DNA of 64,000 nt, from positions 992,001 through 1,056,000 of the forward strand of contig OZ220741.1 of NCBI GenBank assembly GCA_965116885.1, in the 5' to 3' direction. The position numbers were made by a program, and so were the translations under genes. The notes under the pieces are model-generated. The model made no database searches. It saw only the letters and a list, made by a program, of their open reading frames with translations, and had not been told where the DNA came from. Of the stretch, positions 1 through 64,000 are shown one piece after another. The stretch comes from Candidatus Latescibacterota bacterium (lineage in GTDB: Bacteria > Latescibacterota > UBA2968). The stretch's first letter is position 1; every line of letters starts with the position of its first letter.

Positions 1-201
1 TCCAACGAACGCATCCTGCGCGGCTGCAAATACGGAAGCGCGAGAATCTATGACGACTTCCCGCGCATGGTCGAACTCTACCTCGCCGGAAAACTAAAAA
101 TCGACGAACTCGTAACCCGGCGATTTGATCTCGAAGGCGCAAACGAAGCATTTGACGCCCTGGCCGCTGGAGAAGTCGCGCGGGGGTTGATCGTCTTCTA
201 A
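1..201 (+). CDS. Zn-dependent alcohol dehydrogenase (class III-like), 3' end only
   Basis: Frame 1 reads ERILRGCKYGSARIYDDFPRMVELYLAGKLKIDELVTRRFDLEGANEAFDALAAGEVARGLIVF*, the typical C-terminus of Zn-ADH/formaldehyde dehydrogenase-like proteins. Confidence 0.85.
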   Translation, partial: SNERILRGCKYGSARIYDDFPRMVELYLAGKLKIDELVTRRFDLEGANEAFDALAAGEVARGLIVF

Positions 202-612
202 TCAAAGACTATCTACGGGACTGGAGGCAGGAAAAATAGTAGTAATAGCGTGCTGCGTAAGCGAATCTGAAAACGAAACCCGGGGAGAATCGGTACGGCT
301 CGTATCCATAACAGCAGCTGGGGACTCGGGAGACCGTACCGCCGTGGGATCGGACTGCGACTTGCGGATACCCAAAACCGCAAACAGAACAATCCCCATC
401 GCAAAAGCCATCTGATAAACGGGCCAGCGCACCGGAAATCTGAGAGAACGCAACACATTGAACCCACCGCGTTCTCGCGCAGACATCTGAGCAACAACAG
501 CATTGCGAATCGCCGGATCGGGTTCAAGACCGCCGGTCCTGGGAACTGCGAGCACTTGCCTCAACACCCCATCCACACTCTCTTTCTTTTTAAACGGAAT
601 AACCCGCCTCAT
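202..612 (-). CDS. Putative single-TM anti-sigma factor
   Basis: Directly downstream of the ECF sigma gene; GAGGAG RBS 6 nt before ATG at 612; one hydrophobic segment (MAFAMGIVLFAVLGI). Confidence 0.55.
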   Translation of the reverse strand: MRRVIPFKKKESVDGVLRQVLAVPRTGGLEPDPAIRNAVVAQMSARERGGFNVLRSLRFPVRWPVYQMAFAMGIVLFAVLGIRKSQSDPTAVRSPESPAAVMDTSRTDSPRVSFSDSLTQHAITTIFPASSPVDSL

Positions 613-622
613 ATCCATCTCC

Positions 623-1225
623 TCATCCACACAGGGAGTTTCGCCCCTGAAGTCTCTCTGCCAACTTCTGCGTAACATGGTGAAGCCTCGATTTAACCGT
701 CCCCTCCGGACACTGGAGAATCTGGCTAATCTCTCGAATACTGCGACACTCCTGATGCCGCAATAAAAACGTCGTACGCTGATCCACACTGAGCTTATCC
801 AACTCATCCATCAGCGCGCGCAAAAAAGCCCGTTCATCGCACGCCTTTTCTATGGCATAAGCCCCATCAACCCACCCACAATGCATATCGATATCGGGGT
901 CATTAACCACAATTTTCCGCACACTCTGCTTGCGATACTCGTTCTTGCACATATTGTGTGCAACCGTATAAAGCCAGGACGCAAAGGCATTGCCCCGCTT
1001 AAAACGGGCGGGCTTCTCGACAATCTTCAAAAACAAATCCTGTAAAAAATCCTGCGCCTTCTCCTCATCTCCCCCCAGCATGCGATGAAAATAGTAAAGC
1101 ATCCGCTTGCTATATCGGGTATAGAGTTCGTCAAATGCGGCCGTATCACTCCGCTGAATGCGGGCCATGAGCTTTTCATCGGAAAGCGTGTGATATTTTC
1201 TCAGGAACATAAAAAACCAAACCAT
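623..1225 (-). CDS. ECF sigma-70 factor
   Basis: SDEKLM..AFDELY..AQDFLQDLFLK region 2 and EISQILQCPEGTVKSRLH region 4; start could be 1210. Confidence 0.95.
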   Translation of the reverse strand: MVWFFMFLRKYHTLSDEKLMARIQRSDTAAFDELYTRYSKRMLYYFHRMLGGDEEKAQDFLQDLFLKIVEKPARFKRGNAFASWLYTVAHNMCKNEYRKQSVRKIVVNDPDIDMHCGWVDGAYAIEKACDERAFLRALMDELDKLSVDQRTTFLLRHQECRSIREISQILQCPEGTVKSRLHHVTQKLAERLQGRNSLCG

Positions 1226-1290
1226 GCGTGATTTATAGCGCGTTTCTACTTATTGCATACACCTGTTGTATCAAAAGGTTCAAATTTTTT

Positions 1291-1761
1291 TTACTGCATA
1301 ACATCAGCTTCTACGAAAAACTCGACCTTACAGTTCACAATATGAAATAACGCGAGCATTTGCCGAACAGACTTTCGATAATTGGTCTGGTCGAGAAGGC
1401 GGTAGTATTGCGCGGGCGATGTACCGAGCCGACGAATAATCTCACGGGTACTCAACGGCGACTTCTCCACAGCCTCCCGAACTCGACATGTCAACTCATA
1501 GAGCAACAAATCTGCCATATAACCGGGATCGCGATTGTATTCGAGCACATGATCGATATGAACGGTCCCCTCATCCCCGGAAGCGAGCACATAGACAAAC
1601 CCCTCATTATTCAACTCCGGATCCACATAAACATTGACAACCCAGCGCCCTTTTTGCGGTATTGGTCGCACAACCGCATAGGGAAACACATAGGTATTAT
1701 TGTACGTATAAACCTCAAAAGCCTTCTTCCGATTATTCGGCACAACTCTTCGAATTTTCAA
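1291..1761 (-). CDS. HTH-containing putative antitoxin partner of DUF4160 protein
   Basis: C-terminal HTH (LSTREIIRRLGTSPAQYYRLL); 4-nt overlap with upstream DUF4160 gene. Confidence 0.6.
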   Translation of the reverse strand: MKIRRVVPNNRKKAFEVYTYNNTYVFPYAVVRPIPQKGRWVVNVYVDPELNNEGFVYVLASGDEGTVHIDHVLEYNRDPGYMADLLLYELTCRVREAVEKSPLSTREIIRRLGTSPAQYYRLLDQTNYRKSVRQMLALFHIVNCKVEFFVEADVMQ

Positions 1762-1952
1762 AGCGCTCCCCTATCTTGCAATTCTTGTATATATTTTAAA
1801 ATTTGACCCGTCGGCTTTCCCTTCATCGCCCTATTGTTTTCTAAATCCCACTTAACGACCAGCTTGCCTGACCGATAGACGTGAACGTGCCTTGGGGGAT
1901 GGTCGCCAGCCCAAAACACAAAAATGAAATTTCCTCGCCGAATTCTACCCAT
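1758..1952 (-). CDS. DUF4160-family (HicA/DhiT-like) putative toxin
   Basis: MGRIRRGNFIFVFWAGDHPPRHVHV, matching the DUF4160 DH.P.HVHV motif; 64 aa. Confidence 0.8.
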   Translation of the reverse strand: MGRIRRGNFIFVFWAGDHPPRHVHVYRSGKLVVKWDLENNRAMKGKPTGQILKYIQELQDRGAL

Positions 1953-1959
1953 TCTTAAA

Positions 1960-1979
1960 TGTAACCATACATGGTTACA
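1960..1979. promoter_or_regulatory. Palindromic operator upstream of the DUF4160 TA pair
   Basis: Perfect inverted repeat TGTAACCAT-ac-ATGGTTACA 8 nt upstream of the ATG. Confidence 0.6.
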
Positions 1980-2173
1980 CTTGTCAAGAGCGGACACAGA
2001 AGAATTTTGATTTATGTCGTAGAGGGATTTTTGAGTAGGAGGGAAAGGGGAATATTTCTATGCATCTGTTGTGTCAAAAGGTTCAAACTATTTTAATTTT
2101 TTATTTATATTGAGGGGAGTGTATGTCATTAATTTTTAATCTATACAACCCCCTCAATTAAATCGGAGACACA

Positions 2174-3283
2174 ATGGAACGAGTAAAACGTCGCGACTTC
2201 ATAAAAAAAGCCGGACTTGCCGGCGGTGCTGCACTATTGGCGGGCTGTGCATCCCCCCAGGAAACCGGAGCACCTGCTGTACAAACGCGCAAAAAATACG
2301 AATGGAAAATGGTCACAACCTGGCCGCCGCACTTTCCCATCCTGGGAGAATCTGCTGAACACATCGCCAAATGGGCAGAAGAAATGTCCGAAGGCCAGCT
2401 CAAAATACAGGTCTATGGCGGCGGCGAACTCATCCCCCCCCTCGAAGGCTTTGACGCCGTCAGCGCGGGAACCGCGGAAATGTGTCACGGCGCCGCGTAT
2501 TACTGGGCGGGAAAAGCGCAGGCAACACAATTCTTTGCCTCTGTACCCTTTGGCATGAACGCCCAACAAATGAACGCCTGGATCACCAGCGGCGGCGGCC
2601 TCGCCTTATGGGAAGAACTCTACGCCCCATTTAACCTCATCCCCATCCCCGCAGGCAACAGCGGCGTACAAATGGGCGGCTGGTTCAACCGCGAAATCAA
2701 CGCCGTAAGCGACTTACAGGGCCTCAAAATGCGCATCCCGGGCCTCGGCGGCAAAGTCATCTCCAAAGCCGGCGGATCCGCTATCTTATCAGCCGGAGCA
2801 GAAATCTTCACCAACCTCGAGCGCGGCGTCATCGACGCAACCGAATGGATCGGACCCTACCACGACGCACTCATGGGCTTTTACAAAGCCGCCAAATACT
2901 ACTACTATCCCGGCTGGCACGAACCCGGCACCGTCATAGAACTCATCATCAACAAATCCGCATATCAGACCCTGCCCAAAAACCTGCAAGACATCGTGCG
3001 AACCGCCGCCGCGCGCGCAAATGCCTGGGCACTATCGGAATTTGAAGCCAAAAACAATGCACATCTGCAAACCCTCACAAAAGACCACAACGTCGTACTA
3101 AAAAGATTCCCCGACGAAGTCCTCAACACACTTCAAAAATATGCTGAGGAAGTCGTAGATGAACTCGTCGCAGCCGATGCCATGAGCAAAAAAGTATATG
3201 AATCATTTGAAGCATTTCGCAAACAAATGAACGGCTGGGCGGCGATATCCGAGAAAATCTATTACGAGAATTTGAGTGCATGA
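2174..3283 (+). CDS. dctP: TRAP transporter substrate-binding protein (DctP/TakP-like), Tat lipoprotein-like signal
   Basis: RRDFIKK twin-Arg and LLAGC lipobox; WKMVTTWP, LKMRIPG, LERGVIDATEW, YYYPGWHEPG motifs. Confidence 0.95.
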   Translation: MERVKRRDFIKKAGLAGGAALLAGCASPQETGAPAVQTRKKYEWKMVTTWPPHFPILGESAEHIAKWAEEMSEGQLKIQVYGGGELIPPLEGFDAVSAGTAEMCHGAAYYWAGKAQATQFFASVPFGMNAQQMNAWITSGGGLALWEELYAPFNLIPIPAGNSGVQMGGWFNREINAVSDLQGLKMRIPGLGGKVISKAGGSAILSAGAEIFTNLERGVIDATEWIGPYHDALMGFYKAAKYYYYPGWHEPGTVIELIINKSAYQTLPKNLQDIVRTAAARANAWALSEFEAKNNAHLQTLTKDHNVVLKRFPDEVLNTLQKYAEEVVDELVAADAMSKKVYESFEAFRKQMNGWAAISEKIYYENLSA

Positions 3284-3286
3284 CCG

Positions 3287-4606
3287 CTATCCCCCAAAAT
3301 ACCTGGGCAGAGACGTCGCCATCTCGGGAAACGCGATCACGAGCGTCAGCCCGATAAGCTGAATAATAATAAACGGAATAATCCCCCGATAAATATGGCC
3401 CGTGCGGACCTCGGGCGGGGCGACCCCCTTCAGATAAAAAAGTGAAAAACCAAAAGGCGGGGTCAAAAAAGACGTCTGCAAATTCATCGCAATCAGAATA
3501 CCCAACCACAGAAGATCCACCCCCAACGCCACAAAAATAGGCGCCACAACCGGAACAATAATAAACGTAATCTCGATAAAATCGATAAAAAATCCCGCCA
3601 CAAAAATCATAACCATCACAAGCGCGAGAAACGCCCCCGGACTCATATTCGTCGAAAGAATCAAATTCGTCAAATACGCATCCCCGTGCATACCGCGAAA
3701 CACCAGACCAAACGCCGTAGCACCCACCAAAATAATAAAAACCATACACGTCAGATGGGTCGTCTCCACCATCACCGACTTCAGCGTCGCAAAAGAAAAC
3801 TTCTTTTGCAACACCGTCAAAAGCGTCGCGCCAAACGCACCCACGGCCGCTGCCTCGGTAGGTGAAGCAATCCCCGCAAAAATAGAACCCAGCACCGCAA
3901 CAAAGAGAACAGCAGGCAGAACAAACGCCTGAAAAACGCGCCGCACCATCGCCCTGCCGTAAAACTGCGCGAGTTCTTCCTCTGGCATTGCCGGTGCCCA
4001 TTCGGACTTAAAAATCGCGATCAAAACAAGATAAACCACATAGAGCAATACCAGAACAAAACCCGGCACCACAGCACCCACAAACATATCCCAAATCGAA
4101 ACATTCAGCACACTACCCAACAGCACCAGCACAATACTCGGCGGAATAATCTGCCCCAAAGTACCCGACGCCGAAATCGTCCCCGTCGCCACCTCCGCAC
4201 GGTATCCCCGCTTCAGCATCGTTGGCAAACTCAGCAAACCCATCGTAACCACAGTCGCGCCCACAATACCCGTAGAAGCCCCGAACAGCGCCCCCACAGC
4301 AACCACAGAAATCGCCAGACCCCCGCGCAAATGACCAAAAAGCAACGCCATTGTCTCCAACAAATTCTCAGCCAAACCGGACTTCTCCAGCATCACCCCC
4401 ATAAACACAAACAAAGGCACGGCAATCAGCACATAATTCGTCATCACACCCCAGATACGCAGAGGCAAAAGATTGAAAAAAGCGGGACCAAACGTAAAAT
4501 AGCCCAAAATAAAAGAAACACCACCCAGCGTAAACGCAACCGGAAAACCGAGCAAAAGCAAAAGAAAAAGAACGCCAAACAGAATCAAAGGCATCGCCTC
4601 AATCAT
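3287..4606 (-). CDS. dctM: TRAP transporter large permease
   Basis: GFPVAFTLG, ASGTLGQIIPPSIVL, QTSFLTPPFGFSLFYLKG motifs. Confidence 0.95.
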   Translation of the reverse strand: MIEAMPLILFGVLFLLLLLGFPVAFTLGGVSFILGYFTFGPAFFNLLPLRIWGVMTNYVLIAVPLFVFMGVMLEKSGLAENLLETMALLFGHLRGGLAISVVAVGALFGASTGIVGATVVTMGLLSLPTMLKRGYRAEVATGTISASGTLGQIIPPSIVLVLLGSVLNVSIWDMFVGAVVPGFVLVLLYVVYLVLIAIFKSEWAPAMPEEELAQFYGRAMVRRVFQAFVLPAVLFVAVLGSIFAGIASPTEAAAVGAFGATLLTVLQKKFSFATLKSVMVETTHLTCMVFIILVGATAFGLVFRGMHGDAYLTNLILSTNMSPGAFLALVMVMIFVAGFFIDFIEITFIIVPVVAPIFVALGVDLLWLGILIAMNLQTSFLTPPFGFSLFYLKGVAPPEVRTGHIYRGIIPFIIIQLIGLTLVIAFPEMATSLPRYFGG

Positions 4607-5127
4607 CCATCCACCTCCTCATTGTCCCCCAGGACGGAGAGCAAAGACCGACACGCCAGACCCAGCCCCTGTAGCAAAAGCAGAACAAAACCCAGAGGAA
4701 TAGCCGCCTTGAGCACCCACCGCGCGGGCAGACCCCCCGGATTGGGTGACGTCTCCCCAATGTGAAAAGCACTAACCACAAAATACTGCGAACTCACAAT
4801 CACAATAATGCAAAACGGAATCAAAAACAGAACGCTACCAACCAGATTCACCCACGCCTTCTTACGGGCGGAAAACCGACTGTAAAACACATCCACGCGC
4901 ACATGCTGATCGTGCTTGAGCGAATACGCAGCCCCAAGCAAAAAAATAAGCCCGAACAAATGCCATTCCAACTCCTGAACAGCCACCAGGCTATTCTTCA
5001 ACAAATAGCGGGTAAAAACATCGTAACACACCACCGCCACCAGCACAGCGGTAAGCCACGCAATCGCCCTGCCAACGCGCTCATTTAAACCATCGACAAA
5101 TCGGATATATGCTCTTAAAACCTGCAA
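4603..5127 (-). CDS. dctQ: TRAP transporter small permease
   Basis: QELEWHLF, HVRVDVFY, GETSPNPGGL motifs; likely TTG start at 5127 after GAGGAGG. Confidence 0.92.
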   Translation of the reverse strand: MQVLRAYIRFVDGLNERVGRAIAWLTAVLVAVVCYDVFTRYLLKNSLVAVQELEWHLFGLIFLLGAAYSLKHDQHVRVDVFYSRFSARKKAWVNLVGSVLFLIPFCIIVIVSSQYFVVSAFHIGETSPNPGGLPARWVLKAAIPLGFVLLLLQGLGLACRSLLSVLGDNEEVDG

Positions 5128-5378
5128 AATTTCCTCCTCAAAAAAAGAATCAGGATGTGCAGGATGAAAGGATGAACAGGATAAAATCAAAGCCAGGAGA
5201 AGACAGCGAATAACTTGAGGTTGCTTGTGTAACATCAGAATATAAACAAATTCGCAAAACAGGCAGCAAAATATGACCCTTGGTATAGGATCATTTTTTG
5301 TGTAAATTCAAAATGACATATTAAAATTACACAAAAAACGCGCCCATGAATTACCTCACCCACAAAAAGGAGTAACCC

Positions 5379-6809
5379 ATGCCAAAACAACCGAACATCC
5401 TGCTCTTCATCAGCGACCAGCAGCGCACGGACACCTTGAAATGTTATGGCAACGACTGGATACAATCGCCGCATCAAGACGCATTGGCAGAACGCAGCTT
5501 CGTCTTTGAAAACACCTACGTCACCCAACCCGTATGCACACCCGCGCGCGGATCCCTCATGACCGGCCTGTACCCGCACAACCACGAATGCATGGTCAAC
5601 CGGGACATATTGCGCGACGAAATCCCATCCATCGCAGAAATGCTCCCCGACACCTATCGAAAAGCCATGTTTGGAAAATGGCACCTCGGCGACGACTCCG
5701 TGCGCCAGCACGGCTTTGACGAATGGATCAGCACAGAAGACGACCACCGCAACAAATACTCCCGCCCTGGCCTGCCCTTCAGCAGCTATTACTACTGGAT
5801 GAAAGAACAGGGCATAGAACCCCAAAACAACAGCGCCACCGGAGAAATCATCTTCTCACCGCGCCAGCGATCCCAACTCCCCGCAGAATACCAGATGGGC
5901 ACCTTCATCGCCAACCACTCCGAGCGATTCATCCGGGAAAACACACACCGCCCGTGGCTCCTCGTATTCAGCACATTTGAGCCACACCCCCCAATGACCG
6001 GACCCTACGACGGCATGTACGACCCCGATGCCCTGCCCGTTGGCCCCACCTTCATCAAAAAACCAGAAGGACACGCCTTATTTAACCGCGCCCGCGCAGA
6101 ACACTACCTCAGCAACAGGGTTGAAGGCCAGGACATGCGACAAGAACATTCCTGGCGAAAACTGCGGGCGCAATACTACGGCAACGTAAAAATCATCGAC
6201 GACGCCATCGGCCGCATGGTACAGGCACTGGAAGAAACCGGACAAATGGAAAACACCATCTTTGCCGTCACCAGCGACCACGGCGAAATGGCAGGCGACC
6301 ACGCCATGTTCGAAAAACGCGCATTCTACGAAGAATCCGCGCGCGTCCCCATGATCTTAAGCGTCCCCTATCTCACCCAGACGCAAAAGCGCATCGACGG
6401 CGTCTTTGGACACGCGGACCTGATCGCCACCCTCGTAGAACTCGCCAATCAGCCACTCCCAGACGCCCTCCCGGGCCGCCCGTGTGCCGATGTCTTAACC
6501 GGCGAGGCCGACCTGCGCGACCACACCGCATTCATGGAATGGAACGGCATTGGCGACCGCAACCTGGGCAACCCCAAAATCAACCTCATGGCCACCTTAC
6601 CCTGGCGCTGTGCCGTAACCGGAGACCGATGGAAACTCAACTTATGTGCCGGCGACCAGTGCGAATTATTCGACCTGAACAACGACCCCTATGAAGAAAC
6701 CAACCTCTTTGACGACCCGGCGCACCGCGACCGCGCGCGCGAAATCGCGGCTCGCATTCGCCTGTGGCAACACGAAACAAATGACCACGCGCCATTGCCG
6801 GCGGTATAA
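5379..6809 (+). CDS. Sulfatase (Cys-type, S1 family)
   Basis: PNILLFISDQQR, CTPARGSLMTG (CxPxR), GKWHLG, SDHGEM. Confidence 0.95.
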   Translation: MPKQPNILLFISDQQRTDTLKCYGNDWIQSPHQDALAERSFVFENTYVTQPVCTPARGSLMTGLYPHNHECMVNRDILRDEIPSIAEMLPDTYRKAMFGKWHLGDDSVRQHGFDEWISTEDDHRNKYSRPGLPFSSYYYWMKEQGIEPQNNSATGEIIFSPRQRSQLPAEYQMGTFIANHSERFIRENTHRPWLLVFSTFEPHPPMTGPYDGMYDPDALPVGPTFIKKPEGHALFNRARAEHYLSNRVEGQDMRQEHSWRKLRAQYYGNVKIIDDAIGRMVQALEETGQMENTIFAVTSDHGEMAGDHAMFEKRAFYEESARVPMILSVPYLTQTQKRIDGVFGHADLIATLVELANQPLPDALPGRPCADVLTGEADLRDHTAFMEWNGIGDRNLGNPKINLMATLPWRCAVTGDRWKLNLCAGDQCELFDLNNDPYEETNLFDDPAHRDRAREIAARIRLWQHETNDHAPLPAV

Positions 6810-6842
6810 AGGCAAAGAAGACAGCGAATAACTTGAGCTGTC

Positions 6843-6957
6843 TCACAGATGAACACAGATAAACACAGATGAAAGGCAAAAACCTCTGGATCGCGGCTAA
6901 CACCATGCCGCGATGACAGGCGGTCACACGTAAGGGCGAGGCATGCCTCGCCCCTAC
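6843..6957. repeat. Cluster of three repeat types: (CACAGATRAA)n, CTGGATCGCGG..CCGCGATGAC hairpin, GTAG-REP
   Basis: cacagatgaacacagataaacacagatgaa; cctctggatcgcggctaacaccatgccgcgatgac (6883-6917); gtaagggcgaggcatgcctcgcccctac (6930-6957). Confidence 0.85.
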
Positions 6958-7139
6958 ACGGATTAACAATAACAATTTGCCTTGCAAATAAAAAAAGAAT
7001 GGCTATATTGCATACATTGTGAGAACGCGGAATTTCGGGTATTAGCGGAACTTCCCCTTCCCCACCCATTCGGTCCGACTCTCTGGTCCCGTATCAGAAA
7101 GCGGTGTAGTATGTTTCACATCTCTTGAGGAACCCTGCC

Positions 7140-7352
7140 ATGGACGACGCGGCACTGTTAAAACTGCTGGCGGCTGGGATAGACGAAGACGTTGCGGCTA
7201 CACAACTGAACATTTCTCCCCAACAGGTTAAAGGACGAATCAGAGAATATTTGCAAGCAGGCATCTTAAATTGCAATGGCGAACGCGAAACCATCAACTG
7301 GAAAGCCTTTGGCAAATGGAAAAAACTGGCGCGAACCGTTGAAACCGTATAG
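7140..7352 (+). CDS. Small HTH (LuxR-like) protein
   Basis: LLKLLAAGIDEDVAATQLNISPQQVKGRI resembles a LuxR-type HTH; GAGGA RBS; terminator follows. Confidence 0.55.
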   Translation: MDDAALLKLLAAGIDEDVAATQLNISPQQVKGRIREYLQAGILNCNGERETINWKAFGKWKKLARTVETV

Positions 7353-7382
7353 AAAAAGCAAAATCGGATTATGTAACAAGAT

Positions 7383-7415
7383 GGGCAGTCGCCTGCGAGC
7401 AACTGCCCGTTTTTT
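7383..7415 (+). terminator. Rho-independent terminator
   Basis: gggcagt-cgcctgcgagca-actgccc stem followed by a T-run. Confidence 0.7.
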
Positions 7416-7432
7416 ATCTGAAGAGCGCAAAA

Positions 7433-8635
7433 ATGGGTAGATTGTGTACCGCCATTCTCTTTCTTTTGCACCTTGCAACACCTGCCTCAGCAACACAGGT
7501 ACAAATGGGTGTAGATGTATTTTTGGAACACCACACCCATCTGGTAGCAGACGCACGGATCGGCCTGATCACCAACCCCACCGGACGCACAAAAACAGGC
7601 ACCACAACAATCGCCGCCCTGCAGCAACACCCGGATATAAACCTCGTCGCCCTATTTGCACTTGAACACGGAATCAAAGCAAAAGCAAAAGCTGGCGAAC
7701 ATGTGCGCGACACGCAAATGGACAGCCTCCCCGTATATTCCCTCTACGGAAGCGGTCGCTCCCTGAAATCCGCACTGGACAACATCGATGTCATAATCTA
7801 CGACATACAGGACGTGGGCAGCAGAGCCTATACCTACATCTGGAGCCTTGCCAAAATCATAAAAGCCGCGGGCGAACACGACAAGCGCGTCATCGTCCTC
7901 GACCGCCCCAATCCCCTCGGCGGACTAATAGTAGATGGCCCCATATCCGAAGAAAAAAGGCTATCCCTGGTCGCGGGCCTATATCCAGTACCCCGCGCGT
8001 ATGGACTCACAGCAGGCGAACTCGCGCGGTATCTCAACCGGGAACACATGCTCGCCTGCTCCCTCACAGTCGTCCCCATGGAAGGCTACCAGCGCAACAC
8101 GCGCTGGATAGACATCGGACGCAACTGGATCCCCCCATCGCCCAATATTCCATCGCCTCAGGCTGCCATAACCTTTGCCGCAACCGGAACCATAGGCGCA
8201 TTGGGAACCCTGCACATCGGCATAGACACCGACATGCCCTTTCAAATCGTTGGCGCGCCGTGGATCAACGCAAAAAAAACAGCCCGCGACCTGAACGCCA
8301 TGCAACTGCCCGGCGTAGAATTTCAACCCCTGATATTTGAACCCGACACATGGCTCTTTCGCAACAAAAAAGTACAGGCTATATTCCTGCACATAACAGA
8401 CCCCATCGCCTTTCGCCCAACGCGCACAGAAGTAGCCATACTCGCCCATCTCGTGGCAACATATCCCGAATTCAAAATCCCAAAAGACCGGTATGAGCGC
8501 TTTGACAGCGCCATGGGAACCAGCACCGTGCGCGAAGCCCTCTTAAAAGGCGACAGCGCGCGGGAAATATGGGAAAAATGGGAATCGGGCCTGGAGAAAT
8601 TCGCTACTGTGAGGGAAAAATACTTTTTGTATTAA
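7433..8635 (+). CDS. DUF1343 / NamZ-like exo-beta-N-acetylmuramidase, secreted
   Basis: Signal peptide; IGLITNPTG, LFALEHG, YDIQDVGSRAYTY, VLDRPNP, GLTAGELA, WIPPSPNIPS. Confidence 0.92.
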   Translation: MGRLCTAILFLLHLATPASATQVQMGVDVFLEHHTHLVADARIGLITNPTGRTKTGTTTIAALQQHPDINLVALFALEHGIKAKAKAGEHVRDTQMDSLPVYSLYGSGRSLKSALDNIDVIIYDIQDVGSRAYTYIWSLAKIIKAAGEHDKRVIVLDRPNPLGGLIVDGPISEEKRLSLVAGLYPVPRAYGLTAGELARYLNREHMLACSLTVVPMEGYQRNTRWIDIGRNWIPPSPNIPSPQAAITFAATGTIGALGTLHIGIDTDMPFQIVGAPWINAKKTARDLNAMQLPGVEFQPLIFEPDTWLFRNKKVQAIFLHITDPIAFRPTRTEVAILAHLVATYPEFKIPKDRYERFDSAMGTSTVREALLKGDSAREIWEKWESGLEKFATVREKYFLY

Positions 8636-8720
8636 CCTACCCCCCTAACCCCCCTTCCTAAGAGGAAGGGGGGAACCAGGTCTCCCCTCCCCGTGTCGGG
8701 GAGGGGCCGGGGGAGGGGTC
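8636..8720. repeat. G/C-tract composite palindrome (copy 1)
   Basis: cctaccccctaacccccttcct..aggaagggggg..ctcccctccccg..cggggaggggccgggggagggg; inverted near-identical copy at 15893-15976. Confidence 0.85.
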
Positions 8721-8740
8721 AAAATAAAAAGGAGCACCCC

Positions 8741-9364
8741 ATGCCCGGCGTCATCTTCTGGGATGTCGATACCCAATACGACTTCATCATGCCCGACGGC
8801 AAACTCTATGTCACCGCATCGGAAAAGCGCTTGCCAAACCTCAAAAAACTCACAGACTATGCCAGACAGCGGGGCATCCCCATCTACGGCTCGGTTGACA
8901 ACCACCAGATAGCAGACCCCGAAATCTCCGACAACCCGGACTATCGGGAAACCTTTCCCCCCCACTGCATAGCTGGAACCTCTGGACAAAAAAAAGTACC
9001 CGAAACCCAGCCGCAAAACCCCCTCTGGATCGACCCGGACGCCCCGGGCGACCTCATCGGCCAGGTACAAAAACACCGCGGTGAAATCATCTTTCGCAAA
9101 CAGCGCTTTGACGTCTTCACCAACCCCAACGTCGAACCCGTACTCAACGCCGTTAAACCCGACCGCATCGTCCTCTACGGCGTAGCCCTCGACGTCTGCA
9201 ACGCCTACGCCATTAACGGCTTCTTAAAACGCAACACAGCACCCATCTATCTCGTCCTGGACGCAACACAAGCCATCGACCCCGAACGCGGCGACCGCAT
9301 GGTAGCCGAATGGCGACAACAGGGCGTTGAAATCGTATCCACCGAACAAATTATCAACGCATAA
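8741..9364 (+). CDS. Isochorismatase / nicotinamidase family cysteine hydrolase
   Basis: WDVDTQYDF..DGKLYV, FPPHCIAGT, GVALDVC; AAGGAG RBS before ATG 8741. Confidence 0.9.
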   Translation: MPGVIFWDVDTQYDFIMPDGKLYVTASEKRLPNLKKLTDYARQRGIPIYGSVDNHQIADPEISDNPDYRETFPPHCIAGTSGQKKVPETQPQNPLWIDPDAPGDLIGQVQKHRGEIIFRKQRFDVFTNPNVEPVLNAVKPDRIVLYGVALDVCNAYAINGFLKRNTAPIYLVLDATQAIDPERGDRMVAEWRQQGVEIVSTEQIINA

Positions 9365-9370
9365 AAAAAC

Positions 9371-9432
9371 GGGCGACCACAGGAGGTCGCCCCTACAAAC
9401 ATCAACGTAGGGGACGGCCCCTGTGCCGTCCC
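9371..9432. repeat. Inverted pair of GTAG-type REPs
   Basis: gggcgaccacaggaggtcgcccctac and gtaggggacggcccctgtgccgtccc. Confidence 0.85.
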
Positions 9433-9457
9433 GAAATCGTCAACGCATAAAACGCCC

Positions 9458-11242
9458 ATGAACGTCTTCCTCCGCCTCGTCACCTATGTTCGCCCTTACC
9501 TGGGCCGCGTGTGCATCGGCATCGGTGCCACCCTCGTCATGATCGGCCTGGATGCCGCGCAACCCCTGCTCATGCGCGAAGTCATCGACAACATCTTAAC
9601 CCCCTACTTCACAGAAGGGAATTATATTGGCGGCGACTTCTCCGACACAAAAATCGCAGCCGACTTCGACCGCCTCCAATACTACGCCCTGCTCCTCCTC
9701 GGCGTCTATATCCTCCACACCATCTTCAGCTTCATCAACCGCTACCTCCTCAACCGAACGGGCCAGGACATCCTCTTCAGCCTCCGCGTCCAGGTCTATG
9801 ACCACCTCCAGCGCCTGGGACTGCGCTTTTACAACGACCGCAGCACAGGCGAACTCATGTCGCGCGTAACCGCCGACGTCGAATCCCTCCAATACACCGT
9901 CACAGACACCCTGGAACGCGTACTCGTCAATATCGCAACCATCATCATCTACGGCAGCATCCTCTTTGGCCTCAGCTTTGAACTCGCCCTCATTACCCTG
10001 TTGCCCATGCCCATCTACAGCATCCTCATCATCTTTTACAACCGCACCATACGCCCCTATTACACCATGGCGCGCGAACGCATAGCCGACATCAGCGCCC
10101 TCTTGCAAGACAACCTCTCCGGCATCCGCGTCATCAAATGCTTTGCCCGCGAAGGCCACGAACTCTCTCGCTTCACCCAAAAATGCAAAGCCTTCCTCAC
10201 CATCAGCATCACCATCATCAAAACCCGCGTCGCCTTCTTCCCCCTCGCCCGATTCATCATCTCCATGGGGCCCCTCCTCGTCCTCCTCTTTGGCGGGCGA
10301 CAAATCATCTCGGGCGACCTCACCATCGGCACCCTCTTTGCCTTTCAAAGCTTTCTCTGGCGCTTCTACGGCCCCGTAGAAAGCCTCACCCGCATCAACG
10401 ACACCATCGTGCGCGCAGCCGCCTCAGCGCGTCGCATCTTTGAAATCCTGGACACCCAGCCCGAAATAAAAGACACCCCCAACGCCCGCCCCTTTGACCG
10501 CCTGAACGGCCGCGTTGAATTTCAAAACGTCACCTTTGCCTACGAACACGGACCCCCCGTCCTCTATGGCGTATCCCTCATCGCACAACCCGGGCAACTC
10601 ATCGGCCTCGTTGGACCCAGCGGCGCGGGCAAAACCACCATCATCAACCTCATCTGCCGCTTTTACGACCCCGACGCCGGCACCGTGTGCGTTGACGGAC
10701 ATGACCTCAAAAACATGCAACGCGCATCCCTGCGCAGCCAAATCGGCATGGTCTTACAAGAACCCTTCCTCTTCAACGGAACCATCCGAGAAAACATCGC
10801 CTACGGCAAACTCAACGCCACCGAAACCGACATCATCAACGCCGCCATGATGGCCAACGCCCACGACTTCGTCTGCGGATTCCCGGACGCTTATGACACC
10901 CACATAGGCGAACGGGGCGTGCGCTTATCCGGCGGCGAAAAACAGCGCATCTCCATCGCCCGCGCCATCCTCAACGACCCGCGCATCCTCATCCTGGACG
11001 AAGCCACATCTTCTGTTGACACCGAAACCGAAATGCTCATCCAAAACGCCCTCGAACGCCTCATGGAAGGCCGCACCACCTTTGCGATCGCCCATCGCCT
11101 ATCCACCGTGCGCCGCGCCGACTGCCTCTACGTCATCGACCGCGGCAAAATCGTCGAATCCGGCACACACACCCAGCTCCTCGCCAGCGACGGCCTCTAC
11201 GCCCGCCTGTGCGACATGCAATTCGCGTTGGAAGAGGTATGA
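9458..11242 (+). CDS. ABC exporter, fused TMD-NBD (MsbA-like type IV)
   Basis: GPSGAGKTT Walker A, LSGGEKQR signature, ILILDEATS. Confidence 0.95.
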   Translation: MNVFLRLVTYVRPYLGRVCIGIGATLVMIGLDAAQPLLMREVIDNILTPYFTEGNYIGGDFSDTKIAADFDRLQYYALLLLGVYILHTIFSFINRYLLNRTGQDILFSLRVQVYDHLQRLGLRFYNDRSTGELMSRVTADVESLQYTVTDTLERVLVNIATIIIYGSILFGLSFELALITLLPMPIYSILIIFYNRTIRPYYTMARERIADISALLQDNLSGIRVIKCFAREGHELSRFTQKCKAFLTISITIIKTRVAFFPLARFIISMGPLLVLLFGGRQIISGDLTIGTLFAFQSFLWRFYGPVESLTRINDTIVRAAASARRIFEILDTQPEIKDTPNARPFDRLNGRVEFQNVTFAYEHGPPVLYGVSLIAQPGQLIGLVGPSGAGKTTIINLICRFYDPDAGTVCVDGHDLKNMQRASLRSQIGMVLQEPFLFNGTIRENIAYGKLNATETDIINAAMMANAHDFVCGFPDAYDTHIGERGVRLSGGEKQRISIARAILNDPRILILDEATSSVDTETEMLIQNALERLMEGRTTFAIAHRLSTVRRADCLYVIDRGKIVESGTHTQLLASDGLYARLCDMQFALEEV

Positions 11243-11243
11243 C

Positions 11244-11786
11244 ATGGACCTCATGATACAACAACTCATCCCCGAAACCATTGACTTATGTCAAAACGGC
11301 GACAGCCTGGTCCTCTTTGCCGACGGAGAAGAGCGGCACATCGATCACATCGTGCGATGTTTTCCCTTTTCCACGCCCGACCAATGGATCAGCCTCCGCG
11401 ACCGGGACGGAACCGAACTCGGCCTCTTGCCCACACTCGACGGACTAAACACACAATCCCGGGCGCTCATTGAAGAACACCTCAAAGACCGCTACGACAT
11501 CCCCAAAATCCAGACCATACGCAACATCGAAAGCAACAAAGAGGGCGGCACAACCTGGGACATCGACACCAATGCGGGACCTATGAGCTTCACAATCCGC
11601 GGCGACCAGAACCTCAACCTCAACGCATTCCCCGAAATCGTATTCACCGACGCCATCACGCGCAAACGCTACAAAATTCCCGACTATACCAAACTCGACC
11701 GCGTCAGTCAAAAAATCGCCCGCGCGTACCTGCCCATGAGCTCTCGCCACTACTCCGGACGGCGCGGGGGAAGGAGCAGGAGGTGA
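11244..11786 (+). CDS. DUF1854-family protein
   Basis: VRCFPFSTPDQWISL..ELGL..RY.IPKI..I..WDIDT..G motifs; DUF1854 genes commonly follow such ABC genes. Confidence 0.75.
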   Translation: MDLMIQQLIPETIDLCQNGDSLVLFADGEERHIDHIVRCFPFSTPDQWISLRDRDGTELGLLPTLDGLNTQSRALIEEHLKDRYDIPKIQTIRNIESNKEGGTTWDIDTNAGPMSFTIRGDQNLNLNAFPEIVFTDAITRKRYKIPDYTKLDRVSQKIARAYLPMSSRHYSGRRGGRSRR

Positions 11787-11846
11787 ATTAAAAATTAAAA
11801 ATTAAAACCAAAATCAAAAGCGAGGTAAGGATGCTGTCGCGTACCT

Positions 11847-11880
11847 AAAAAAGCCGACCACAATGTGATCGGCTTTAAAA
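11847..11880. terminator. Bidirectional terminator
   Basis: aaaaaagccga-ccacaatgtga-tcggcttt between convergent genes. Confidence 0.65.
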
Positions 11881-11923
11881 ATAAAGGCTCGGGGCAATGC
11901 GCTCCAGATGGGACAGGTCCTCC

Positions 11924-12181
11924 TCAATAATGATAACGAGCCTGTAGAAAATTAATGCGCTCATGGGCGACGTGATAGACAATGCGGTGTTCGCGTGTCA
12001 AACGACGAGACCAGGTATTGCGGTCAAAGTATTTGAGTGGTTCTGGTTTGCCAATCCCTTTGAAAGGATCTCGCAGGATAGCTTCCACAAGTGTCAAGAC
12101 GCGAAGGGCTGTCTTGCGATCAGTTTGAACCCAATAGTGCAGGTCTGCACGAAATTCTGGATGAAAAACTGCATCACGCAT
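11924..12181 (-). CDS. yoeB: Txe/YoeB toxin
   Basis: DL.YW..DRK..DPFKGIGKPEPLK..WSRRLTREHRIVY..QARYHY. Confidence 0.95.
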   Translation of the reverse strand: MRDAVFHPEFRADLHYWVQTDRKTALRVLTLVEAILRDPFKGIGKPEPLKYFDRNTWSRRLTREHRIVYHVAHERINFLQARYHY

Positions 12182-12183
12182 TA

Positions 12184-12471
12184 TTATTCCAGCCCAACCT
12201 CTCGACGCAAGTCATCAACGGATTGAGCGGGTTCTGTTCCGGCTTTGGCTCGGTTTAGAGCAGTTGCCAATCGTTCCGCATTTTTAGGTGAACTGAGAAG
12301 ATGAGCGGTTTCTATAAGGCTGGAAAGCTCGGACGCAGAAATCAGAGCGACATCTTCATGCCCTCGACGAGTGATAATGACGTAATCATTGTCATCCGTC
12401 ACATCTTTGCAAAGACTGGCAAGCCTATCGCGTGCCTGAGTGCAGGTAAATGTCCTGGTCATATATTTCAT
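12184..12471 (-). CDS. yefM: Phd/YefM antitoxin
   Basis: ARDRLA..VIITRRG..SLIETAHLLSSPKNAERL. Confidence 0.93.
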   Translation of the reverse strand: MKYMTRTFTCTQARDRLASLCKDVTDDNDYVIITRRGHEDVALISASELSSLIETAHLLSSPKNAERLATALNRAKAGTEPAQSVDDLRREVGLE

Positions 12472-12598
12472 AATAATATCCTGCAAAAAAATGACGGGCG
12501 AGGCATGCCTCGCCCCTACACACTATATCCTTTACAGTACGGGCGAAAAATCTTTCGCCCCTCTTTTTCATCTGCGTTCATCTGCGTTCATCTGCGGA

Positions 12599-14068
12599 TC
12601 ACCCTTCACCCTTCCCACTTCTTCTCAACCCCATCATCTTCGACGCGATCTCGACCTCCTCGGCAAACGCCTCTGCCTCATCGTCATACGTATCAAACGG
12701 ATCGCGGAAACTCAAATGGAATTCATTCTCCAAATACACCGAATCCCAATCCACAATATACCGCACCCGATTTTGCGACAGCGTCTTCACCATCGCCGCC
12801 CGCGCCTTTGCCCGCGTATCAGCCGGAGGCGTCCCACAAGCCTCTTCAACGCGCTCATCCGTCAGCACCCGCTGCATCTTACCCTGCTGCACCAGATCAA
12901 AATACAACCCGCGATTGGGATCGATATTGTGATACTCCAAATCCAAACTCTGCAACCACGGATCGTTCCAGCTCAAATTCTCCGACTCGCGAAACGCATC
13001 CAACAACCACTTCTTAGCCACCCAATCCAAACGATCTGTCAACTGCATCGGATCGGACGCCAGATCATCAAGCGTGCGCTCCCACTCATCCAGCACCCAA
13101 TCTGACTCCTCATCCAAACCCCTCAAATGGCGTTGCGCCAAATCCAAATACGTGCGCTGTATATCAATAGCCGAAATAGACCGCCCATTCTGCCGGTCCA
13201 AAATCCACTTATGTGTCGGATCCCGCGAAATCTCCTTCAATGCCCACACCGGATCTCCCAGTTCCACATCCTGGGGAAAAATTTTGCGCTCTAAGAGATT
13301 CAGCACCATCGCAGTCGTACCAACCTTCAGAGCCGTCGCATACTCCGACATATTCGAATCGCCCACCAAAAGGTGCAAACGGCGGTACTTGCTGTGATCG
13401 GCCAGCGGTTCATCTCGCGTGTTGATAATCGCGCGAGAAAACTGAATCCACTGATAAATCTCTGTAACAATATGATCGGCACGCTGAGAAATCTGGAAAG
13501 AAATCGCATCCTCTGTATCGGCGGCTTCTCGCACATTTTGCCCATAATAATAAAAACTATCATCATAACTACCCACGCGACCTGCACCGCAAAAAATTTG
13601 GCGCGTCACCAAAAACGGCAACAACGCGGGAATAACAACCGTTGAAAACGGCACATTGCGCCTGACCAGATAATTTTCATGACAGCCAAACGTCGCACCC
13701 GTATAATGATCGATATTATTCTTCAAAAACGAAGCTTCTTTGGCCAACCCCAGCGCGTGCAATGCCCGATACAAAATACAATCGCCCGCCCGATCAAAAG
13801 CCACAATATCCCACAACCCCATACACTCCGGCGTGGCGTATTCCAGATGCCCCATATCGATATAAACCCGCCCCGCATTAAACAAAAAACCCCCATTGCC
13901 CGGGGGTTCATCCCGTCCGCGATAGTGAATATCTACAACCCCTATTCGGTCAACGTGAAAAATGTGATCCTTTACCTTCACCGAAATCGTATCTGGACTC
14001 ACAAAACCCTCGTGCTCGGGTGCCAAACACCCATACTCGGTTTCTATGCCAAAAATGCGATCTCTCAT
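12599..14068 (-). CDS. pafA: Pup/UBact-protein ligase PafA homolog
   Basis: RIFGIETEYG, GGFLFNAGRVYIDMGHLEYATPEC, GCHENY, INTRDEPLAD..YRRLHLLVGDSNMSE, LDWVAKKWL, DLEYH; no Dop loop. Confidence 0.92.
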   Translation of the reverse strand: MRDRIFGIETEYGCLAPEHEGFVSPDTISVKVKDHIFHVDRIGVVDIHYRGRDEPPGNGGFLFNAGRVYIDMGHLEYATPECMGLWDIVAFDRAGDCILYRALHALGLAKEASFLKNNIDHYTGATFGCHENYLVRRNVPFSTVVIPALLPFLVTRQIFCGAGRVGSYDDSFYYYGQNVREAADTEDAISFQISQRADHIVTEIYQWIQFSRAIINTRDEPLADHSKYRRLHLLVGDSNMSEYATALKVGTTAMVLNLLERKIFPQDVELGDPVWALKEISRDPTHKWILDRQNGRSISAIDIQRTYLDLAQRHLRGLDEESDWVLDEWERTLDDLASDPMQLTDRLDWVAKKWLLDAFRESENLSWNDPWLQSLDLEYHNIDPNRGLYFDLVQQGKMQRVLTDERVEEACGTPPADTRAKARAAMVKTLSQNRVRYIVDWDSVYLENEFHLSFRDPFDTYDDEAEAFAEEVEIASKMMGLRRSGKGEG

Positions 14069-14077
14069 GGGAACCTC

Positions 14078-14872
14078 TCAGTCTGCCTTGAACTGCGCCA
14101 GCGCGGGCGCAATTTCTTCTGCATCGACATTGCGGTACTTATTCTTCCCCAACTGCGACCGCCCCAGCACCACCGCCTCCACCTCCAGATCCACCAACTC
14201 CGTCTCAAGCACATCAGCCACATCGACCGCCCCGGCCACCTGCTCCAACGCGTCAGCATCTGTAGGCACCTCTTCCATCTTCCCAATCCATCGCCCTATT
14301 GCCCAGGCGCGAAGCGCAGCACCTGCGGCATCTGACAAAGACAACGCCCGCGTATCCAACCCCGACAACTCGCGCACCATCATCACATCCGCCTCCACAA
14401 CACCCCCCACAGCAACACATCCCTCGTGCCGATAAAACGCACCATCGTAATCCACCGTATAAAAAATCTGCGCCCCCTCCTGCCCATCCAACTCCGCCAG
14501 AAGCACCCGCGCCAAAAACGGAGACCTCACCACATCGTCAAACCCCGCCTTCATCGCAGGACCCAGACCAAAATACACAATCTGGCGCAACGTCACATCG
14601 TCCTCAGAATAATTAAACCCAATCGAATGCGCCATATCAATCGCAGCCTGCCTGAGCTTCTCGATATCCGTCGAATGCCCAATCGCCGCGAGCCCGATGC
14701 AATCGTACACCTCAAACACCTTTTGCTGACTCTGCGACAGCGTCAGCAACAAAATCCCATCCTCGTACCCCACACCCACAACCGGACTCCCCGTCCGAAT
14801 CTGATCTTCAATATACTCGCGCCGATTCGCAACAGCCTCTGCCCAGCGATACGGCTCATCTGACAACATCAT
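14078..14872 (-). CDS. prcA: 20S proteasome alpha subunit
   Basis: RREYIEDQIRTGSPVV..GILL..KVFEVYDCIG..DIEKLR; position in operon. Confidence 0.9.
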   Translation of the reverse strand: MMLSDEPYRWAEAVANRREYIEDQIRTGSPVVGVGYEDGILLLTLSQSQQKVFEVYDCIGLAAIGHSTDIEKLRQAAIDMAHSIGFNYSEDDVTLRQIVYFGLGPAMKAGFDDVVRSPFLARVLLAELDGQEGAQIFYTVDYDGAFYRHEGCVAVGGVVEADVMMVRELSGLDTRALSLSDAAGAALRAWAIGRWIGKMEEVPTDADALEQVAGAVDVADVLETELVDLEVEAVVLGRSQLGKNKYRNVDAEEIAPALAQFKAD

Positions 14873-15672
14873 GCGCGTCCCGCCTCCTCCCCATCCACAT
14901 ATTGAACGTAAAGCTCCCGCAACGCCTCGGTCTCGATCTCCGCCAGACCCGACGCCGTAATCGTCTTCACCGACGGAAAAATATCAGCCGACCGCTCGTA
15001 TCGACCCGTTGCCGAATCGTATTCTGACGCCGTATCCAGAAGCTGAAGCGCGTGCCCGATTGCCGCATCGCGATCCATCTCCACAAACCGCCGACCGCCC
15101 CAGCGATTCAAATAATACATCGCCCCGCGAATCGCCGGCGACCCCGACCCCGTCGTCGTAAAATCGGCACTCTCGAACTGCGCCCCCAGCGCATCGTAAA
15201 AATAAATTTTACCCCGCGCATCCACCTGGTCATACGTCGCAAAAATGGGAATCACAGCACCAATACCCTGCATCGCCATCGGCAAATTATCCTTAATCAA
15301 CAGCGACAACCGGCGCAACTTCGCCTGCAAACTCATCTCCTGAAGCAAACGACGGCGATAATACTGAAACGCATGCTCCAAAATCCGCGCGATCTCAAAC
15401 GCAATAGACGGCGATCCCGAAATCGCCATCACCGAATACGCATCCAGATCGATCACCTTATCCGCGCGGTCGTAAAGCACCATATTGCCCGCCGTAGCGC
15501 GGCGGTCGCCCGCAACGAGCACCCCATCGGCATATTGAAACGCCAGAATCGTCGTCGCATCCGTCGGCACAAAAGGCAAATCGCGCTCGGACTGAACATC
15601 GCCCAAATTCTCACCCGGGAACCGGTAGCCCGTCTGCCGCAGCAAATCGACAAAATCCCCACCCGATTGCAT
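14869..15672 (-). CDS. prcB: 20S proteasome beta subunit with 39-aa propeptide
   Basis: TTILA..AGDRRATAGN..ADK gives Thr1/Asp17/Lys33; GSGS and DSATG motifs. Confidence 0.95.
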   Translation of the reverse strand: MQSGGDFVDLLRQTGYRFPGENLGDVQSERDLPFVPTDATTILAFQYADGVLVAGDRRATAGNMVLYDRADKVIDLDAYSVMAISGSPSIAFEIARILEHAFQYYRRRLLQEMSLQAKLRRLSLLIKDNLPMAMQGIGAVIPIFATYDQVDARGKIYFYDALGAQFESADFTTTGSGSPAIRGAMYYLNRWGGRRFVEMDRDAAIGHALQLLDTASEYDSATGRYERSADIFPSVKTITASGLAEIETEALRELYVQYVDGEEAGRA

Positions 15673-15675
15673 AAG

Positions 15676-15867
15676 CTACTCGCCTGTACGCTGGCGATAA
15701 CGCCGCGCCTGATTGGGATCAACGCGCCGCATGCGCCGCAGCAAATCGCGCGTGTCTGGCCGCTCCACCTTCGGGCGTGCGGGACCACCATCGCCATCAT
15801 CACCCGGACCAGGACCTCCCGGATCAACTGGCTTCGTCCGTCGCTCAAACTGCAAGACCTTATCCAT
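15676..15867 (-). CDS. ubact: UBact ubiquitin/Pup-like modifier
   Basis: 63-aa disordered protein ending LLRRMRRVDPNQARRYRQRTGE (R[ST]G[EQ] terminus); lies between dop and prcB; AGGAGG RBS. Confidence 0.93.
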   Translation of the reverse strand: MDKVLQFERRTKPVDPGGPGPGDDGDGGPARPKVERPDTRDLLRRMRRVDPNQARRYRQRTGE

Positions 15868-15892
15868 TTACGGCCTCCTTGAAAAAATGTCT

Positions 15893-15976
15893 GACCCCTC
15901 CCCCGGCCCCTCCCCGAGACGGGGAGGGGAGACAGGATCCCCCCTTCCTCTCAGGAAGGGGGTTAGGGGGTAGGTC
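15893..15976. repeat. G/C-tract composite palindrome (copy 2), supplies dop stop codon
   Basis: Reverse complement of the 8636-8720 element; dop TAA at 15963-15965 lies inside it. Confidence 0.85.
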
Positions 15977-17498
15977 CTAATTCCTCCAACGCCTCTAAAA
16001 AACTCTCCAGCGTCTCCGAATTATCGAGCACCTCATTATAACGCGCCACCCGCCCTGCATCCACCAATAATTTCATATCCACTGCATGCTGGCGGCCATT
16101 GCGCTTAAACACAATGCGATCCCAGTTAATCGACGACACATAATCGCCGAACTTCTCCAAACTGCGCCCTCGAAAATACGCCCGCGTACCCGAAGGTGGT
16201 TCCGACATCGCCGTAGCCACCTCATCATCGCCCACCAGACGCACCATCTGCCCCTGCGACTCCATCAAATAATACAACCCCGCATCCCGATCCACATTGC
16301 TATACTCCAGATCCTGACTCTGCATCCAGAACAAATCATCGGGATTATCCCACGCCAGATTCTCCACCTCGCAAAAACTATCGATCAACCACTTCTTTGT
16401 CACCCAATCGCACACACCCACCAGATCCATCGGATCGCGGCTCAACTTCTCCAACACATCGCCCCACGCCGACAACACCCAATCCGTCTCCTGATCCCGC
16501 CCGGCAAACTCGCGCCGTGCCAAATTCAAAAACGCATCCTGAATCTCAACCGCGGGAACGAGGCGATGGCCGGGACCCTCCACCTCAACCAACCACGCAT
16601 GCGACTGATCCCGCGCGATATTCTTCATCGCCGCAATCGAATCCTTCAGCCGATAATCCGGCAAACAATCCGCCTCAATCAAATCGATCACCAGCGCCGT
16701 AGTCCCCACCTTAAGCGCCGTAATATACTCCGACATATTGGCATCGCCCACAATCACATGCAACCGGCGATAGCGCGCTGCATCTGCGTGGGGTTCATCG
16801 CGCGTATTCACAACCGGACGCTTGTGCATCGTATCCACACTCGCGATCACCTCAAAAAACTCTGCGCGCTGCGACAACTGATAAATCGGTGCGCGATCCT
16901 CCCGCTCAACCCCCACCTTGCCGGCCCCGCAAAAAATTTGCCGCGTGGGGAAAAACAGCAACAACCCCTTCAATATACGCTCGAAAGGCACCGAGCGATC
17001 CATCAAATAATTCTCGTGACACCCATAGCTATGCCCTTCAAAATCCGTATTGTTCTTATACATCCGCACAGTGCCCTGATCGAGCATCTCCGTCCGCCGC
17101 TGCGCGCAAATATCCACAATGCGCTCCCCCGCCTTATCCTGTGCCACAAGCTCGAACAAACTCGTACACTCACCCGTCGAATACTCCGGATGCGTATGAT
17201 CGTTGTAAAACCGGGACCCATTGTAAATAATCAAATCACTCTTCAACTCTTTAAACGGAATTTTCCGCTTGCGATCCTGTTGCAAATGCACCTTTTCATC
17301 GACATCATTCAACAGATTTTTAACCTCAAACCCCCGCTCATCCCGACGGGGATTCTCCAGCCGATAATCCCACAACGGAACAAAAGTCCCTTGCTGATAG
17401 CACCGAATCAACTGCATCGACTCTTCGACCACATCGACCCTATCCACCTCGTCAATCGTGATTCCGTATTCTGTTTCTATACCGAATAAGCGCGTCAT
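15963..17498 (-). CDS. dop: Deamidase/depupylase Dop homolog
   Basis: RLFGIETEYG, Dop loop WDYRLENPRRDERGF, NGSRFYNDHTHPEYS, GDANMSE; start ATG 17498 just after the arc stop. Confidence 0.92.
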   Translation of the reverse strand: MTRLFGIETEYGITIDEVDRVDVVEESMQLIRCYQQGTFVPLWDYRLENPRRDERGFEVKNLLNDVDEKVHLQQDRKRKIPFKELKSDLIIYNGSRFYNDHTHPEYSTGECTSLFELVAQDKAGERIVDICAQRRTEMLDQGTVRMYKNNTDFEGHSYGCHENYLMDRSVPFERILKGLLLFFPTRQIFCGAGKVGVEREDRAPIYQLSQRAEFFEVIASVDTMHKRPVVNTRDEPHADAARYRRLHVIVGDANMSEYITALKVGTTALVIDLIEADCLPDYRLKDSIAAMKNIARDQSHAWLVEVEGPGHRLVPAVEIQDAFLNLARREFAGRDQETDWVLSAWGDVLEKLSRDPMDLVGVCDWVTKKWLIDSFCEVENLAWDNPDDLFWMQSQDLEYSNVDRDAGLYYLMESQGQMVRLVGDDEVATAMSEPPSGTRAYFRGRSLEKFGDYVSSINWDRIVFKRNGRQHAVDMKLLVDAGRVARYNEVLDNSETLESFLEALEELGPTP

Positions 17499-17499
17499 A

Positions 17500-19146
17500 T
17501 CACACCACGCCATGCCCGTGGGCGCGTCGTTCTCGCCTGGGGCGAATCGGTGCTGCGCGCACCACATTTTCCGGATCGTAATCCAGCAACTTCAACCAAT
17601 CCTCTGTATTATCCGTCGGCGGGAAAATCTCATTTTCGCTATACTCCGTCTCAATCCCCGCGAGCAAATCGTCAAACCCAATCCCGTCTTCCGCGCCAGA
17701 AGCAATACACCGCTTAATCGCAATCTCCTTCGCACGCTGCGCAATAGACTCGAGAATGGCCCCACTACACAGATCTCCGCGACTCAACACTTCCTTCCGA
17801 CCGCTTCTAAGCGTCACCTCCAAAAAGCGCGTATCATCGCGCCTGGCATATATCTCTGCAATCGCGCGCGCCACCAGATCGTCAACTGCTGCCTGCACAT
17901 TGCCCTCATGCGCGTTCAACACATCTTCTGCAAGCGGCAAATCAGCCGTCAAATAAATACCCAAAATCTCGCGCGCCGCATCCATATCCGGTCGAATAAC
18001 CTTGATCTTGCGATCAATTCTCCCCGGACGCAAAATCGCTGGATCGATCAAATCGGGACGATTGGACGTCAAAATAATCACCACATCTTGCAGAGACTCG
18101 ATCCCATCCATCTCGGAACAAAACATCGGCACAACCGTATTTGAAATATTGTGCGACCGAATTGCCCGCCGCGTCCCCAAAACCGACTCTGCCTCGTCGA
18201 TAAACACCACCGGCAAAAACCCCTCGCGCCGCTTCTCCCGCGCCTGGGAGAAAATCTCGCGCACCTTGCGTTCGGACTCTCCCAACCACATATTCAAAAT
18301 CTCGGGACCCTTAATATGCATAAAGCACGCCTTGAGATTCAGGCCATCTTCCTGCACCTGCCGCTCCAGATTGTACGCCGTCGCCTTCCCAATCAGCGTC
18401 TTGCCGCACCCCGGCGGACCGTACAGCAAAAACCCCTTGGGCGTACTGTACTGAAACCGCTTAAACAACTCCGGATGCAACACCGGCATCTCAATCGTAT
18501 CTTTAATCGCCTGAATCGCATCCTGTTGTCCCCCGATCTTCTCCCACGGCAAATCGGGAACTTCCTCCAGATAAAAATCCTTAACCTCGGAATGCGGCAT
18601 CTTCTCCAGCGCCACGCGAAAATGCGGATCAATCCGCACCTCTTCGCCCGCCTTCAAAGCCTCGGCCTCCAGGTCTGCCCCTCGCAGCAAAACATGCGTC
18701 TGCGAACCGTGTTCTTGCCCCACCTGCAAACGCCCATCGTCCAGCACATCGACAATTTTGCCCACAGTCCCCGACGGAGACTCGCCCATATCGCCCACCA
18801 CGGCAAACGCCTCATTGACCAGCACGCGCGTACCCACCCTCAACCTGCGGTCATCCAGCCGCGAATCCACATTCGCATAATACTCCGCCCCGCCCACCGT
18901 AAGATACGCGATACCATTCTCGGGCGGTGCCAACAGCGTCCCCACCCGATTGGCCGGTGCCGTCACCTTCTCCAGCGCCCCTTCCAGTTCCACAATCGTG
19001 CGCCTCGCCTCCTCAAACGTAATCTCATCCTCCTGAAGTTGCCGGCGCAACTGGTACAACAGGGGCCGCCGTCTATCCGTCTCATCCATCGTCATCAAAA
19101 TCTGATCGATAATCGACAACGACTGAAACGTATGCTGCATATCCAC
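17500..19146 (-). CDS. arc: Proteasomal AAA ATPase ARC/Mpa homolog
   Basis: N-terminal coiled coil and OB region, LEEVPD, GPPGCGKT, IKGPEILN..GESER, FIDE, SNRPDLIDPAILRPGRID, SGAILESI. Confidence 0.95.
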   Translation of the reverse strand: MDMQHTFQSLSIIDQILMTMDETDRRRPLLYQLRRQLQEDEITFEEARRTIVELEGALEKVTAPANRVGTLLAPPENGIAYLTVGGAEYYANVDSRLDDRRLRVGTRVLVNEAFAVVGDMGESPSGTVGKIVDVLDDGRLQVGQEHGSQTHVLLRGADLEAEALKAGEEVRIDPHFRVALEKMPHSEVKDFYLEEVPDLPWEKIGGQQDAIQAIKDTIEMPVLHPELFKRFQYSTPKGFLLYGPPGCGKTLIGKATAYNLERQVQEDGLNLKACFMHIKGPEILNMWLGESERKVREIFSQAREKRREGFLPVVFIDEAESVLGTRRAIRSHNISNTVVPMFCSEMDGIESLQDVVIILTSNRPDLIDPAILRPGRIDRKIKVIRPDMDAAREILGIYLTADLPLAEDVLNAHEGNVQAAVDDLVARAIAEIYARRDDTRFLEVTLRSGRKEVLSRGDLCSGAILESIAQRAKEIAIKRCIASGAEDGIGFDDLLAGIETEYSENEIFPPTDNTEDWLKLLDYDPENVVRAAPIRPRRERRAHGHGVV

Positions 19147-19225
19147 ATAGTCCTGAAGAAAATCTTCAGGTGACTTTCTCTGACGATCAGAATCATTGGT
19201 ATTGATAGCTGACCCCCTCTCTGTC

Positions 19226-19378
19226 TGGATCAGGATTTACAGGATTTAAGGATGGACAGGATAAAGGCAAAAGCAAAACCTCTGTCTGAATCAGGATTTA
19301 CAGGATTTAAGGATGAACAGGATGAAAGGCAAAAGCAAAACCTCTGGATCGCGGCTCAACCCCATGCCGCGATAACGG
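19226..19378. repeat. AGGAT-periodic repeat (two tandem units) plus CTGGATCGCGG hairpin
   Basis: atcaggatttacaggatttaaggatgRacaggat..aaaggcaaaagcaaaacctctg twice; related copies near 5149, 33843, 34099, 46128, 56952. Confidence 0.85.
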
Positions 19379-19460
19379 ATACTATCATTCTTAATTCCTA
19401 ATTAATACCATATCTCAAAACCCGTGTCAAGCTGTGAGACGGGCGAGGCATGCCTCGCCC

Positions 19461-20393
19461 CTACTCCTTCTCCAACTTCTCTAACTTGCGCTCCATATCA
19501 ATTTTAACCTCAGCGACAATATTGGCAATCGGATCCCTCTTCCCCGCTTTAATAACCACGGGCTTATTGATATCAAAATGCACCTTGTGCTCTATCACCA
19601 GCCCGCGCGTCGCATCGATCACCCAGGACCCTCCGCCTGTACCCTTCCCACTGTAATACAAAGAAGCGGCACTCACCTCAATCCATCCCGCGTACGCCAC
19701 CTCACTATCCTCATCAATAGACACCTCCACGCGCCCCTTCTCATTCTTAATACTCTTCACCTCATAAGTACTCTTGATTTTAATCTCCGAATCGCGTCCC
19801 AGCATATCCATACTCGCAAACGGACGCCAAAAAACGCGCTCACCCGTCCAGGTATCGCCCTTATTAACCGGTCCCTCTGGCAAAACCGGTGCAAACGCCG
19901 GCATCGCCCCCTGGTACATATCCGTAATCAAATCCTGTCGCTCCACGCGAAACGCGGGAAAATCTGGCTCGAACTTCTGCACCCTGCCCTCGGGCGTCAC
20001 CTGCCAGAAAAAAACCCTGTCATTAAACATATCAAACGTAAACGGATACTGTTCATACGTCTGCTTCTCACCCAAAAAAATCGCTGCACTCGCCCCCTTT
20101 TTAATCTCAGCGCGAACACCCATCACCCCTTCGGGAATGGTCCGCCCCGGCAATGCCTGCGGCACAACCACCTCTTCATGGCTGCGCCACTCATTATCTA
20201 TAATCACGCGAATATGCCCGCTCTGCATCACAATCTGCTCGCCCATATTGCTGTAATACTCCACCCGAAACTTGTGCTTATATCGCGCCTTGCGCCCTTC
20301 TGGGAATTTCAACGTCAACGCTGTGGGCTGTGCCCAACAATCGGCGGCAACACCGACGAGCAATCCGAGAACAACAGTTAATTTCCAATGCAT
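19461..20393 (-). CDS. Secreted beta-rich hypothetical protein
   Basis: Signal peptide MHWKLTVVLGLLVGVAADCWA; LPEGPVNKGDTW motif; TAG stop supplied by a REP. Confidence 0.75.
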   Translation of the reverse strand: MHWKLTVVLGLLVGVAADCWAQPTALTLKFPEGRKARYKHKFRVEYYSNMGEQIVMQSGHIRVIIDNEWRSHEEVVVPQALPGRTIPEGVMGVRAEIKKGASAAIFLGEKQTYEQYPFTFDMFNDRVFFWQVTPEGRVQKFEPDFPAFRVERQDLITDMYQGAMPAFAPVLPEGPVNKGDTWTGERVFWRPFASMDMLGRDSEIKIKSTYEVKSIKNEKGRVEVSIDEDSEVAYAGWIEVSAASLYYSGKGTGGGSWVIDATRGLVIEHKVHFDINKPVVIKAGKRDPIANIVAEVKIDMERKLEKLEKE

Positions 20394-20431
20394 AAGGACC
20401 TCCTGAATCACGGATAAACACGCATGAGATG

Positions 20432-20938
20432 CTAATCTATTTCGATTCTTTTAAGCACTTCTCGACACAGATCGGCTGATATCCAGATATCGTCATGAGC
20501 GATGATGATCTCCATCAGGGTATTGACTTCAAGAAGGGAAATCAAATTTTCGCGGTAAGCCTGAACAAGTACACCCAATGTCCCTTTGACCTTCAACCCG
20601 AGTTTTTTGGCCTCTTCTCTCGCCTTTAAATCATCGAGTAGAACCAGGCTATCTGCTTCTTGTGTACTGAGATAAATGACTTCCTTTTCTCCCGAATCCA
20701 AAGATAGTGAAGCGATCTCTAATGGCAAATCAGCTACATCCTCAACGATGAGTTGCTTTTGACGGATTGCTATTTCGGCCATCCTCGCATCAATGTGACC
20801 TTGTTTCCCCCCCGCGATAACGACCTCTCGATGAACCTTTGTAGAGATACTTACTTGTCCAAATAGTCGAAAAAGGATATCCAAAGCACCTGTTTTACCC
20901 AGTGCCATCAGAGGGCCAGAATTACAAAAAACCTTCAC
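20432..20938 (-). CDS. DUF3368 PIN-domain toxin
   Basis: VFCNSGPLMAL, LDSGEKE, LLDDLKAR, GTLGVL. Confidence 0.9.
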   Translation of the reverse strand: MKVFCNSGPLMALGKTGALDILFRLFGQVSISTKVHREVVIAGGKQGHIDARMAEIAIRQKQLIVEDVADLPLEIASLSLDSGEKEVIYLSTQEADSLVLLDDLKAREEAKKLGLKVKGTLGVLVQAYRENLISLLEVNTLMEIIIAHDDIWISADLCREVLKRIEID

Positions 20939-21198
20939 TCCAGTTCTTCCTGAACCTGGGTTTTACTCCAGCGAGGTTGTATTCCAACGATCCGAGCCTG
21001 ATGTACCATCTCCTGCTCTGTTAGATCGGCGAGTTCTGCTGCTCTACCAATTGATACAAGCCCGCGCTGGTAGAGCAACAGGGCTTCCTGGATTTTGACC
21101 TGAGACAACCCGAGTAACAGAAGCTCTCCCAACCGGTCTTGATAGGCATCCAACTCCGCCATTTTTTGATCGGGAATTTCGACTATTGTTTTCGCCAT
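20935..21198 (-). CDS. UPF0175 family antitoxin
   Basis: ALLLYQRGLVSIGRAAELA; overlaps the DUF3368 gene. Confidence 0.85.
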   Translation of the reverse strand: MAKTIVEIPDQKMAELDAYQDRLGELLLLGLSQVKIQEALLLYQRGLVSIGRAAELADLTEQEMVHQARIVGIQPRWSKTQVQEELE

Positions 21199-21220
21199 CC
21201 GTAAGATCCTTATTCTCAAT

Positions 21221-22231
21221 TCACCGCCTTCGCGTGCGCTTCACCCGCACGGGACGCCCGTTTTTTTCTGCCGACTCCCATGCGGCTTCGGTCAACTGAA
21301 TCACGCGCAAACCGCACACTGGCGGAACCTGAACTTCATCGCGTCCCAAAATCGCATCCACAAAATTTTGATCTGGACTCACAAACCGCGAAGGCAAACT
21401 ATTCGCATCCACCTCTACCGGTGCGCTGCCACCGTATTTGCACGTCACCTTCCCATTGCGAGAATAAATCGCCCCCTTTGTGCCCCAAATCGTAATATCC
21501 TCCCACATCCCGGGACCCGGACCTGTCCCCACAACAGAAAAATTCGCCAACGCACCATTCTCAAACACAATCGACAGCGCCGAATTGATATCCACCTCTG
21601 TATCCAGATAATCCATAAACGCCGACACGCGCGTAGGCGCCTGATCCACCATCCACAGCACAATATCCAGCAAATGGCTCCCTGAATCATTCAACTGCCC
21701 CCCGCCCGACAGCGCGTGAACCTGTCGCCACTTCCCCTGTTGATTCTCGTACCAGTGTTGATCTTGCATCGCCTGAATAAACTGAACCTCTCCGATCTCC
21801 CCGGCCTGAATCTGATTCCGAATAAACCGAAACGTCGGCGCCAGATGCCGTTGATAAGACACCATCAAAACGCGATCCACCTCCTCTGCCTTATCCATCA
21901 CCTGAAACGCGTGATCAACCGTACACACCATCGGCTTCTCTGTCAGCACATGCAAACCCTTATCCAGACTGTCCATAATCTGTTCAAAATGCAACGTATG
22001 CGGCGTAGAAATCTCCGTCGCATCCATCTCCACACTGGCAAGCATCTCCTTGTGATCTGCAAACCTCGGCAACGCTTCTGCCTGCGGCACCCGCTCAAAC
22101 AACCGCGCAAAACTCGCCTCACTCGGATCTGCCAGCGCCACAACCTCCACATCCTGCATCTTCATCAACCGCCCGATGTGGCCGCCCATATTGCCACCGC
22201 ACCCGATCAAGCCCATTCGCACCTTCTCCAT
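21221..22231 (-). CDS. Gfo/Idh/MocA oxidoreductase
   Basis: GLIGCGG, STPHTLH, HVLTEKPM, GGGQLNDSGSHLLD. Confidence 0.93.
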   Translation of the reverse strand: MEKVRMGLIGCGGNMGGHIGRLMKMQDVEVVALADPSEASFARLFERVPQAEALPRFADHKEMLASVEMDATEISTPHTLHFEQIMDSLDKGLHVLTEKPMVCTVDHAFQVMDKAEEVDRVLMVSYQRHLAPTFRFIRNQIQAGEIGEVQFIQAMQDQHWYENQQGKWRQVHALSGGGQLNDSGSHLLDIVLWMVDQAPTRVSAFMDYLDTEVDINSALSIVFENGALANFSVVGTGPGPGMWEDITIWGTKGAIYSRNGKVTCKYGGSAPVEVDANSLPSRFVSPDQNFVDAILGRDEVQVPPVCGLRVIQLTEAAWESAEKNGRPVRVKRTRRR

Positions 22232-22409
22232 TAAAATCTCCTTTATTTAGGTAAGAGATAAGAGGTGAAAGATCGCACGGGACGGCACGGGGGCCGTCCC
22301 CTACAACAACATGCCGCGATGACGCATGCCTCGTCCCTACGGTCACGACACCTTCACACTTCAACCATCGTGCTCGAATATAGTTTCACATATATAATAC
22401 CGCAATAAC

Positions 22410-22449
22410 AAAAAAAGGCCACTGGACAAAATGTCCAATGACCTTTTTA
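22410..22449 (-). terminator. Terminator downstream of the surface-protein cluster
   Basis: aaaaaaagg-ccactggaca-aaa-tgtccaatga-cctttt hairpin; gives a U-run on the minus strand. Confidence 0.65.
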
Positions 22450-22532
22450 AATCGGCACCGTCCCAGGAATCGGCGCCATTCTCACGGGCGTAAAATTTTA
22501 CGCCCCAGCGGGCGGGCACAGGGGCACCGCCC

Positions 22533-24623
22533 CTACTTCAACAGCAGCATCTTCTGGATCGCGGTATTTGGACCCGCTTTGATCTTGGCGATATAAACGC
22601 CACTACCAACGCTGCGGCCCATAAAGTCCTTAGCATCCCACTGGACACTATAGCGACCCGCTGTATAATGCTGACTCACGAGTTGACGAATCTCCTGCCC
22701 AATCGCATCGTAAATGATGATTGATACATCTGCATCAGAAGGCAAATCGTAGGAAATCGTCGTCCTCGGGTTAAACGGATTGGGATAAACAGCCGACGCA
22801 AATTCTGTGGGCATAGTGAAACGCGCGCCCAACAGCACCTCAATCGGATTTGAACGGTTAATCGTCCCATCCAGATCAACCTGCTCGAGAACATAATAAA
22901 CGATCTCGGCAGCGGGAAGGCTGGTATCCTCAAACATATAATCCATCAACTGATCGGTCGTACCAGCACCAGCGATAAGCGCGCTAACCGCCTCGTAGTT
23001 CTCTCCATCCGTACTGCGAAGCACGCGGAAACCCGCATTATTGGTCTGCGAAGCCGTCGCCCAATTGAGCACCACGCGGTTTTCGACCACTGATCCGACA
23101 AACGACGACAACTCAATCGGCACCTGCTCGTCAAATTGAATGGTGACCTCAAGAGGTTCCATCATCCCATCCGCCGAGGCTGTCACCTTCACAACCGTAG
23201 AAACATAACCAGCGGCTGTCAAAGTCAGGACATTACCATCGACCGAATGTTCAAGCGTAGATTGTGGATCATCGCCCACACCATCTAACTGCTCCACAGT
23301 GAATGTAACCGCAGCCCCTTCGGGAAAGCGCACAGGCGTAACCGTAACCACCGCAGTGCCACCGCGCGGGATAGTAACGATGAGGCCAGGTGACACATCC
23401 AGATCCGGACCGTGGTTATACAACACCGGTGCGGGATTCATCAGCATCGACTCTTCGCCGGAAGCCAGAACGGCCCTAAACGACGAAACGCCAACTGAAA
23501 AAGGCACCACCTCGGCACCGGTCGTCAGCTTCAGCGTACCCAAAAAACCACCATTGGACAGCATCACGGCTTCTTCGGAACCGACATCGATCTGATTACC
23601 GGAAATACCCAGCAGCGTCAGACCCTCAGCAGGGTCAAAACCCGTAATCATCGCCGCAGAAGCCGGATCAACGACAAAAACAATACTCGCACCGCCGATA
23701 CCGCCAGCGACATCACCTGCAAACACCTCAATAGCGATATCTTCATTGGCACCAGCACTGCCCGAGAGCATGCCATCATCCATCATATTCATCATGTCCA
23801 TGCCCGCGATATCCAGCGCGGGAATGCGCTGCTCGACAAACTTGATGGTAACCGGACCGGCCGTAGCCATACCGTCACCTGCCGTCACCACCGCCGTTGC
23901 CGGGCCACTCGCCGTCAGCGTCAGTGTGGCACCGTCCTGCGCGGACGTAATATTATCCATCATTTCGCCCTGCACATCAAACGTAATCGTCGCATCGGCG
24001 GGGAAATTCACAGCCGTCAACGTCGTCGTACCCGTGCCACCCGGCGGCACTGGAACCGTCATAGACATATCCATCATATCCATCATAGACATGTCTGTTG
24101 TCTCCAACCTGGGAACAGCATTGAAAGACAAGGGCGCCATCATCGCCGTGGTAATATTATCCGTATCTGTAGGATTGGCAGCACCGGCCAGATTCATAAT
24201 ACTGACACCAACGGTAAATTCGGTACTCGCCATCAAACCCTCTACGGGCGACAGCGTAACAGTCCCGAAATAATCGTTGGTCAAAGTACCAGAAGGAACA
24301 GCACCAAAAGAAACCGTGCTCGCCGTTGTACCCAGAGCAAAAAATCCCGTAGCAGGAGCCGCGCTTGTAACCGTCAGCTTATCCGTATCAAAAGTCACCA
24401 CACCACCGACAATAGGACCTGCCAACCCGGAAATAAATATCTCAACGACAACATCGGTACCCGCAACTGCAGTACCCGATGTATTGCCATCATTCATTTT
24501 ATTGTCACTGGCATCAATATCAACGCCTACAACAGCGTTGGCATTGGGGCCCGCAGAAGCTTGCCCCACAAAAGCCAGCAACGCAAGAGCAGTAAAAAAT
24601 AACAAGCCTTTTTTCAAGAACAT
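22533..24623 (-). CDS. Secreted protein C: cohesin-like and Ig-like domains, PVEL-type domain, T9SS/FlgD-type CTD
   Basis: Signal peptide MFLKKGLLFF..QASA; VVVEIFISGL..GGVVTFDTDKL (cohesin-like); VPIELSSF..LNWATASQTNNAGF; YPNPFNPRT..SGVY..KMLLLK. Confidence 0.8.
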   Translation of the reverse strand: MFLKKGLLFFTALALLAFVGQASAGPNANAVVGVDIDASDNKMNDGNTSGTAVAGTDVVVEIFISGLAGPIVGGVVTFDTDKLTVTSAAPATGFFALGTTASTVSFGAVPSGTLTNDYFGTVTLSPVEGLMASTEFTVGVSIMNLAGAANPTDTDNITTAMMAPLSFNAVPRLETTDMSMMDMMDMSMTVPVPPGGTGTTTLTAVNFPADATITFDVQGEMMDNITSAQDGATLTLTASGPATAVVTAGDGMATAGPVTIKFVEQRIPALDIAGMDMMNMMDDGMLSGSAGANEDIAIEVFAGDVAGGIGGASIVFVVDPASAAMITGFDPAEGLTLLGISGNQIDVGSEEAVMLSNGGFLGTLKLTTGAEVVPFSVGVSSFRAVLASGEESMLMNPAPVLYNHGPDLDVSPGLIVTIPRGGTAVVTVTPVRFPEGAAVTFTVEQLDGVGDDPQSTLEHSVDGNVLTLTAAGYVSTVVKVTASADGMMEPLEVTIQFDEQVPIELSSFVGSVVENRVVLNWATASQTNNAGFRVLRSTDGENYEAVSALIAGAGTTDQLMDYMFEDTSLPAAEIVYYVLEQVDLDGTINRSNPIEVLLGARFTMPTEFASAVYPNPFNPRTTISYDLPSDADVSIIIYDAIGQEIRQLVSQHYTAGRYSVQWDAKDFMGRSVGSGVYIAKIKAGPNTAIQKMLLLK

Positions 24624-24714
24624 TTGCAAAACTCCTTCGCTGAAAACTACTCCATGTAAGTTCTGAGGGGAAATAGGTAGGGGGCGAAAGATTTTTCGCC
24701 CCTACCAAAACGAA

Positions 24715-27700
24715 TTACTTGAGCAGCATCAGCTTCCGCACATCCTGGAACTTCCCTGCCGAAATCTGGTAGAAATAAATCCCACTCGAAACCGGCACCC
24801 CGCGATCATCCATACCGTCCCAACGGACTTGATAGCGACCGACCAACTGCGGTTCAGAAACCATAAGCGTCCGAACCACCTGACCCACCACATTGTAAAT
24901 CTGGAGCGTCACGTCGGCAGACTCGGCCAATTCATAACCGATCGTTGTTTCGGGGTTAAACGGATTGGGGAAATTCTGGAGCAGTGCAAACTCTGTAGGC
25001 GTCGTCTGAATATCCAGCACACCGCCGGCCAATGGATTGGCGAGCTGACTCGGATCAAACACCAGGCCGTCGGCAATCTCAAACCGCGCATTATCTTCAA
25101 AATCGCGCAACACGCGGAACACCAACCGGACAACATCGCCATCGCCAGAAACCTCCGAGCCATTGACGATACTATTCATAACGTGAACCTGACCGGCCTC
25201 AGGCGATAAGCTCCTGAACAGCGGGGTCTCGCCACCTGTGGACTTCAGCAAATCCTCAGTAGCCGGCACCGCTTCTACATACTCGAACTTCTCAGCGTCG
25301 TAGTGCAGCACAAACCCATAACCCATCAGAGCCTGTACATTGGCCAGAGACACATCCACAAACATCGTCTCGCCAGCCACCACGCGATCACTGCCCAAAC
25401 GCAACAAGAACTCGGCATTCTCATTTACGCCAAGAACAGGCGTAACCAGAGACTTGCCAGCCGGACCTGTCGCTTCTTTGCCATAAGAGCCAAAGAACAG
25501 AATGAAGTCATCGAAATTGACCACCGTATCATCATTCAGGTCAGACTGAATAAAGACTCTCCATTCCTCGCGCGTCGAGGTGGCCTCACTCTTATTAAAC
25601 GCCATCGTAAAGGCCACAAAGTCTTCAAAGTCAACCAACAGCGGCGTCATAGCCCCGTACCTGCCGAGCTTCACGACAAAAACGGGATTGCCATCGGCAT
25701 CCACAAACAGCCTGCGCTTCGGTGCAAGCTCAACCACCAGAGGCGGTACAATCGACGTCATGTTGGTGCCGTCCATCACAACCACATCTATCAGCACCGC
25801 AGGCACGCCCTGATCAATCAGAGACTCGATCAAAACCTGGGGAACCGTTAAACCGGTCGAACCAGGAGGAAGAGCCCCGCCAACCAGTGCGGTGACATCA
25901 ATCGGCGGTGCTTCTGCACCGACGACACTCGCCATAACCTTGTAGCCCGTCACATGCGGAATCATAATCGCGTGACCGCGATACATCACAGCATCCATAC
26001 CGCCATCATCTGCGGACGCCGTCCAGGTAATAACCCCGGTATCCGGATCGGCAGCAACATCGGTCACAGCAGCAGGCGCTGTATCATCAATCGCAGCCGC
26101 CATACCTTCCGATGCCGTAATCGGAGACGAAACAATGGGACTAAGATGTCCACCCGTGCGGATATTCTGCGGAACAGCCACATTGCCACCGATCAAAACA
26201 CTCAAATCGGGATCCAGCGCCGCAAACACCACATTCTGCCTGCCGCCAGTAAGCGAATTAATATAATCAGCAGAAGGCATCAGCATCTCGACAAGCTCAT
26301 CCTCGGTGACAACCCGATTGGGATCCATACCCAGGAACTGAACCAACTGTTGCATGCTCTCCTTGGAGAACACGCGCTTGCCAGCAGGCGTAGGCTCATT
26401 CGAATCCATACCCTTCTCAGCAGCAACGCCCCAACGCGTCGCATTGGCATCCGTCACCGGAACAACCGCGCGCGTCATACCTTCTTCATCATCATTATCC
26501 ATCGCATCGATAACAGCCCAGGGAACCCACTTCGCCATTGGCGTATCGGTCGTCACCACATTGCCATCGGCATCCATCGCGGTATTCACCATCATCTCGC
26601 GATACACGCGATACTGACTCACATCAGCGTGATTCGCCGAATTGGCAAAACTCACCATCACATAGTGACCGTTATCCCCTTCCTGATCCTGCACAACCAC
26701 ACTCGCAGGTGCAGCGGGCAACACTTGCGTAAACGACACCTCAACCGCAGACGTCGTAACGCCAGCGCCAGAAGCCGTCACCGACACACTAACCGTGCCC
26801 GTAGCCTTCAGCGTCAGAACATTGCCGTCTGCCGACGCTGTAAGATAAGGATGGTCCGCCGGATCGACATTAAACGTAATCTCGGCACCTTCGGGGAAAC
26901 CCGTTGCAACGACCATTGCCATTGCAGTGCCAACCTCAGTCTGCGGAACCATAACCTCAGCCGCATCTGAACCAACAGTGGGCATCGCCCGGAACAGAAT
27001 ACTAATCGCCTCGGTCATCATCCCACCGGCAGAGGCCGTCACCGACACCATCGCAGACCCCTCACCGCTCGCCGTAATCGTCACCATATCACCATCGGTA
27101 TCGGAGGCAATCGAAGCGGTACCGGAAGTCTTGCTTATCGCATAAGTAACGACACCCTCCAGACCCACTGCCGTAACCGTCACCGACTTCATCCCACCCT
27201 CGGGAATAATCACATCCGTCGCATCCGCCTTCACATAAGGATCGGGATTCGAGAACGTAATCGTTATCGAAGCAGACGACATACCATCGGAAGCCATCAC
27301 CGTCACATCGCCGGGCGTCTCCGCCGTAAGCGTCAAAACGGCACCATCTTCCATAGCCTGAAAATCGGCAGTCGCTTCATAAGAAAACTTGATCACTGCA
27401 TCTTCGGGAAAATCGACAGCCGTCACCATCACGGTAGCCGGAACACCAAAATCATCAAACTCAACCTCGGTGCTCTCCGTCTCCAGCATGGGTACCGGAC
27501 CACCGCTGACCATCACAGCATCGCCAGCAGCAGCCATAGCCCGCATCCCTGCAGGCGTAAACACATTAACCGAAGCATTAATGGAAACCATCGCCCCATC
27601 GTAAGCAGGACTTAGGGTCAACGTCACAGTGCCAAAACTGCCATCTGTCAGCATCGTAGGCGCGCCAATAAGCGTAAGACTCATACCGACAATGCCGTCC

Positions 27701-28413
27701 GGAGACACATTCAGACCAGCAGCAGGCATACCACCAGTAATCGCCGCCACAGCGGGATCGACCATAATGGTAATCTCGCCACCAACGACTGGGCCTTCCA
27801 ACCCATCAACAGCGACATTGACAACAACTTCATCGCCAGCAGCAACAGGACCCTCGCCGACACGCATCAGGGAAACGGACAAATTGTCATAACCCGGCAT
27901 CATACCAGTGCCGCCATTATCACCACCACCGTTGCCATTACCCCCGGTACCACCTTCATTAAACGTAAGCGAAGCTGACAAGGGAAGTGATGTGCTCTGA
28001 CCAACACCCATATGAATGGTGACCCCTGTAATGCCAACGGAAAATTCCACATCCGTTACATCTGACAGGGGAGTAAAGGTAAACGTAGCTTCTGCCGGCA
28101 CCTGCAGCGGTGTTCCAGGAAGAGAAACTATGGAAACCGTAGAACCGGACACGAGAAGGCCCGGGGGCGCAGCAATACTTAAAAGAGAAGAATCAAATGA
28201 AAACTCGAGATCCAGGGCTTGCGCAGTGGCAAGCAGAGGATTATCGGCAACGCCCGTCGTGGAAACCTTAACCATAACGGCGTCCATTCCAGAAGCCTCG
28301 CCTGCGGTGCCATCCGTAACATGCGAAAGCGACACACTCTGTGCAGAAGCCTGTCCTGCAAACATCAGCAATGCCAACGCAGTCATAAACAAAAGACTTT
28401 TTTTCAAAAACAT
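24715..28413 (-). CDS. Secreted protein B: cohesin-like, Ig-like repeats, dockerin-like EF hands, cohesin, T9SS/FlgD-type CTD
   Basis: Signal peptide; VDFEDFVAF..DLNDDTVVNFDDFILF; VDVSLANVQALMGYGFVLHYDAEKFEY; QNFPNPFNP..KLMLLK. Confidence 0.82.
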   Translation of the reverse strand: MFLKKSLLFMTALALLMFAGQASAQSVSLSHVTDGTAGEASGMDAVMVKVSTTGVADNPLLATAQALDLEFSFDSSLLSIAAPPGLLVSGSTVSIVSLPGTPLQVPAEATFTFTPLSDVTDVEFSVGITGVTIHMGVGQSTSLPLSASLTFNEGGTGGNGNGGGDNGGTGMMPGYDNLSVSLMRVGEGPVAAGDEVVVNVAVDGLEGPVVGGEITIMVDPAVAAITGGMPAAGLNVSPDGIVGMSLTLIGAPTMLTDGSFGTVTLTLSPAYDGAMVSINASVNVFTPAGMRAMAAAGDAVMVSGGPVPMLETESTEVEFDDFGVPATVMVTAVDFPEDAVIKFSYEATADFQAMEDGAVLTLTAETPGDVTVMASDGMSSASITITFSNPDPYVKADATDVIIPEGGMKSVTVTAVGLEGVVTYAISKTSGTASIASDTDGDMVTITASGEGSAMVSVTASAGGMMTEAISILFRAMPTVGSDAAEVMVPQTEVGTAMAMVVATGFPEGAEITFNVDPADHPYLTASADGNVLTLKATGTVSVSVTASGAGVTTSAVEVSFTQVLPAAPASVVVQDQEGDNGHYVMVSFANSANHADVSQYRVYREMMVNTAMDADGNVVTTDTPMAKWVPWAVIDAMDNDDEEGMTRAVVPVTDANATRWGVAAEKGMDSNEPTPAGKRVFSKESMQQLVQFLGMDPNRVVTEDELVEMLMPSADYINSLTGGRQNVVFAALDPDLSVLIGGNVAVPQNIRTGGHLSPIVSSPITASEGMAAAIDDTAPAAVTDVAADPDTGVITWTASADDGGMDAVMYRGHAIMIPHVTGYKVMASVVGAEAPPIDVTALVGGALPPGSTGLTVPQVLIESLIDQGVPAVLIDVVVMDGTNMTSIVPPLVVELAPKRRLFVDADGNPVFVVKLGRYGAMTPLLVDFEDFVAFTMAFNKSEATSTREEWRVFIQSDLNDDTVVNFDDFILFFGSYGKEATGPAGKSLVTPVLGVNENAEFLLRLGSDRVVAGETMFVDVSLANVQALMGYGFVLHYDAEKFEYVEAVPATEDLLKSTGGETPLFRSLSPEAGQVHVMNSIVNGSEVSGDGDVVRLVFRVLRDFEDNARFEIADGLVFDPSQLANPLAGGVLDIQTTPTEFALLQNFPNPFNPETTIGYELAESADVTLQIYNVVGQVVRTLMVSEPQLVGRYQVRWDGMDDRGVPVSSGIYFYQISAGKFQDVRKLMLLK

Positions 28414-28486
28414 TACAAACTCCTCTATTGAAAATGGAATCGGGTAGGGGCGAAAAATCTTTCGCCCCTACTGATCCATCGGCGAA

Positions 28487-31400
28487 TTACTTGAGCAGCA
28501 TCAGCTTCCGCACATCGCTGAACTTCCCGTCTGCCGCAATCTGGTAGAAGTAAATCCCACTCGAAACCGGCACACCGCGATCATCCATCCCGTTCCAGCG
28601 AATCTGATAACGACCCGCATTCTGAGCCTCAGAGGCGACCAGCGTCCGAACCACCTGACCCAACACATTGTAAATCTGGAGGGTCACATCGGCGGACTCG
28701 GCCAAATCGTACTTAATGGTCGTATCCGGGTTAAATGGATTGGGGAAGTTCTGGTGCAAAGCGAACTCTCTGGGCGTGCTCTGGAGTTCCAACACACCCG
28801 CGACCACCGCCGGGTTCTGAAGCTGACTCGGGTCAAAGACCAGACCGTTGGCAATCTCAAACCGGGCGTTATCCTCAAACTCGCGCAACACGCGGAACAC
28901 AAACCGGACAACGTCACCATCGCCGGAAACCGCTGTACCGTGGATCACACCGTTGACAACTTCAACCTGACCGTCGGCAACCATGTGATGGAACAGCTTG
29001 CTTTCTCCACCTGTTGACGTGAGCAAATCTTCATCGGCAGGCGCCACACTCACAAACTCGAACTTATCCGTCTCGTAATTGAGCGTGAATCCATAGCCCA
29101 TCAAAGCAGCGACATTGGCAAGCGACACATCCACAGCCATCAACTCGCCAGCAACCACGCGCTCACTACCCAGACTCAGCGAAAACTCAGCATTCTCGTT
29201 GATACCGGGAAGCAGTACGAGAGGCTTGGTAGCCGGACCAACAGCTTCTCTGCCCCAGGAAGCGATGAAAATGAGATAGTCGTCAATATTGACCATACCA
29301 TCATCGTTGACATCTGCCTGGACATTGTAATTCGCATCGCCTTCGCTGCTACCCCACGCAGCTAAGAGAGCCAGATAGTCATTCGTGTTAACGACCATAT
29401 CTGCGTCAGAGATCAGATACACGGGATCGCCATTTGAATCGACATAACTTCTGCGACCTGCCAGCTCTTCATAGACAACATCGAGACTTGCAGAATACTG
29501 ACCACTCGTAGCCGTCACCGACGCAGTACCTGACCCGCTCAGTGGAACTGTCAACGGAGCATAGCCATCGGCATCTGCCGTCACATCAACCGAACCAAGC
29601 GCAGAGGTAAAGGTAACCGTATCGCCCTCATTCAAACCCTCAGCGCGAACCGTTACATTTACCGAGCCGCCAGCAGGAATCATCACAGTATTACCCGCCT
29701 GATCCCCATCCTGACCGGGAACCCAGAGCGTAAGGGAAAGATCCAGAGGCGCGCGAACAGCGAACATCGCAGTAGATTTGATGTTCTGGCTTCGCGTATC
29801 ATCAGCGTCTAAGGACGTATTATCCACCCTGACCTGGATCGACACCTGTTTGGCATTGGAAGGCGCTGTAACAGGGAAAGTCTCACCCGCCACCTCTATC
29901 GTCCATTCAAACGGAGGCAGGCTTATATCGGGCAAGGAACGCAGCGTAATATCAAATCCGTTTTTATAATTGAACCCGTTTGTGACACCGTCCACTTTAA
30001 CGTTCACCCGGGTATCCAGGATATTCAACGAGTCTGAAGCTCCAGCAGCAGCTTTTGCAGGCGCAGCCCTGTAAGCCTTCACAGAGGGGTTGCCATGCCG
30101 GTCAACCGGGATCACCCGAAGGGCGAAATCACCCCAAACCTCCGATGCTGGACCATCGACGCCATCTTCCCAGGCGGTTATCTCAAACTTGTTGAAGTCT
30201 GCCGCATCGACGGTAAGATCCTCTATCGCACCACTAAAGGCTGCAACTGACGTACCGCCCATACCAGCATTCCGGTGCTCAACCATAATTTTGAGACCGT
30301 CCATCGTCTTATTCGACTTGGCGAAAACCGTGCGCTCGCCGAGTTTCCAGTCACCGGCAGCGAGCGTGGCAGAACCATCACCATTATCGGTCACCCCACC
30401 ACCGTGGAACATCACGGATGAAGCAGCACCGTCTGCATCCCAGGCACTGATACGCACTTCTTCTGCCAGCATATTATTTTCATCCCTGTTCTTATACGTC
30501 AATGCTGGACGGTCATCATCATCGTTATCAGGCGTACCATTATTATCCCACGCCTTCAGCCGCAGATGAAACGCCTGACCAGCAACCACGGAGTCGCTTG
30601 CAGCATCTTCTGCCATATCAGTGGGATCAAAATTTCTGATCGTGAACATATTCGCCTTCGGATTGTCGAATTGCGCGTCAAACACAAAATCTGCGGATGC
30701 TGCCGAAGGCGTCTCGAAAGCATTCCCCGCAAGATCGCGCGCAAAAATCGTCAGCGTATAGGTCTTCGTCGCATCAAAAGCCTCACTGACCAAAATCTGA
30801 TGTTCGCCCTTGGCCAGATTACCCATCTCCTCAACAATATCGCTACCACTGGAAGGATCATACGTCACCGAAAGAGAATCCACGGCTTCCTTCAGCGTAA
30901 CGACCGGGTGACGCGTGGCATCGTTAATCTTATTGTCATCATCTTCGAGAAGATCATTTCTCGGGAACCAATCAGAAATCGTCGGCGGCTTCTGATCGTG
31001 AACGACATTATCAATGACCACCTTGGTTTTGTTACCCACCTGATCTGTCGCCACAACCACGAGATTGATCTTCGTACCACCCTGACCCGTTGCTGTCAAC
31101 TTATTGTTGGACGCTTTTCTAAACTTGAGACCCACCGTGTTGTAGATGATCGTATCGCCAACAGACGTTGCACCGTGTCTCGCGACAATCTCACTGAGAT
31201 CCAGATTCCGATCATCATCCGGCGTCCACAGAACGATTGCAGCATCGCTAATCTCATCTACGTCATTGGCATTTTCGGCGCCGTCGGCATAGACATACAG
31301 CGAGTCAACATCTTCATCCAACCTGATGCGCAGCGGATTGAGGAATTCATCCCAGTTCGTATCGGCGTGATCACCTGTGATACGATCACCAGCAGCGGGA

Positions 31401-33334
31401 TACAGAACATGAACCCCGGGCCGTCGGGTATCTGCGGTGAGAGTTTTTGCCACATGACCAGAGAAGTTACCAGCCTGATCCTTTGTCCTCACGCGGGCGC
31501 GAATTCCCACGTAATCCGGCTCAAACTTGGTGGAATTCTTCTTTATTTCCACACCATCTCTCGTGTGACCATCAGCCGTTGCCTGGGTTTTAATTGTCCC
31601 TTCATTCAGCGTCAAAGAGGTGCGCAATGCATCGCCAGCCGCGGCACTGATCTGAGCTTGCGTAAAGTTCGCTGTCTTCAGTGTTGCAGCTTTTGCATTT
31701 CCAGATGCATCATCATTGCCAAGGGTCTGAATCTGAATCTGCATACCACCATCTCTGATGAAACGCTGCTGAGCAGTAATGGGCACTTCGACCTTAAGCA
31801 CATCGCCTATCATTGCCTCAGCACCCGATGCATCATCATCACTATTATTGAGGGTAATATTAAGCTCGGAGGCTTCGTTGTCGGGAGCCAGAAGGTCAAT
31901 TTTTATGAGCTTCCCATCACCCACGGATTGATCTGCACCAGGGGTTGCAGGATTGCTGAAAACCTTTTTCTTCGTGTCATTGCTATTGAGCCTGTATGTA
32001 TTGGCTCCTACAGTAAATACAGCAGAAGCATACACACCCATACGCTGACCCTTGATAGTACTACCAGCCTGTGGATGGGCATCTGCGGGGGTGGGAGTAG
32101 TTGCACTACCATCCGTTTCTTCGCCTGCAAGTACACCTAAGGCTACCGAAGGAGCAAGGATAGGTACGGCGGCACCGTCGTTGGCAGCGTTGTTATCCGT
32201 TTTCACCAGTTCAATCTGAAATGAGAGCTTGTCTGTTGGCTCGTCATAGGTAATCACACTGTTTTTGGCGACTGGCGCAGTAGCATTCGCCACACCTGCA
32301 ACAGCCTTGGTAAAGACGATATTCCCATCCTCGTCAGCAAAGCTACCCGCTGTCACAGTAATAATATCGTGATCGGCGGGCGTGGTGGTAGCGGTATCGC
32401 GCAATGAAATCGCAATGCTCTGGAAATCTGTCCAGGGATACGATTGCGTCTTATCGAGGCGTATCACATCAACCTTGACTTTTTTCGCGCCAAACCCTAT
32501 CCAGGCACCATCTCCCGGGGCGGTAATGACAACGCGAAAACCCTCAACATCCTGAGCAGTACGCGATATGATGGGAATACTTATCATATCCGAGCGATAG
32601 TTATCCGCACTGGCGGTTACCTCAACCGTGCCTGCTTCAGCAGCATTCGCAACTGGGAGGGACAACGTGCCCGTGTTATCTTTTGCAGCATCCGCTATTT
32701 CAATGCTAACGGTTATATTGTCAGCAGCATCATCACTAACAACAGCGACGGCAGTCACCGTTACCGTATTGCCAGTACCCGGTGCCTCAGGTATTGCCGC
32801 TTTCAAAGTTACATCCTGAGCCGCATCCGCACCCGCGGTGAAAGCGGGCGGCGTGACAGTGAGCGTTATATCACCTGTGGCATCATCATTGTCGCGGATT
32901 GGGAGCATCACCGGATCACCAACATTGGTGTAAGGGTTAACCCCCCCCGAAGGCGGCGTCACGGTCAGCGTCCCCTCGTGAATATATGTCTCATCATCGG
33001 CAATATGTATCGTGGCAGTGCCTGTGGTTGCCCCAGCTATTACCTCGACAGGAACAGTTGCAGCTGGCACAACAGGGTCTGCGGTAGGATCCAAAGTGAC
33101 AGTAAAGCCTGTGGTGGTAGCTAAATCCACAGTTACCGTCACCGTTCCGGTAGCCTCGGCGACCATCGGATCCAGTGTAACAGTCACAACCACGCTACTA
33201 CCTTCTCTCACGTAGTTGTCTCTGCTGAGAGAAACTTCTAAGGTGTTTGCGTCTTGAGCAAAACTATCTGGCACCCCAAAGCCCAACACGAGCAATAGAG
33301 ACGCCAAAAAGCCAATTGTTTTGTGAAAATTCAT
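28487..33334 (-). CDS. Secreted protein A (1615 aa): Calx-beta/Ig-like domains, dockerin-like, cohesin, T9SS/FlgD-type CTD; S-layer/adhesin-like
   Basis: AGGAGGT RBS before ATG 33334; signal peptide; IHIADD and IRDNDD Calx-beta-like ends; ADVNDDGMVNIDDYLIF; QNFPNPFNP..KLMLLK. Confidence 0.82.
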   Translation of the reverse strand: MNFHKTIGFLASLLLVLGFGVPDSFAQDANTLEVSLSRDNYVREGSSVVVTVTLDPMVAEATGTVTVTVDLATTTGFTVTLDPTADPVVPAATVPVEVIAGATTGTATIHIADDETYIHEGTLTVTPPSGGVNPYTNVGDPVMLPIRDNDDATGDITLTVTPPAFTAGADAAQDVTLKAAIPEAPGTGNTVTVTAVAVVSDDAADNITVSIEIADAAKDNTGTLSLPVANAAEAGTVEVTASADNYRSDMISIPIISRTAQDVEGFRVVITAPGDGAWIGFGAKKVKVDVIRLDKTQSYPWTDFQSIAISLRDTATTTPADHDIITVTAGSFADEDGNIVFTKAVAGVANATAPVAKNSVITYDEPTDKLSFQIELVKTDNNAANDGAAVPILAPSVALGVLAGEETDGSATTPTPADAHPQAGSTIKGQRMGVYASAVFTVGANTYRLNSNDTKKKVFSNPATPGADQSVGDGKLIKIDLLAPDNEASELNITLNNSDDDASGAEAMIGDVLKVEVPITAQQRFIRDGGMQIQIQTLGNDDASGNAKAATLKTANFTQAQISAAAGDALRTSLTLNEGTIKTQATADGHTRDGVEIKKNSTKFEPDYVGIRARVRTKDQAGNFSGHVAKTLTADTRRPGVHVLYPAAGDRITGDHADTNWDEFLNPLRIRLDEDVDSLYVYADGAENANDVDEISDAAIVLWTPDDDRNLDLSEIVARHGATSVGDTIIYNTVGLKFRKASNNKLTATGQGGTKINLVVVATDQVGNKTKVVIDNVVHDQKPPTISDWFPRNDLLEDDDNKINDATRHPVVTLKEAVDSLSVTYDPSSGSDIVEEMGNLAKGEHQILVSEAFDATKTYTLTIFARDLAGNAFETPSAASADFVFDAQFDNPKANMFTIRNFDPTDMAEDAASDSVVAGQAFHLRLKAWDNNGTPDNDDDDRPALTYKNRDENNMLAEEVRISAWDADGAASSVMFHGGGVTDNGDGSATLAAGDWKLGERTVFAKSNKTMDGLKIMVEHRNAGMGGTSVAAFSGAIEDLTVDAADFNKFEITAWEDGVDGPASEVWGDFALRVIPVDRHGNPSVKAYRAAPAKAAAGASDSLNILDTRVNVKVDGVTNGFNYKNGFDITLRSLPDISLPPFEWTIEVAGETFPVTAPSNAKQVSIQVRVDNTSLDADDTRSQNIKSTAMFAVRAPLDLSLTLWVPGQDGDQAGNTVMIPAGGSVNVTVRAEGLNEGDTVTFTSALGSVDVTADADGYAPLTVPLSGSGTASVTATSGQYSASLDVVYEELAGRRSYVDSNGDPVYLISDADMVVNTNDYLALLAAWGSSEGDANYNVQADVNDDGMVNIDDYLIFIASWGREAVGPATKPLVLLPGINENAEFSLSLGSERVVAGELMAVDVSLANVAALMGYGFTLNYETDKFEFVSVAPADEDLLTSTGGESKLFHHMVADGQVEVVNGVIHGTAVSGDGDVVRFVFRVLREFEDNARFEIANGLVFDPSQLQNPAVVAGVLELQSTPREFALHQNFPNPFNPDTTIKYDLAESADVTLQIYNVLGQVVRTLVASEAQNAGRYQIRWNGMDDRGVPVSSGIYFYQIAADGKFSDVRKLMLLK

Positions 33335-33835
33335 CCTTCGACCTCCTAAAAAAAAGTCAGGATCGAGTAAATGATTGTTTACGAACGTTTTAATTCTACT
33401 GCGAAACTGCATCCCCTCGCGCTGTTCATCGCGCTGTTTAAGACCGGACCCCAGAACAGGGTGAGAGCCGCGACCTTTGCGACTTAGCGGAGAAGCACTA
33501 CCGTATTCCAAATTTATATCCCTCCCTTCAACAGACTTGTTTTCATATATCTTAATTCCTTTCAATACAACAAGTTACGAACAACTATGAATTAACCATT
33601 TTATTCAAGTACCTCCTTCCAAAAACAGCCTAACACACACCAATGCAACATCCTTACAATAGCGTTCAGGAGTAATGCGTTAGGAGAAATCAACACCCCT
33701 TCTGTTTTGTTTGATGTTTGGTTCATGGGAACTGCTCCACATTAATATATGACGGGCTAATTATATGCAATCAAAAACATAGTGTCAAGCGTTTTTTCTT
33801 CGGTAATGATATGATAATAAAAAAGAAAGGCAAAG

Positions 33836-34170
33836 GCAATCAGAATCAGGATTTACAGGATTAAAGGATGGGCAGGATAAAGGCAAAAGCAAAGGCAAAG
33901 GCGAAAGGCATCCGCAGATGACGCAGATAACGCAGATGAAAAGGCAAATACAATCAGAATCAGGATAAAAGCAAAACCAACGGCAACACCTCTGGATCGC
34001 GGGTAACACCACCCCGCGATGACGGGAACCTGTCCCATAGAGGCCTTGTTCCTATGTAATATAATATAAGGAATATAAGGGAAGAACAAAAGCAAATAGG
34101 ATCAGGATGGGCAGGATAAGAGGATGGACAGGATGAAAGGCAAAGGCAAAAGGCAGAGGCAAAAGATAAA
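33836..34170. repeat. Dense low-complexity repeat patch (AGGAT, AAAGGC, CGCAGAT units and CTGGATCGCGG hairpin)
   Basis: Multiple caggat/aaaggc units; ccgcagatgacgcagataacgcagatg; cctctggatcgcgggtaacaccaccccgcgatgac. Confidence 0.8.
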
Positions 34171-34172
34171 AA

Positions 34173-35798
34173 TCAAAAGTCTATGAAGCGGATACCAAGA
34201 TCAGACGGGGGTTTTGGCGCATTGGGATTGACGCGCGCCATGATCTGTTGATCCAAAATGTCAGTGATGATCGGATTGTACGCCTCCCATTGACGGATCG
34301 GCGCATCATTCTCGTCGCGGCGCCAGATCTGGATATCGCCGAATTGCTTCTCCACTGTATAGCCGAGAATGGGATTGGCGAGACTGGTAGCCGCCGACAC
34401 AATATGGCTGACCGAGGTTGAAATCACCGCCGTATTATTTATCGCACGCCCTGTAAACGCATCGTAAAACGGTATCTCCCGGTGCAAATAATAATAGCCG
34501 GGGAGATTATAATAGCGTCTATCAACCTGCCACACACCCTGAACACCGGGCGTGCGGGCGAGGTAGCGATACGCGGCAAAAATCGGATCCTGATCGCGGA
34601 TGAAGGCGAATTTACCTATCTCTTTGGAAAAAGCGCGATACACCTGAGCCTGAGAAGGCAGTGCGTTTAGAATACCGCATAGTGAAATTGCCGCGAACAA
34701 AACCCCCACCAATCCCCAAACGCGCACATGCCCACCAAATCGCGCCACCACATCTGCACCAACCAAAAGCCACAGCGGAACAACCGCAAAAACGAACCGA
34801 TACTCCTTGTGCGCCTGCACAGAATGCATGAGCAACACCAGAGCGACCATCGCCAAAACAAACCCGTAACGCCGCACATCGCGCAGTGCGACAACCATAC
34901 ACAGCGCACCCAACCCGACACTCGCGAGCAAAAGCCACCATAAAAACTGGTATCCCGGGGTCTCGCCAGTACGGTCATGTGCGAGATTGAAACGGATATT
35001 CGTAATATAGGAATGAAACAAACCGCCATCCCACGTCATCGCATCGAACACACCCACCGCCAGCAGAAACACACCCGCTGCCAGCGCGAGATGAACCTTC
35101 TTCTCCGTCCTGAAAAAAAACACACCCAACAGCAACAACGCGATTGGCGCGTACTGCACGCGTATCGCCGCCACCAGCACCGCCACCAGCGCCATCAGCC
35201 ACACCGTCCTTCTCCTATCCACCGACGACCGCACACACAGCACCAGCAACGCCATCAACAGAGCCGTCGCCACAAACTCCGTCATCGGCTTGTGGGCAAA
35301 CCCCGCCAACTCATACCAGAACGCACCTGCTACCAGCGCCACCCGCGCCGATAGCTCCCCAAAATGCCGCCGCGCAAAAAAATACATCCCCACTGGAATC
35401 AGCAGAGAAATTGCACAAAATATCAGCTTGACGCCGCCCACATACCAGAACGGCTCACCGAGTCCCATTAGATCAAACACCTTCAACACCCCGGCAACCA
35501 GACCGGGCACCAGCCATGAACGCGCCCCGTAAAAAAACTCCCAATACGTAACCCCATTCCCAAAAACCAGGCGATGCGCCGGCTCCAAATACTGCATCAC
35601 TTCATCAGGATGCAAAACAAAATCGCCACCCAGCGCAATCGCCGCGCGCACAGCGAACGCCAGCGCGAGCACCGGCAACAAAAACTTCCACGGACGCTCA
35701 TCGGACGCCTGCAAATGCAACAAAGCACCTACCACAGAGACAGGCGACCTCTGCCCTCTCTCCCGGCGCGTCCTCCTTGTCTTCCTTCTCTTCGCCAT
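34173..35798 (-). CDS. GT22 (PIG-B/Alg9-like) membrane mannosyltransferase
   Basis: PDEVMQYLEPAHRLVFG.G..YWEF..GARSW and AHKEYRF match PIG-B family motifs; multi-TM. Confidence 0.85.
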   Translation of the reverse strand: MAKRRKTRRTRRERGQRSPVSVVGALLHLQASDERPWKFLLPVLALAFAVRAAIALGGDFVLHPDEVMQYLEPAHRLVFGNGVTYWEFFYGARSWLVPGLVAGVLKVFDLMGLGEPFWYVGGVKLIFCAISLLIPVGMYFFARRHFGELSARVALVAGAFWYELAGFAHKPMTEFVATALLMALLVLCVRSSVDRRRTVWLMALVAVLVAAIRVQYAPIALLLLGVFFFRTEKKVHLALAAGVFLLAVGVFDAMTWDGGLFHSYITNIRFNLAHDRTGETPGYQFLWWLLLASVGLGALCMVVALRDVRRYGFVLAMVALVLLMHSVQAHKEYRFVFAVVPLWLLVGADVVARFGGHVRVWGLVGVLFAAISLCGILNALPSQAQVYRAFSKEIGKFAFIRDQDPIFAAYRYLARTPGVQGVWQVDRRYYNLPGYYYLHREIPFYDAFTGRAINNTAVISTSVSHIVSAATSLANPILGYTVEKQFGDIQIWRRDENDAPIRQWEAYNPIITDILDQQIMARVNPNAPKPPSDLGIRFIDF

Positions 35799-35858
35799 TC
35801 CTGCCCTACTCTCCAATAAACGTTCAATGCGGTAAACACGTATGCTATTTGCCAACAG

Positions 35859-37691
35859 CTATTCTTTTCGGCGCAAGATATGTACACCCCACTCCCTGGG
35901 CAAGGGTGTAAAAGCGTGCATATTCAACTCGGGCCGCTGTGTCGGATAACGATGAACATCCGGTTCCGCGGCTACGACATAGTGCGCCTTGACCAGTTCC
36001 CAGTAATCTTCCTTTAATGTGCCAAAAACCACGATCCAGTCAGGGAGATACTCTCCAACCCAGATGTAGGGCGCATCCAGAGCCTCGATTCTGGCACGCG
36101 GCAAAGGCGAATCCTCGTCGAGCACGTAACAGAACAACACATGGTGACCCGTCGTAAAGATCAGTGCCTCCCGGTCGGCAAAACCCGACACGTACACCAG
36201 ATCGTCCTGCTCGGCATGAGTCAGCAAATAGTCGGAAACCACCCGAATGGAATCGCGGTATGGCCGATGCACTTCACGGACAAACTCAAAAAAGTGAAAA
36301 CCAAGCGTGCGCTCGCCAGTAAACAGCATGGTCATGTTAAACGGATAAGCCCCGGCACTGGTGAACAGCAGAATGCCAAGTGCAACCACACCGGCGATAA
36401 CGTGCCGACGCCATACCCATTCCACAAACAGCCCCTTCATCGCCAACAGCAACGGCAAAGCCCCTACGTAATAACGCAAATCGGCAAACGGGTGCGCCCA
36501 TACTGCCTGGCTCGACAGTGCTGCCGAAAACAACGCGAACAATGTACCCATCAAGATGATCTTTCCCGCAGCCACCAGCGGCAAGTCGTTTCCGAGGATC
36601 TTTTCAGTAATACCTGCACCAGTGTCTGTTCGCTGTCGCCTTGCCTGTCGCGATACCCTGGCCGCCCGCTTCCGTCGGACCTGATAGGCGAGCACTATCA
36701 TACCTGTAAACCACAAAAATACCGGCCATGAAATCCAATCAGCAGTGAACAAATCCCGGATATATATCCAGATTCTCAACAGCAACAAAGGCATTGCACC
36801 TCGATATTCCCCCAGGTTCGTAACGCCCGTGAAAGCGAGAAACCCGCTGCGCTCACCGCCGATAACGCCCAGCCAATAGAGGTACCCGGCTCCCACCGCA
36901 ACTACAGCCACACCGCAGATAGCGAACAACACCCACTCTCGCAGTGCAGTCATACGAGCGCGAAAAAGCAAATGATACGTCCCCAGCGAAAGCATTGTCG
37001 CCGCCCCACCAGCGTAGTGGTTAAAAAACGACAATGCCGCCACCGCCGCAATAGCAGGCAGGTACGCCAGACGTCGGCTCTGCCAGTAACACTCGTACAA
37101 ATAAAAAATAAGTATCAGCGCGAGCACCATCACCGAAAAGTAGCGAGACTGGCGGAAATACAACAACAACTGCGCCGACCAGGCAGCGAATAAAAAAATA
37201 AAGAACATCAACCGCGGGTAGTTCGACAGGTACTGGCGCAACAGCAGATAGAACACGCCGAGAGCGACGACACCTATGACAGCATGTACAATGCGCGCGC
37301 CTATCTCGTTAATGCCGAACACCGCGAACCCGGCAGCATTCAGCACATACATCAGCGGCGGCCAGGGATCGCGCAGATCATCATTGAGCGAGCGTCCATT
37401 CGTGCCGCAGACCAGATTGCGCCCATCCCAACCGAGAATATCGCCCTGCTGCAGCAAATTTTTGCCTATAAAGGCGGGAGGCGCCTCGTCGTGCCACAGC
37501 GCGGCGTAATCCAGATTGACCAGGCACAAGTACGCCGCGACCAGCAGCACGCCTATGGACGCCGCAGTATATGGCGCGGCGCGCAAACGGTCTGATAGTG
37601 ATACAAGTCTTGTCAATATATTCTCCTCATCCACCTGAATACCAGACGGACCGCATCGTAGCGCAGTTGTTCCATTCAACCTACCGCTCAT
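35859..37691 (-). CDS. GT-C glycosyltransferase (PMT_2/ArnT-like)
   Basis: LWHDEA after TM1, PPLMY, G.NEIGAR, QSRYFS; ATGA overlap with upstream gene. Confidence 0.8.
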   Translation of the reverse strand: MSGRLNGTTALRCGPSGIQVDEENILTRLVSLSDRLRAAPYTAASIGVLLVAAYLCLVNLDYAALWHDEAPPAFIGKNLLQQGDILGWDGRNLVCGTNGRSLNDDLRDPWPPLMYVLNAAGFAVFGINEIGARIVHAVIGVVALGVFYLLLRQYLSNYPRLMFFIFLFAAWSAQLLLYFRQSRYFSVMVLALILIFYLYECYWQSRRLAYLPAIAAVAALSFFNHYAGGAATMLSLGTYHLLFRARMTALREWVLFAICGVAVVAVGAGYLYWLGVIGGERSGFLAFTGVTNLGEYRGAMPLLLLRIWIYIRDLFTADWISWPVFLWFTGMIVLAYQVRRKRAARVSRQARRQRTDTGAGITEKILGNDLPLVAAGKIILMGTLFALFSAALSSQAVWAHPFADLRYYVGALPLLLAMKGLFVEWVWRRHVIAGVVALGILLFTSAGAYPFNMTMLFTGERTLGFHFFEFVREVHRPYRDSIRVVSDYLLTHAEQDDLVYVSGFADREALIFTTGHHVLFCYVLDEDSPLPRARIEALDAPYIWVGEYLPDWIVVFGTLKEDYWELVKAHYVVAAEPDVHRYPTQRPELNMHAFTPLPREWGVHILRRKE

Positions 37692-39580
37692 TCCCGCCAC
37701 ATAATCTCGGTAATAGCGAGACCGCCGCCGTTGAGATCGTCCTTACTCTGGTGCGGATTGGCAACGCGAAAGCGCACGCGCACATCGCCGGACAACTCCG
37801 ACAGCGGAGCGCATACATTCTTACTCGTCTTATTGTCCAGATCAAACGACTGCGGTGACACATCAGCGTAAGAGATAGCGACTTTCAGCGGATCCTCTGG
37901 CGGATGGAACGGCGCCAGGACAGAGAAGCACAGTGTTGCATCGCTATTTGCATCTACCAGCACACTTGAGCTTTGCCCGATACTCAGCGGACCGAGGTTG
38001 GTACCGACCCAACCCGCCTTGAACGCAGCAGAATCTTCCCCATCCTCAGACAGCTTCTGCAGTTCAAAAGGCGTATCGTCCAACGCGGCAATAGTATTTT
38101 TGCCCACAATATAAATATTTGCCTGTGGATAGTAATAAACGAATCGGTCATCCACGTACTGAAAGTATCGCTGAAACCCCGCCGAAAAGGTGATCACACG
38201 CTCAGCAGCATCAAAGTATTGGAACTTAGAATATTCGTGAGACAGGACATTGTGCGGCCGTACATCCGTCAGAACCAGTGACGCCACCGCCTCGTCCATA
38301 ATAAACTCGCCCATCGTGTTATCGACAATAAGCCCGTGGGTTATATCGGTAGCGTGGTCAACCGGCGCAATGTTATCCATATACGAAAAACTGAACCCAT
38401 CGCGTATGACATTCTCGCGGACATGGACATTACCCGTCAGCGTGGCAGTCAGAGAAACGCACAGAACCAACTGCAGCAGGGCGGACATCAGAATATGGCG
38501 TCGGTCCGAGTGTTTCCGCGCAACATCCGGCTGCGTCATCTCCCGCAGTAAGGCGGACACCAGAGGCCAGAACATCACCACCATCACCGGTGCCATCGTA
38601 TAGGGATAAAAGGTACCAGCCAGCGGGTCCTTCGCCATCAAGTGCCACAACACCCACGGCAGAACGGCAACAACTGCGACCAGAGGCAGCAGGCTCCGTT
38701 GCACAACAGCGAGCAGAGCCAGTGCCAACATCGGAATGTACACGTACTCGCGGTCGGACGCGATAAAAGCCAACCGTTCCAAAATTAGATCCACAGTCAG
38801 GTGCGCGTAAGGCGGCGAGCCGACAAACTTCCACACAATCGTGTCGTCGCTCGGAGAAAAGGATTGCCGCACCAGAAACGCCACAACGCTGTACCCAATA
38901 CAAATGAGAGACACCAGCCCGAAAAACCGCCAGATATCCCGTCGTTCCCGCACGCACCACCAGAAGTACGCGGCCAGCAGAATGAACAGACCGAACCCGT
39001 GCAACCCCGCGTCCTCCCGGACACTGAGCAGCCCGGCCAATGGCAAAAAGGGCAACCACCACAAACGCCGATATTCACGCAGACGTATCCAAACCGCGAT
39101 AAACAAGGCGATAAACGCGGGCATCGCCATCTCCACATGGGGAAAACTCGTCGATGTGAACACGAACGGATTAAGCCCTGTAGCGACAGATACAACCGCG
39201 AGCAACCAGCAATTCATCGCCCTGTAGCCAATCAAAAAAACCGCCAGACTGACCATCCCTGCCCAGGCACCCTGCACAATTGAAAAATAGACCTGCTCGG
39301 ACAAAAAAGATGAAAATATCTGGTAAATCCATGAAAGAGGAAAAAAGAAAAGAAACACATGACGCCCCAGCATCGGAACATCTTCTATACTGGGAATACC
39401 CGTGACCTTCGGCGTCAGAGCATGGGTTGCCAGATAGGCAAACCAGCCAGCATCGTAAAGCGGGGCACCGTGAACGTAAAAGAGGTGAAGCAATGAATTG
39501 GCAATGACCACCTGCGGCAAAACAAAACACACCGCCGCGAGCAAAGCAGTTCGATAGCCGAATCGATTAGTCAAGCACAC
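37688..39580 (-). CDS. GT-C-like multi-TM protein (DUF2079-like) with C-terminal extracytoplasmic domain
   Basis: YDAGWF, FPHVE, VREDAG motifs; many TM segments; in operon with other GT-C genes. Confidence 0.6.
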   Translation of the reverse strand: MCLTNRFGYRTALLAAVCFVLPQVVIANSLLHLFYVHGAPLYDAGWFAYLATHALTPKVTGIPSIEDVPMLGRHVFLFFFPLSWIYQIFSSFLSEQVYFSIVQGAWAGMVSLAVFLIGYRAMNCWLLAVVSVATGLNPFVFTSTSFPHVEMAMPAFIALFIAVWIRLREYRRLWWLPFLPLAGLLSVREDAGLHGFGLFILLAAYFWWCVRERRDIWRFFGLVSLICIGYSVVAFLVRQSFSPSDDTIVWKFVGSPPYAHLTVDLILERLAFIASDREYVYIPMLALALLAVVQRSLLPLVAVVAVLPWVLWHLMAKDPLAGTFYPYTMAPVMVVMFWPLVSALLREMTQPDVARKHSDRRHILMSALLQLVLCVSLTATLTGNVHVRENVIRDGFSFSYMDNIAPVDHATDITHGLIVDNTMGEFIMDEAVASLVLTDVRPHNVLSHEYSKFQYFDAAERVITFSAGFQRYFQYVDDRFVYYYPQANIYIVGKNTIAALDDTPFELQKLSEDGEDSAAFKAGWVGTNLGPLSIGQSSSVLVDANSDATLCFSVLAPFHPPEDPLKVAISYADVSPQSFDLDNKTSKNVCAPLSELSGDVRVRFRVANPHQSKDDLNGGGLAITEIMWRE

Positions 39581-39592
39581 ACCCCACCTCCA

Positions 39593-40822
39593 TCAGGCAA
39601 TCCAGAGGTTCAAGCTAAACTTGTGCAACAAATACAACTGCAAAGCAAACATCGCAGCACAAACCGCATAAATAAGCCATGACCGTTTGACATTTCTCGC
39701 CAGCGCCAACGCGAGGAACGGAATCGCAACCAAAAAGAAACGGGGAAAAGACACACCAATCCCCATTGCCGTCTGGCAATATATAAGCGGCAGATAAAAG
39801 CACAGCAAGCCCCACTCCTTATACAAAACAAAAATCAGAGCACACAGCATAGCAGCGACAACAAAAATCTTGTTAAACAAACTCTCTCTCGCACCAAACC
39901 AACTCGTGCTCTCACTGGAAAGATACGCAACAAAATGCCCCGGATTGATCAGATTGGATATGCTATTGACACCAAAGGTATCTTGCCCGGACACACCTGC
40001 CAGAGGATCTCCCGTAGTAAAACCAAAAAACGCCAAATACAACATTCCCCCAACCAAAAAAGCATAAAAACAACTCAAATAGTAATTCCAGTTGAAAGCA
40101 ACCGAATCCGCTATCGCACTTACATAAGCATCTTCTTTTCGCGCCCTTCGCCGCCTTTGACTCCGCGTCTCCGTTTTTCTCTTTCCCGATCTAAAATGCT
40201 CTACGAGCACATAAGCAAACAGACCAACAGCAAAAAACAATGCTGTTCCCCTCGTCAACGGCAACAATGCCGCATAGACCCACCTCTTTCTACTTTTCGT
40301 AACCAGAAGATGATAAACAAGTCCCAATTGCAGAAACAGAAACAACGCCTCTGTATAAAAAACCGAAATAAAAAAGGCAGTGGGAAATGCCAGCACAATC
40401 AGAACAGCCAGATAAGGCTTCTCACAGCCAAAATGTTCGCCCAGCTTGAACAAAAAATAACAAAATCCCGCAGTCAACAAATAACTCAGCAAAGCCGCCG
40501 CTACCATTCGCGGAACAACATAGCTCAGAATGTGAATTAACACGGGATACAATGGAAAAAAAGCGCGAGGACTATCTGGCGTCTCCTCGTAATTGTACCC
40601 CCAATCAGACAACAGCAAATAATACTGCCCATCCCAGTTGGCAAATGGAATATACCACGATGACACATCGTCCTGTCCGGTGTACCAGCGATTCCACAAA
40701 TTCGGTACATTGTCAAAATCTGAATAGGCATAAAAAGAAATCAATATTGCCGACACAATCAGCGTTTTGACGACCAATGCCATACCAACTGCATATTTTT
40801 CTTTCAGGGTGAATCTCAGCAT
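39593..40822 (-). CDS. GT76 (PIG-V/Gpi18-like) membrane mannosyltransferase
   Basis: WDGQYY..GY..AFFPLYP, AFF..FYTEALF, TRG..; multi-TM. Confidence 0.85.
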   Translation of the reverse strand: MLRFTLKEKYAVGMALVVKTLIVSAILISFYAYSDFDNVPNLWNRWYTGQDDVSSWYIPFANWDGQYYLLLSDWGYNYEETPDSPRAFFPLYPVLIHILSYVVPRMVAAALLSYLLTAGFCYFLFKLGEHFGCEKPYLAVLIVLAFPTAFFISVFYTEALFLFLQLGLVYHLLVTKSRKRWVYAALLPLTRGTALFFAVGLFAYVLVEHFRSGKRKTETRSQRRRRARKEDAYVSAIADSVAFNWNYYLSCFYAFLVGGMLYLAFFGFTTGDPLAGVSGQDTFGVNSISNLINPGHFVAYLSSESTSWFGARESLFNKIFVVAAMLCALIFVLYKEWGLLCFYLPLIYCQTAMGIGVSFPRFFLVAIPFLALALARNVKRSWLIYAVCAAMFALQLYLLHKFSLNLWIA

Positions 40823-41058
40823 TGCAACCTTTCTTTTTTGCAATAAAAAACAAACGCCTCACGGGTCGGCAAAAGACCTGGGAGGCACTTGAAGAAAGAT
40901 AGAACCTTCTGGATCGCGCGGGACGGCACGGGGGCCGTCCCCTACAACGGCAGGCCACGATGACACCTTAGAGGCAAAGGCGAACCTCTGGATCGCGGAT
41001 GACGCCACCCCGCGATGACGGTGATGGATTATTGGCGTCATGCGTCAGAACAACCGCG

Positions 41059-41379
41059 TCATGCATCCAACGCTTGCTCAAATGCGTCAAGATTGGACAC
41101 CTGGATCGCTGCACGATGCAACTGCTTGAGACGTTGCAGATCGTCAATCGCGGCAAGGCGAGCAGATAGGGGGTGCGCTTCGCTCAGGTCAAATCGAATC
41201 TCCAACACGTCGAGGATATCTTCGATGGCACGTTGCCTGACCCCCTGCTCAATGCCTTGCTCAATGCCTTGCTCAATGCCTTGCTCAATACCTTGCTCAA
41301 TGCCTCGTTCAATACCTTCCTCAATACCTAATTGCTTGATGTATTGTGCAAACGACGATTCGCGCATAATGGCATCCAT
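41059..41379 (-). CDS. Putative intragenic small protein (RpnS-like, 106 aa)
   Basis: In-frame ATG at 41379 preceded 5 nt upstream by AGGAGG (41385-41390). Confidence 0.65.
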   Translation of the reverse strand: MDAIMRESSFAQYIKQLGIEEGIERGIEQGIEQGIEQGIEQGIEQGVRQRAIEDILDVLEIRFDLSEAHPLSARLAAIDDLQRLKQLHRAAIQVSNLDAFEQALDA

Positions 41380-42012
41380 AAGACCCTCCTGTAAGAGAAT
41401 GCGATTGATCAGTGTCTGATCATACGCTAACCCACTCAATATCATCATCCTGCCCAAAATGTCAACCTTTATTGATTCATCCACCCGCAGTGCATTCGTC
41501 GCGTCAACACAGTGGCGAAACCACGCATCCGAGTCCATCCTATCAGGACGTTTCATCAAGGTGGTAAACGGAAACAAGCCCGAAGGTCCGCCATCAAGAA
41601 TCTCCTGTCCCTCTATCTCACTCAGCCGAATCACTGTGTATTCTATCAGAACGCGACGACCGAGAAAATCCTGGACATAATACCCCGGATCGCGACGACC
41701 TGCATTGCGCCGCAAGTAGATCACACTGGAGTAAATCGGCAGGTCGTGCTGCTCTATCGCACGGATCATATAGCCCGCCATGCGAAGCGGCATAGAGGGA
41801 TCGTCAGTGGTTTGAAACTCCGTATGGATCAACGCCTCCTTGCCTGCGATAAGGACGCGAATGAGGCTATCGGCGTATCGTGTATCAACCGTGCTTTGCT
41901 CTGTGTCGAGGATGTCCAGGACTTCTACATCGTCCTGTTCAAGTGTGAGGCGGATGAAGTCTTTGGGATAGGTCTGGATCAGATCTTTGGAGACGGTGTC
42001 ATATTTGGCCAT
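41059..42012 (-). CDS. Rpn-family PD-(D/E)XK nuclease/putative transposase, copy 1
   Basis: YDTVSK.L, RYADSL..HTEFQT..MPLRM; (GIEQ)n linker; C-terminal helical domain. Confidence 0.88.
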   Translation of the reverse strand: MAKYDTVSKDLIQTYPKDFIRLTLEQDDVEVLDILDTEQSTVDTRYADSLIRVLIAGKEALIHTEFQTTDDPSMPLRMAGYMIRAIEQHDLPIYSSVIYLRRNAGRRDPGYYVQDFLGRRVLIEYTVIRLSEIEGQEILDGGPSGLFPFTTLMKRPDRMDSDAWFRHCVDATNALRVDESIKVDILGRMMILSGLAYDQTLINRILLQEGLMDAIMRESSFAQYIKQLGIEEGIERGIEQGIEQGIEQGIEQGIEQGVRQRAIEDILDVLEIRFDLSEAHPLSARLAAIDDLQRLKQLHRAAIQVSNLDAFEQALDA

Positions 42013-42305
42013 GTGGAATGCCCAGGGTCTGATGGATGAGTTTTACACGCAACAGTCAGACCCTGAGCAAATATCAGGCCAACGTCACAGAAATTGAATG
42101 ATAAATTGTATGGACGGAAATTCAAATAGCCGCATCAGGCTTTTAATATGCTGGATGGCACCTTTAACTTAAATGGAGGGATTGCTTTTGGAGATATATA
42201 AATGGAACGCGCTGGGAGACAAAAGTGTACGTTTTGATCTATAGAGGAGGGGATAGGGTGAAAGATATGTGCTTTTATTTTTATACTGGATCGCGGCTAT
42301 AAGAT

Positions 42306-42578
42306 TTAACGGCTGGCGGGTGCCCGGCCAGATATGGCTTCGCGCAAGCCCTCCAGCAAACCTTCCAATTTCGCCTGTTGACGCTCCATCGTACCCATCC
42401 GCGCTTCCAACTTCTCAAATCGCTCATCCAACTTCTCAAATCGCTCATCCATTTGATCAAGCCGTGCATTCACTTGCACTTTGAAATCTTTCAACTCCTC
42501 ACGGACATTCTTCTGACCGTTCAAGATCAGACTCGCAAGCCCAACGCCAACGGCAATAATCGTTATCATTTCTGTCAC
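42306..42578 (-). CDS. Small N-terminal TM plus coiled-coil protein
   Basis: MITIIAVGVGLASLIL followed by heptads, with DERFEKL twice (21-bp tandem repeat); GTGA overlap with the rpn copy 2 stop. Confidence 0.7.
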   Translation of the reverse strand: MTEMITIIAVGVGLASLILNGQKNVREELKDFKVQVNARLDQMDERFEKLDERFEKLEARMGTMERQQAKLEGLLEGLREAISGRAPASR

Positions 42579-42823
42579 GCATCCAACGCTTGCTCAAATG
42601 CGTCAAGGCTGGACACCTGAACCGCTGCACGATGCAACTGCTTGAGACGTTGCAGATCGTCAATCGCGGCAATGCGAGCAGATAGGGGGTGCGCTTCGCT
42701 CAGGTCAAATCGAATCTCCAACACGTCGAGAAGATCTTCAATGGCGCGTTGCCTGCCCCCCTGCTCAATGCCCTGCTTCATAATGTATTGTGTAAACGAC
42801 GATTCGCGCATAATGGCATCCAT
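42575..42823 (-). CDS. Putative intragenic small protein (RpnS-like, 82 aa)
   Basis: In-frame ATG at 42823 with AGGAGG at 42829-42834. Confidence 0.65.
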   Translation of the reverse strand: MDAIMRESSFTQYIMKQGIEQGGRQRAIEDLLDVLEIRFDLSEAHPLSARIAAIDDLQRLKQLHRAAVQVSSLDAFEQALDA

Positions 42824-43456
42824 AAGACCCTCCTGTAAGAGAATACGATTGATCAGGGTTGGATCATACTCTAACCCACTCAATATCATCAACCGCTCCA
42901 AAATGTCAACCTTTATTGATTCATCCACTGGCAGCGCATTCGTCGCGTCAACACAGTGGCGCAACCACGCCTCCGAATCTATCCTATCAGGACGCTTCAT
43001 CAAGGTGGTAAACGGAAACAAGCCCGAAGGTCCGCCATCTATAATGGCCTGTCCGTCTATCTCACTCAGCCGAATCACTGTGTATTCTATCAGAACGCGA
43101 CGGCCGAGAAAATCCTGGACATAATACCCCGGATCGCGCCGACCTGCATTGCGCCGCAAGTAGATCACACTGGAGTAAATCGGCAGGTCGTGCTGCTCTA
43201 TCGCACGGATCATATAGCCCGCCATGCGAAGCGGCATAGAGGGATCGTCAGTCGTTTGAAATTCGTGATGCACCAATGCCTCCTGACCAGCGATCTGGAC
43301 GCGGATGAGGCTATCGGCGTATCGTGTATCAACCGTGCTTTGCTCTGTGTCGAGGATGTCCAGGACCTCTACATCGTCCTGTTCAAGTGTGAGGCGGATG
43401 AAGTCTTTGGGATAGGTCTGGATCAGATCTTTGGAGACGGTGTCATATTTGGCCAT
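42575..43456 (-). CDS. Rpn-family PD-(D/E)XK nuclease, copy 2
   Basis: Near-identical to copy 1; HHEFQT; only one GIEQ unit. Confidence 0.88.
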   Translation of the reverse strand: MAKYDTVSKDLIQTYPKDFIRLTLEQDDVEVLDILDTEQSTVDTRYADSLIRVQIAGQEALVHHEFQTTDDPSMPLRMAGYMIRAIEQHDLPIYSSVIYLRRNAGRRDPGYYVQDFLGRRVLIEYTVIRLSEIDGQAIIDGGPSGLFPFTTLMKRPDRIDSEAWLRHCVDATNALPVDESIKVDILERLMILSGLEYDPTLINRILLQEGLMDAIMRESSFTQYIMKQGIEQGGRQRAIEDLLDVLEIRFDLSEAHPLSARIAAIDDLQRLKQLHRAAVQVSSLDAFEQALDA

Positions 43457-43769
43457 GTGAGATGCCCTGAGTCTGATGGATGAGTTTTACACGCAACAGT
43501 CAGACCCTGAGCAAATATCAGGCCAACGTCACAGAAATTGATGATAAATTGTATGGACGGAAATTCAAATAGCCGCATCAGGCTTTTAATAGGCTGTATT
43601 GCGCCCCTAACTTGAATGCAGAAAGCACCTTTGGAGATACATACACGGGGAACGTGCTGGGCGTTACGCGTGTACGTTTTGATCTATAGAGGAGGGAATA
43701 GTGTGAAAGATATGTGCTTTTATCTCAATCTGGTCGGACAAATCCCTTTTTATTGCGAATCGAGATGTG

Positions 43770-45170
43770 TCAAAGCAATCCATACCGCTTCATCCTATTC
43801 CTCAAAACCGTCCTCGAAATAGCCAGAAGCCCGGCTGCCTGAACCTGGTTCCCCTCTGTTCGTCGCAAAGCCTCACAAAGCAGTGCCTTCTCAAATGCGG
43901 GCAGACTCATCTGATCCTCGGGAAAGGACTGCACCACGCGATCAACGCTACTGACCGGACCAATCTCAAACAGCTCAAAACTCAGATCATCAGCATCAAT
44001 CTCGCCACCCCCGCACAAAATCGCTGCCTGCTCAACCGCATTCTTCAGCATCCGGACATTGCCCGGAAACGCCTGTCTTTGAAGCAACGCCTCAGCCGCC
44101 CTCGAAAATCCCACCAGCGGCTTCTGCAAATCGCGGGCATAACCAGCCAAAAAGTGCCGCGCCAGAAACAGAACATCTCCCCCGCGCTCCCGCAACGGCG
44201 GCACCTGAATCGCGAACACATTCAACCTGTAATACAGATCCTCTCTGAACGTCCCTTCCCGCACCGCGACATTAAGCACCCTATTCGTCGCCGCAACCAC
44301 GCGCACATCCACCGCGACCTCATCGCGACTCCCCACGGGACGGATGCATCGTTCCTCCAGCGCACGCAACAAACGCACCTGCATCTCCAGCGACATATCC
44401 CCAACCTCATCCAGAAACAGCGTCCCCCCATCTGCCAGTTCAAAATAGCCCTTCTGGTCTGCCCTCGCATCTGTAAACGCGCCCTTCTTATGCCCAAAAA
44501 ACGCGCTCTCAAACAAATTGCCCGGAATCGCAGAACAATTCACCGGAACAAACGGACCGCCAGCGCGACCACTCTCGCTATGCACAGCCCGCGCAACCAA
44601 TTCCTTCCCCGTACCCGTCTCGCCAACAATCAACACCGTCGTATAATCAGTCGCAGCCACCTGCTGAATCTGCGCCTTCATCTTCACAACCGCCTCACTC
44701 TCACCGATCAGCGCATTCAAACCGCGCTTCTCTCGCGCCTGTGCCGCCATCCTATCCAGCCTCGCCTGAACCCTATCCTTCTCTTTGCGAAGCGCCTGGT
44801 AGCGCACCGTGCGCCGGATAGCCGCCTGCAACGCCTCCACCTTAAAAGGCTTCGTAAAAAAATCAAACGCCCCTTCTCGCAACGCGCGAAACGCATGCTC
44901 GGACTCATTAACGCCCGTAATCACAATCACCTCAATCTCGGGCGCAACAGACCGCATCCGCCGAAGCACCTCAAACCCATCCAGGCCGGGCATCTTCACA
45001 TCTGTAATCACAATATCCACAGCCTGGCTCTCCACCACCTCCACACCCCGCTCGCCATTCGCCGCCTCAATAACCGTATGTCCTCTCGCAATGAGAAACT
45101 TCCCAATAGCAGTTCGGATATGTGTATCGTCATCGATCACCAAAACCGTCATGCTGACCTGCTCAGGCAT
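43770..45170 (-). CDS. NtrC-family sigma54 response regulator
   Basis: REC (VIDDD..TDVKMP..KPF), GETGTGKE, GAFTDA, REDLYYRL, Fis HTH. Confidence 0.95.
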   Translation of the reverse strand: MPEQVSMTVLVIDDDTHIRTAIGKFLIARGHTVIEAANGERGVEVVESQAVDIVITDVKMPGLDGFEVLRRMRSVAPEIEVIVITGVNESEHAFRALREGAFDFFTKPFKVEALQAAIRRTVRYQALRKEKDRVQARLDRMAAQAREKRGLNALIGESEAVVKMKAQIQQVAATDYTTVLIVGETGTGKELVARAVHSESGRAGGPFVPVNCSAIPGNLFESAFFGHKKGAFTDARADQKGYFELADGGTLFLDEVGDMSLEMQVRLLRALEERCIRPVGSRDEVAVDVRVVAATNRVLNVAVREGTFREDLYYRLNVFAIQVPPLRERGGDVLFLARHFLAGYARDLQKPLVGFSRAAEALLQRQAFPGNVRMLKNAVEQAAILCGGGEIDADDLSFELFEIGPVSSVDRVVQSFPEDQMSLPAFEKALLCEALRRTEGNQVQAAGLLAISRTVLRNRMKRYGLL

Positions 45171-45406
45171 TCTTATTTCCCCCTATCATTCGCAAGCGTT
45201 TGTTTGCAATTTTGGGAAAATAAGACGGGATTGGCAAAAAGCAAGGCCACTCAGATAGAATACGAGCAAATTATGCTTTTGTGCATTTTAATGCTTTTAT
45301 GCATTTCATTAAAAGCCTGTGAAGCGGATACGATCAAAAAAAAATACGGGGACCGCCCCCTACAATATTGGAACCGTCCCCATATATTATAATGATTATA
45401 ACGCAA

Positions 45407-46027
45407 TCACTTCTCAATACTGTGTTCAAGCCTGCCGATCTCGTCGCGCAGCCTGGCGGCTTCTTCGTACTCTTCCAGCGCGACCGCCTCTTGCAAACGC
45501 GCCTTGAGCGCATCTACTTGCTGCGTCACCTGATCGGGTGCCTCTTCAGTGGCTTCTTCCTCTCCTGCAGACCTTATAAAAGCAGCAATATTCTCAACGC
45601 CTTCAATGGGCGTCTCGGCCTCTTGCATCTCGACCGACAGCCCCGCCTCCTCAATCACCTGGTCTGCCACAAAAATCGGGGCATCAACGCGCAACGCCAA
45701 TGCCAGCGCATCGCTCGGACGCGAATCAATAACAATTGATTCCCCATCGCGGACAAGCGCGATCTCCGCAAAAAACGTCTCGTCCCGCAACGCACTGACC
45801 AGCACCTGCTCAACGCGTACATCAAACCCCTCTAAAATATCACACAACAAATCATACGCAATGGGACGCGGCGGCGGCTCATCGTGAAGCACCAGAGAAA
45901 TCGCAACCGCCTCAAAATTGCCAATCGCAATCGGCAAAAAGACCTTCTGGTCCTTATCCTTTAACCAGACCAGCGGATGACTGCTATTGGGTTCGAGCTG
46001 CACGGCAATCACTTCCATTTCTGTCAT
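45407..46027 (-). CDS. Bifunctional nuclease (DUF151) with UVR domain
   Basis: LPIAIGNFEA..PPRP..YDL, DSRPSDALALA; C-terminal EEYEEAARLRDEI. Confidence 0.92.
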   Translation of the reverse strand: MTEMEVIAVQLEPNSSHPLVWLKDKDQKVFLPIAIGNFEAVAISLVLHDEPPPRPIAYDLLCDILEGFDVRVEQVLVSALRDETFFAEIALVRDGESIVIDSRPSDALALALRVDAPIFVADQVIEEAGLSVEMQEAETPIEGVENIAAFIRSAGEEEATEEAPDQVTQQVDALKARLQEAVALEEYEEAARLRDEIGRLEHSIEK

Positions 46028-46258
46028 GCGAGAAATCCTTTTGGTAAAGCAACCACAGATGAACACAGATAAACACGGATAAAAGGCTAAAACAATATAG
46101 AAGGATACAGAGGCAAAAAGCAAGCGGAATCAGGATGTGCAAGATGAAAGGATGGACAGGATAAAGGCAAAAGCAACCCCCTCTTGACAGCCTGTGCGTC
46201 GCATTGTATCATTTTATAATCAAGAATTCACACACCCCATAACCTCAGGAGAATCGCT

Positions 46259-47206
46259 ATGTCCTCCCCCTGCTGCGGTGCGAGCAGACCTGTCTCATCT
46301 AAAAAAAGAAAAACGCGCAAACAAAAAAACAGGCGCAGAAGTGATACATCCCTCAAAAACATGATCCGCATATCGGGCGGCACCTTTCTCATGGGAACAG
46401 ACGGCGACGAAGGCTTTGCAGAAGACGGCGAAGGCCCCATGAGAGAAGTCACAGTCGATCCCTTTTACCTCGATACGTGCGCCGTCACCAACGCCGACTT
46501 TGCCAAATTCGTCCGCGCAACCGCGTACAAAACCGAAGCCGAACGCTTTGGCTGGTCCTTTGTCTTCCACCTCTTTGTACCTCCCAACACCGCATCGCAC
46601 ATCTCGCAAACCGTCGTCGATACCCCCTGGTGGTTTGCTGTTGACGGCGCCTGCTGGCACCGCCCCGAAGGACCGGGAACAAATGTCAACAACCGCTGGA
46701 ACCACCCCGCCATCCACATCTCGTGGAACGACGCCGTTGCCTATTGCAACTGGACGGGAAAACGCCTGCCCACAGAAGCCGAATGGGAATTTGCCGCACG
46801 GGGCGGCCTAAACAGCATGCGCTACCCCTGGGGAGACGACCTCGAACCCGGTGGCAAACACATGTGCAACATCTGGCAGGGCACATTCCCCGAAGAAAAC
46901 ACCAGAGCAGATGGACACATCGGCACCGCCCCCGTCACCTCATACCCCCCCAACAACTACGGCATCTACAACATCTCGGGCAACGTCTGGGAATGGTGCA
47001 GCGACTGGTTCAGCCCCACCTTTCACCTCAAAAGTTCCGCCGTAAATCCCACGGGACCCCACATCGGACAGGCGAAAAGCATGCGCGGCGGCTCCTACCT
47101 GTGCCACGACTCCTACTGCAACCGATACCGCGTTGCTGCCCGCAGCGCAAACACCCCAGACAGCTCCACGGGCAATCTGGGGTTTCGGTGTGCGAGAAAT
47201 GCATAA
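46259..47206 (+). CDS. Formylglycine-generating enzyme (sulfatase-modifying factor)
   Basis: RLPTEAEWEFAARGG, GNVWEW, RGGSYLCHDSYCNRYR with both catalytic Cys, GFRC. Confidence 0.93.
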   Translation: MSSPCCGASRPVSSKKRKTRKQKNRRRSDTSLKNMIRISGGTFLMGTDGDEGFAEDGEGPMREVTVDPFYLDTCAVTNADFAKFVRATAYKTEAERFGWSFVFHLFVPPNTASHISQTVVDTPWWFAVDGACWHRPEGPGTNVNNRWNHPAIHISWNDAVAYCNWTGKRLPTEAEWEFAARGGLNSMRYPWGDDLEPGGKHMCNIWQGTFPEENTRADGHIGTAPVTSYPPNNYGIYNISGNVWEWCSDWFSPTFHLKSSAVNPTGPHIGQAKSMRGGSYLCHDSYCNRYRVAARSANTPDSSTGNLGFRCARNA

Positions 47207-47243
47207 AAAAAACGGAAGACGCAAAAACGTCTTCCGTTTTTTC
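47205..47243. terminator. Bidirectional terminator
   Basis: aaaaaaacggaagacg-caaaaa-cgtcttccgtttttt between convergent genes. Confidence 0.85.
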
Positions 47244-47269
47244 TATCGGGACGGCACAGGGGCCGTCCC

Positions 47270-47713
47270 CTACTCTCTAACCACCCACACCTTCACAGAC
47301 ACCACAACCCCTGCATAAAGCCGAATGGGCACATCATATACCCCCAATGCTCGAATCGGCTCTTTGAGCGCTATGTCTCGGCGATCAATATCGAACCCCA
47401 GATCACTGAGTGCAACTGCGATTTGCTGTGCCGTCACCGATCCAAAAATGCGATCCTCTTCGCCAGCCCTAACCGCCACATTGCACGAAACCTCTCTCAA
47501 AGCCTCTGCCAGTGACTCGGCATCGCGCGTTTCACGAGCGCGTTGGGCTTCGCGTTGCTGGCGCACCTTCTCGTACACCGCCATATTGTGCTCATTTGCA
47601 ATCAGCGCCACCGAACGAGGCAGCAAAAAATTTCGCGCGTACCCATCCTTCACCTCAACCACATCGCCAGCATTGCCCAGACTATCCACATCTGCTGTAA
47701 GAATAATTTTCAT
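47270..47713 (-). CDS. rplI: 50S ribosomal protein L9
   Basis: LGNAGDVVEVKDGYARNFLLP; IFGSVT. Confidence 0.97.
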   Translation of the reverse strand: MKIILTADVDSLGNAGDVVEVKDGYARNFLLPRSVALIANEHNMAVYEKVRQQREAQRARETRDAESLAEALREVSCNVAVRAGEEDRIFGSVTAQQIAVALSDLGFDIDRRDIALKEPIRALGVYDVPIRLYAGVVVSVKVWVVRE

Positions 47714-47777
47714 AGTGTATTCCGAATATTAAGCGGACGGCCCCTGTGCCATCCCGATGAACACCGTTCCTTAATTC

Positions 47778-48032
47778 CTACCGAATCGAATCATTCACAT
47801 AAGGCATAAGCGCGAGAAAGCGGGCACGCTTAATCGCGCGCACCACAGCGCGCTGACACTTTGCACAGGTACCCGTCATCCGCCGGGGAACAATTTTCCC
47901 GCGCTCGGTAACAAACCGGCGCAACAAACGCTCATTCTTATAATCGACAACCACCGGCTGCGCGTCACCTTCAAATCGGCTATCCCTTTTGCTCTCGCAA
48001 ATATAGCAAACTTTCACGCGTCCTCTATTCAT
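47778..48032 (-). CDS. rpsR: 30S ribosomal protein S18 (Zn-binding C+ type)
   Basis: [34 protein letters not shown]. Confidence 0.95.
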
Positions 48033-48376
48033 TGGGCAACCTCCTCTACTGGAACTTCTTCAGCCGCCTCTTCAACCTCCTCTTCCTCTTGAGGAGGAAT
48101 TTCAGTCTGAAGAATCAGATGCCGCAAAATGGCCTCATCCAAACGGCACGCCCGCTCGACATTTGCAATCGCGCCCTGATCGGCCTGAAAATAAAAAATT
48201 GTATAGTCGCCCTGCTGTCGCTTTTGAATCTCATAAGCGAGCCTGCGCACGCCCCAGCGGTCGATATTGACCACCGTAGCGCCCCAATCGGCGAGCAATG
48301 ACGCATAGCGTTCGACCGTCTCATCCGCATTCTCCTGCGTATCGACAATCAAAGCCATCTCGTACTCTCGTGACAT
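48029..48376 (-). CDS. rpsF: 30S ribosomal protein S6
   Basis: [19 protein letters not shown]. Confidence 0.95.
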
Positions 48377-48382
48377 AAACTA

Positions 48383-48426
48383 TCCCCCATGGACGTGTGG
48401 TTCAGAAAACCGTGTTCTGAACGGGG
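48383..48426 (-). promoter_or_regulatory. Candidate S6:S18-binding rpsF leader RNA
   Basis: Minus strand CCCC-g-TTCAGAA..TTCTGAA-CCA..GGGGG-atagttt-ATG: inner hairpin, CCR, outer stem pairing with the RBS. Confidence 0.5.
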
Positions 48427-48551
48427 TTGGAAAATGACGGGCGAGGCATGCCTCGCCCCTACACATCTGCGTACATCTGCGAAAACGCTCAAATGAACTG
48501 GCCTGGGAAGCGGCCAGTTGTACACCGCTCATTCGCGTTTTTTTCTGCGGA

Positions 48552-50546
48552 TCACACCAACAAAGGAGCCAGAATCAGCGAAACCACCGACATCAACTTA
48601 ATCAAAATATTCAACGCGGGACCAGACGTATCTTTTAACGGATCGCCAACCGTATCGCCAACCACGGCAGCTTTATGCGCCTCGGACCCCTTCCCCCCCA
48701 AATTGCCCTCCTCGATCAACTTCTTCGCATTGTCCAGCGCGCCCCCACTATTTGCCATCATCAGCGCCAGCAACACACCCGACACAGTCGCACCCGCCAG
48801 CATACCGCCCAACGCCTCTGCCCCCAGAACAAAGCCCACCAGCACCGGCGTCAAAACAGCCACCAGCCCCGGCACCACCATCTCGCGCAAAGCCGCGACA
48901 GAACTGATATCGACACAGCGACGCGTATCCGGCTTGCCCGTCCCCTCCATCAACCCTGGAATCTCGCGGAACTGGCGACGCACCTCTTCAACCATCTTAA
49001 ACGCCGCATTGCCCACACTCGTCATCGTCAACGCCGCCACGCAAAAAGGCACACCAGCGCCCAAAAACAAACCGATCACAACCAGAGGTTTGACCAGATT
49101 AATAGACTCGATCCCCACAGCCGTCGAATACGCGGAAAACAGCGCCAGCGCAGTCAGCGCAGCAGAACCAATCGCAAACCCCTTGCCAATCGCCGCCGTC
49201 GTATTCCCGAGCGAATCCAACTCATCGGTAATCTCGCGCGTCTCCGGGCCCAAATTCGCCATCTCGGAAATACCGCCCGCATTATCTGCAATCGGACCGT
49301 AAGCATCCACCGCCATCGTAACACCCACAGTCGATAACATACCCACAGCCGCAATGCCAATACCGTATAACCCCGCAAAGTGAAACGACCCGGCAATGGC
49401 AACACAGATACCCAAAACCGGCAACGTCGTACTCTCCATCCCCACCGCCAAACCCGCGATCATATTCGTCGCCGATCCCGTCTCCGAAGAATGGGCAATG
49501 CGCTTAACAGGTGCCCCGCCCGTATAGTATTCCGTCATCAGTGCAATGGCAATACCAACGAGACAACCAAAGAGAATCGCCCAAAACACCCCGCGAGCCA
49601 AACCGAGATATTCCGCCGCAAAAAAAGACCCCACAAGCATCAAAACAGCGGAAATATACGTGACATAGCGCAGGGCTGCATCCGGGCTTAAAGACTGCAA
49701 AACGCGAATGGACCCCACCCCGATCAGCGACGCCAACAAACCGATCATAACCACGACAAGAGGATATTGCATCGCGGCGACCCGCACCATCTCCGAATCG
49801 CCTCCCAACCCGCTCAACGCCGTGCCGCCAGCCGTTGCCGCAATCGCAACCGTCGCAATAATAGACCCCACATAAGACTCAAAAATATCCGCCCCCATCC
49901 CGGCCACATCGCCCACATTATCGCCCACATGATCTGCAATAACAGCCGGATTTCTCGGATCGTCTTCCGGTATCCCGGCCTCCACCTTACCCACCAGATC
50001 TGCACCCACATCTGCCGTCTTCGTATAAATACCCCCCCCAACCCGGGCAAAGAGCGCAATAGAACTCGCCCCCATAGCAAAACCATTAATCATAGCCGCC
50101 TGATCGGGTTTGCCATAAAAATAAAAAAGCAAGCCCACGCCAAAAAGCCCCAGACTTGCTACAGACAACCCCATCACTGCGCCACCAGAAAACGCGACAT
50201 TTAACGCCTTATCCCGCCCGCTCTCACTGGCGGCATAAGCCGTCCGCACATTTGCCTTGGTCGCCGCCTTCATCCCGATAAAACCCGCGCCAAGCGAACA
50301 GAGCGCGCCGCCCAAAAAAGAGATGGCCGTGGGCAAATTAATACCCCAGCACACCAGCGCGAACACCACAACAATAAAAACAGATAGCACACTGTATTCG
50401 CGCTTCAAAAAGGTCACGGCCCCATCCTGGATATCTGCTGCGATCTCTCGCATCAACGCCGTGCCCTCTGGTTGTCTGGCAACATAGAGATAAATCAAAC
50501 CAGCGCAAACCAGCCCAACCACGCCCAGCACAGGTGCCAAAATCAT
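48552..50546 (-). CDS. hppA: Membrane ion-pumping pyrophosphatase, K+-dependent type (probably Na+)
   Basis: [48 protein letters not shown] (Ala indicates K+ dependence). Confidence 0.95.
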
Positions 50547-50590
50547 AAAAATCTCCAAAATCAGGGCGAAAAAATTTTCGCCCCTACATA

Positions 50591-51169
50591 TCAACCCGCA
50601 TTATACCGATTCATCGCCCGTTCAATACCTTCTGTCGCCCAGCAAAGCGCGCCCTTAGCCGCATGCCCAACAGCATCTACAATCACATCCCCATCTTCGA
50701 ATGGAAACGCACCCAACACATAATCGATCATCCCATCCACCTCGGCGGGATGCCCAATACCGATGCGCAACCGCGGAAAATCCGCAGACCCCAACGCGCG
50801 TTCAACAGACCGCAAACCATTGTGCCCGCCGTGACTTCCCGTGCGCCGAAAGCGCAACCGCCCCAAATTCAGATGCACATCGTCAACCACCACCAGCACA
50901 TCTGCTGGTCCAACCTGAAAACACCGCACAGCCTCCGCCGCGCCCAAACCGCTCTTATTCATATAAGTCAGCGGCTTGACCAGCACCAGATCATCTGAAA
51001 ACCTGCACCACGTACAAAACTCAAACGCATGCCAGGGCTTGTGTTTCCCCAGCGCATCAACCACCCCAAACCCCACATTGTGGCGCGTACGCGCATAGCG
51101 CGCGCCCGGATTGCCCAGCCCCACAATCGCCTTTATGGTACGGGCGAAAGATTTTTCGCCCCTACTCAT
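50591..51169 (-). CDS. pth: Peptidyl-tRNA hydrolase
   Basis: [38 protein letters not shown]; probable start ATG 51169 overlapping the rplY end. Confidence 0.95.
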
Positions 51170-51857
51170 CGCCTTCTTCGTCATCGTCGCGCCTTCTACC
51201 GCGCTCAATAAGCTCTGGCTCCTGCATCTCTTCGCCTTCTTCGCCCTCAGCGACCACGCCTTCTTCGTCCTCCACTTCCTCTTCTTCTTCGAGCACAAGC
51301 GCGGGCGCAGCCACTGCAAACATCGTGCGGTCGCTATCTGTCACAATAGACAAATCATCGCTATCCAGGACGATATCCGAAACGTGCAGCGAATCCCCGA
51401 TATCCAAATCCGACACATCAACCGCAATATTATCGGGTATATCTGTAGGCAGGCACTCGACCTCAAGCTCGTGCAACATCTGTTCCAGAATCCCCTCGCC
51501 AATCCGCACCCCAACGGCCAACCCCGTAGCTTGAACAGGCACCTCAACCACAATTTTGCGCGTCAAATCAATGCGGTGAAAATCCACATGCAATATCTCG
51601 CCGCGCACGGGATGATACTGAATATCCTTAATAATAGTACTCTGGCTCGTATCGCCTGCGCTCAGCGAAATAATCGCATTGCGACCGTGTGCCTTCAGCA
51701 AATCGGACAATGTGCGATAATCCACAGAACAGGCAACAGACGCGGAATCTTCGCCATAAACAACCGCGGGCAACTGACCGCGATAGCGCAAGCGCTTGGC
51801 AAATTTTTTTCCCGACGCCGTGCGAACATCTACAGTGAGAGAAACTTGATCGGACAT
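51162..51857 (-). CDS. rplY: 50S ribosomal protein L25/Ctc (long form)
   Basis: LPAVVYG, DIQYHPV..ILHVDF, DVSDLDIGDSLHVSD, acidic tail. Confidence 0.95.
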   Translation of the reverse strand: MSDQVSLTVDVRTASGKKFAKRLRYRGQLPAVVYGEDSASVACSVDYRTLSDLLKAHGRNAIISLSAGDTSQSTIIKDIQYHPVRGEILHVDFHRIDLTRKIVVEVPVQATGLAVGVRIGEGILEQMLHELEVECLPTDIPDNIAVDVSDLDIGDSLHVSDIVLDSDDLSIVTDSDRTMFAVAAPALVLEEEEEVEDEEGVVAEGEEGEEMQEPELIERGRRRDDDEEGDE

Positions 51858-51974
51858 ATTTATTCTCCAAAATCAGGGGCTGGGAAAACCCGTCCCCAGT
51901 CCCTCTTTTTTATCTGTATTCATCTGCGAAAAACGCTCAAATCATTCGCGTTTTTTTCTGCGTCATCTGCGGAT

Positions 51975-52841
51975 TCAAACCGGACAACACAAAAACGCCC
52001 GAAACTGTTCGGCCTTAAACCGCGCCCAAACAGCCTCGGCAACATCTCGAGACTCAAAAACACCGTAAAGCGTGGAACCACTGCCAGACATCGACGCAAC
52101 AATTGCGCCGGCATCTGTCAACCGCGACAAAATATCGCGCGTCTCTGGATGCGACTGAACAATAAGCGGCAAAAAATCATTCTCAATGCGCTCAAAAAAA
52201 CCCGAAACGGGCAAATTTTTTACAGAATTAAGGAAACTATCATATTCACCATGCTCTGTCAAGGTCTTTTTATAATTTGCAAACGCCCACCCCGTATGCA
52301 CCTGAAACCCCGGACAAACCAGCACATAAACCACATCCGCAGACCACGGCACATACCGCAAATGCTCCCCCCGACCCGAAACCACTGCCGTCCCCTTTTG
52401 CCGCACAAAAAACGGCACATCGGACCCCAAAGTCGCGCCTATCTCGCGCAGTTCGCCACCTGAAAGACCCGCATCCCACACCCGATTCAAAACCCGCAAC
52501 ACAGCCGCCGCATCTGAACTTCCGCCCCCCAAACCCGCCGCCATCGGAATCCGCTTCTCCATCACAACCTCAACCCCCCGGTCCATCCCCGTATAAGCCC
52601 GAAACGCCGAAACCGCCTGATAAACCAGATTCTCTGGCCCCGTGGGCAAATCCGCATCGTCGCACGACAAAATAATCCGACCCTGCTCGGCGTGCCTGAA
52701 AACGAGGCGGTCACGCAGATCCACAGTCTGAAAAACCGACAAAATATCGTGAAACCCATCGCCGCGCCGCCCGAGAATCTTCAGCCCCAAATTGAGCTTT
52801 GCATACGCGTATTCTACAATATCCAAAACACTATCTCCCAT
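51975..52841 (-). CDS. ispE: 4-diphosphocytidyl-2-C-methyl-D-erythritol kinase
   Basis: AKLNLGL..RGDGFH, KRIPMAAGLGGGSSDAA, GSDVPFF, MSGSGST. Confidence 0.96.
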   Translation of the reverse strand: MGDSVLDIVEYAYAKLNLGLKILGRRGDGFHDILSVFQTVDLRDRLVFRHAEQGRIILSCDDADLPTGPENLVYQAVSAFRAYTGMDRGVEVVMEKRIPMAAGLGGGSSDAAAVLRVLNRVWDAGLSGGELREIGATLGSDVPFFVRQKGTAVVSGRGEHLRYVPWSADVVYVLVCPGFQVHTGWAFANYKKTLTEHGEYDSFLNSVKNLPVSGFFERIENDFLPLIVQSHPETRDILSRLTDAGAIVASMSGSGSTLYGVFESRDVAEAVWARFKAEQFRAFLCCPV

Positions 52842-52955
52842 TGACGCCTTTGGTAAAATATAATACATTCAAAAAATAAAGACCCTTCTGGATCGCGGCT
52901 TACACCCTGCCGCGATGACACACGGGACGGCACGGGGGCCGTCCCCTACAACACC

Positions 52956-55900
52956 ATGCGGAATTTCTACATGATCCTTATTATAAAAACATTACCCCGC
53001 GGTATCACCACGGCTTTTTGCATCCTCCTCGCCATCTCATCCCACCTCTGCGCGCAGGGGACCCAGGATGAAAACGCCCATTACGAACTCGCACAGCGAA
53101 TCTTCAACGATGGCCTCTATGCCGATGCCGCGCGGGAATATAAACAATTCATCATCAACTACCCCAACAGCAAGCGACTGCCCGATGCCATGCTGCGCGT
53201 TGGACAGGCGCTTGCCAGAGCCGAACAATACGACCGCGCACGCGAAGCCTTGCAGCAATTTATCGACCGCTATCCCACCCACATCGAAGTAGGTCGTGCA
53301 ATGCGCGCACGCGCCAATGCACTCAGCCAACTTGGAGAACACACCCGAGCTGGTGCAGTCTATCGCGACGTACACGCGGCCTATCCCGCCTCGACAAACG
53401 CGCCCCATGACCTCTTATCCGCCGGTGAGAACTACCACAAAGGCGGCGCCTTGCCAGAAGCCGGCGCAGCCTATCGCCTACTCGTCGAACAATATCCCAA
53501 ATCGCCTCTGTTCAACGAAGCCACCTTCAACCTGGGCAGGGTTCTACTTGAAGAATCGCGCACCGAAGAAGCCCTCGTGCAATTTCGCACCCTCGCCGAA
53601 CATCCCGGTTCCGCAAAGCGCAAGCCCGACGCCCTCCTCGAAATGGGCAACATCGCCCTATCGCGCGACAACCTCTCGGAAGCAGAACGCATCTTTGCAA
53701 CCCTGCGCGCCAGATATCCCGCAACATCCGCCGCCCAGAACTCGCACCTCATCACAGGCGCATGGCACGCCGGCAAAAACGACTGGGCAAGCGCTGAAAA
53801 AACCTATAACAACGCCCTCGTAAAAATACCGAACAACACCCGTCGCCAACAGGCCCTGTTGGGAAGTGCAAATGCAAAACGCAAACTCGGCAAAAGCGAA
53901 GGTGCGCTACAGCGCTACGCCTCATTTCTGAGAGCCTATCCCAAAAGCCCCTTCCACGCCCACGCCCTGATAGGCTATGGCCGCGCATTTGCAGACCTGA
54001 AAAATTATCGCAACGCACTGGACGCCTTTAGAAATCTACAGGAAAAATATCCAGACGCAGACGTCAGCATCCAGGCTTATGGCGACATTGGAAACATCTG
54101 GCGCGCGCTTGGAACGCACCAAAAAGCATTGACAGCGTATCAAACATACCTCACGCGCATACAATCCCCTATCGAAAAAGCCAATGCACGACTACAAATT
54201 GCGCAAATATGCGAAGACCTGCACTGGTACGACCTCGCAGCCGAAAATTATCGCACCCTGATCAACAGCCCAATCGCACACTGCGCCGCCGAAGGTCAAA
54301 TTGGCCTCGCACGCGTATTTGAAAAAACAGGAGAACCCGCACTCGCACTGCGAGAATATCGCACCTACATCAAAAACCACGGCGACGCCTCGCACGCCGA
54401 AACAGCGGAAACGCGCATCTATCTCCTCACCGAATTTGGCACAGAAACCGACCGCGACCGCATCTATATCGACCTCCTTGCCGACCTCCCCGGCATCGCC
54501 GACGACCCACACACACAATTAAAACTGGGCAAAACCTTCTACAACCGAAAATACTACAACCGCGCAATCACCCACCTCGAAACCGCGCTAACAGCCCAGG
54601 GGCTACCCCTTGAAGCACCCGACGGGTGGGCAGAACACACGATCGCATCGGCTAACGATGACACATCCAGTACGGACGAAAAATCTTTCGCCCCAACATC
54701 CGACGACACACTCGCCCTTGCAGCCGAAGCCGCACGCGCAGCCGAAGCCATTCTCGCATTGGCTGATGGGCGGGAACAGGAGGACATGCGGGACGGCACG
54801 GGGGCCGTCCCCTACACATCTGAAGACATACCCGCCGAAGGACCCAGCGACACATCCGGTACGGGCGAAAAATCTTTCGCCCCTACATCCAACGACACAT
54901 CTAATAATGATACACCACCTGATGACGACACGCCCATACCCGATGAATCGGCATTCATCAACGCCCCTGCCTGGGCATCTGAAGCCTATTATCTCCTCGG
55001 CAACAGCTACTTAAAACAGGCGCGCAGAGCCACCCTCGAAAACAAATCCCCCGACGAATGGCAAAACAAGGGCCTCGCAACACTCAAAATACTCGTCAAA
55101 ATATTCCCCGACAACGACCATGCGGAAAACGCCGCACTCGCCGTCATACACACAGAAACAGCCCACATACAACCCGACACCCTGCGCGCACAAACGCGCC
55201 TGAGTGCCTATCGCGCATATCGCAAAACACATCCCAACAGCCCCGATTTGCTCCTGCGAATCGCCGACGCCCACTTCGCCAACACCCACATCGACAGCGC
55301 CCTGAGCCTGTACCTCCAAATAGAAAAAAAAGCTGGCGATCCCACACTGAAAGAAAAAGTCGCCTATCGCATCGGCTTGTGTCAGGCCAGGCAACAACAA
55401 CACGTACGCGCCGAAGAAACCCTGAAAAATTTCCTCTTCAACTATCCGCAGAGCAACCTGACACCACACGCGCAATTTCAACTGGGACGCATACTCCTCG
55501 ACCGGGAATTTTACGCCAGTGCAGCCGAAGCATTCTCCGAACTCCTCTCCGCATCTCCAACGCTCGCACTCCAGCGATCTGCCCGCTCGCTATTGGCAGA
55601 AAGCTACCATCGCACAGGCAACTATCAACGCGCCATAGAAATAGACGAAAGCCTGATCACCCACAACACCACCCCTCAACTATTGCGACGCCTCGCCGAA
55701 TCTTACGCGCACAACAACCAGCGCGACAAAGCCATCACAACTTATAACATGTACCTCCGCAAATATCCACAAGCACCCGACGCCGACAGCATCGCCTACA
55801 CACGCGCCGAACACCTGACATCGCGCAACCGCACATCGGAAGCCCTCACCGCCTTCCGCGAATTCTCCAAAAAATATCCCAACAGCCCGCTCGGCACACA

Positions 55901-56972
55901 GGCGGATCAAGCCGTGGGCGACCTCCTCTTTCAAACGGAAAAATACGCCCAGGCCATCACCGCGTATCGCCGCGTACCAGAACCCGCACGCAACGAAACC
56001 ATGGCCGCCCGCGAAGTCTTGAGCCTCTACCGCCTCCGGCGCATTGGCGAAGCCAACAAAGCCGCGGGCCAATTCAAAAAAACCTATAAAACGGCAACCG
56101 AATGGCTCGCCCGCTTCGAAGTCGAAAAAGGCAGATATCAACTCGCCGTCAGAAACCCAAAAAAAGCGCGACAAATTTTTGAAGACATCTCAAAAAAATA
56201 CGCCGCCACCGAAGCAGCGGCCGACGCGCGTTATTACATCATCCGCGCCCATCGCGACGAAGGACCCGACAAAGACGGCAACAACGAACCCTATCTCAAC
56301 GCACTCACCGCATTCATAAAAAATTATGCCGACAGCCCGCACTGGGTAGATGCCAACATCGAACTCGCCGAATTTTGGGAACGCAACGAAGAATACAACC
56401 TCTCTGCACGCGCATATCGCAACGCCATTGAAAAAGGCGTCGCCCAATCCAAAAAACCCGACATCCTCCACAAACTCGCAAAAAATTACAGCAACCTCAA
56501 CGCCTATGACCTCGCCATCAACTTTGCGCGCCAGCTCATCCGCGAATTTCCCCAACATCCGCTTGCTCTAAGCGCCCGCATCGACATCGGCACCATTTAC
56601 CTGCCCAACAAAGGCGACCACGAACAAGCCATAACAGAACTTCGCCCCCTGCTCAAACTCGTGACCGCAGAAGACGAAAAAGCCAACATCCAATACGCCA
56701 TCGCAGAAAACTATTTTGAAATGGGCGACTACACCAACGCACTCCGAGAATTTTTGATCTTGCGCTACAACCAGAACGCGGGGGTCATGTGGATCGCATC
56801 TGCACAAATGAAAGTCGCAGAATGCTATGCGGCACAGAATAATATTGAACAAGCCATACAAGAACTCGAAGCCATTAAAAGCCGCCACGGCGCAGCCAGC
56901 ATGTACGGCATTGGCGCGGAAAAGCGCATTCAACAGATAAAAGCACAGTCTGAATCAGGATTTACAAGATGA
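52956..56972 (+). CDS. Large periplasmic TPR protein (BamD/YbgF-type repeats) with REP-derived insertion
   Basis: Signal peptide; many YP.S TPR turns; low-complexity insert at about 54600-54965. Confidence 0.88.
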   Translation: MRNFYMILIIKTLPRGITTAFCILLAISSHLCAQGTQDENAHYELAQRIFNDGLYADAAREYKQFIINYPNSKRLPDAMLRVGQALARAEQYDRAREALQQFIDRYPTHIEVGRAMRARANALSQLGEHTRAGAVYRDVHAAYPASTNAPHDLLSAGENYHKGGALPEAGAAYRLLVEQYPKSPLFNEATFNLGRVLLEESRTEEALVQFRTLAEHPGSAKRKPDALLEMGNIALSRDNLSEAERIFATLRARYPATSAAQNSHLITGAWHAGKNDWASAEKTYNNALVKIPNNTRRQQALLGSANAKRKLGKSEGALQRYASFLRAYPKSPFHAHALIGYGRAFADLKNYRNALDAFRNLQEKYPDADVSIQAYGDIGNIWRALGTHQKALTAYQTYLTRIQSPIEKANARLQIAQICEDLHWYDLAAENYRTLINSPIAHCAAEGQIGLARVFEKTGEPALALREYRTYIKNHGDASHAETAETRIYLLTEFGTETDRDRIYIDLLADLPGIADDPHTQLKLGKTFYNRKYYNRAITHLETALTAQGLPLEAPDGWAEHTIASANDDTSSTDEKSFAPTSDDTLALAAEAARAAEAILALADGREQEDMRDGTGAVPYTSEDIPAEGPSDTSGTGEKSFAPTSNDTSNNDTPPDDDTPIPDESAFINAPAWASEAYYLLGNSYLKQARRATLENKSPDEWQNKGLATLKILVKIFPDNDHAENAALAVIHTETAHIQPDTLRAQTRLSAYRAYRKTHPNSPDLLLRIADAHFANTHIDSALSLYLQIEKKAGDPTLKEKVAYRIGLCQARQQQHVRAEETLKNFLFNYPQSNLTPHAQFQLGRILLDREFYASAAEAFSELLSASPTLALQRSARSLLAESYHRTGNYQRAIEIDESLITHNTTPQLLRRLAESYAHNNQRDKAITTYNMYLRKYPQAPDADSIAYTRAEHLTSRNRTSEALTAFREFSKKYPNSPLGTQADQAVGDLLFQTEKYAQAITAYRRVPEPARNETMAAREVLSLYRLRRIGEANKAAGQFKKTYKTATEWLARFEVEKGRYQLAVRNPKKARQIFEDISKKYAATEAAADARYYIIRAHRDEGPDKDGNNEPYLNALTAFIKNYADSPHWVDANIELAEFWERNEEYNLSARAYRNAIEKGVAQSKKPDILHKLAKNYSNLNAYDLAINFARQLIREFPQHPLALSARIDIGTIYLPNKGDHEQAITELRPLLKLVTAEDEKANIQYAIAENYFEMGDYTNALREFLILRYNQNAGVMWIASAQMKVAECYAAQNNIEQAIQELEAIKSRHGAASMYGIGAEKRIQQIKAQSESGFTR

Positions 56973-57156
56973 AAGGATGAACAGGATAAAGGCAAAAACC
57001 AGGATCAAAAGCAAAATCTCTGGATCGCGGCTCAACACCCTGCTGCGATGACGGGCGGGCACGGGGGCACCGCCCCTACATCCAATGACCGTATCCGCGT
57101 AGGGGACGGCCCCTGTGCCGTCCCGAACAACAGCCCCAACACTAAATATAATAACC

Positions 57157-58677
57157 ATGCCCACCGACCAAAAAGAAGCCCTCATCATCGTCGATCAGCC
57201 CACCGCACTGGGTCGGGACCTGCGTGCCGCGCTCGAAGAACTCGGCTGGCAAACCCTTGTGACCAACAGCGTGAGACCCGCCAGAAAACTGATCTCTGAA
57301 AGCCAGTTTGACCTGCTCATCCTGGACGAAACCACATTGCCCGAAGCCGACGTACAACTCGCCGACACATTATCTGAGCAACCTGAAAAAATCCCCATCT
57401 TCGCAATCACCACCCGGGAAGGGACCCAACTCCAAACAGCGCCCTCACTCGAACCCGATGCCCTGCTCTCCTATCCGTTCATCCCCGCAGAATTGCAGGA
57501 CGCCCTGACGCAAAAACGCACCCGACCCGACACCACCATCCTCGGCCGCTCAGGCGCCATACAACAAATCCGGGAAAGCGTGGCACAAATCGCGCCCACC
57601 CCCGTCAGCGTACTCATCACAGGAGAAAGCGGCTCCGGAAAAAACCTCATCGCCGAAGCCATCCACCGGCAAAGCGCGCGCAGCCGCGAACCCTTTCTCA
57701 TCATCAACTGCGGCGCAATCCCCGAAACCCTCCTCGAAAGCGAACTCTTCGGCCATGAAAAAGGTGCATTTACCGACGCGCGCACGCAGCGGTCTGGCAT
57801 CTTTGAAGCCGCCAACCGCGGCACCGTCTTCCTCGATGAAATCGGCGAAATGTCGCTCTCTGCACAGGTGCGCTTATTGCGCGTCCTCGACGCCAAAGAA
57901 GTCACCCGCCTGGGCAGCACCGCCCCAATAGCCGTTGACGTCCGCGTCATAGCCGCCACCAATCGCAACCTGCAACAAGCCGTTGCCGAAGGCAAATTCA
58001 GGCAAGACCTCTACCAGCGCCTTCGCGTCATCGAAATCGAAATGCCCCCATTGCGCGCCCACCCCGAGGACATCCCCCTCATCGCGCAAAACATCATCCA
58101 AAAACAAAGCGACGAACTCCGCATGCCCCCCATAGAGTTCGCACCCGACGCGATGAACGCACTGCAACAATACCACTGGCCGGGCAATGTCCGGGAACTC
58201 ATCAACCTCATCGAACGCCTCATGATCCTATCAAAAACCCGACACATATCCGCCCTGGACCTCGCGCAATACCTCGACACATCCCCGGTGACAGAACCAT
58301 CTTATCTCCCTGTCCTCGCGGGCAAAACACCTGCAGAATCCGATCGCGACCTCCTCTACTGGGCAATACTCGAAGTCGCCAAAGACGTCAAAGAACTCAA
58401 AGCCTATATCATGCAAAGCATGCAAACATCGCCCCCGCCATCTCTACCCGTCTCCATCTATGACACACCCATAGAAGACACAGAAATCACAGAAACCGCA
58501 GGTGCAGGTTTAGAACCTGAGCCTACCGAAGAAGACATACGCCCCTTGCGAGAACTCGAACGCGAAGCCATCGCCAATGCCCTGCGCGTAACCGGCGGGC
58601 ACCGCGAACGCACCGCAAAACTACTGGGCATGGCCGTACGCACGTTGTACAGGAAGATCGATCAATACGATTTGTAA
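57157..58677 (+). CDS. Sigma54-dependent transcriptional regulator with degenerate REC domain
   Basis: GESGSGKN, ESELFGHEKGAFTDA, WPGNVREL, C-terminal HTH. Confidence 0.93.
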   Translation: MPTDQKEALIIVDQPTALGRDLRAALEELGWQTLVTNSVRPARKLISESQFDLLILDETTLPEADVQLADTLSEQPEKIPIFAITTREGTQLQTAPSLEPDALLSYPFIPAELQDALTQKRTRPDTTILGRSGAIQQIRESVAQIAPTPVSVLITGESGSGKNLIAEAIHRQSARSREPFLIINCGAIPETLLESELFGHEKGAFTDARTQRSGIFEAANRGTVFLDEIGEMSLSAQVRLLRVLDAKEVTRLGSTAPIAVDVRVIAATNRNLQQAVAEGKFRQDLYQRLRVIEIEMPPLRAHPEDIPLIAQNIIQKQSDELRMPPIEFAPDAMNALQQYHWPGNVRELINLIERLMILSKTRHISALDLAQYLDTSPVTEPSYLPVLAGKTPAESDRDLLYWAILEVAKDVKELKAYIMQSMQTSPPPSLPVSIYDTPIEDTEITETAGAGLEPEPTEEDIRPLRELEREAIANALRVTGGHRERTAKLLGMAVRTLYRKIDQYDL

Positions 58678-58681
58678 TGAC

Positions 58682-58789
58682 GGGCAACCACAAGGGATTG
58701 CCCCTACATCTGACCGTGTACGCGTAGGGGACGGCCCCTGTGCCGTCCCGGATGACCACCTGCGGGCGACCACAGGGGGTCGCCCCTAC
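58682..58789. repeat. Three GTAG-type REPs with different stems
   Basis: gggcaaccacaagggattgcccctac; gtaggggacggcccctgtgccgtccc; gggcgaccacagggggtcgcccctac. Confidence 0.85.
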
Positions 58790-58831
58790 AAAACCAATAA
58801 CCATTGATTCCCTATATCGCCTCCGATTTTC

Positions 58832-58860
58832 GGAACCATCTCATAGGGTCGTGGGTCTAA
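58832..58860 (+). promoter_or_regulatory. SigmaE-type promoter of degP
   Basis: GGAACCA-N16-GTCTAA about 50 nt upstream of the ATG, close to the RpoE consensus GGAACTT-N16-GTCWAA. Confidence 0.65.
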
Positions 58861-58911
58861 TCGTCGAAATTCTTAATTTTTAATTTTTAATTCCAAAAAG
58901 GAGTTTCCGCC

Positions 58912-60381
<1,470 letters not shown>

Positions 60382-60392
60382 GGATCGAAATA

Positions 60393-61523
60393 ATGAGCAC
60401 CTCTGAAGCGCGGCTCATGATAGCCGCCAGCGAAACCGACGCCGACATGTACTACGCCACGCGCTTTCTCGCGCCCGACCCCTTCATCTTCTTTCAAATC
60501 GGCGCAAAAAAACACCTCCTCATGTCCGACCTGGAACGCGACCGCGCGCGCGATCAAGCCCAGGTCGATCACGTACTCTCCCTATCCGAATACCAGGAAA
60601 AAGCAAAAAAAAACGACACCGACGAAGAACCCTCTCAAATCGATGCCTTACACGAAGTACTACAAGAAAAAAATATCAACCGCCTGAACGTCCCCCGCGC
60701 CTTCTCCATTGCCACGGCAGACGACCTGCGCGAACGCGGCTACACAGTGGCATTTCCAGAAGGCGCGTATTGGCCCGAACGAGAAATTAAAACCCCTGAT
60801 GAAATCGAACACATCCGCGAAGTCCAGCAACACACCGAAGCCGCAATGGACGCCGCCATAACCCTCATCCGCAACTCGGAAATCCGCGGCGACCGCCTCT
60901 ACCACAACGGCGAACCCCTCACATCGGAACGCGTCAAACGCGAAATAAAATTTCTCCTCCTCGAACGCGACTGCACAGCCGGTCACACCATCGTCGCTGG
61001 CGGCGATCAAGCCTGTGACCCGCACAACGAAGGCACCGGCCCCCTGCACGCGCACCAATCCATCATCATCGACATCTTCCCCCGCTCAAACACCACCGGC
61101 TACTTCGCCGACCTCACCCGCACCGTCGTCAAAGGCGAACCCTCTGCCGACCTCCAGAACATCTACGACGCAGTACTCGCGGGACAAAACCTCGTCCTCG
61201 ACAGCATCCGCGCAGACGCAGACGGCCAGGCCATCCACCGAGCACTCACAGAACTCTTTGAAAACCGCAACTTTGAAACCGGCAACATAGACGGCCGCAT
61301 GCAGGGCTTCTTCCACGGCACGGGCCACGGCCTGGGCCTCGAAATCCACGAACCCCCGCGCATCGGCAAAACCTCGGGAACCCTTCGCGCAGGGCACATC
61401 GTCACCGTTGAACCGGGCCTCTATTATCCCGGTCGAGGCGCCGTACGCATCGAAGACCTCGCCGTCGTCACCGAAGACGGCCTCGAAAACCTGACGACCT
61501 ATCCGAAATTTCTCACCTTGTGA
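60393..61523 (+). CDS. M24 Xaa-Pro aminopeptidase family
   Basis: IIIDIFP..GYFADLTRT, HGTGHGLGLEIHE, TVEPGLY, VRIED. Confidence 0.93.
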   Translation: MSTSEARLMIAASETDADMYYATRFLAPDPFIFFQIGAKKHLLMSDLERDRARDQAQVDHVLSLSEYQEKAKKNDTDEEPSQIDALHEVLQEKNINRLNVPRAFSIATADDLRERGYTVAFPEGAYWPEREIKTPDEIEHIREVQQHTEAAMDAAITLIRNSEIRGDRLYHNGEPLTSERVKREIKFLLLERDCTAGHTIVAGGDQACDPHNEGTGPLHAHQSIIIDIFPRSNTTGYFADLTRTVVKGEPSADLQNIYDAVLAGQNLVLDSIRADADGQAIHRALTELFENRNFETGNIDGRMQGFFHGTGHGLGLEIHEPPRIGKTSGTLRAGHIVTVEPGLYYPGRGAVRIEDLAVVTEDGLENLTTYPKFLTL

Positions 61524-61591
61524 TATAACGCAAAACGGGATTGATGCACAGAGGCAGGTTATAAATACAACCTATTCGTCTATATCGTCCT

Positions 61592-63322
61592 TCACGCCTC
61601 ATTCTCCACCCGAGCCGTAATAACATCAATCCCCTCATACTTCCGATGATGCACCGACGAAGCGTAATGCCGCAAAAGCCGGATCGAAAACTCGTGATCA
61701 TCCTCGGCATACGCATCCTCACCCAGATACGCGATCTGGTCTTCGATATTCTCGCCATCCGAAGCCGCCAAAAACTCTATTTCCGCTGTCCCTTCATCCC
61801 TGCGGATACTCAAAATCAGCCGCCGCGGTGTACTGGAAGACGCCTCTTCATCCTCCTTTATAAGACTCACCAGCATCTCCTCCCCGACCGAACGCAGGCG
61901 GTATTGACCACTCTCCGTCCAACCGTACTTCTCGGCAAACGCAACGAGAAACTCGTCAATCGCGGGCAATGCAGACAACTCCAGCGGCACTTGAATTTTT
62001 CTCCGCCGCGAACCGGTCAGTTCCACCAAAAGCGTCATGCCAATAACCGTCAGGCTCCCCACCGTAACCCCGCTATCGAGCAACTCGTGCACAAACCCGT
62101 CAAAAAATCCAGCAATACTCCCAGAAGAAAGCCCAACCATTATCGATACCGCGATGACGATACTCTTGCGATGATCAATCTTATCATCGAACGCCACCTT
62201 TGCCCCTTCCACGAAAAGCCCGCCAAATACGATGATATAGACAGCTGCCAGAACCGGACTCGGAATCGCAATGAGAAAAGCCCCCAACTTGGGCAAAAAT
62301 GCCACCCCGATCATAAACAACCCCATGTACACACCCACCATCCGCGCAGCCACGCCTGTAAGAGAGACATACGTTGCGGTAAGTGCCCAGGGCGTCGTGG
62401 CAGAGGGAATGCCCAGAAAGCCCACGATCAAATTGCCCACGGAGTAGGCATTGAGACCGCCTTGAACGACCCTGAAATCCTGTGCCTGTACCTCTCGGTG
62501 CGAAGCTCTTTGGATCACGCCAATATCCCCAACAGCCTTCACAAAAGTCACCAAACCGACAAAGATAAAAGCCGGCAGAAGTCCCCAAAATTCAACGCCA
62601 AAGGTCAAATCTAAACCTTCCCAGACGGGAACGGGAAAACCAATATAGGCAGCTTCGACCACACCGCTGTTATCGTACAACCCCAAAGGCACTGCGACAA
62701 TCAGACCCGCCAAAATGGTGATACCGACTATCCACAGCCGCCAGATCTGTGGCGCACGCAAAATTATCAGTACCCCAACAAACAAAGATATTGTCAGGGT
62801 CGCAATAACGCGATCAACGGGCAAATCCTGTGTCGATTTCACAACATCGTTAAACAGGAAGGGAGCTGCCGTAGCTGCGACCAACATCACAATTGTGCCA
62901 CTGACGGTTCGCGTAAATATTCGGCGCAACAGCGGAAGGTACATCGTGAGGACCAACTGAACGAGCGTCGAGACAACGGTCAAAATCGCCAGTAAGCCCG
63001 GTCCGCCTTTTTCTAAGGCAAGCGTAGAGATCGCAATAAAAGGAATATTGAAACCCGTCAAAATGAGAAGTCCAGTCCCAATTCGACCACGGAAAGCCTG
63101 AATAATTGACGTGAATCCGCACGTTATCAAGGCCATAAACACGGCCCACGGCAAATAAGCCCCGGTCTCGCCCGATGATCGGATGACCACAGTCGTAAAC
63201 ACCACGACCATGACGATATTTGGCGATGCCATCTGAACGGCAGAGAGTATGGCTACAGACCGGGGACATTTGTCCTCTGGTTCGTAGCGAATACCTTCGT
63301 TTATTTTTTTGACTTCGGCCAT
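61592..63322 (-). CDS. NCS2 (xanthine/uracil) permease-like protein with C-terminal RsbW/HATPase-like domain
   Basis: IRYEPED, IGTGLLI, LRRIFTRTVSGT, PKLGAFLIAIPSPV; soluble C-terminal ~140 aa. Confidence 0.8.
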   Translation of the reverse strand: MAEVKKINEGIRYEPEDKCPRSVAILSAVQMASPNIVMVVVFTTVVIRSSGETGAYLPWAVFMALITCGFTSIIQAFRGRIGTGLLILTGFNIPFIAISTLALEKGGPGLLAILTVVSTLVQLVLTMYLPLLRRIFTRTVSGTIVMLVAATAAPFLFNDVVKSTQDLPVDRVIATLTISLFVGVLIILRAPQIWRLWIVGITILAGLIVAVPLGLYDNSGVVEAAYIGFPVPVWEGLDLTFGVEFWGLLPAFIFVGLVTFVKAVGDIGVIQRASHREVQAQDFRVVQGGLNAYSVGNLIVGFLGIPSATTPWALTATYVSLTGVAARMVGVYMGLFMIGVAFLPKLGAFLIAIPSPVLAAVYIIVFGGLFVEGAKVAFDDKIDHRKSIVIAVSIMVGLSSGSIAGFFDGFVHELLDSGVTVGSLTVIGMTLLVELTGSRRRKIQVPLELSALPAIDEFLVAFAEKYGWTESGQYRLRSVGEEMLVSLIKEDEEASSSTPRRLILSIRRDEGTAEIEFLAASDGENIEDQIAYLGEDAYAEDDHEFSIRLLRHYASSVHHRKYEGIDVITARVENEA

Positions 63323-63359
63323 ATTTGAACTTGTGCGTTGCGTGAAAACGATTAAAACT

Positions 63360-63392
63360 GCTCATGGCTACGCTTCAAACGCAGCCATGAGC
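63360..63392. terminator. Strong intergenic hairpin
   Basis: gctcatggctacg-cttcaaa-cgcagccatgagc; no clear U-run. Confidence 0.45.
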
Positions 63393-63431
63393 GATGGCGT
63401 TTTGTCGCCTGCTAAGGCTGTTATGAGCGGC

Positions 63432-64000
63432 TCAATCGGCCGGTTCGCCAAAGTAGCTCGAGCCGAAAATCAGGCCATCGTAGCGAATCACCCATGCATG
63501 TGCATCCAGTATTACGCCGGTTCGCACGTGGGGCCGCTGATAGTGAATCCAGTGCCCCTCCTCGGTCGCACGCACTATTTCTTTGCCAAGTTCAAAGCCG
63601 GTGCTGGGTATCTTGACAACTTCGATGTTGAGGCCCACCGCTCCGGGCGCAATGAGGAAGACAGCGACGAGGCCATTCTCGTCAATCAGAAACAAAGACC
63701 ATTGGCCTTCGATGCTCTCCCGGCTGCTGTAGTAGGCGACGGTAGCTTCCAGGCCCTCCTGTTTGTACTTATCTATCGCGGCCTGCACGTATGCCTTGGT
63801 GGCCGATTCGGGACTCTCCGGGGCAGGGTAATAGCCCGAAGCGAAAAGCAGCCCATCGCGCCGGATGGCATAGCCCACCTTGGGCACCTCCACCAGCGTC
63901 ACCGGATGCGGCCACAGGTATTCCACCCAAACGCCCACGCCTTCCTCCGCCTTGGCCAGCGCCTTACCCAGTTCGTAGCCATCGGAACCCACCACATTCT
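63432..64000 (-). CDS. Tandem single-Cache (sCache_2-like) domain protein, 5' part outside window
   Basis: Two repeats: G.ELGK..A.E.G.W..Y..PH..T....K/H......DGL.F.S.Y; no C-terminal TM or output domain. Confidence 0.78.
   Translation of the reverse strand, partial: NVVGSDGYELGKALAKAEEGVGVWVEYLWPHPVTLVEVPKVGYAIRRDGLLFASGYYPAPESPESATKAYVQAAIDKYKQEGLEATVAYYSSRESIEGQWSLFLIDENGLVAVFLIAPGAVGLNIEVVKIPSTGFELGKEIVRATEEGHWIHYQRPHVRTGVILDAHAWVIRYDGLIFGSSYFGEPAD

Follow-up and report, generated by a model that had tools for sequence, protein, structure and literature searches.

UBact tags are defined by a C-terminus of the form R-[ST]-G-[EQ]. The name was reportedly given by Lehmann et al. 2017 (PMID 28087277) in describing conjugation-proteasome loci of Gram-negative bacteria, and the list of phyla in that study is said to include Poribacteria and Handelsmanbacteria. 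In the literature searched, with most subscription papers outside reach, no bench study or biochemistry of UBact was found. Pup-type systems outside Actinobacteria were noted already in 2008, according to the accessible part of PMC2588565.

The locus described here is located within a window of 64,000 nucleotides (the whole stretch of DNA analyzed) from a Candidatus Latescibacterota genome of 5.56 Mb, which is on one contig and 98% complete. As judged from its sequence, the locus belongs to the UBact kind: the tag passes both UBact models, NF033388 and PF20513, and ends with R-T-G-E, its gene is located among the genes for Dop, PafA, ARC, and the 20S subunits, and no difference was found between this copy and other UBact operons. 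In its presumed workings the locus resembles the actinobacterial Pup-proteasome system without belonging to it. Shared with this system are the gene order (arc-dop-tag-prcB-prcA-pafA, also in the Nonomuraea locus), the fold, the catalytic residues of Dop, PafA, and PrcB, the Lys of the alpha subunit, and the Gly-Glu/Gln end of the tag. The differences are that the tag has no PF05639 match and is basic whereas Pup is acidic, that ARC of the UBact type ends with Val/Ile and the actinobacterial ARC with GQYL, that the alpha-loop and hinge of the ligase are different, that the R26 equivalent of the alpha subunit is mostly lost, and that all five enzymes of the window score below the equivalog cut-offs.

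Organization and distribution of the locus

The preliminary description of this DNA listed an operon in the order arc-dop-ubact-prcB-prcA-pafA, which is borne out by the ORFs and by their matches to NCBIfam and Pfam models. All six ORFs are on the minus strand within 12599-19146, have intact frames, and match in this order the models for pup_AAA, Dop, UBact, 20S beta, 20S alpha, and PafA. The features are as follows.

17500..19146, minus strand: arc, ARC/Mpa-type proteasomal AAA+ ATPase, 548 aa (TIGR03689, PF00004/PF16450/PF17758)
15963..17498, minus strand: dop, Dop-type deamidase/deconjugase, 511 aa (TIGR03688, alignment to solved Dop)
15880..15962, no strand: genome-wide intergenic repeat in the dop/ubact spacer (26 BLAST hits in the genome)
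15676..15867, minus strand: ubact, 63-aa UBact tag (NF033388, PF20513)
14869..15672, minus strand: prcB, 20S beta subunit (TIGR03690, mature actinobacterial beta chains)
14078..14872, minus strand: prcA, 20S alpha subunit (TIGR03691, solved alpha chains)
12599..14068, minus strand: pafA, presumed UBact ligase, 489 aa (PF03136, predicted structure)

The genes had also been called closely spaced or overlapping. The tight spacing stands, with gaps from arc toward pafA of 1, 95, 3, -4, and 9 nt, while the overlap depends on the start of Dop. The start set by the ORF finder, 17567, gives a 68-nt overlap with arc; the alignment with solved Dop begins at Met 17498, which from this alignment is most likely the start, so that overlap is confined to prcB/prcA. 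The gap of 95 nt between dop and ubact contains the repeat listed above, which is not part of the UBact system. The length of this spacer was between -7 and 341 nt in 23 out of 24 relatives, with a single outlier of 1755 nt. A GGAGG ribosome-binding site is present at ubact, and an excess of sigma-70 promoters was not found (5 observed vs 6.5 expected).

Each of the six genes is present in a single copy in the genome, in which only two genes with PF03136 were found, dop and the gene in the pafA slot. One gene of the PAC2 family is located elsewhere in the genome. Among the six products, only UBact clears its curated NCBIfam cut-off; the five enzymes score under theirs, the curated cut-offs of these models being built on actinobacterial proteins.

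A yefM/yoeB pair and palindromic repeats flank the operon. The status of a mobile island was considered and rejected, the flanking palindromes being genome-wide repeats. The same pair and repeats could also be read as marks of a non-functional island that is decaying or was acquired recently, but this reading is extremely unlikely in view of the genome-wide occurrence of the repeats, the intact frames, the presence of UBact in 41 out of 41 genomes (the host and 40 relatives), and the codon differences of ubact among 16 close relatives, which included 56 synonymous and 12 non-synonymous distinct changes. Because of this synonymous excess, ubact is not a chance ORF. Within the phylum, UBact was present in 128 out of 168 genomes. 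In the class of the host the operon comes close to being a core locus, and its presence there is routine.

By GTDB search, a total of 511 stretches were confirmed, of which the best 80 were fetched. The hosts of these best 80 were mostly Latescibacterota (the closest) and Poribacteria, together with a few Gemmatimonadota; the loci with 92-100% identical UBact were all from Latescibacterota, and the host of the window is thus non-actinobacterial. In 75 of these 80 loci the six genes are arranged in the order arc-dop-ubact-prcB-prcA-pafA (73 with the exact order, one with a split arc, and one with an extra-frame match). Among the remaining five, three are cut by contig ends, one is without prcA/pafA, and one carries a lone ubact.

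Part of the operon was contained in 18 RNA-library runs; those ranking first to tenth by the share contained were sponge metagenomes. Contigs of RNA libraries from four studies covered most of the operon, one contig spanning the whole of ubact. Out of 30 bins each, 29, 30, 25, and 26 were covered for the operon and 21, 18, 18, and 16 for the stretch 33600-51400, in runs that were selected by operon match and in which uncovered bins carry no meaning. These contigs give neither strand nor level, and therefore carry-over of DNA is possible; the coverage lends weak support to expression of the operon.

The tag, Dop, and the presumed ligase

The 63-aa ORF, proposed beforehand to be a modifier ending with RTGE, indeed carries the C-terminus RYRQRTGE. 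Its product scored 80.2 bits against NF033388 (cut-off 35) and 70.4 bits against PF20513 (cut-off 27.8), and matched UBact models only among those of NCBIfam and Pfam. Pup (PF05639) was not found in the genome by a search of which the positive control in C. glutamicum matched. Close homologues in Latescibacteria carry the NCBI title 'ubiquitin-like protein UBact'. When the C-termini were tallied for the best 120 of 257 homologues, RTGE was found in 96, RTGQ in 22, and RSGE in one, with one frameshifted record; the terminus R-[ST]-G-[EQ] is thus carried by 119 of the 120, and the RTGE of the window fits it. RTGE as a special trait of this tag was rejected, as 96 of the 120 homologues share it, which makes it the norm of the family. 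The TGE remnant that conjugated lysines had been proposed to retain after trypsin is correct, with a computed mass of +287.11 Da.

Dop, scanned from the 17567 start, scored 447.9 bits against TIGR03688, below the cut-off of 492.3, and gave an end-to-end alignment of 387 bits with Dop of A. cellulolyticus vs 254 bits for PafA. The Dop motifs are kept, including the Dop loop (WDY at 43), D100-H101-x-H103, Thr223 of the alpha-loop, and the Dop-specific His. In Dop of A. cellulolyticus, the alpha-loop Thr binds the last residue of the tag (accessible part of PMC8599861). Actinobacteria with Glu-ended Pup such as C. glutamicum retain Dop as the depupylase, according to the portion of PMC3511204 available. 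By analogy, Dop of the window would most likely act mainly as a deconjugase because UBact already ends with Glu. Since the end is Gln in 22 of the 120 tallied homologues, deamidation would be needed in part of the UBact family.

The protein in the pafA slot scored 485.9 bits against PF03136, and its scores against TIGR03686 (378.5 bits; cut-off 551.3) and TIGR03688 (370 bits) were both under the cut-offs. The catalytic set (GIETE, D71, H74, E76, H130, R212, and R218) is kept. R212 and R218 are the equivalents of R201 and R207 of C. glutamicum PafA, which are needed for pupylation as far as the accessible parts of PMC10465538 and bioRxiv 10.64898/2026.04.10.717840 describe. Upon comparison with Table 1 of PMC7947786, in the portion available, PafA-type residues were identified at F61, A78, H199, S211, and D440. 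The full Dop loop and the Dop His are absent, and so is the Thr that clamps the tag end in Dop, which is present in Dop of the window. A ligase from Handelsmanbacteria is 74% identical to this protein.

The alpha-loop of the pafA-slot protein is HIVTEIYQWIQFS. Of the 120 homologues closest to it, 119 have YQWIQF in this loop, and a loop of the YQWIQF type is present in 77 of the 80 fetched loci; more distant ligases differ again. Missing are Ser-Ser-Ala-Thr-Thr-Arg of the PafA alpha-loop, the Val insertion of PafA, and the Ser-Ser hinge (a substrate contact in PafA, as far as the sources at hand go). The two alpha-loop threonines common to Dop and PafA are also absent, and their loss slows PafA according to the accessible text of PMC7947786. 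Since this loop stands in place of the substrate-contacting Thr-Thr-Arg of PafA, the ligase is predicted to have a substrate preference unlike that of PafA.

Against solved structures, the pafA-slot protein scored 305 bits with Dop and 255 bits with PafA. An earlier structure model from 65 close homologues was set aside as too poor (pLDDT 56.7). The later model (pLDDT 94.4, from an input alignment rich in Dops) has the Dop/PafA fold, and Dop ranked first among its structure matches (4b0r: Z 48.3, rmsd 2.2, 433 aligned; 4bjr: Z 43.8, rmsd 3.5, 448 aligned). With both scores nearer to Dop than to PafA, with an insert of 14 residues at the site of the Dop loop (47 vs 33 residues), with an alpha-loop modelled from this Dop-rich alignment as a strand and loop without helix, and with trees that group the protein with its own Dop (see below), the pafA-slot gene might be considered not to encode a lysine ligase; its product would then be bifunctional or another hydrolase beside Dop, or the two paralogues might divide the reactions in a different way. 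All of these alternatives are very unlikely: the sites linked to function carry PafA-type residues and lack the Dop His and Thr, the gene occupies the PafA position of the operon, and no third PF03136 gene is present in the genome, so that no alternative ligase is available.

The tag and the two enzymes differ from their actinobacterial counterparts also in charge. The net charge of the last 26 residues is +5 for UBact of the window and +3 to +6 for 119 out of 119 homologues (one frameshifted record dropped), and -7 for Pup, of which a single one, from Nonomuraea, was examined. Residues 360-390 of Dop/PafA, which we take to be the lining of the tag groove, showed a mean charge of -5.4 in five UBact ligases and -6.3 in seven UBact Dops, against +0.3 and -0.3 in the actinobacterial enzymes (6 + 6). 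From the basic tail and the acidic segment in both enzymes, a tag-binding surface of charge opposite to that for Pup is predicted.

The origin of the ligase was analyzed by trees. In a FastTree of 120 rows, for which 101 near-full-length sequences were kept out of 149 cluster representatives, the placement of the UBact ligase was not settled. In an unrooted tree of a hand-picked set of 42, from which the columns of the Dop loop as well as those of the alpha-loop were removed, a branch of 99/98 splits UBact ligases and UBact Dops from actinobacterial Dop and PafA. When the ligases were constrained to one clade, the tree was rejected under LG+C20 with a p-AU of 0.0165, obtained twice, once with rows partly chosen after seeing the tree and then with motif-defined rows only; it was not rejected under LG+F+G4 (p-AU 0.34 and 0.15). 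Taken by region, the grouping follows the tag for residues 241-420 (p 0.0015) and leans to function for the N-terminal (p 0.28) and C-terminal (p 0.055) parts. Strict diagnostic columns, one by tag and two by function, are too few to decide. The trees give a hint of a separate origin of the UBact ligase, with a result that depends on the model and the region. The mosaic signal could arise from co-adaptation to one tag or from gene conversion between neighbors, and it could also be produced by a separate origin with convergence. In the accessible part of PMC7947786, Dop and PafA form two clean clusters.

ARC, the 20S particle, and the proposed pathway

ARC scored 471.4 bits against TIGR03689, below the cut-off of 504.75, and its best solved relative is Mpa (E 2e-102). 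The OB domains, Walker A at 243, and Walker B at 314 are present. The C-terminus, ...HGVV, is without GQYL, with which the two actinobacterial ARCs fetched (Nonomuraea and Tsukamurella) end. After removal of two frameshift fragments from 85 closed ARC frames, the last residue was Val or Ile in 83 out of 83, the residue before it was also Val/Ile in 79, and a penultimate Tyr was found in none. For the mycobacterial proteasome, GQYL is required for gate opening (PMC8142254 and PMC12288473, in their accessible parts).

PrcB scored 172.2 bits against TIGR03690 (cut-off 191.9). The alignment with mature actinobacterial beta chains begins at residue 40 and leaves a propeptide of 39 aa, which ends with Ala in the window and with Ala, Gly, or Ser in relatives. 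The catalytic residues Thr40, Asp56, and Lys72, presumably representing Thr1, Asp17, and Lys33, are intact. PrcA scored 82.8 bits against TIGR03691 (cut-off 139.05). Its Lys51 is the K52 equivalent, and Lys is present at this column in 90 out of 90 alpha subunits. The R26 equivalent is Thr27 in the window and Arg in only two of the 90, and an Arg one column earlier is present in 79 of the 90. According to the available portion of bioRxiv 10.1101/249060, the Lys of PrcA binds the terminal carboxylate of the activator and the Arg contacts its Tyr. On the simplest reading of these sequences, the ARC tail and the alpha subunit may have changed to match each other. A search for PafE/Bpa gave no match, and its positive control was also without match.

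The intact UBact-proteasome operon of the window probably works in the manner of actinobacterial pupylation. The pafA-slot enzyme would use ATP to phosphorylate the gamma-carboxyl of Glu63 of UBact and join it to target lysines, and Dop, acting on a tag that already ends with Glu, would mainly remove and recycle UBact. Binding of the tag and unfolding of the conjugate would be the task of ARC, which would then thread the conjugate into the PrcA/PrcB 20S particle, docking via its Val/Ile-ended tail paired with the conserved alpha Lys, without the tyrosine contact.

The absence of the penultimate Tyr from all 83 ARC termini and of the R26 equivalent from most alpha subunits could instead mean that proteins are tagged as proposed but gating of the 20S particle is not done by ARC itself, UBact then driving unfolding or remodelling as in the proteasome-less Corynebacterium, or another activator being needed. 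Non-degradative pupylation exists in C. glutamicum, and even wild-type Mpa is a poor degrader in vitro, as far as the sources at hand describe. This uncoupling is nevertheless unlikely, for the ARC tail is non-random at both of its last positions, the carboxylate-binding Lys is invariant, Arg is mostly present one position earlier, and prcB and prcA are kept in the operon.

A farther-reaching scheme, which is doubtful at present, is that the UBact pathway represents a second, separately built tag-and-destroy system, in which the ligase would descend from an ancestor resembling Dop by a route independent of actinobacterial PafA, the basic tag would be unacceptable to Pup enzymes, the aromatic loop would select substrates, and the tyrosine-free Val/Ile tail would open the proteasome.

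The UBact system is already catalogued, and the copy in the window adds little to it. What makes this operon valuable is that it supplies all genes, intact, of a predicted pathway, in which three family-wide differences, the ARC tail, the ligase loop, and the charge of tag and enzymes, are worth testing. Should experiments bear these differences out, the UBact family would be a case in bacteria of a proteasome activator that does its work in the absence of the GQYL/HbYX tyrosine. Its ligase and tag would then form a pair orthogonal to PafA/Pup, of use in two-channel proximity labelling, and a protein-tag ligase may have originated a second time.

Lone ubact genes and a phage-labelled record

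Lone ubact genes were identified at two loci, one on a viral contig and the other in the genome of a relative.

L106:5953-6129, lone ubact on a 70-kb IMG/VR phage contig (67.3 bits with the UBact family model NF033388)
L038:4849-5022, second, lone ubact copy in the genome of the relative

The UBact of the phage contig ends in RSGQ, and its gene is flanked by a portal gene and a head-morphogenesis gene, with no genes for Dop, PafA, ARC or the 20S subunits around it in a 12-kb stretch of the contig. In two scans of viral sequences this was the sole clear case of a viral UBact, none being found among GenBank phages. The lone copy of the relative is located apart from the operon, with a response-regulator gene on one side and a sigma-70 factor gene on the other. 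Actinobacterial-type arc, dop, pup and pafA are present in MT835496.1 (L104), which was submitted under the label of an unverified phage and in which the arc and dop frames are broken or fused; this record is possibly a chromosomal fragment.

Surroundings of the operon

The following features were identified around the operon and elsewhere in the genome (window positions unless indicated).

11924-12486, yefM/yoeB toxin-antitoxin pair, same strand as pafA and directly downstream of it
12493-12519 and 19438-19464, REP-like palindrome, either side of the operon
20432-21219, UPF0175/DUF3368 pair (Pfam), upstream of arc
22533-33565, three large secreted-type proteins in tandem, with FlgD-Ig tails
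G000:C1:3190090-3190734 (L130), PAC2-family gene (proteasome assembly chaperone-like), distant from the operon on the contig of the same genome

The UPF0175/DUF3368 pair is presumably a module of antitoxin and PIN-type toxin. The palindrome is present in four exact copies and at about 21 sites genome-wide, and two further abundant intergenic repeats, at 19219-19346 and 12567-12600, occupy about 30 and 68 genome sites, respectively. Cohesin domains were detected in two of the three tandem secreted-type proteins. Six ORFs of 290-630 aa at 35859-45392, adjoined by an Alg9-like mannosyltransferase gene, gave no Pfam match at E 1e-5.

The propeptide end of PrcB

Residue 39 of the prcB product (gene at 14869-15672), directly before the catalytic Thr, is Ala in the window and Gly, Ala or Ser in the relatives; actinobacterial beta chains carry Gly at this position. 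The identity of this residue may affect the autoprocessing of the beta subunit.

Follow-up and report, generated by a model that had tools for sequence, protein, structure and literature searches.

Four adjacent genes for GT-C-type membrane proteins in a Candidatus Latescibacterota genome have a conserved nuclease gene on one side and, on the other, the promoter of a T9SS surface operon that is itself conserved; different species carry different glycan cassettes at this site. The best explanation, to which we give a probability of roughly 0.55, is that the four genes form a discrete, horizontally exchanged cassette for polyprenyl-phosphate-sugar-dependent envelope glycan decoration, placed at a recombination hot spot beside a T9SS surface operon that is independent of it. 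The window, the whole stretch analyzed, spans 64,000 nt (contig OZ220741.1, positions 992,001 to 1,056,000) and contains these features:

45407..46123, minus strand: bifunctional-nuclease/UVR-domain gene, conserved flank
43770..45170, minus strand: sigma-54-dependent response regulator, inside the variable interval
42575..43456, minus strand: second Rpn/YhgA-like paralog
41059..42012, minus strand: Rpn/YhgA-like (PD-(D/E)XK) putative recombination-promoting nuclease paralog (TIGR01784 and PF04754, both below cut-off)
40987..41016, minus strand: 30-nt hairpin element, upstream copy, ATCGCGGGGTGG-N6-CCGCGATCCAGA
39593..40822, minus strand: PIG-V-like (GT76-like) GT-C glycosyltransferase, 409 aa (open frame to 40843, 416 aa)
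37688..39580, minus strand: DUF2079-like GT-C-fold membrane protein with C-terminal beta-sandwich domain, 630 aa
35859..37700, minus strand: PMT_2-like GT-C, 613 aa
34173..35798, minus strand: GT22 (ALG9/PIG-B-like) GT-C, mannosyltransferase-family protein, 541 aa (open frame to 35855, 560 aa)
33991..34020, minus strand: 30-nt hairpin element, downstream copy
33760..33788, minus strand: sigma-70-type promoter of the surface-protein operon, TTGACA-17-TATAAT, 12/12 matches
33335..33759, minus strand: conserved leader before CTD1, ~420 nt
28487..33334, minus strand: CTD1, with signal peptide, ~1300-aa variable region, dockerin-like module, cohesin and T9SS CTD
24715..28413, minus strand: CTD2, with signal peptide, repeated beta modules, degenerate dockerin, cohesin and T9SS CTD, 1232 aa
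22533..24623, minus strand: CTD3, with signal peptide, two N-terminal module copies, Met-rich runs and T9SS CTD, 696 aa
21221..22231, minus strand: GFO/IDH/MocA oxidoreductase, conserved flank

The GT-C block

ORF analysis bears out the arrangement described in an earlier note on this DNA, with four tightly linked, co-oriented GT-C genes (successively 12 nt apart, overlapping by 13 nt and 3 nt apart) upstream of three secreted proteins; TIGR04183, the T9SS type A sorting domain, is present in all three (35–39 bits, cut-off 23). The gap of about 840 bp noted between the two blocks measures 838 nt from the GT22 stop to the CTD1 ATG and contains short pyrimidine-rich direct repeats. The likely starts are the ATG at 40822 for the PIG-V-like gene, as in the database model P0128, and position 35798 for the GT22 gene, as in P0008. 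Each protein has 7–10 TM segments in a crude hydropathy count, and none of the four has a paralog in the genome (phmmer, E ≤ 1e-3).

The family labels first proposed for these genes hold to different degrees. That of GT22 is firm: the protein matches PF03901 with 115.7 bits (cut-off 23.8, E 4e-33), is the only such match in the genome and carries an HPDE motif in its first loop. The PMT_2 label is borderline, with PF13231 reaching 23.5 bits in hmmscan, short of the 26.1 cut-off, and 27.8 bits, above it, in a six-frame genome search; TIGR03663 (Agl23) matches at E 6e-9, far under its cut-off.

The remaining two labels are suggested by relatives and predicted folds, not by HMM matches of the proteins themselves. 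The PIG-V-like protein matches no Pfam family even at E ≤ 10, and PF04188 is found in 68 of the 120 homologs listed, with PF04188 clusters its nearest neighbors in the ESM Atlas. All 32 aligned sequences have D71, and a WD...Y motif lies in the first loop. For the AF2 model (pLDDT 87.3, pTM 0.90), the match to Pmt4 has Z 21.0 and rmsd 4.3 with 321 residues aligned. Ranks 1–47 of the fold search, including two GPI-transamidase entries, are of GT-C fold, after which Z falls to 4.6; Pmt4, STT3 and ArnT are the best matches, and the fold matches include no PIG-V structure. The DUF2079-like protein likewise lacks Pfam (even at E ≤ 10) and NCBIfam matches, and PF09852 clusters are nearest to it in the Atlas. 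It has 465 relatives at E ≤ 1e-3; PF09852 matches nine of the 40 scanned, four of them above cut-off. D43, H148, E150, R188, E189 and D190 do not vary among 47 sequences, and the predicted model (pLDDT 82.5) matches STT3 (Z 14.5) and ArnT (Z 13.6), ranks 1–42 being GT-C-fold entries (again including two GPI-transamidase entries).

The surface-protein operon

CTD1 and CTD2 share 66% identity over their C-terminal 310 aa and each contain a cohesin (PF00963; 32.7 and 48 bits, respectively, cut-off 24.1). CTD1 comprises 1615 aa counted from MNFHK, in a frame open to 33565, and its dockerin stays below cut-off (NF041540, 26.3 vs 29; PF00404, 19.9 vs 22.9). The description of the trio as Thr/Ser/Ala/Asp-rich applies to three of the four residues: relative to long ORFs of the genome, T (8.4–10.1% vs 5.4), A (10.9–12.1 vs 8.4) and D (6.8–9.8 vs 5.8) are raised, but S reaches just 6.2–7.5 vs 5.7. 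CTD1–3 are free of Cys and lack long Ser/Thr-rich linkers (S+T ≤ 12 per 30-residue stretch). The Bacteroidota sequon D(S/T)(A/I/L/V/M/T), which need not apply in this phylum, is not enriched in them (8, 2 and 0 observed vs 10.7, 6.9 and 3.8 in shuffled sequences).

Both promoter hexamers are identical in 7/7 aligned genomes. The leader has a mean column identity of 81% across these genomes, while the CTD1 protein is just ~45–55% identical among them. It carries lineage-specific hairpin insertions, and all seven genomes retain a hairpin that covers the AGGAGG ribosome-binding site; the leader has no Rfam match. The surface operon is probably a separate transcription unit, independent of the GT-C cassette.

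Cohesin matches number two in the whole genome, those in CTD1 and CTD2, as against 54 dockerin matches (33 above cut-off), which are placed at protein termini. Among 40 scanned dockerin proteins are LRR, WD40, fn3/cadherin and glycan-degrading types, and about one third are LRR, WD40 or cadherin/fn3 repeat proteins, not enzymes. These features suggest that CTD1 and CTD2 are T9SS-anchored cell-surface scaffolds, whose cohesins would hold dockerin-tagged proteins at the surface following T9SS export. In Candidatus Stygibacter (Cloacimonadota), a similar scaffoldin-like protein has been inferred, with cohesin modules and a T9SS CTD for surface attachment, in a genome that also encodes dockerin-bearing enzymes (PMC8542988). 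The proteins studied here differ in having one Pfam-recognized cohesin each, beside a dockerin-like module of their own, and in the share of repeat proteins among the scanned dockerin proteins.

A variable site next to a conserved operon

A CTD3-like protein is found in 41/41 genomes of the order, whereas GT22 occurs in 15/20 congeners, 0/4 other genera of the family and 1/16 genomes of the sister family, and the PIG-V-like and DUF2079-like genes in 2/20 and 4/20 congeners. Four congeners (G001, G002, G006, G011) have the trio at the locus without any GT-C gene. Because the operon has its own conserved promoter and occurs without GT-C genes at the locus, it probably does not require the cassette, and an obligatory role of the cassette in modifying or anchoring the trio is not supported.

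GT and surface genes nevertheless co-occur in relatives: GT22 and the CTD3 ortholog lie no more than 30 kb apart in 9/20 congeners, as well as in a single genome from a different family. The earlier suggestion that the linkage could be coincidental comes close to the mark, a probable recombination hot spot being the better description. Against this reading, GT-C cassettes of this kind adjoin the trio far more often than they lie elsewhere (in nine of the 13 congeners in which the position can be judged, as well as in the window genome and G030), and with just ~12–13 T9SS CTD proteins in the genome, chance adjacency is unlikely.

What occupies the site differs among relatives. G017 has GT22 and one 10-TM protein of no assigned family, and G014 has GT22 alone. 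G020, G004 and G015 carry 15–20-kb clusters that combine GT22 and one or two PMT_2-like genes with a PgfS/ArnC-like GT2 (188–190 bits to NF047588; best score with the PgfS model), NDP-sugar epimerases/dehydratases and a split transketolase. To these are added methyltransferases (G020, G004), a DegT aminotransferase (G004, G015), a sulfotransferase and a kinase (G020) and a nucleotidyltransferase (G015); the DUF2079-like gene is full in G015 and a remnant in G004. Wzy, Wzx and initiating phosphoglycosyltransferase families are missing from 47 scanned island ORFs, so the islands fit decoration rather than polymer synthesis. The sigma-54-dependent response regulator is present at the locus in G020 and G004 and missing there in G017, G014 and G015. 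Decayed copies mark the site in G009, G019 and G004. The island and CTD1 are both hypervariable, and co-diversification would also fit.

Rpn/YhgA-like paralogs adjoin the block, belong to a family with nine genomic copies and recur inside the variable locus of relatives; the copy at 41059..42012 scores 29.1 bits with TIGR01784 (cut-off 52.1) and E 0.034, below cut-off, with PF04754. The element ATCGCGGGGTGG-N6-CCGCGATCCAGA is found exactly twice in the 5.56-Mb genome (≤1 substitution per half), and these two copies flank the four-gene block. Its looser 13-nt core has 20 genomic copies, seven of them within the window, which assigns the element to a wider REP-like family; two copies therefore need not mark an insertion event.

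Spread into other groups

The nearest PIG-V-like relatives outside the genus, at 62–67% identity, come from MAGs titled Spirochaetia. Among the 18 PIG-V-like loci that match best, seven (L074, L075, L076, L081, L084, L086, L088), titled Spirochaetia, Nitrospirales, Gammaproteobacteria, Binatia and Poriferihabitaceae, also encode GT22 homologs, adjacent to the PIG-V-like gene in 6/7. Neighbors in other-group PIG-V-like loci include PMT_2-TPR and TMEM260-like proteins, named protein O-mannosyltransferases by Pfam, and GT2+GtrA/DPMS fusions (L083, L085); a T9SS domain occurs in 0/54 scanned neighbor ORFs. A point against the preferred reading is that two loci from other phyla (L076, L085) have large Ig-like or Calx-beta proteins in the vicinity of GT-C arrays.

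Proposed function and alternatives

The block contains no donor-synthesis gene and no GT2, flippase or sugar-nucleotide gene; PgfS/ArnC-like GT2 genes and a GtrA-like gene are present elsewhere in the genome. A periplasmic glycan step, as the earlier note proposed, that depends on polyprenyl-phosphate sugars is the natural reading. GT2 enzymes of PgfS/ArnC type would load hexoses onto polyprenyl phosphate, the lipid-linked sugars would be flipped to the periplasmic face, and the four GT-C enzymes would transfer them stepwise to an envelope glycoconjugate. The outcome would be strain-specific surface glycan decoration, as in the Gtr, Arn and Pgf systems.

Gtr and Arn systems use a GT2 polyprenyl-phosphate-sugar synthase, a flippase and a GT-C transferase for the periplasmic decoration of O-antigen or lipid A. 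The cassette resembles them in its GT-C enzymes, presumed to work at the periplasmic face, and in its strain-variable, mobile content, and the islands of relatives share an ArnC/PgfS-like GT2, DegT aminotransferase and epimerases with the Arn pathway. In contrast to these systems, the window block consists of four different GT-C genes, and its GT22, GT76-like and DUF2079-like families differ from those of GtrC and ArnT. Pgf (PgfS, PgfM1, PgfE, PgfM2), a GT2 with polytopic membrane proteins, belongs to the core genome of the Gram-positive Streptococcus mutans and modifies the surface adhesins Cnm and WapA, according to the cited accounts (PMC5856776; bioRxiv 10.1101/2022.10.10.511621). The GT2 of the islands scores best with the PgfS model; the cassette, however, is accessory and lies in a diderm with T9SS.

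The Pgf parallel also fits a reading that we consider possible but rather unlikely, in which the cassette facultatively O-glycosylates the adjacent T9SS scaffolds or their docked proteins in the periplasm before export. Different islands would then write different glycans on the same scaffold, giving strain-specific glycan coats. The islands immediately upstream of the trio, in a genome with so few CTD proteins, its Thr/Ala/Asp enrichment and the protein O-mannosyltransferase families that accompany the GT22/PIG-V-like pair elsewhere are consistent with this. T9SS cargo glycosylation is documented in Bacteroidota, where the large CTD surface proteins TfsA and TfsB of the Tannerella forsythia S-layer, encoded side by side like the trio, are O-glycosylated in the periplasm before export (PMC11611037). 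As described there, however, that glycosylation belongs to a general pathway of the whole phylum and does not use a neighboring GT-C cassette. Moreover, the trio is conserved without the cassette under a separate promoter, lacks Ser/Thr-rich disordered linkers and sequon enrichment (with the proviso on phylum given above), and the seven other-group loci with the pair have no T9SS cargo among scanned neighbors.

That the cassette is a recent acquisition, decaying or silent and without a current role, is improbable: remnants or interrupted copies in relatives (G004, G007, G009, G019, G008) and the lack of a convincing promoter directly upstream of the block would agree with decay, but in the window all four reading frames are unbroken and closely spaced, acidic residues that are invariant in the families are retained, and full-length copies, 92% identical, exist on other contigs.

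Least probable is a GPI-analogous anchor, in which PorU, after CTD removal, would attach cargo to a mannosylated glycolipid made by the GT22 and PIG-V-like enzymes. In the GPI core, the second and third mannosylation steps are carried out by GT76 (PIG-V) and GT22 (PIG-B) enzymes. The cassette pair recalls these steps, belongs to the same GT-C families (by HMM or via relatives) and has its WD...Y motif, with invariant D71, and HPDE motif in first loops, as they do. A PorU-like C25 peptidase and SprA are encoded in the genome, and Porphyromonas anchors T9SS cargo to a glycolipid, according to the cited account (PMC11611037). Yet the block lacks an ethanolamine-phosphate transferase, GT50, GPI-MT-I, transamidase and lipid-synthesis gene, and an anchor would be expected wherever cargo and PorU occur, whereas the cassette genes are patchy among congeners, almost never found in other genera and do not track cargo. 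The lack of T9SS domains among the scanned neighbor ORFs in other groups also argues against anchoring by the cassette. PorU itself is immediately preceded by another GT-C, of PMT_2 type, which follows a GT1/GT4/deacetylase/epimerase cluster; this GT-C is found in 34/40 relatives, adjoins PorU in 28/30 loci and is the better anchor candidate.

Four GT-C genes lie upstream of three surface genes

The window (positions 992001–1056000) derives from a 5.56-Mb genome that is contained in one contig and is 98% complete. The earlier note described linked GT-C genes upstream of secreted surface proteins, and our analysis confirmed this layout: four co-oriented open frames run head to tail and are separated from the surface genes by a gap of 838 nt. 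The first two frames are 12 nt apart, the second and third overlap by 13 nt, and 3 nt lie between the third and fourth.

39593–40843, minus strand: PIG-V-like open frame (first gene)
37688–39580, minus strand: DUF2079-like open frame (second gene)
35859–37700, minus strand: PMT_2-like open frame (third gene)
34173–35855, minus strand: GT22 open frame (fourth gene)
28487–33334, minus strand: CTD1 gene, Sec-type signal peptide
24715–28413, minus strand: CTD2 gene, Sec-type signal peptide
22533–24623, minus strand: CTD3 gene, Sec-type signal peptide

A crude hydropathy count gives 7–10 membrane segments per GT-C protein. The four family labels proposed earlier hold, with firmness falling from GT22 through PIG-V-like and PMT_2-like to DUF2079-like; the GT22 and PMT_2 labels come from HMM matches, the PIG-V-like and DUF2079-like labels from relatives and predicted folds. 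The GT22 protein matches PF03901 with 115.7 bits (cut-off 23.8) over model positions 4–358 of 414, and a genome search found no other PF03901 match. Residues 82–85 of its 560-aa frame read HPDE, a candidate for the acidic catalytic motif that the family has in the first extracytoplasmic loop. A sequence search against solved structures returned no match at E ≤ 0.01. Mannosyl transfer from polyprenyl-phosphate-mannose is a putative activity of this protein.

The PIG-V-like protein itself matches no Pfam family at E ≤ 10 and none in NCBIfam. Among the matches listed, 68 of 120 homologs carry PF04188 in precomputed annotation, including entries named 'mannosyltransferase family protein' by their source, and the PF04188 set accounts for 20 of 30 ESM Atlas feature hits. 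D71, in a WD..Y motif of the first loop, is invariant in 32 aligned sequences. The structure model is confident (pLDDT 87.3, pTM 0.90) and aligns in VIA-align to Pmt4 (Z 21.0), STT3 (Z 20.4) and ArnT (Z 20.2). The top 47 entries all have a GT-C fold, two GPI-transamidase entries included, and the next fold class follows at Z 4.6; these matches came from VIA-align, as Foldseek alone gave none at E ≤ 0.001.

For the third gene the PMT_2 label is borderline, since the protein scores 23.5 bits against PF13231 in hmmscan and 27.8 bits in a six-frame search (cut-off 26.1). The DUF2079-like protein has no HMM match of its own in Pfam or NCBIfam. It has 465 detectable relatives; among 40 scanned remote ones, nine match PF09852 at E ≤ 1e-3, four of them above the 28.2-bit cut-off, 30 match no family and one shows only a weak Voltage_CLC match. 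Its ESM Atlas score for PF09852 is 0.97, and we found no paper on DUF2079. Invariant D43, together with the likewise invariant clusters H148/E150 and R188-E189-D190, would be compatible with an active site. The model (pLDDT 82.5) ranks GT-C-fold entries first to 42nd at Z 14.5 to 8.6, moderate support for a predicted GT-C fold given that Z ~14 is reachable by chance for helical models.

The content of the locus varies among relatives

We fetched the interval between the conserved flanking genes, which encode a bifunctional nuclease and a GFO-family oxidoreductase, from related genomes and mapped it by blastp and Pfam. Genes of relatives were called as stop-to-stop frames selected by length and blast hits, and relatives of the same genus are not independent of one another. 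In four congeners (G001, G002, G006 and G011) the nuclease gene is followed by one small ORF, the promoter and the CTD genes, of which G001 has two instead of three; no GT-C gene is present. At this locus GT22 stands alone in G014 and is accompanied in G017 by a 10-TM protein without an assigned family. Three further congeners (G020, G004 and G015) carry glycan clusters of 15–20 kb that share GT22, PMT_2-like genes, a PgfS/ArnC-like GT2, epimerases/dehydratases and a split transketolase. Methyltransferases were found in the G020 and G004 clusters, a DegT aminotransferase in those of G004 and G015, and a DUF2079-like gene in that of G015.

GT22 is present in 15 of 20 congeners, none of four other genera of the family and one of 16 members of the sister family (16/40 relatives). 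The PIG-V-like gene was detected in two of 20 congeners, once with an internal stop and once as a remnant (2/40 relatives), and the DUF2079-like gene in four (4/40). A CTD3-like gene occurs in all 41 genomes searched. Among the 15 GT22-bearing congeners, GT22 is less than 30 kb from the CTD3 ortholog in nine (G004, G005, G009, G013, G014, G015, G017, G019 and G020; two of them decayed), more than 300 kb away in four (G008, G010, G016 and G018) and on a different contig in two (G003 and G007). These positions indicate that the cassette site is favoured, not fixed, and that the surface genes are independent of the cassette. For the synteny that the earlier note proposed to check in related MAGs, GT22 accompanies CTD3 in nine congeners, and G001, G002, G006 and G011 have the surface genes without GT-C genes at the locus.

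Several features of the surroundings were also noted. In G010, a second GT-C array lies away from the surface genes (L048–L049, G010:C1:1394001–1434000); four paralogous polytopic proteins of 410–426 aa (77–85% mutual identity, no Pfam match) are interleaved with one GT22 and three PMT_2-like genes, and an NHL/FG-GAP protein of 1551 aa comes after the array. GFO/IDH/MocA oxidoreductases form a very large paralog family, as one of them has 74–91 matches per genome in G001, G002, G006, G011 and G012. A complete Pup-proteasome operon, here outside Actinobacteria, occupies window positions 12599–19146 (minus strand). It combines two genes of the Pup-ligase family with two for proteasome subunits and one for an Mpa-like AAA ATPase, and it adjoins the locus in relatives too, including the sister family. 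Between this operon and the surface locus lies a toxin-antitoxin-type pair, UPF0175 and DUF3368 (PIN-like), at 20432–21180 (minus strand), and DUF3368 fragments are also present within the islands of relatives.

The surface genes have their own promoter

The gap contains a promoter, TTGACA-17-TATAAT, at 33788–33760 on the minus strand, which matches the consensus at 12 of 12 positions and is followed by a leader of ~420 nt before CTD1 (promoter and leader together, 33335–33790, minus strand). Across seven genomes of the genus this segment has 81% mean column identity and identical hexamers, regardless of what lies upstream, and the leader is better conserved than the CTD1 protein, whose identity among these genomes is only ~45–55%.

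The leader shows lineage-specific hairpin insertions and a possible upstream ORF of 35 codons, and a hairpin covering the ribosome-binding site is kept in all seven genomes. RNAalifold predicted 100 pairs, only three with compensatory changes; because the sequences are too alike, this lends the leader structure no support. An Rfam scan of gap and leader found no family, its one row being a chance-level snoRNA (E 0.75). Pyrimidine-rich short repeats in the gap were considered as a genome-wide element and dropped, as each motif has 0–8 exact copies in the genome.

Flanking sequences suggest insertion of the block

We found no paralogs of the four GT-C proteins in the genome. A 30-nt hairpin element (at most one substitution per half) has exactly two copies in 5.56 Mb, and these flank the block in the same orientation at 40987–41016 and 33991–34020 (minus strand), a suggestive mark of a possible insertion. 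The two copies match each other best within a looser REP-like family, whose 13-nt core has 20 genome copies, seven of them in the 64-kb window (at 6883, 19341, 22551, 33989, 40906, 40985 and 52885). Upstream of the block lie two Rpn/YhgA-like paralogs (41059–42012 and 42575–43456, minus strand) of a family with nine genome copies, assigned by weak but consistent similarity below the cut-offs of two libraries. Rpn/YhgA proteins are recombination-promoting nucleases of the PD-(D/E)XK type. Relatives also have members of the nine-copy family dispersed over their variable locus.

GT22 and PIG-V-like genes pair in other bacteria

In eukaryotes, the PIG-V and GT22 families add the second and third mannoses of GPI. 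An alignment of PIG-V-like proteins, used to scan species-representative genomes, gave 50 loci. The MAG titles name Spirochaetia for the nearest loci, which are 62–67% identical, and Nitrospirales, Gammaproteobacteria, Poriferihabitaceae, Arenicellales and Binatia for others. Seven of the best 18 of these 50 loci contain a GT22 homolog, adjacent to the PIG-V-like gene in six. Neighbouring genes encode PMT_2-TPR fusions and TMEM260-like proteins, and two GT2+GtrA/DPMS fusions stand immediately beside a PIG-V-like gene; such adjacent DPMS-type synthases support a polyprenyl-phosphate-hexose as the probable donor for the pair. No T9SS sorting domain was found in 54 scanned neighbour ORFs, so the pair recurs without T9SS cargo seen nearby. 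By MAG title, GT22 and PIG-V-like pairs recur across several bacterial groups, often beside polyprenyl-phosphate-sugar synthase fusions, and in our literature search no paper described a pair of this kind from bacteria. One locus (L080, titled an Arenicellales MAG) holds an unusually dense array, with two PIG-V-like genes followed by five tandem PMT_2-like matches in overlapping frames.

The block is best read as an accessory decoration cassette

Genes for a cytoplasmic glycosyltransferase, a flippase or sugar-nucleotide synthesis are all absent from the block, so donors must be made elsewhere. Two PgfS/ArnC-like GT2 genes lie 29–33 kb past the end of the window among PMT_2-TPR genes, and the genome encodes one GtrA-like protein. 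It also encodes SprA (634 bits summed) and a PorU-like C25 peptidase that itself bears a CTD. The larger islands of relatives combine the same GT-C families with PgfS/ArnC-like GT2 and sugar-modifying enzymes, and none of 47 island ORFs scanned is a Wzy, a Wzx or an initiating transferase. This layout is shared with the Gtr, Arn and Pgf decoration systems, is unlike polymer synthesis, and argues for stepwise periplasmic decoration. Polyprenyl-phosphate sugars would be supplied by genes outside the block, and the four GT-C enzymes would act one after another in the periplasm on an envelope glycoconjugate, giving a strain-specific decoration. The best reading of the block is an accessory, traded decoration cassette at a probable recombination hot spot between the nuclease gene and the surface-operon promoter.

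Its tie to the surface genes is not obligate. Four lines of evidence argue this: the separate promoter, the variable content of the locus, the spread of the pair outside T9SS lineages, and the existence of a different GT-C gene with a better link to T9SS. The cluster lies beside surface proteins here more by virtue of a variable insertion site than of a fixed pathway. Facultative glycosylation of the neighbouring surface proteins by the cassette is the alternative that survives best, with about one chance in four. The recurrence of glycan islands beside the surface genes speaks for it; a composition scan of the three proteins found no long Ser/Thr-rich linker, and the Bacteroidota O-glycosylation sequon is not enriched in them. 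The proteins are rich in Thr, Ala, Asp, Val and Gly and lack Cys.

The earlier note proposed a GPI-analogous system that modifies or anchors the surface proteins, an interpretation that our results support in part. Its GT-C families hold with the graded firmness given above, and periplasmic action of the enzymes is the natural reading; the anchor role is unlikely, as the cargo is present in 41 of 41 genomes versus 16, 2 and 4 of 40 relatives for GT22, PIG-V-like and DUF2079-like genes, and among the four GT-C proteins that make up the block there is no enzyme for other GPI steps (GT50 as first mannosyltransferase, ethanolamine-phosphate transferase, transamidase).

A different GT-C gene is linked to PorU, the T9SS sortase-type peptidase. 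In the same genome (C1:4891382–4898609; fetched locus L064, 7382–14609), a 512-aa PMT_2-type GT-C lies immediately upstream of PorU and is preceded by a cluster of GT1, GT4, polysaccharide-deacetylase and epimerase genes. This GT-C is present in 34 of 40 relatives, and the PorU N-terminus adjoins it in 28 of 30 fetched loci (L165–L194) from two families. If any GT-C serves T9SS anchoring in the order, this conserved one, not the variable cassette, would be the candidate. Beyond Bacteroidota, it offers a concrete candidate for the glycan part of how T9SS cargo is anchored.

CTD1 and CTD2 resemble scaffolds for dockerin proteins

All three surface proteins carry a TIGR04183 T9SS type A sorting domain (38.0, 35.2 and 39.2 bits for CTD1–3; cut-off 23) that stops within 10 residues of the C-terminus; the genome encodes only 12–13 sorting-domain proteins. 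The C-terminal block of both CTD1 and CTD2 runs from a dockerin-like module through a cohesin to the sorting domain, and the two blocks share 66% identity across 310 residues. The two cohesins (PF00963, 32.7 bits in CTD1 and 48 bits in CTD2; cut-off 24.1) are the only ones in the genome. Dockerin PF00404 has 54 matches at E ≤ 0.01, 33 above the cut-off and 53 outside the three proteins. Most of them are close to the N-terminus or within the last ~60 residues, and a few are internal. Forty of the 54 ORFs were scanned; they include nine LRR, two WD40 and several fn3/cadherin/Ig-like repeat proteins, the others being GH10, GH113, a sulfatase, a chondroitinase-B-like protein, three pectate-lyase-fold proteins, peptidases and a redoxin. 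The excess of dockerins over two cohesins, both on these surface proteins, points to CTD1 and CTD2 as probable scaffolds, anchored by T9SS, on which other proteins dock, and away from a self-contained S-layer. An S-layer, with its two-dimensional lattice and very high expression, would have only indirect signs in its favour, namely the perfect consensus promoter and the long conserved leader.

A complex prediction of the CTD2 cohesin (residues 995–1135) with the C-terminal dockerin of another protein of the genome (L126) scored 0.10, below the mark of 0.34, and has no bearing either way on whether the two bind. For a Cloacimonadota MAG, a similar cohesin scaffoldin that bears a CTD has been inferred (PMC8542988). 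Our searches of titles and abstracts found nothing on this dockerin-cohesin system in sponge symbionts and nothing relevant on type IX secretion in Gemmatimonadota. More than 50 dockerin matches against two cohesins on T9SS cargo in a Gemmatimonadota genome point to a non-cellulosomal docking system, which may display host-interaction proteins.

A broader account would make the locus the customisable surface display of a symbiont. CTD1 and CTD2 would be the only cohesin scaffolds, T9SS-anchored, for ~50 dockerin-tagged proteins; many of the passengers would be eukaryote-like repeat proteins (LRR, WD40, cadherin/fn3) and others enzymes that degrade glycans; interchangeable GT-C cassettes, among them the GT22 and GT76-like pair traded between phyla, would gather at the hot spot just upstream of the promoter; and strain-specific mannose-type glycans would sit on scaffold or passengers. 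We consider this account improbable; if it held, the cell surface would be glycan-coded and swappable.

Two observations concern the surface proteins themselves. N-terminal modules of CTD2 and CTD3 were tried as extra cohesins and rejected, the similarity being marginal (i-E 0.004–0.01 in a three-sequence database). Met-rich runs such as MSMMDMMDMSM and MDMMNMM occur in CTD3 (residues ~178–188 and 275–281) and also in CTD2, and the Met content of CTD2/CTD3 is 4.7% versus a background of 2.2%; the runs resemble Cu(I)-binding Met motifs.
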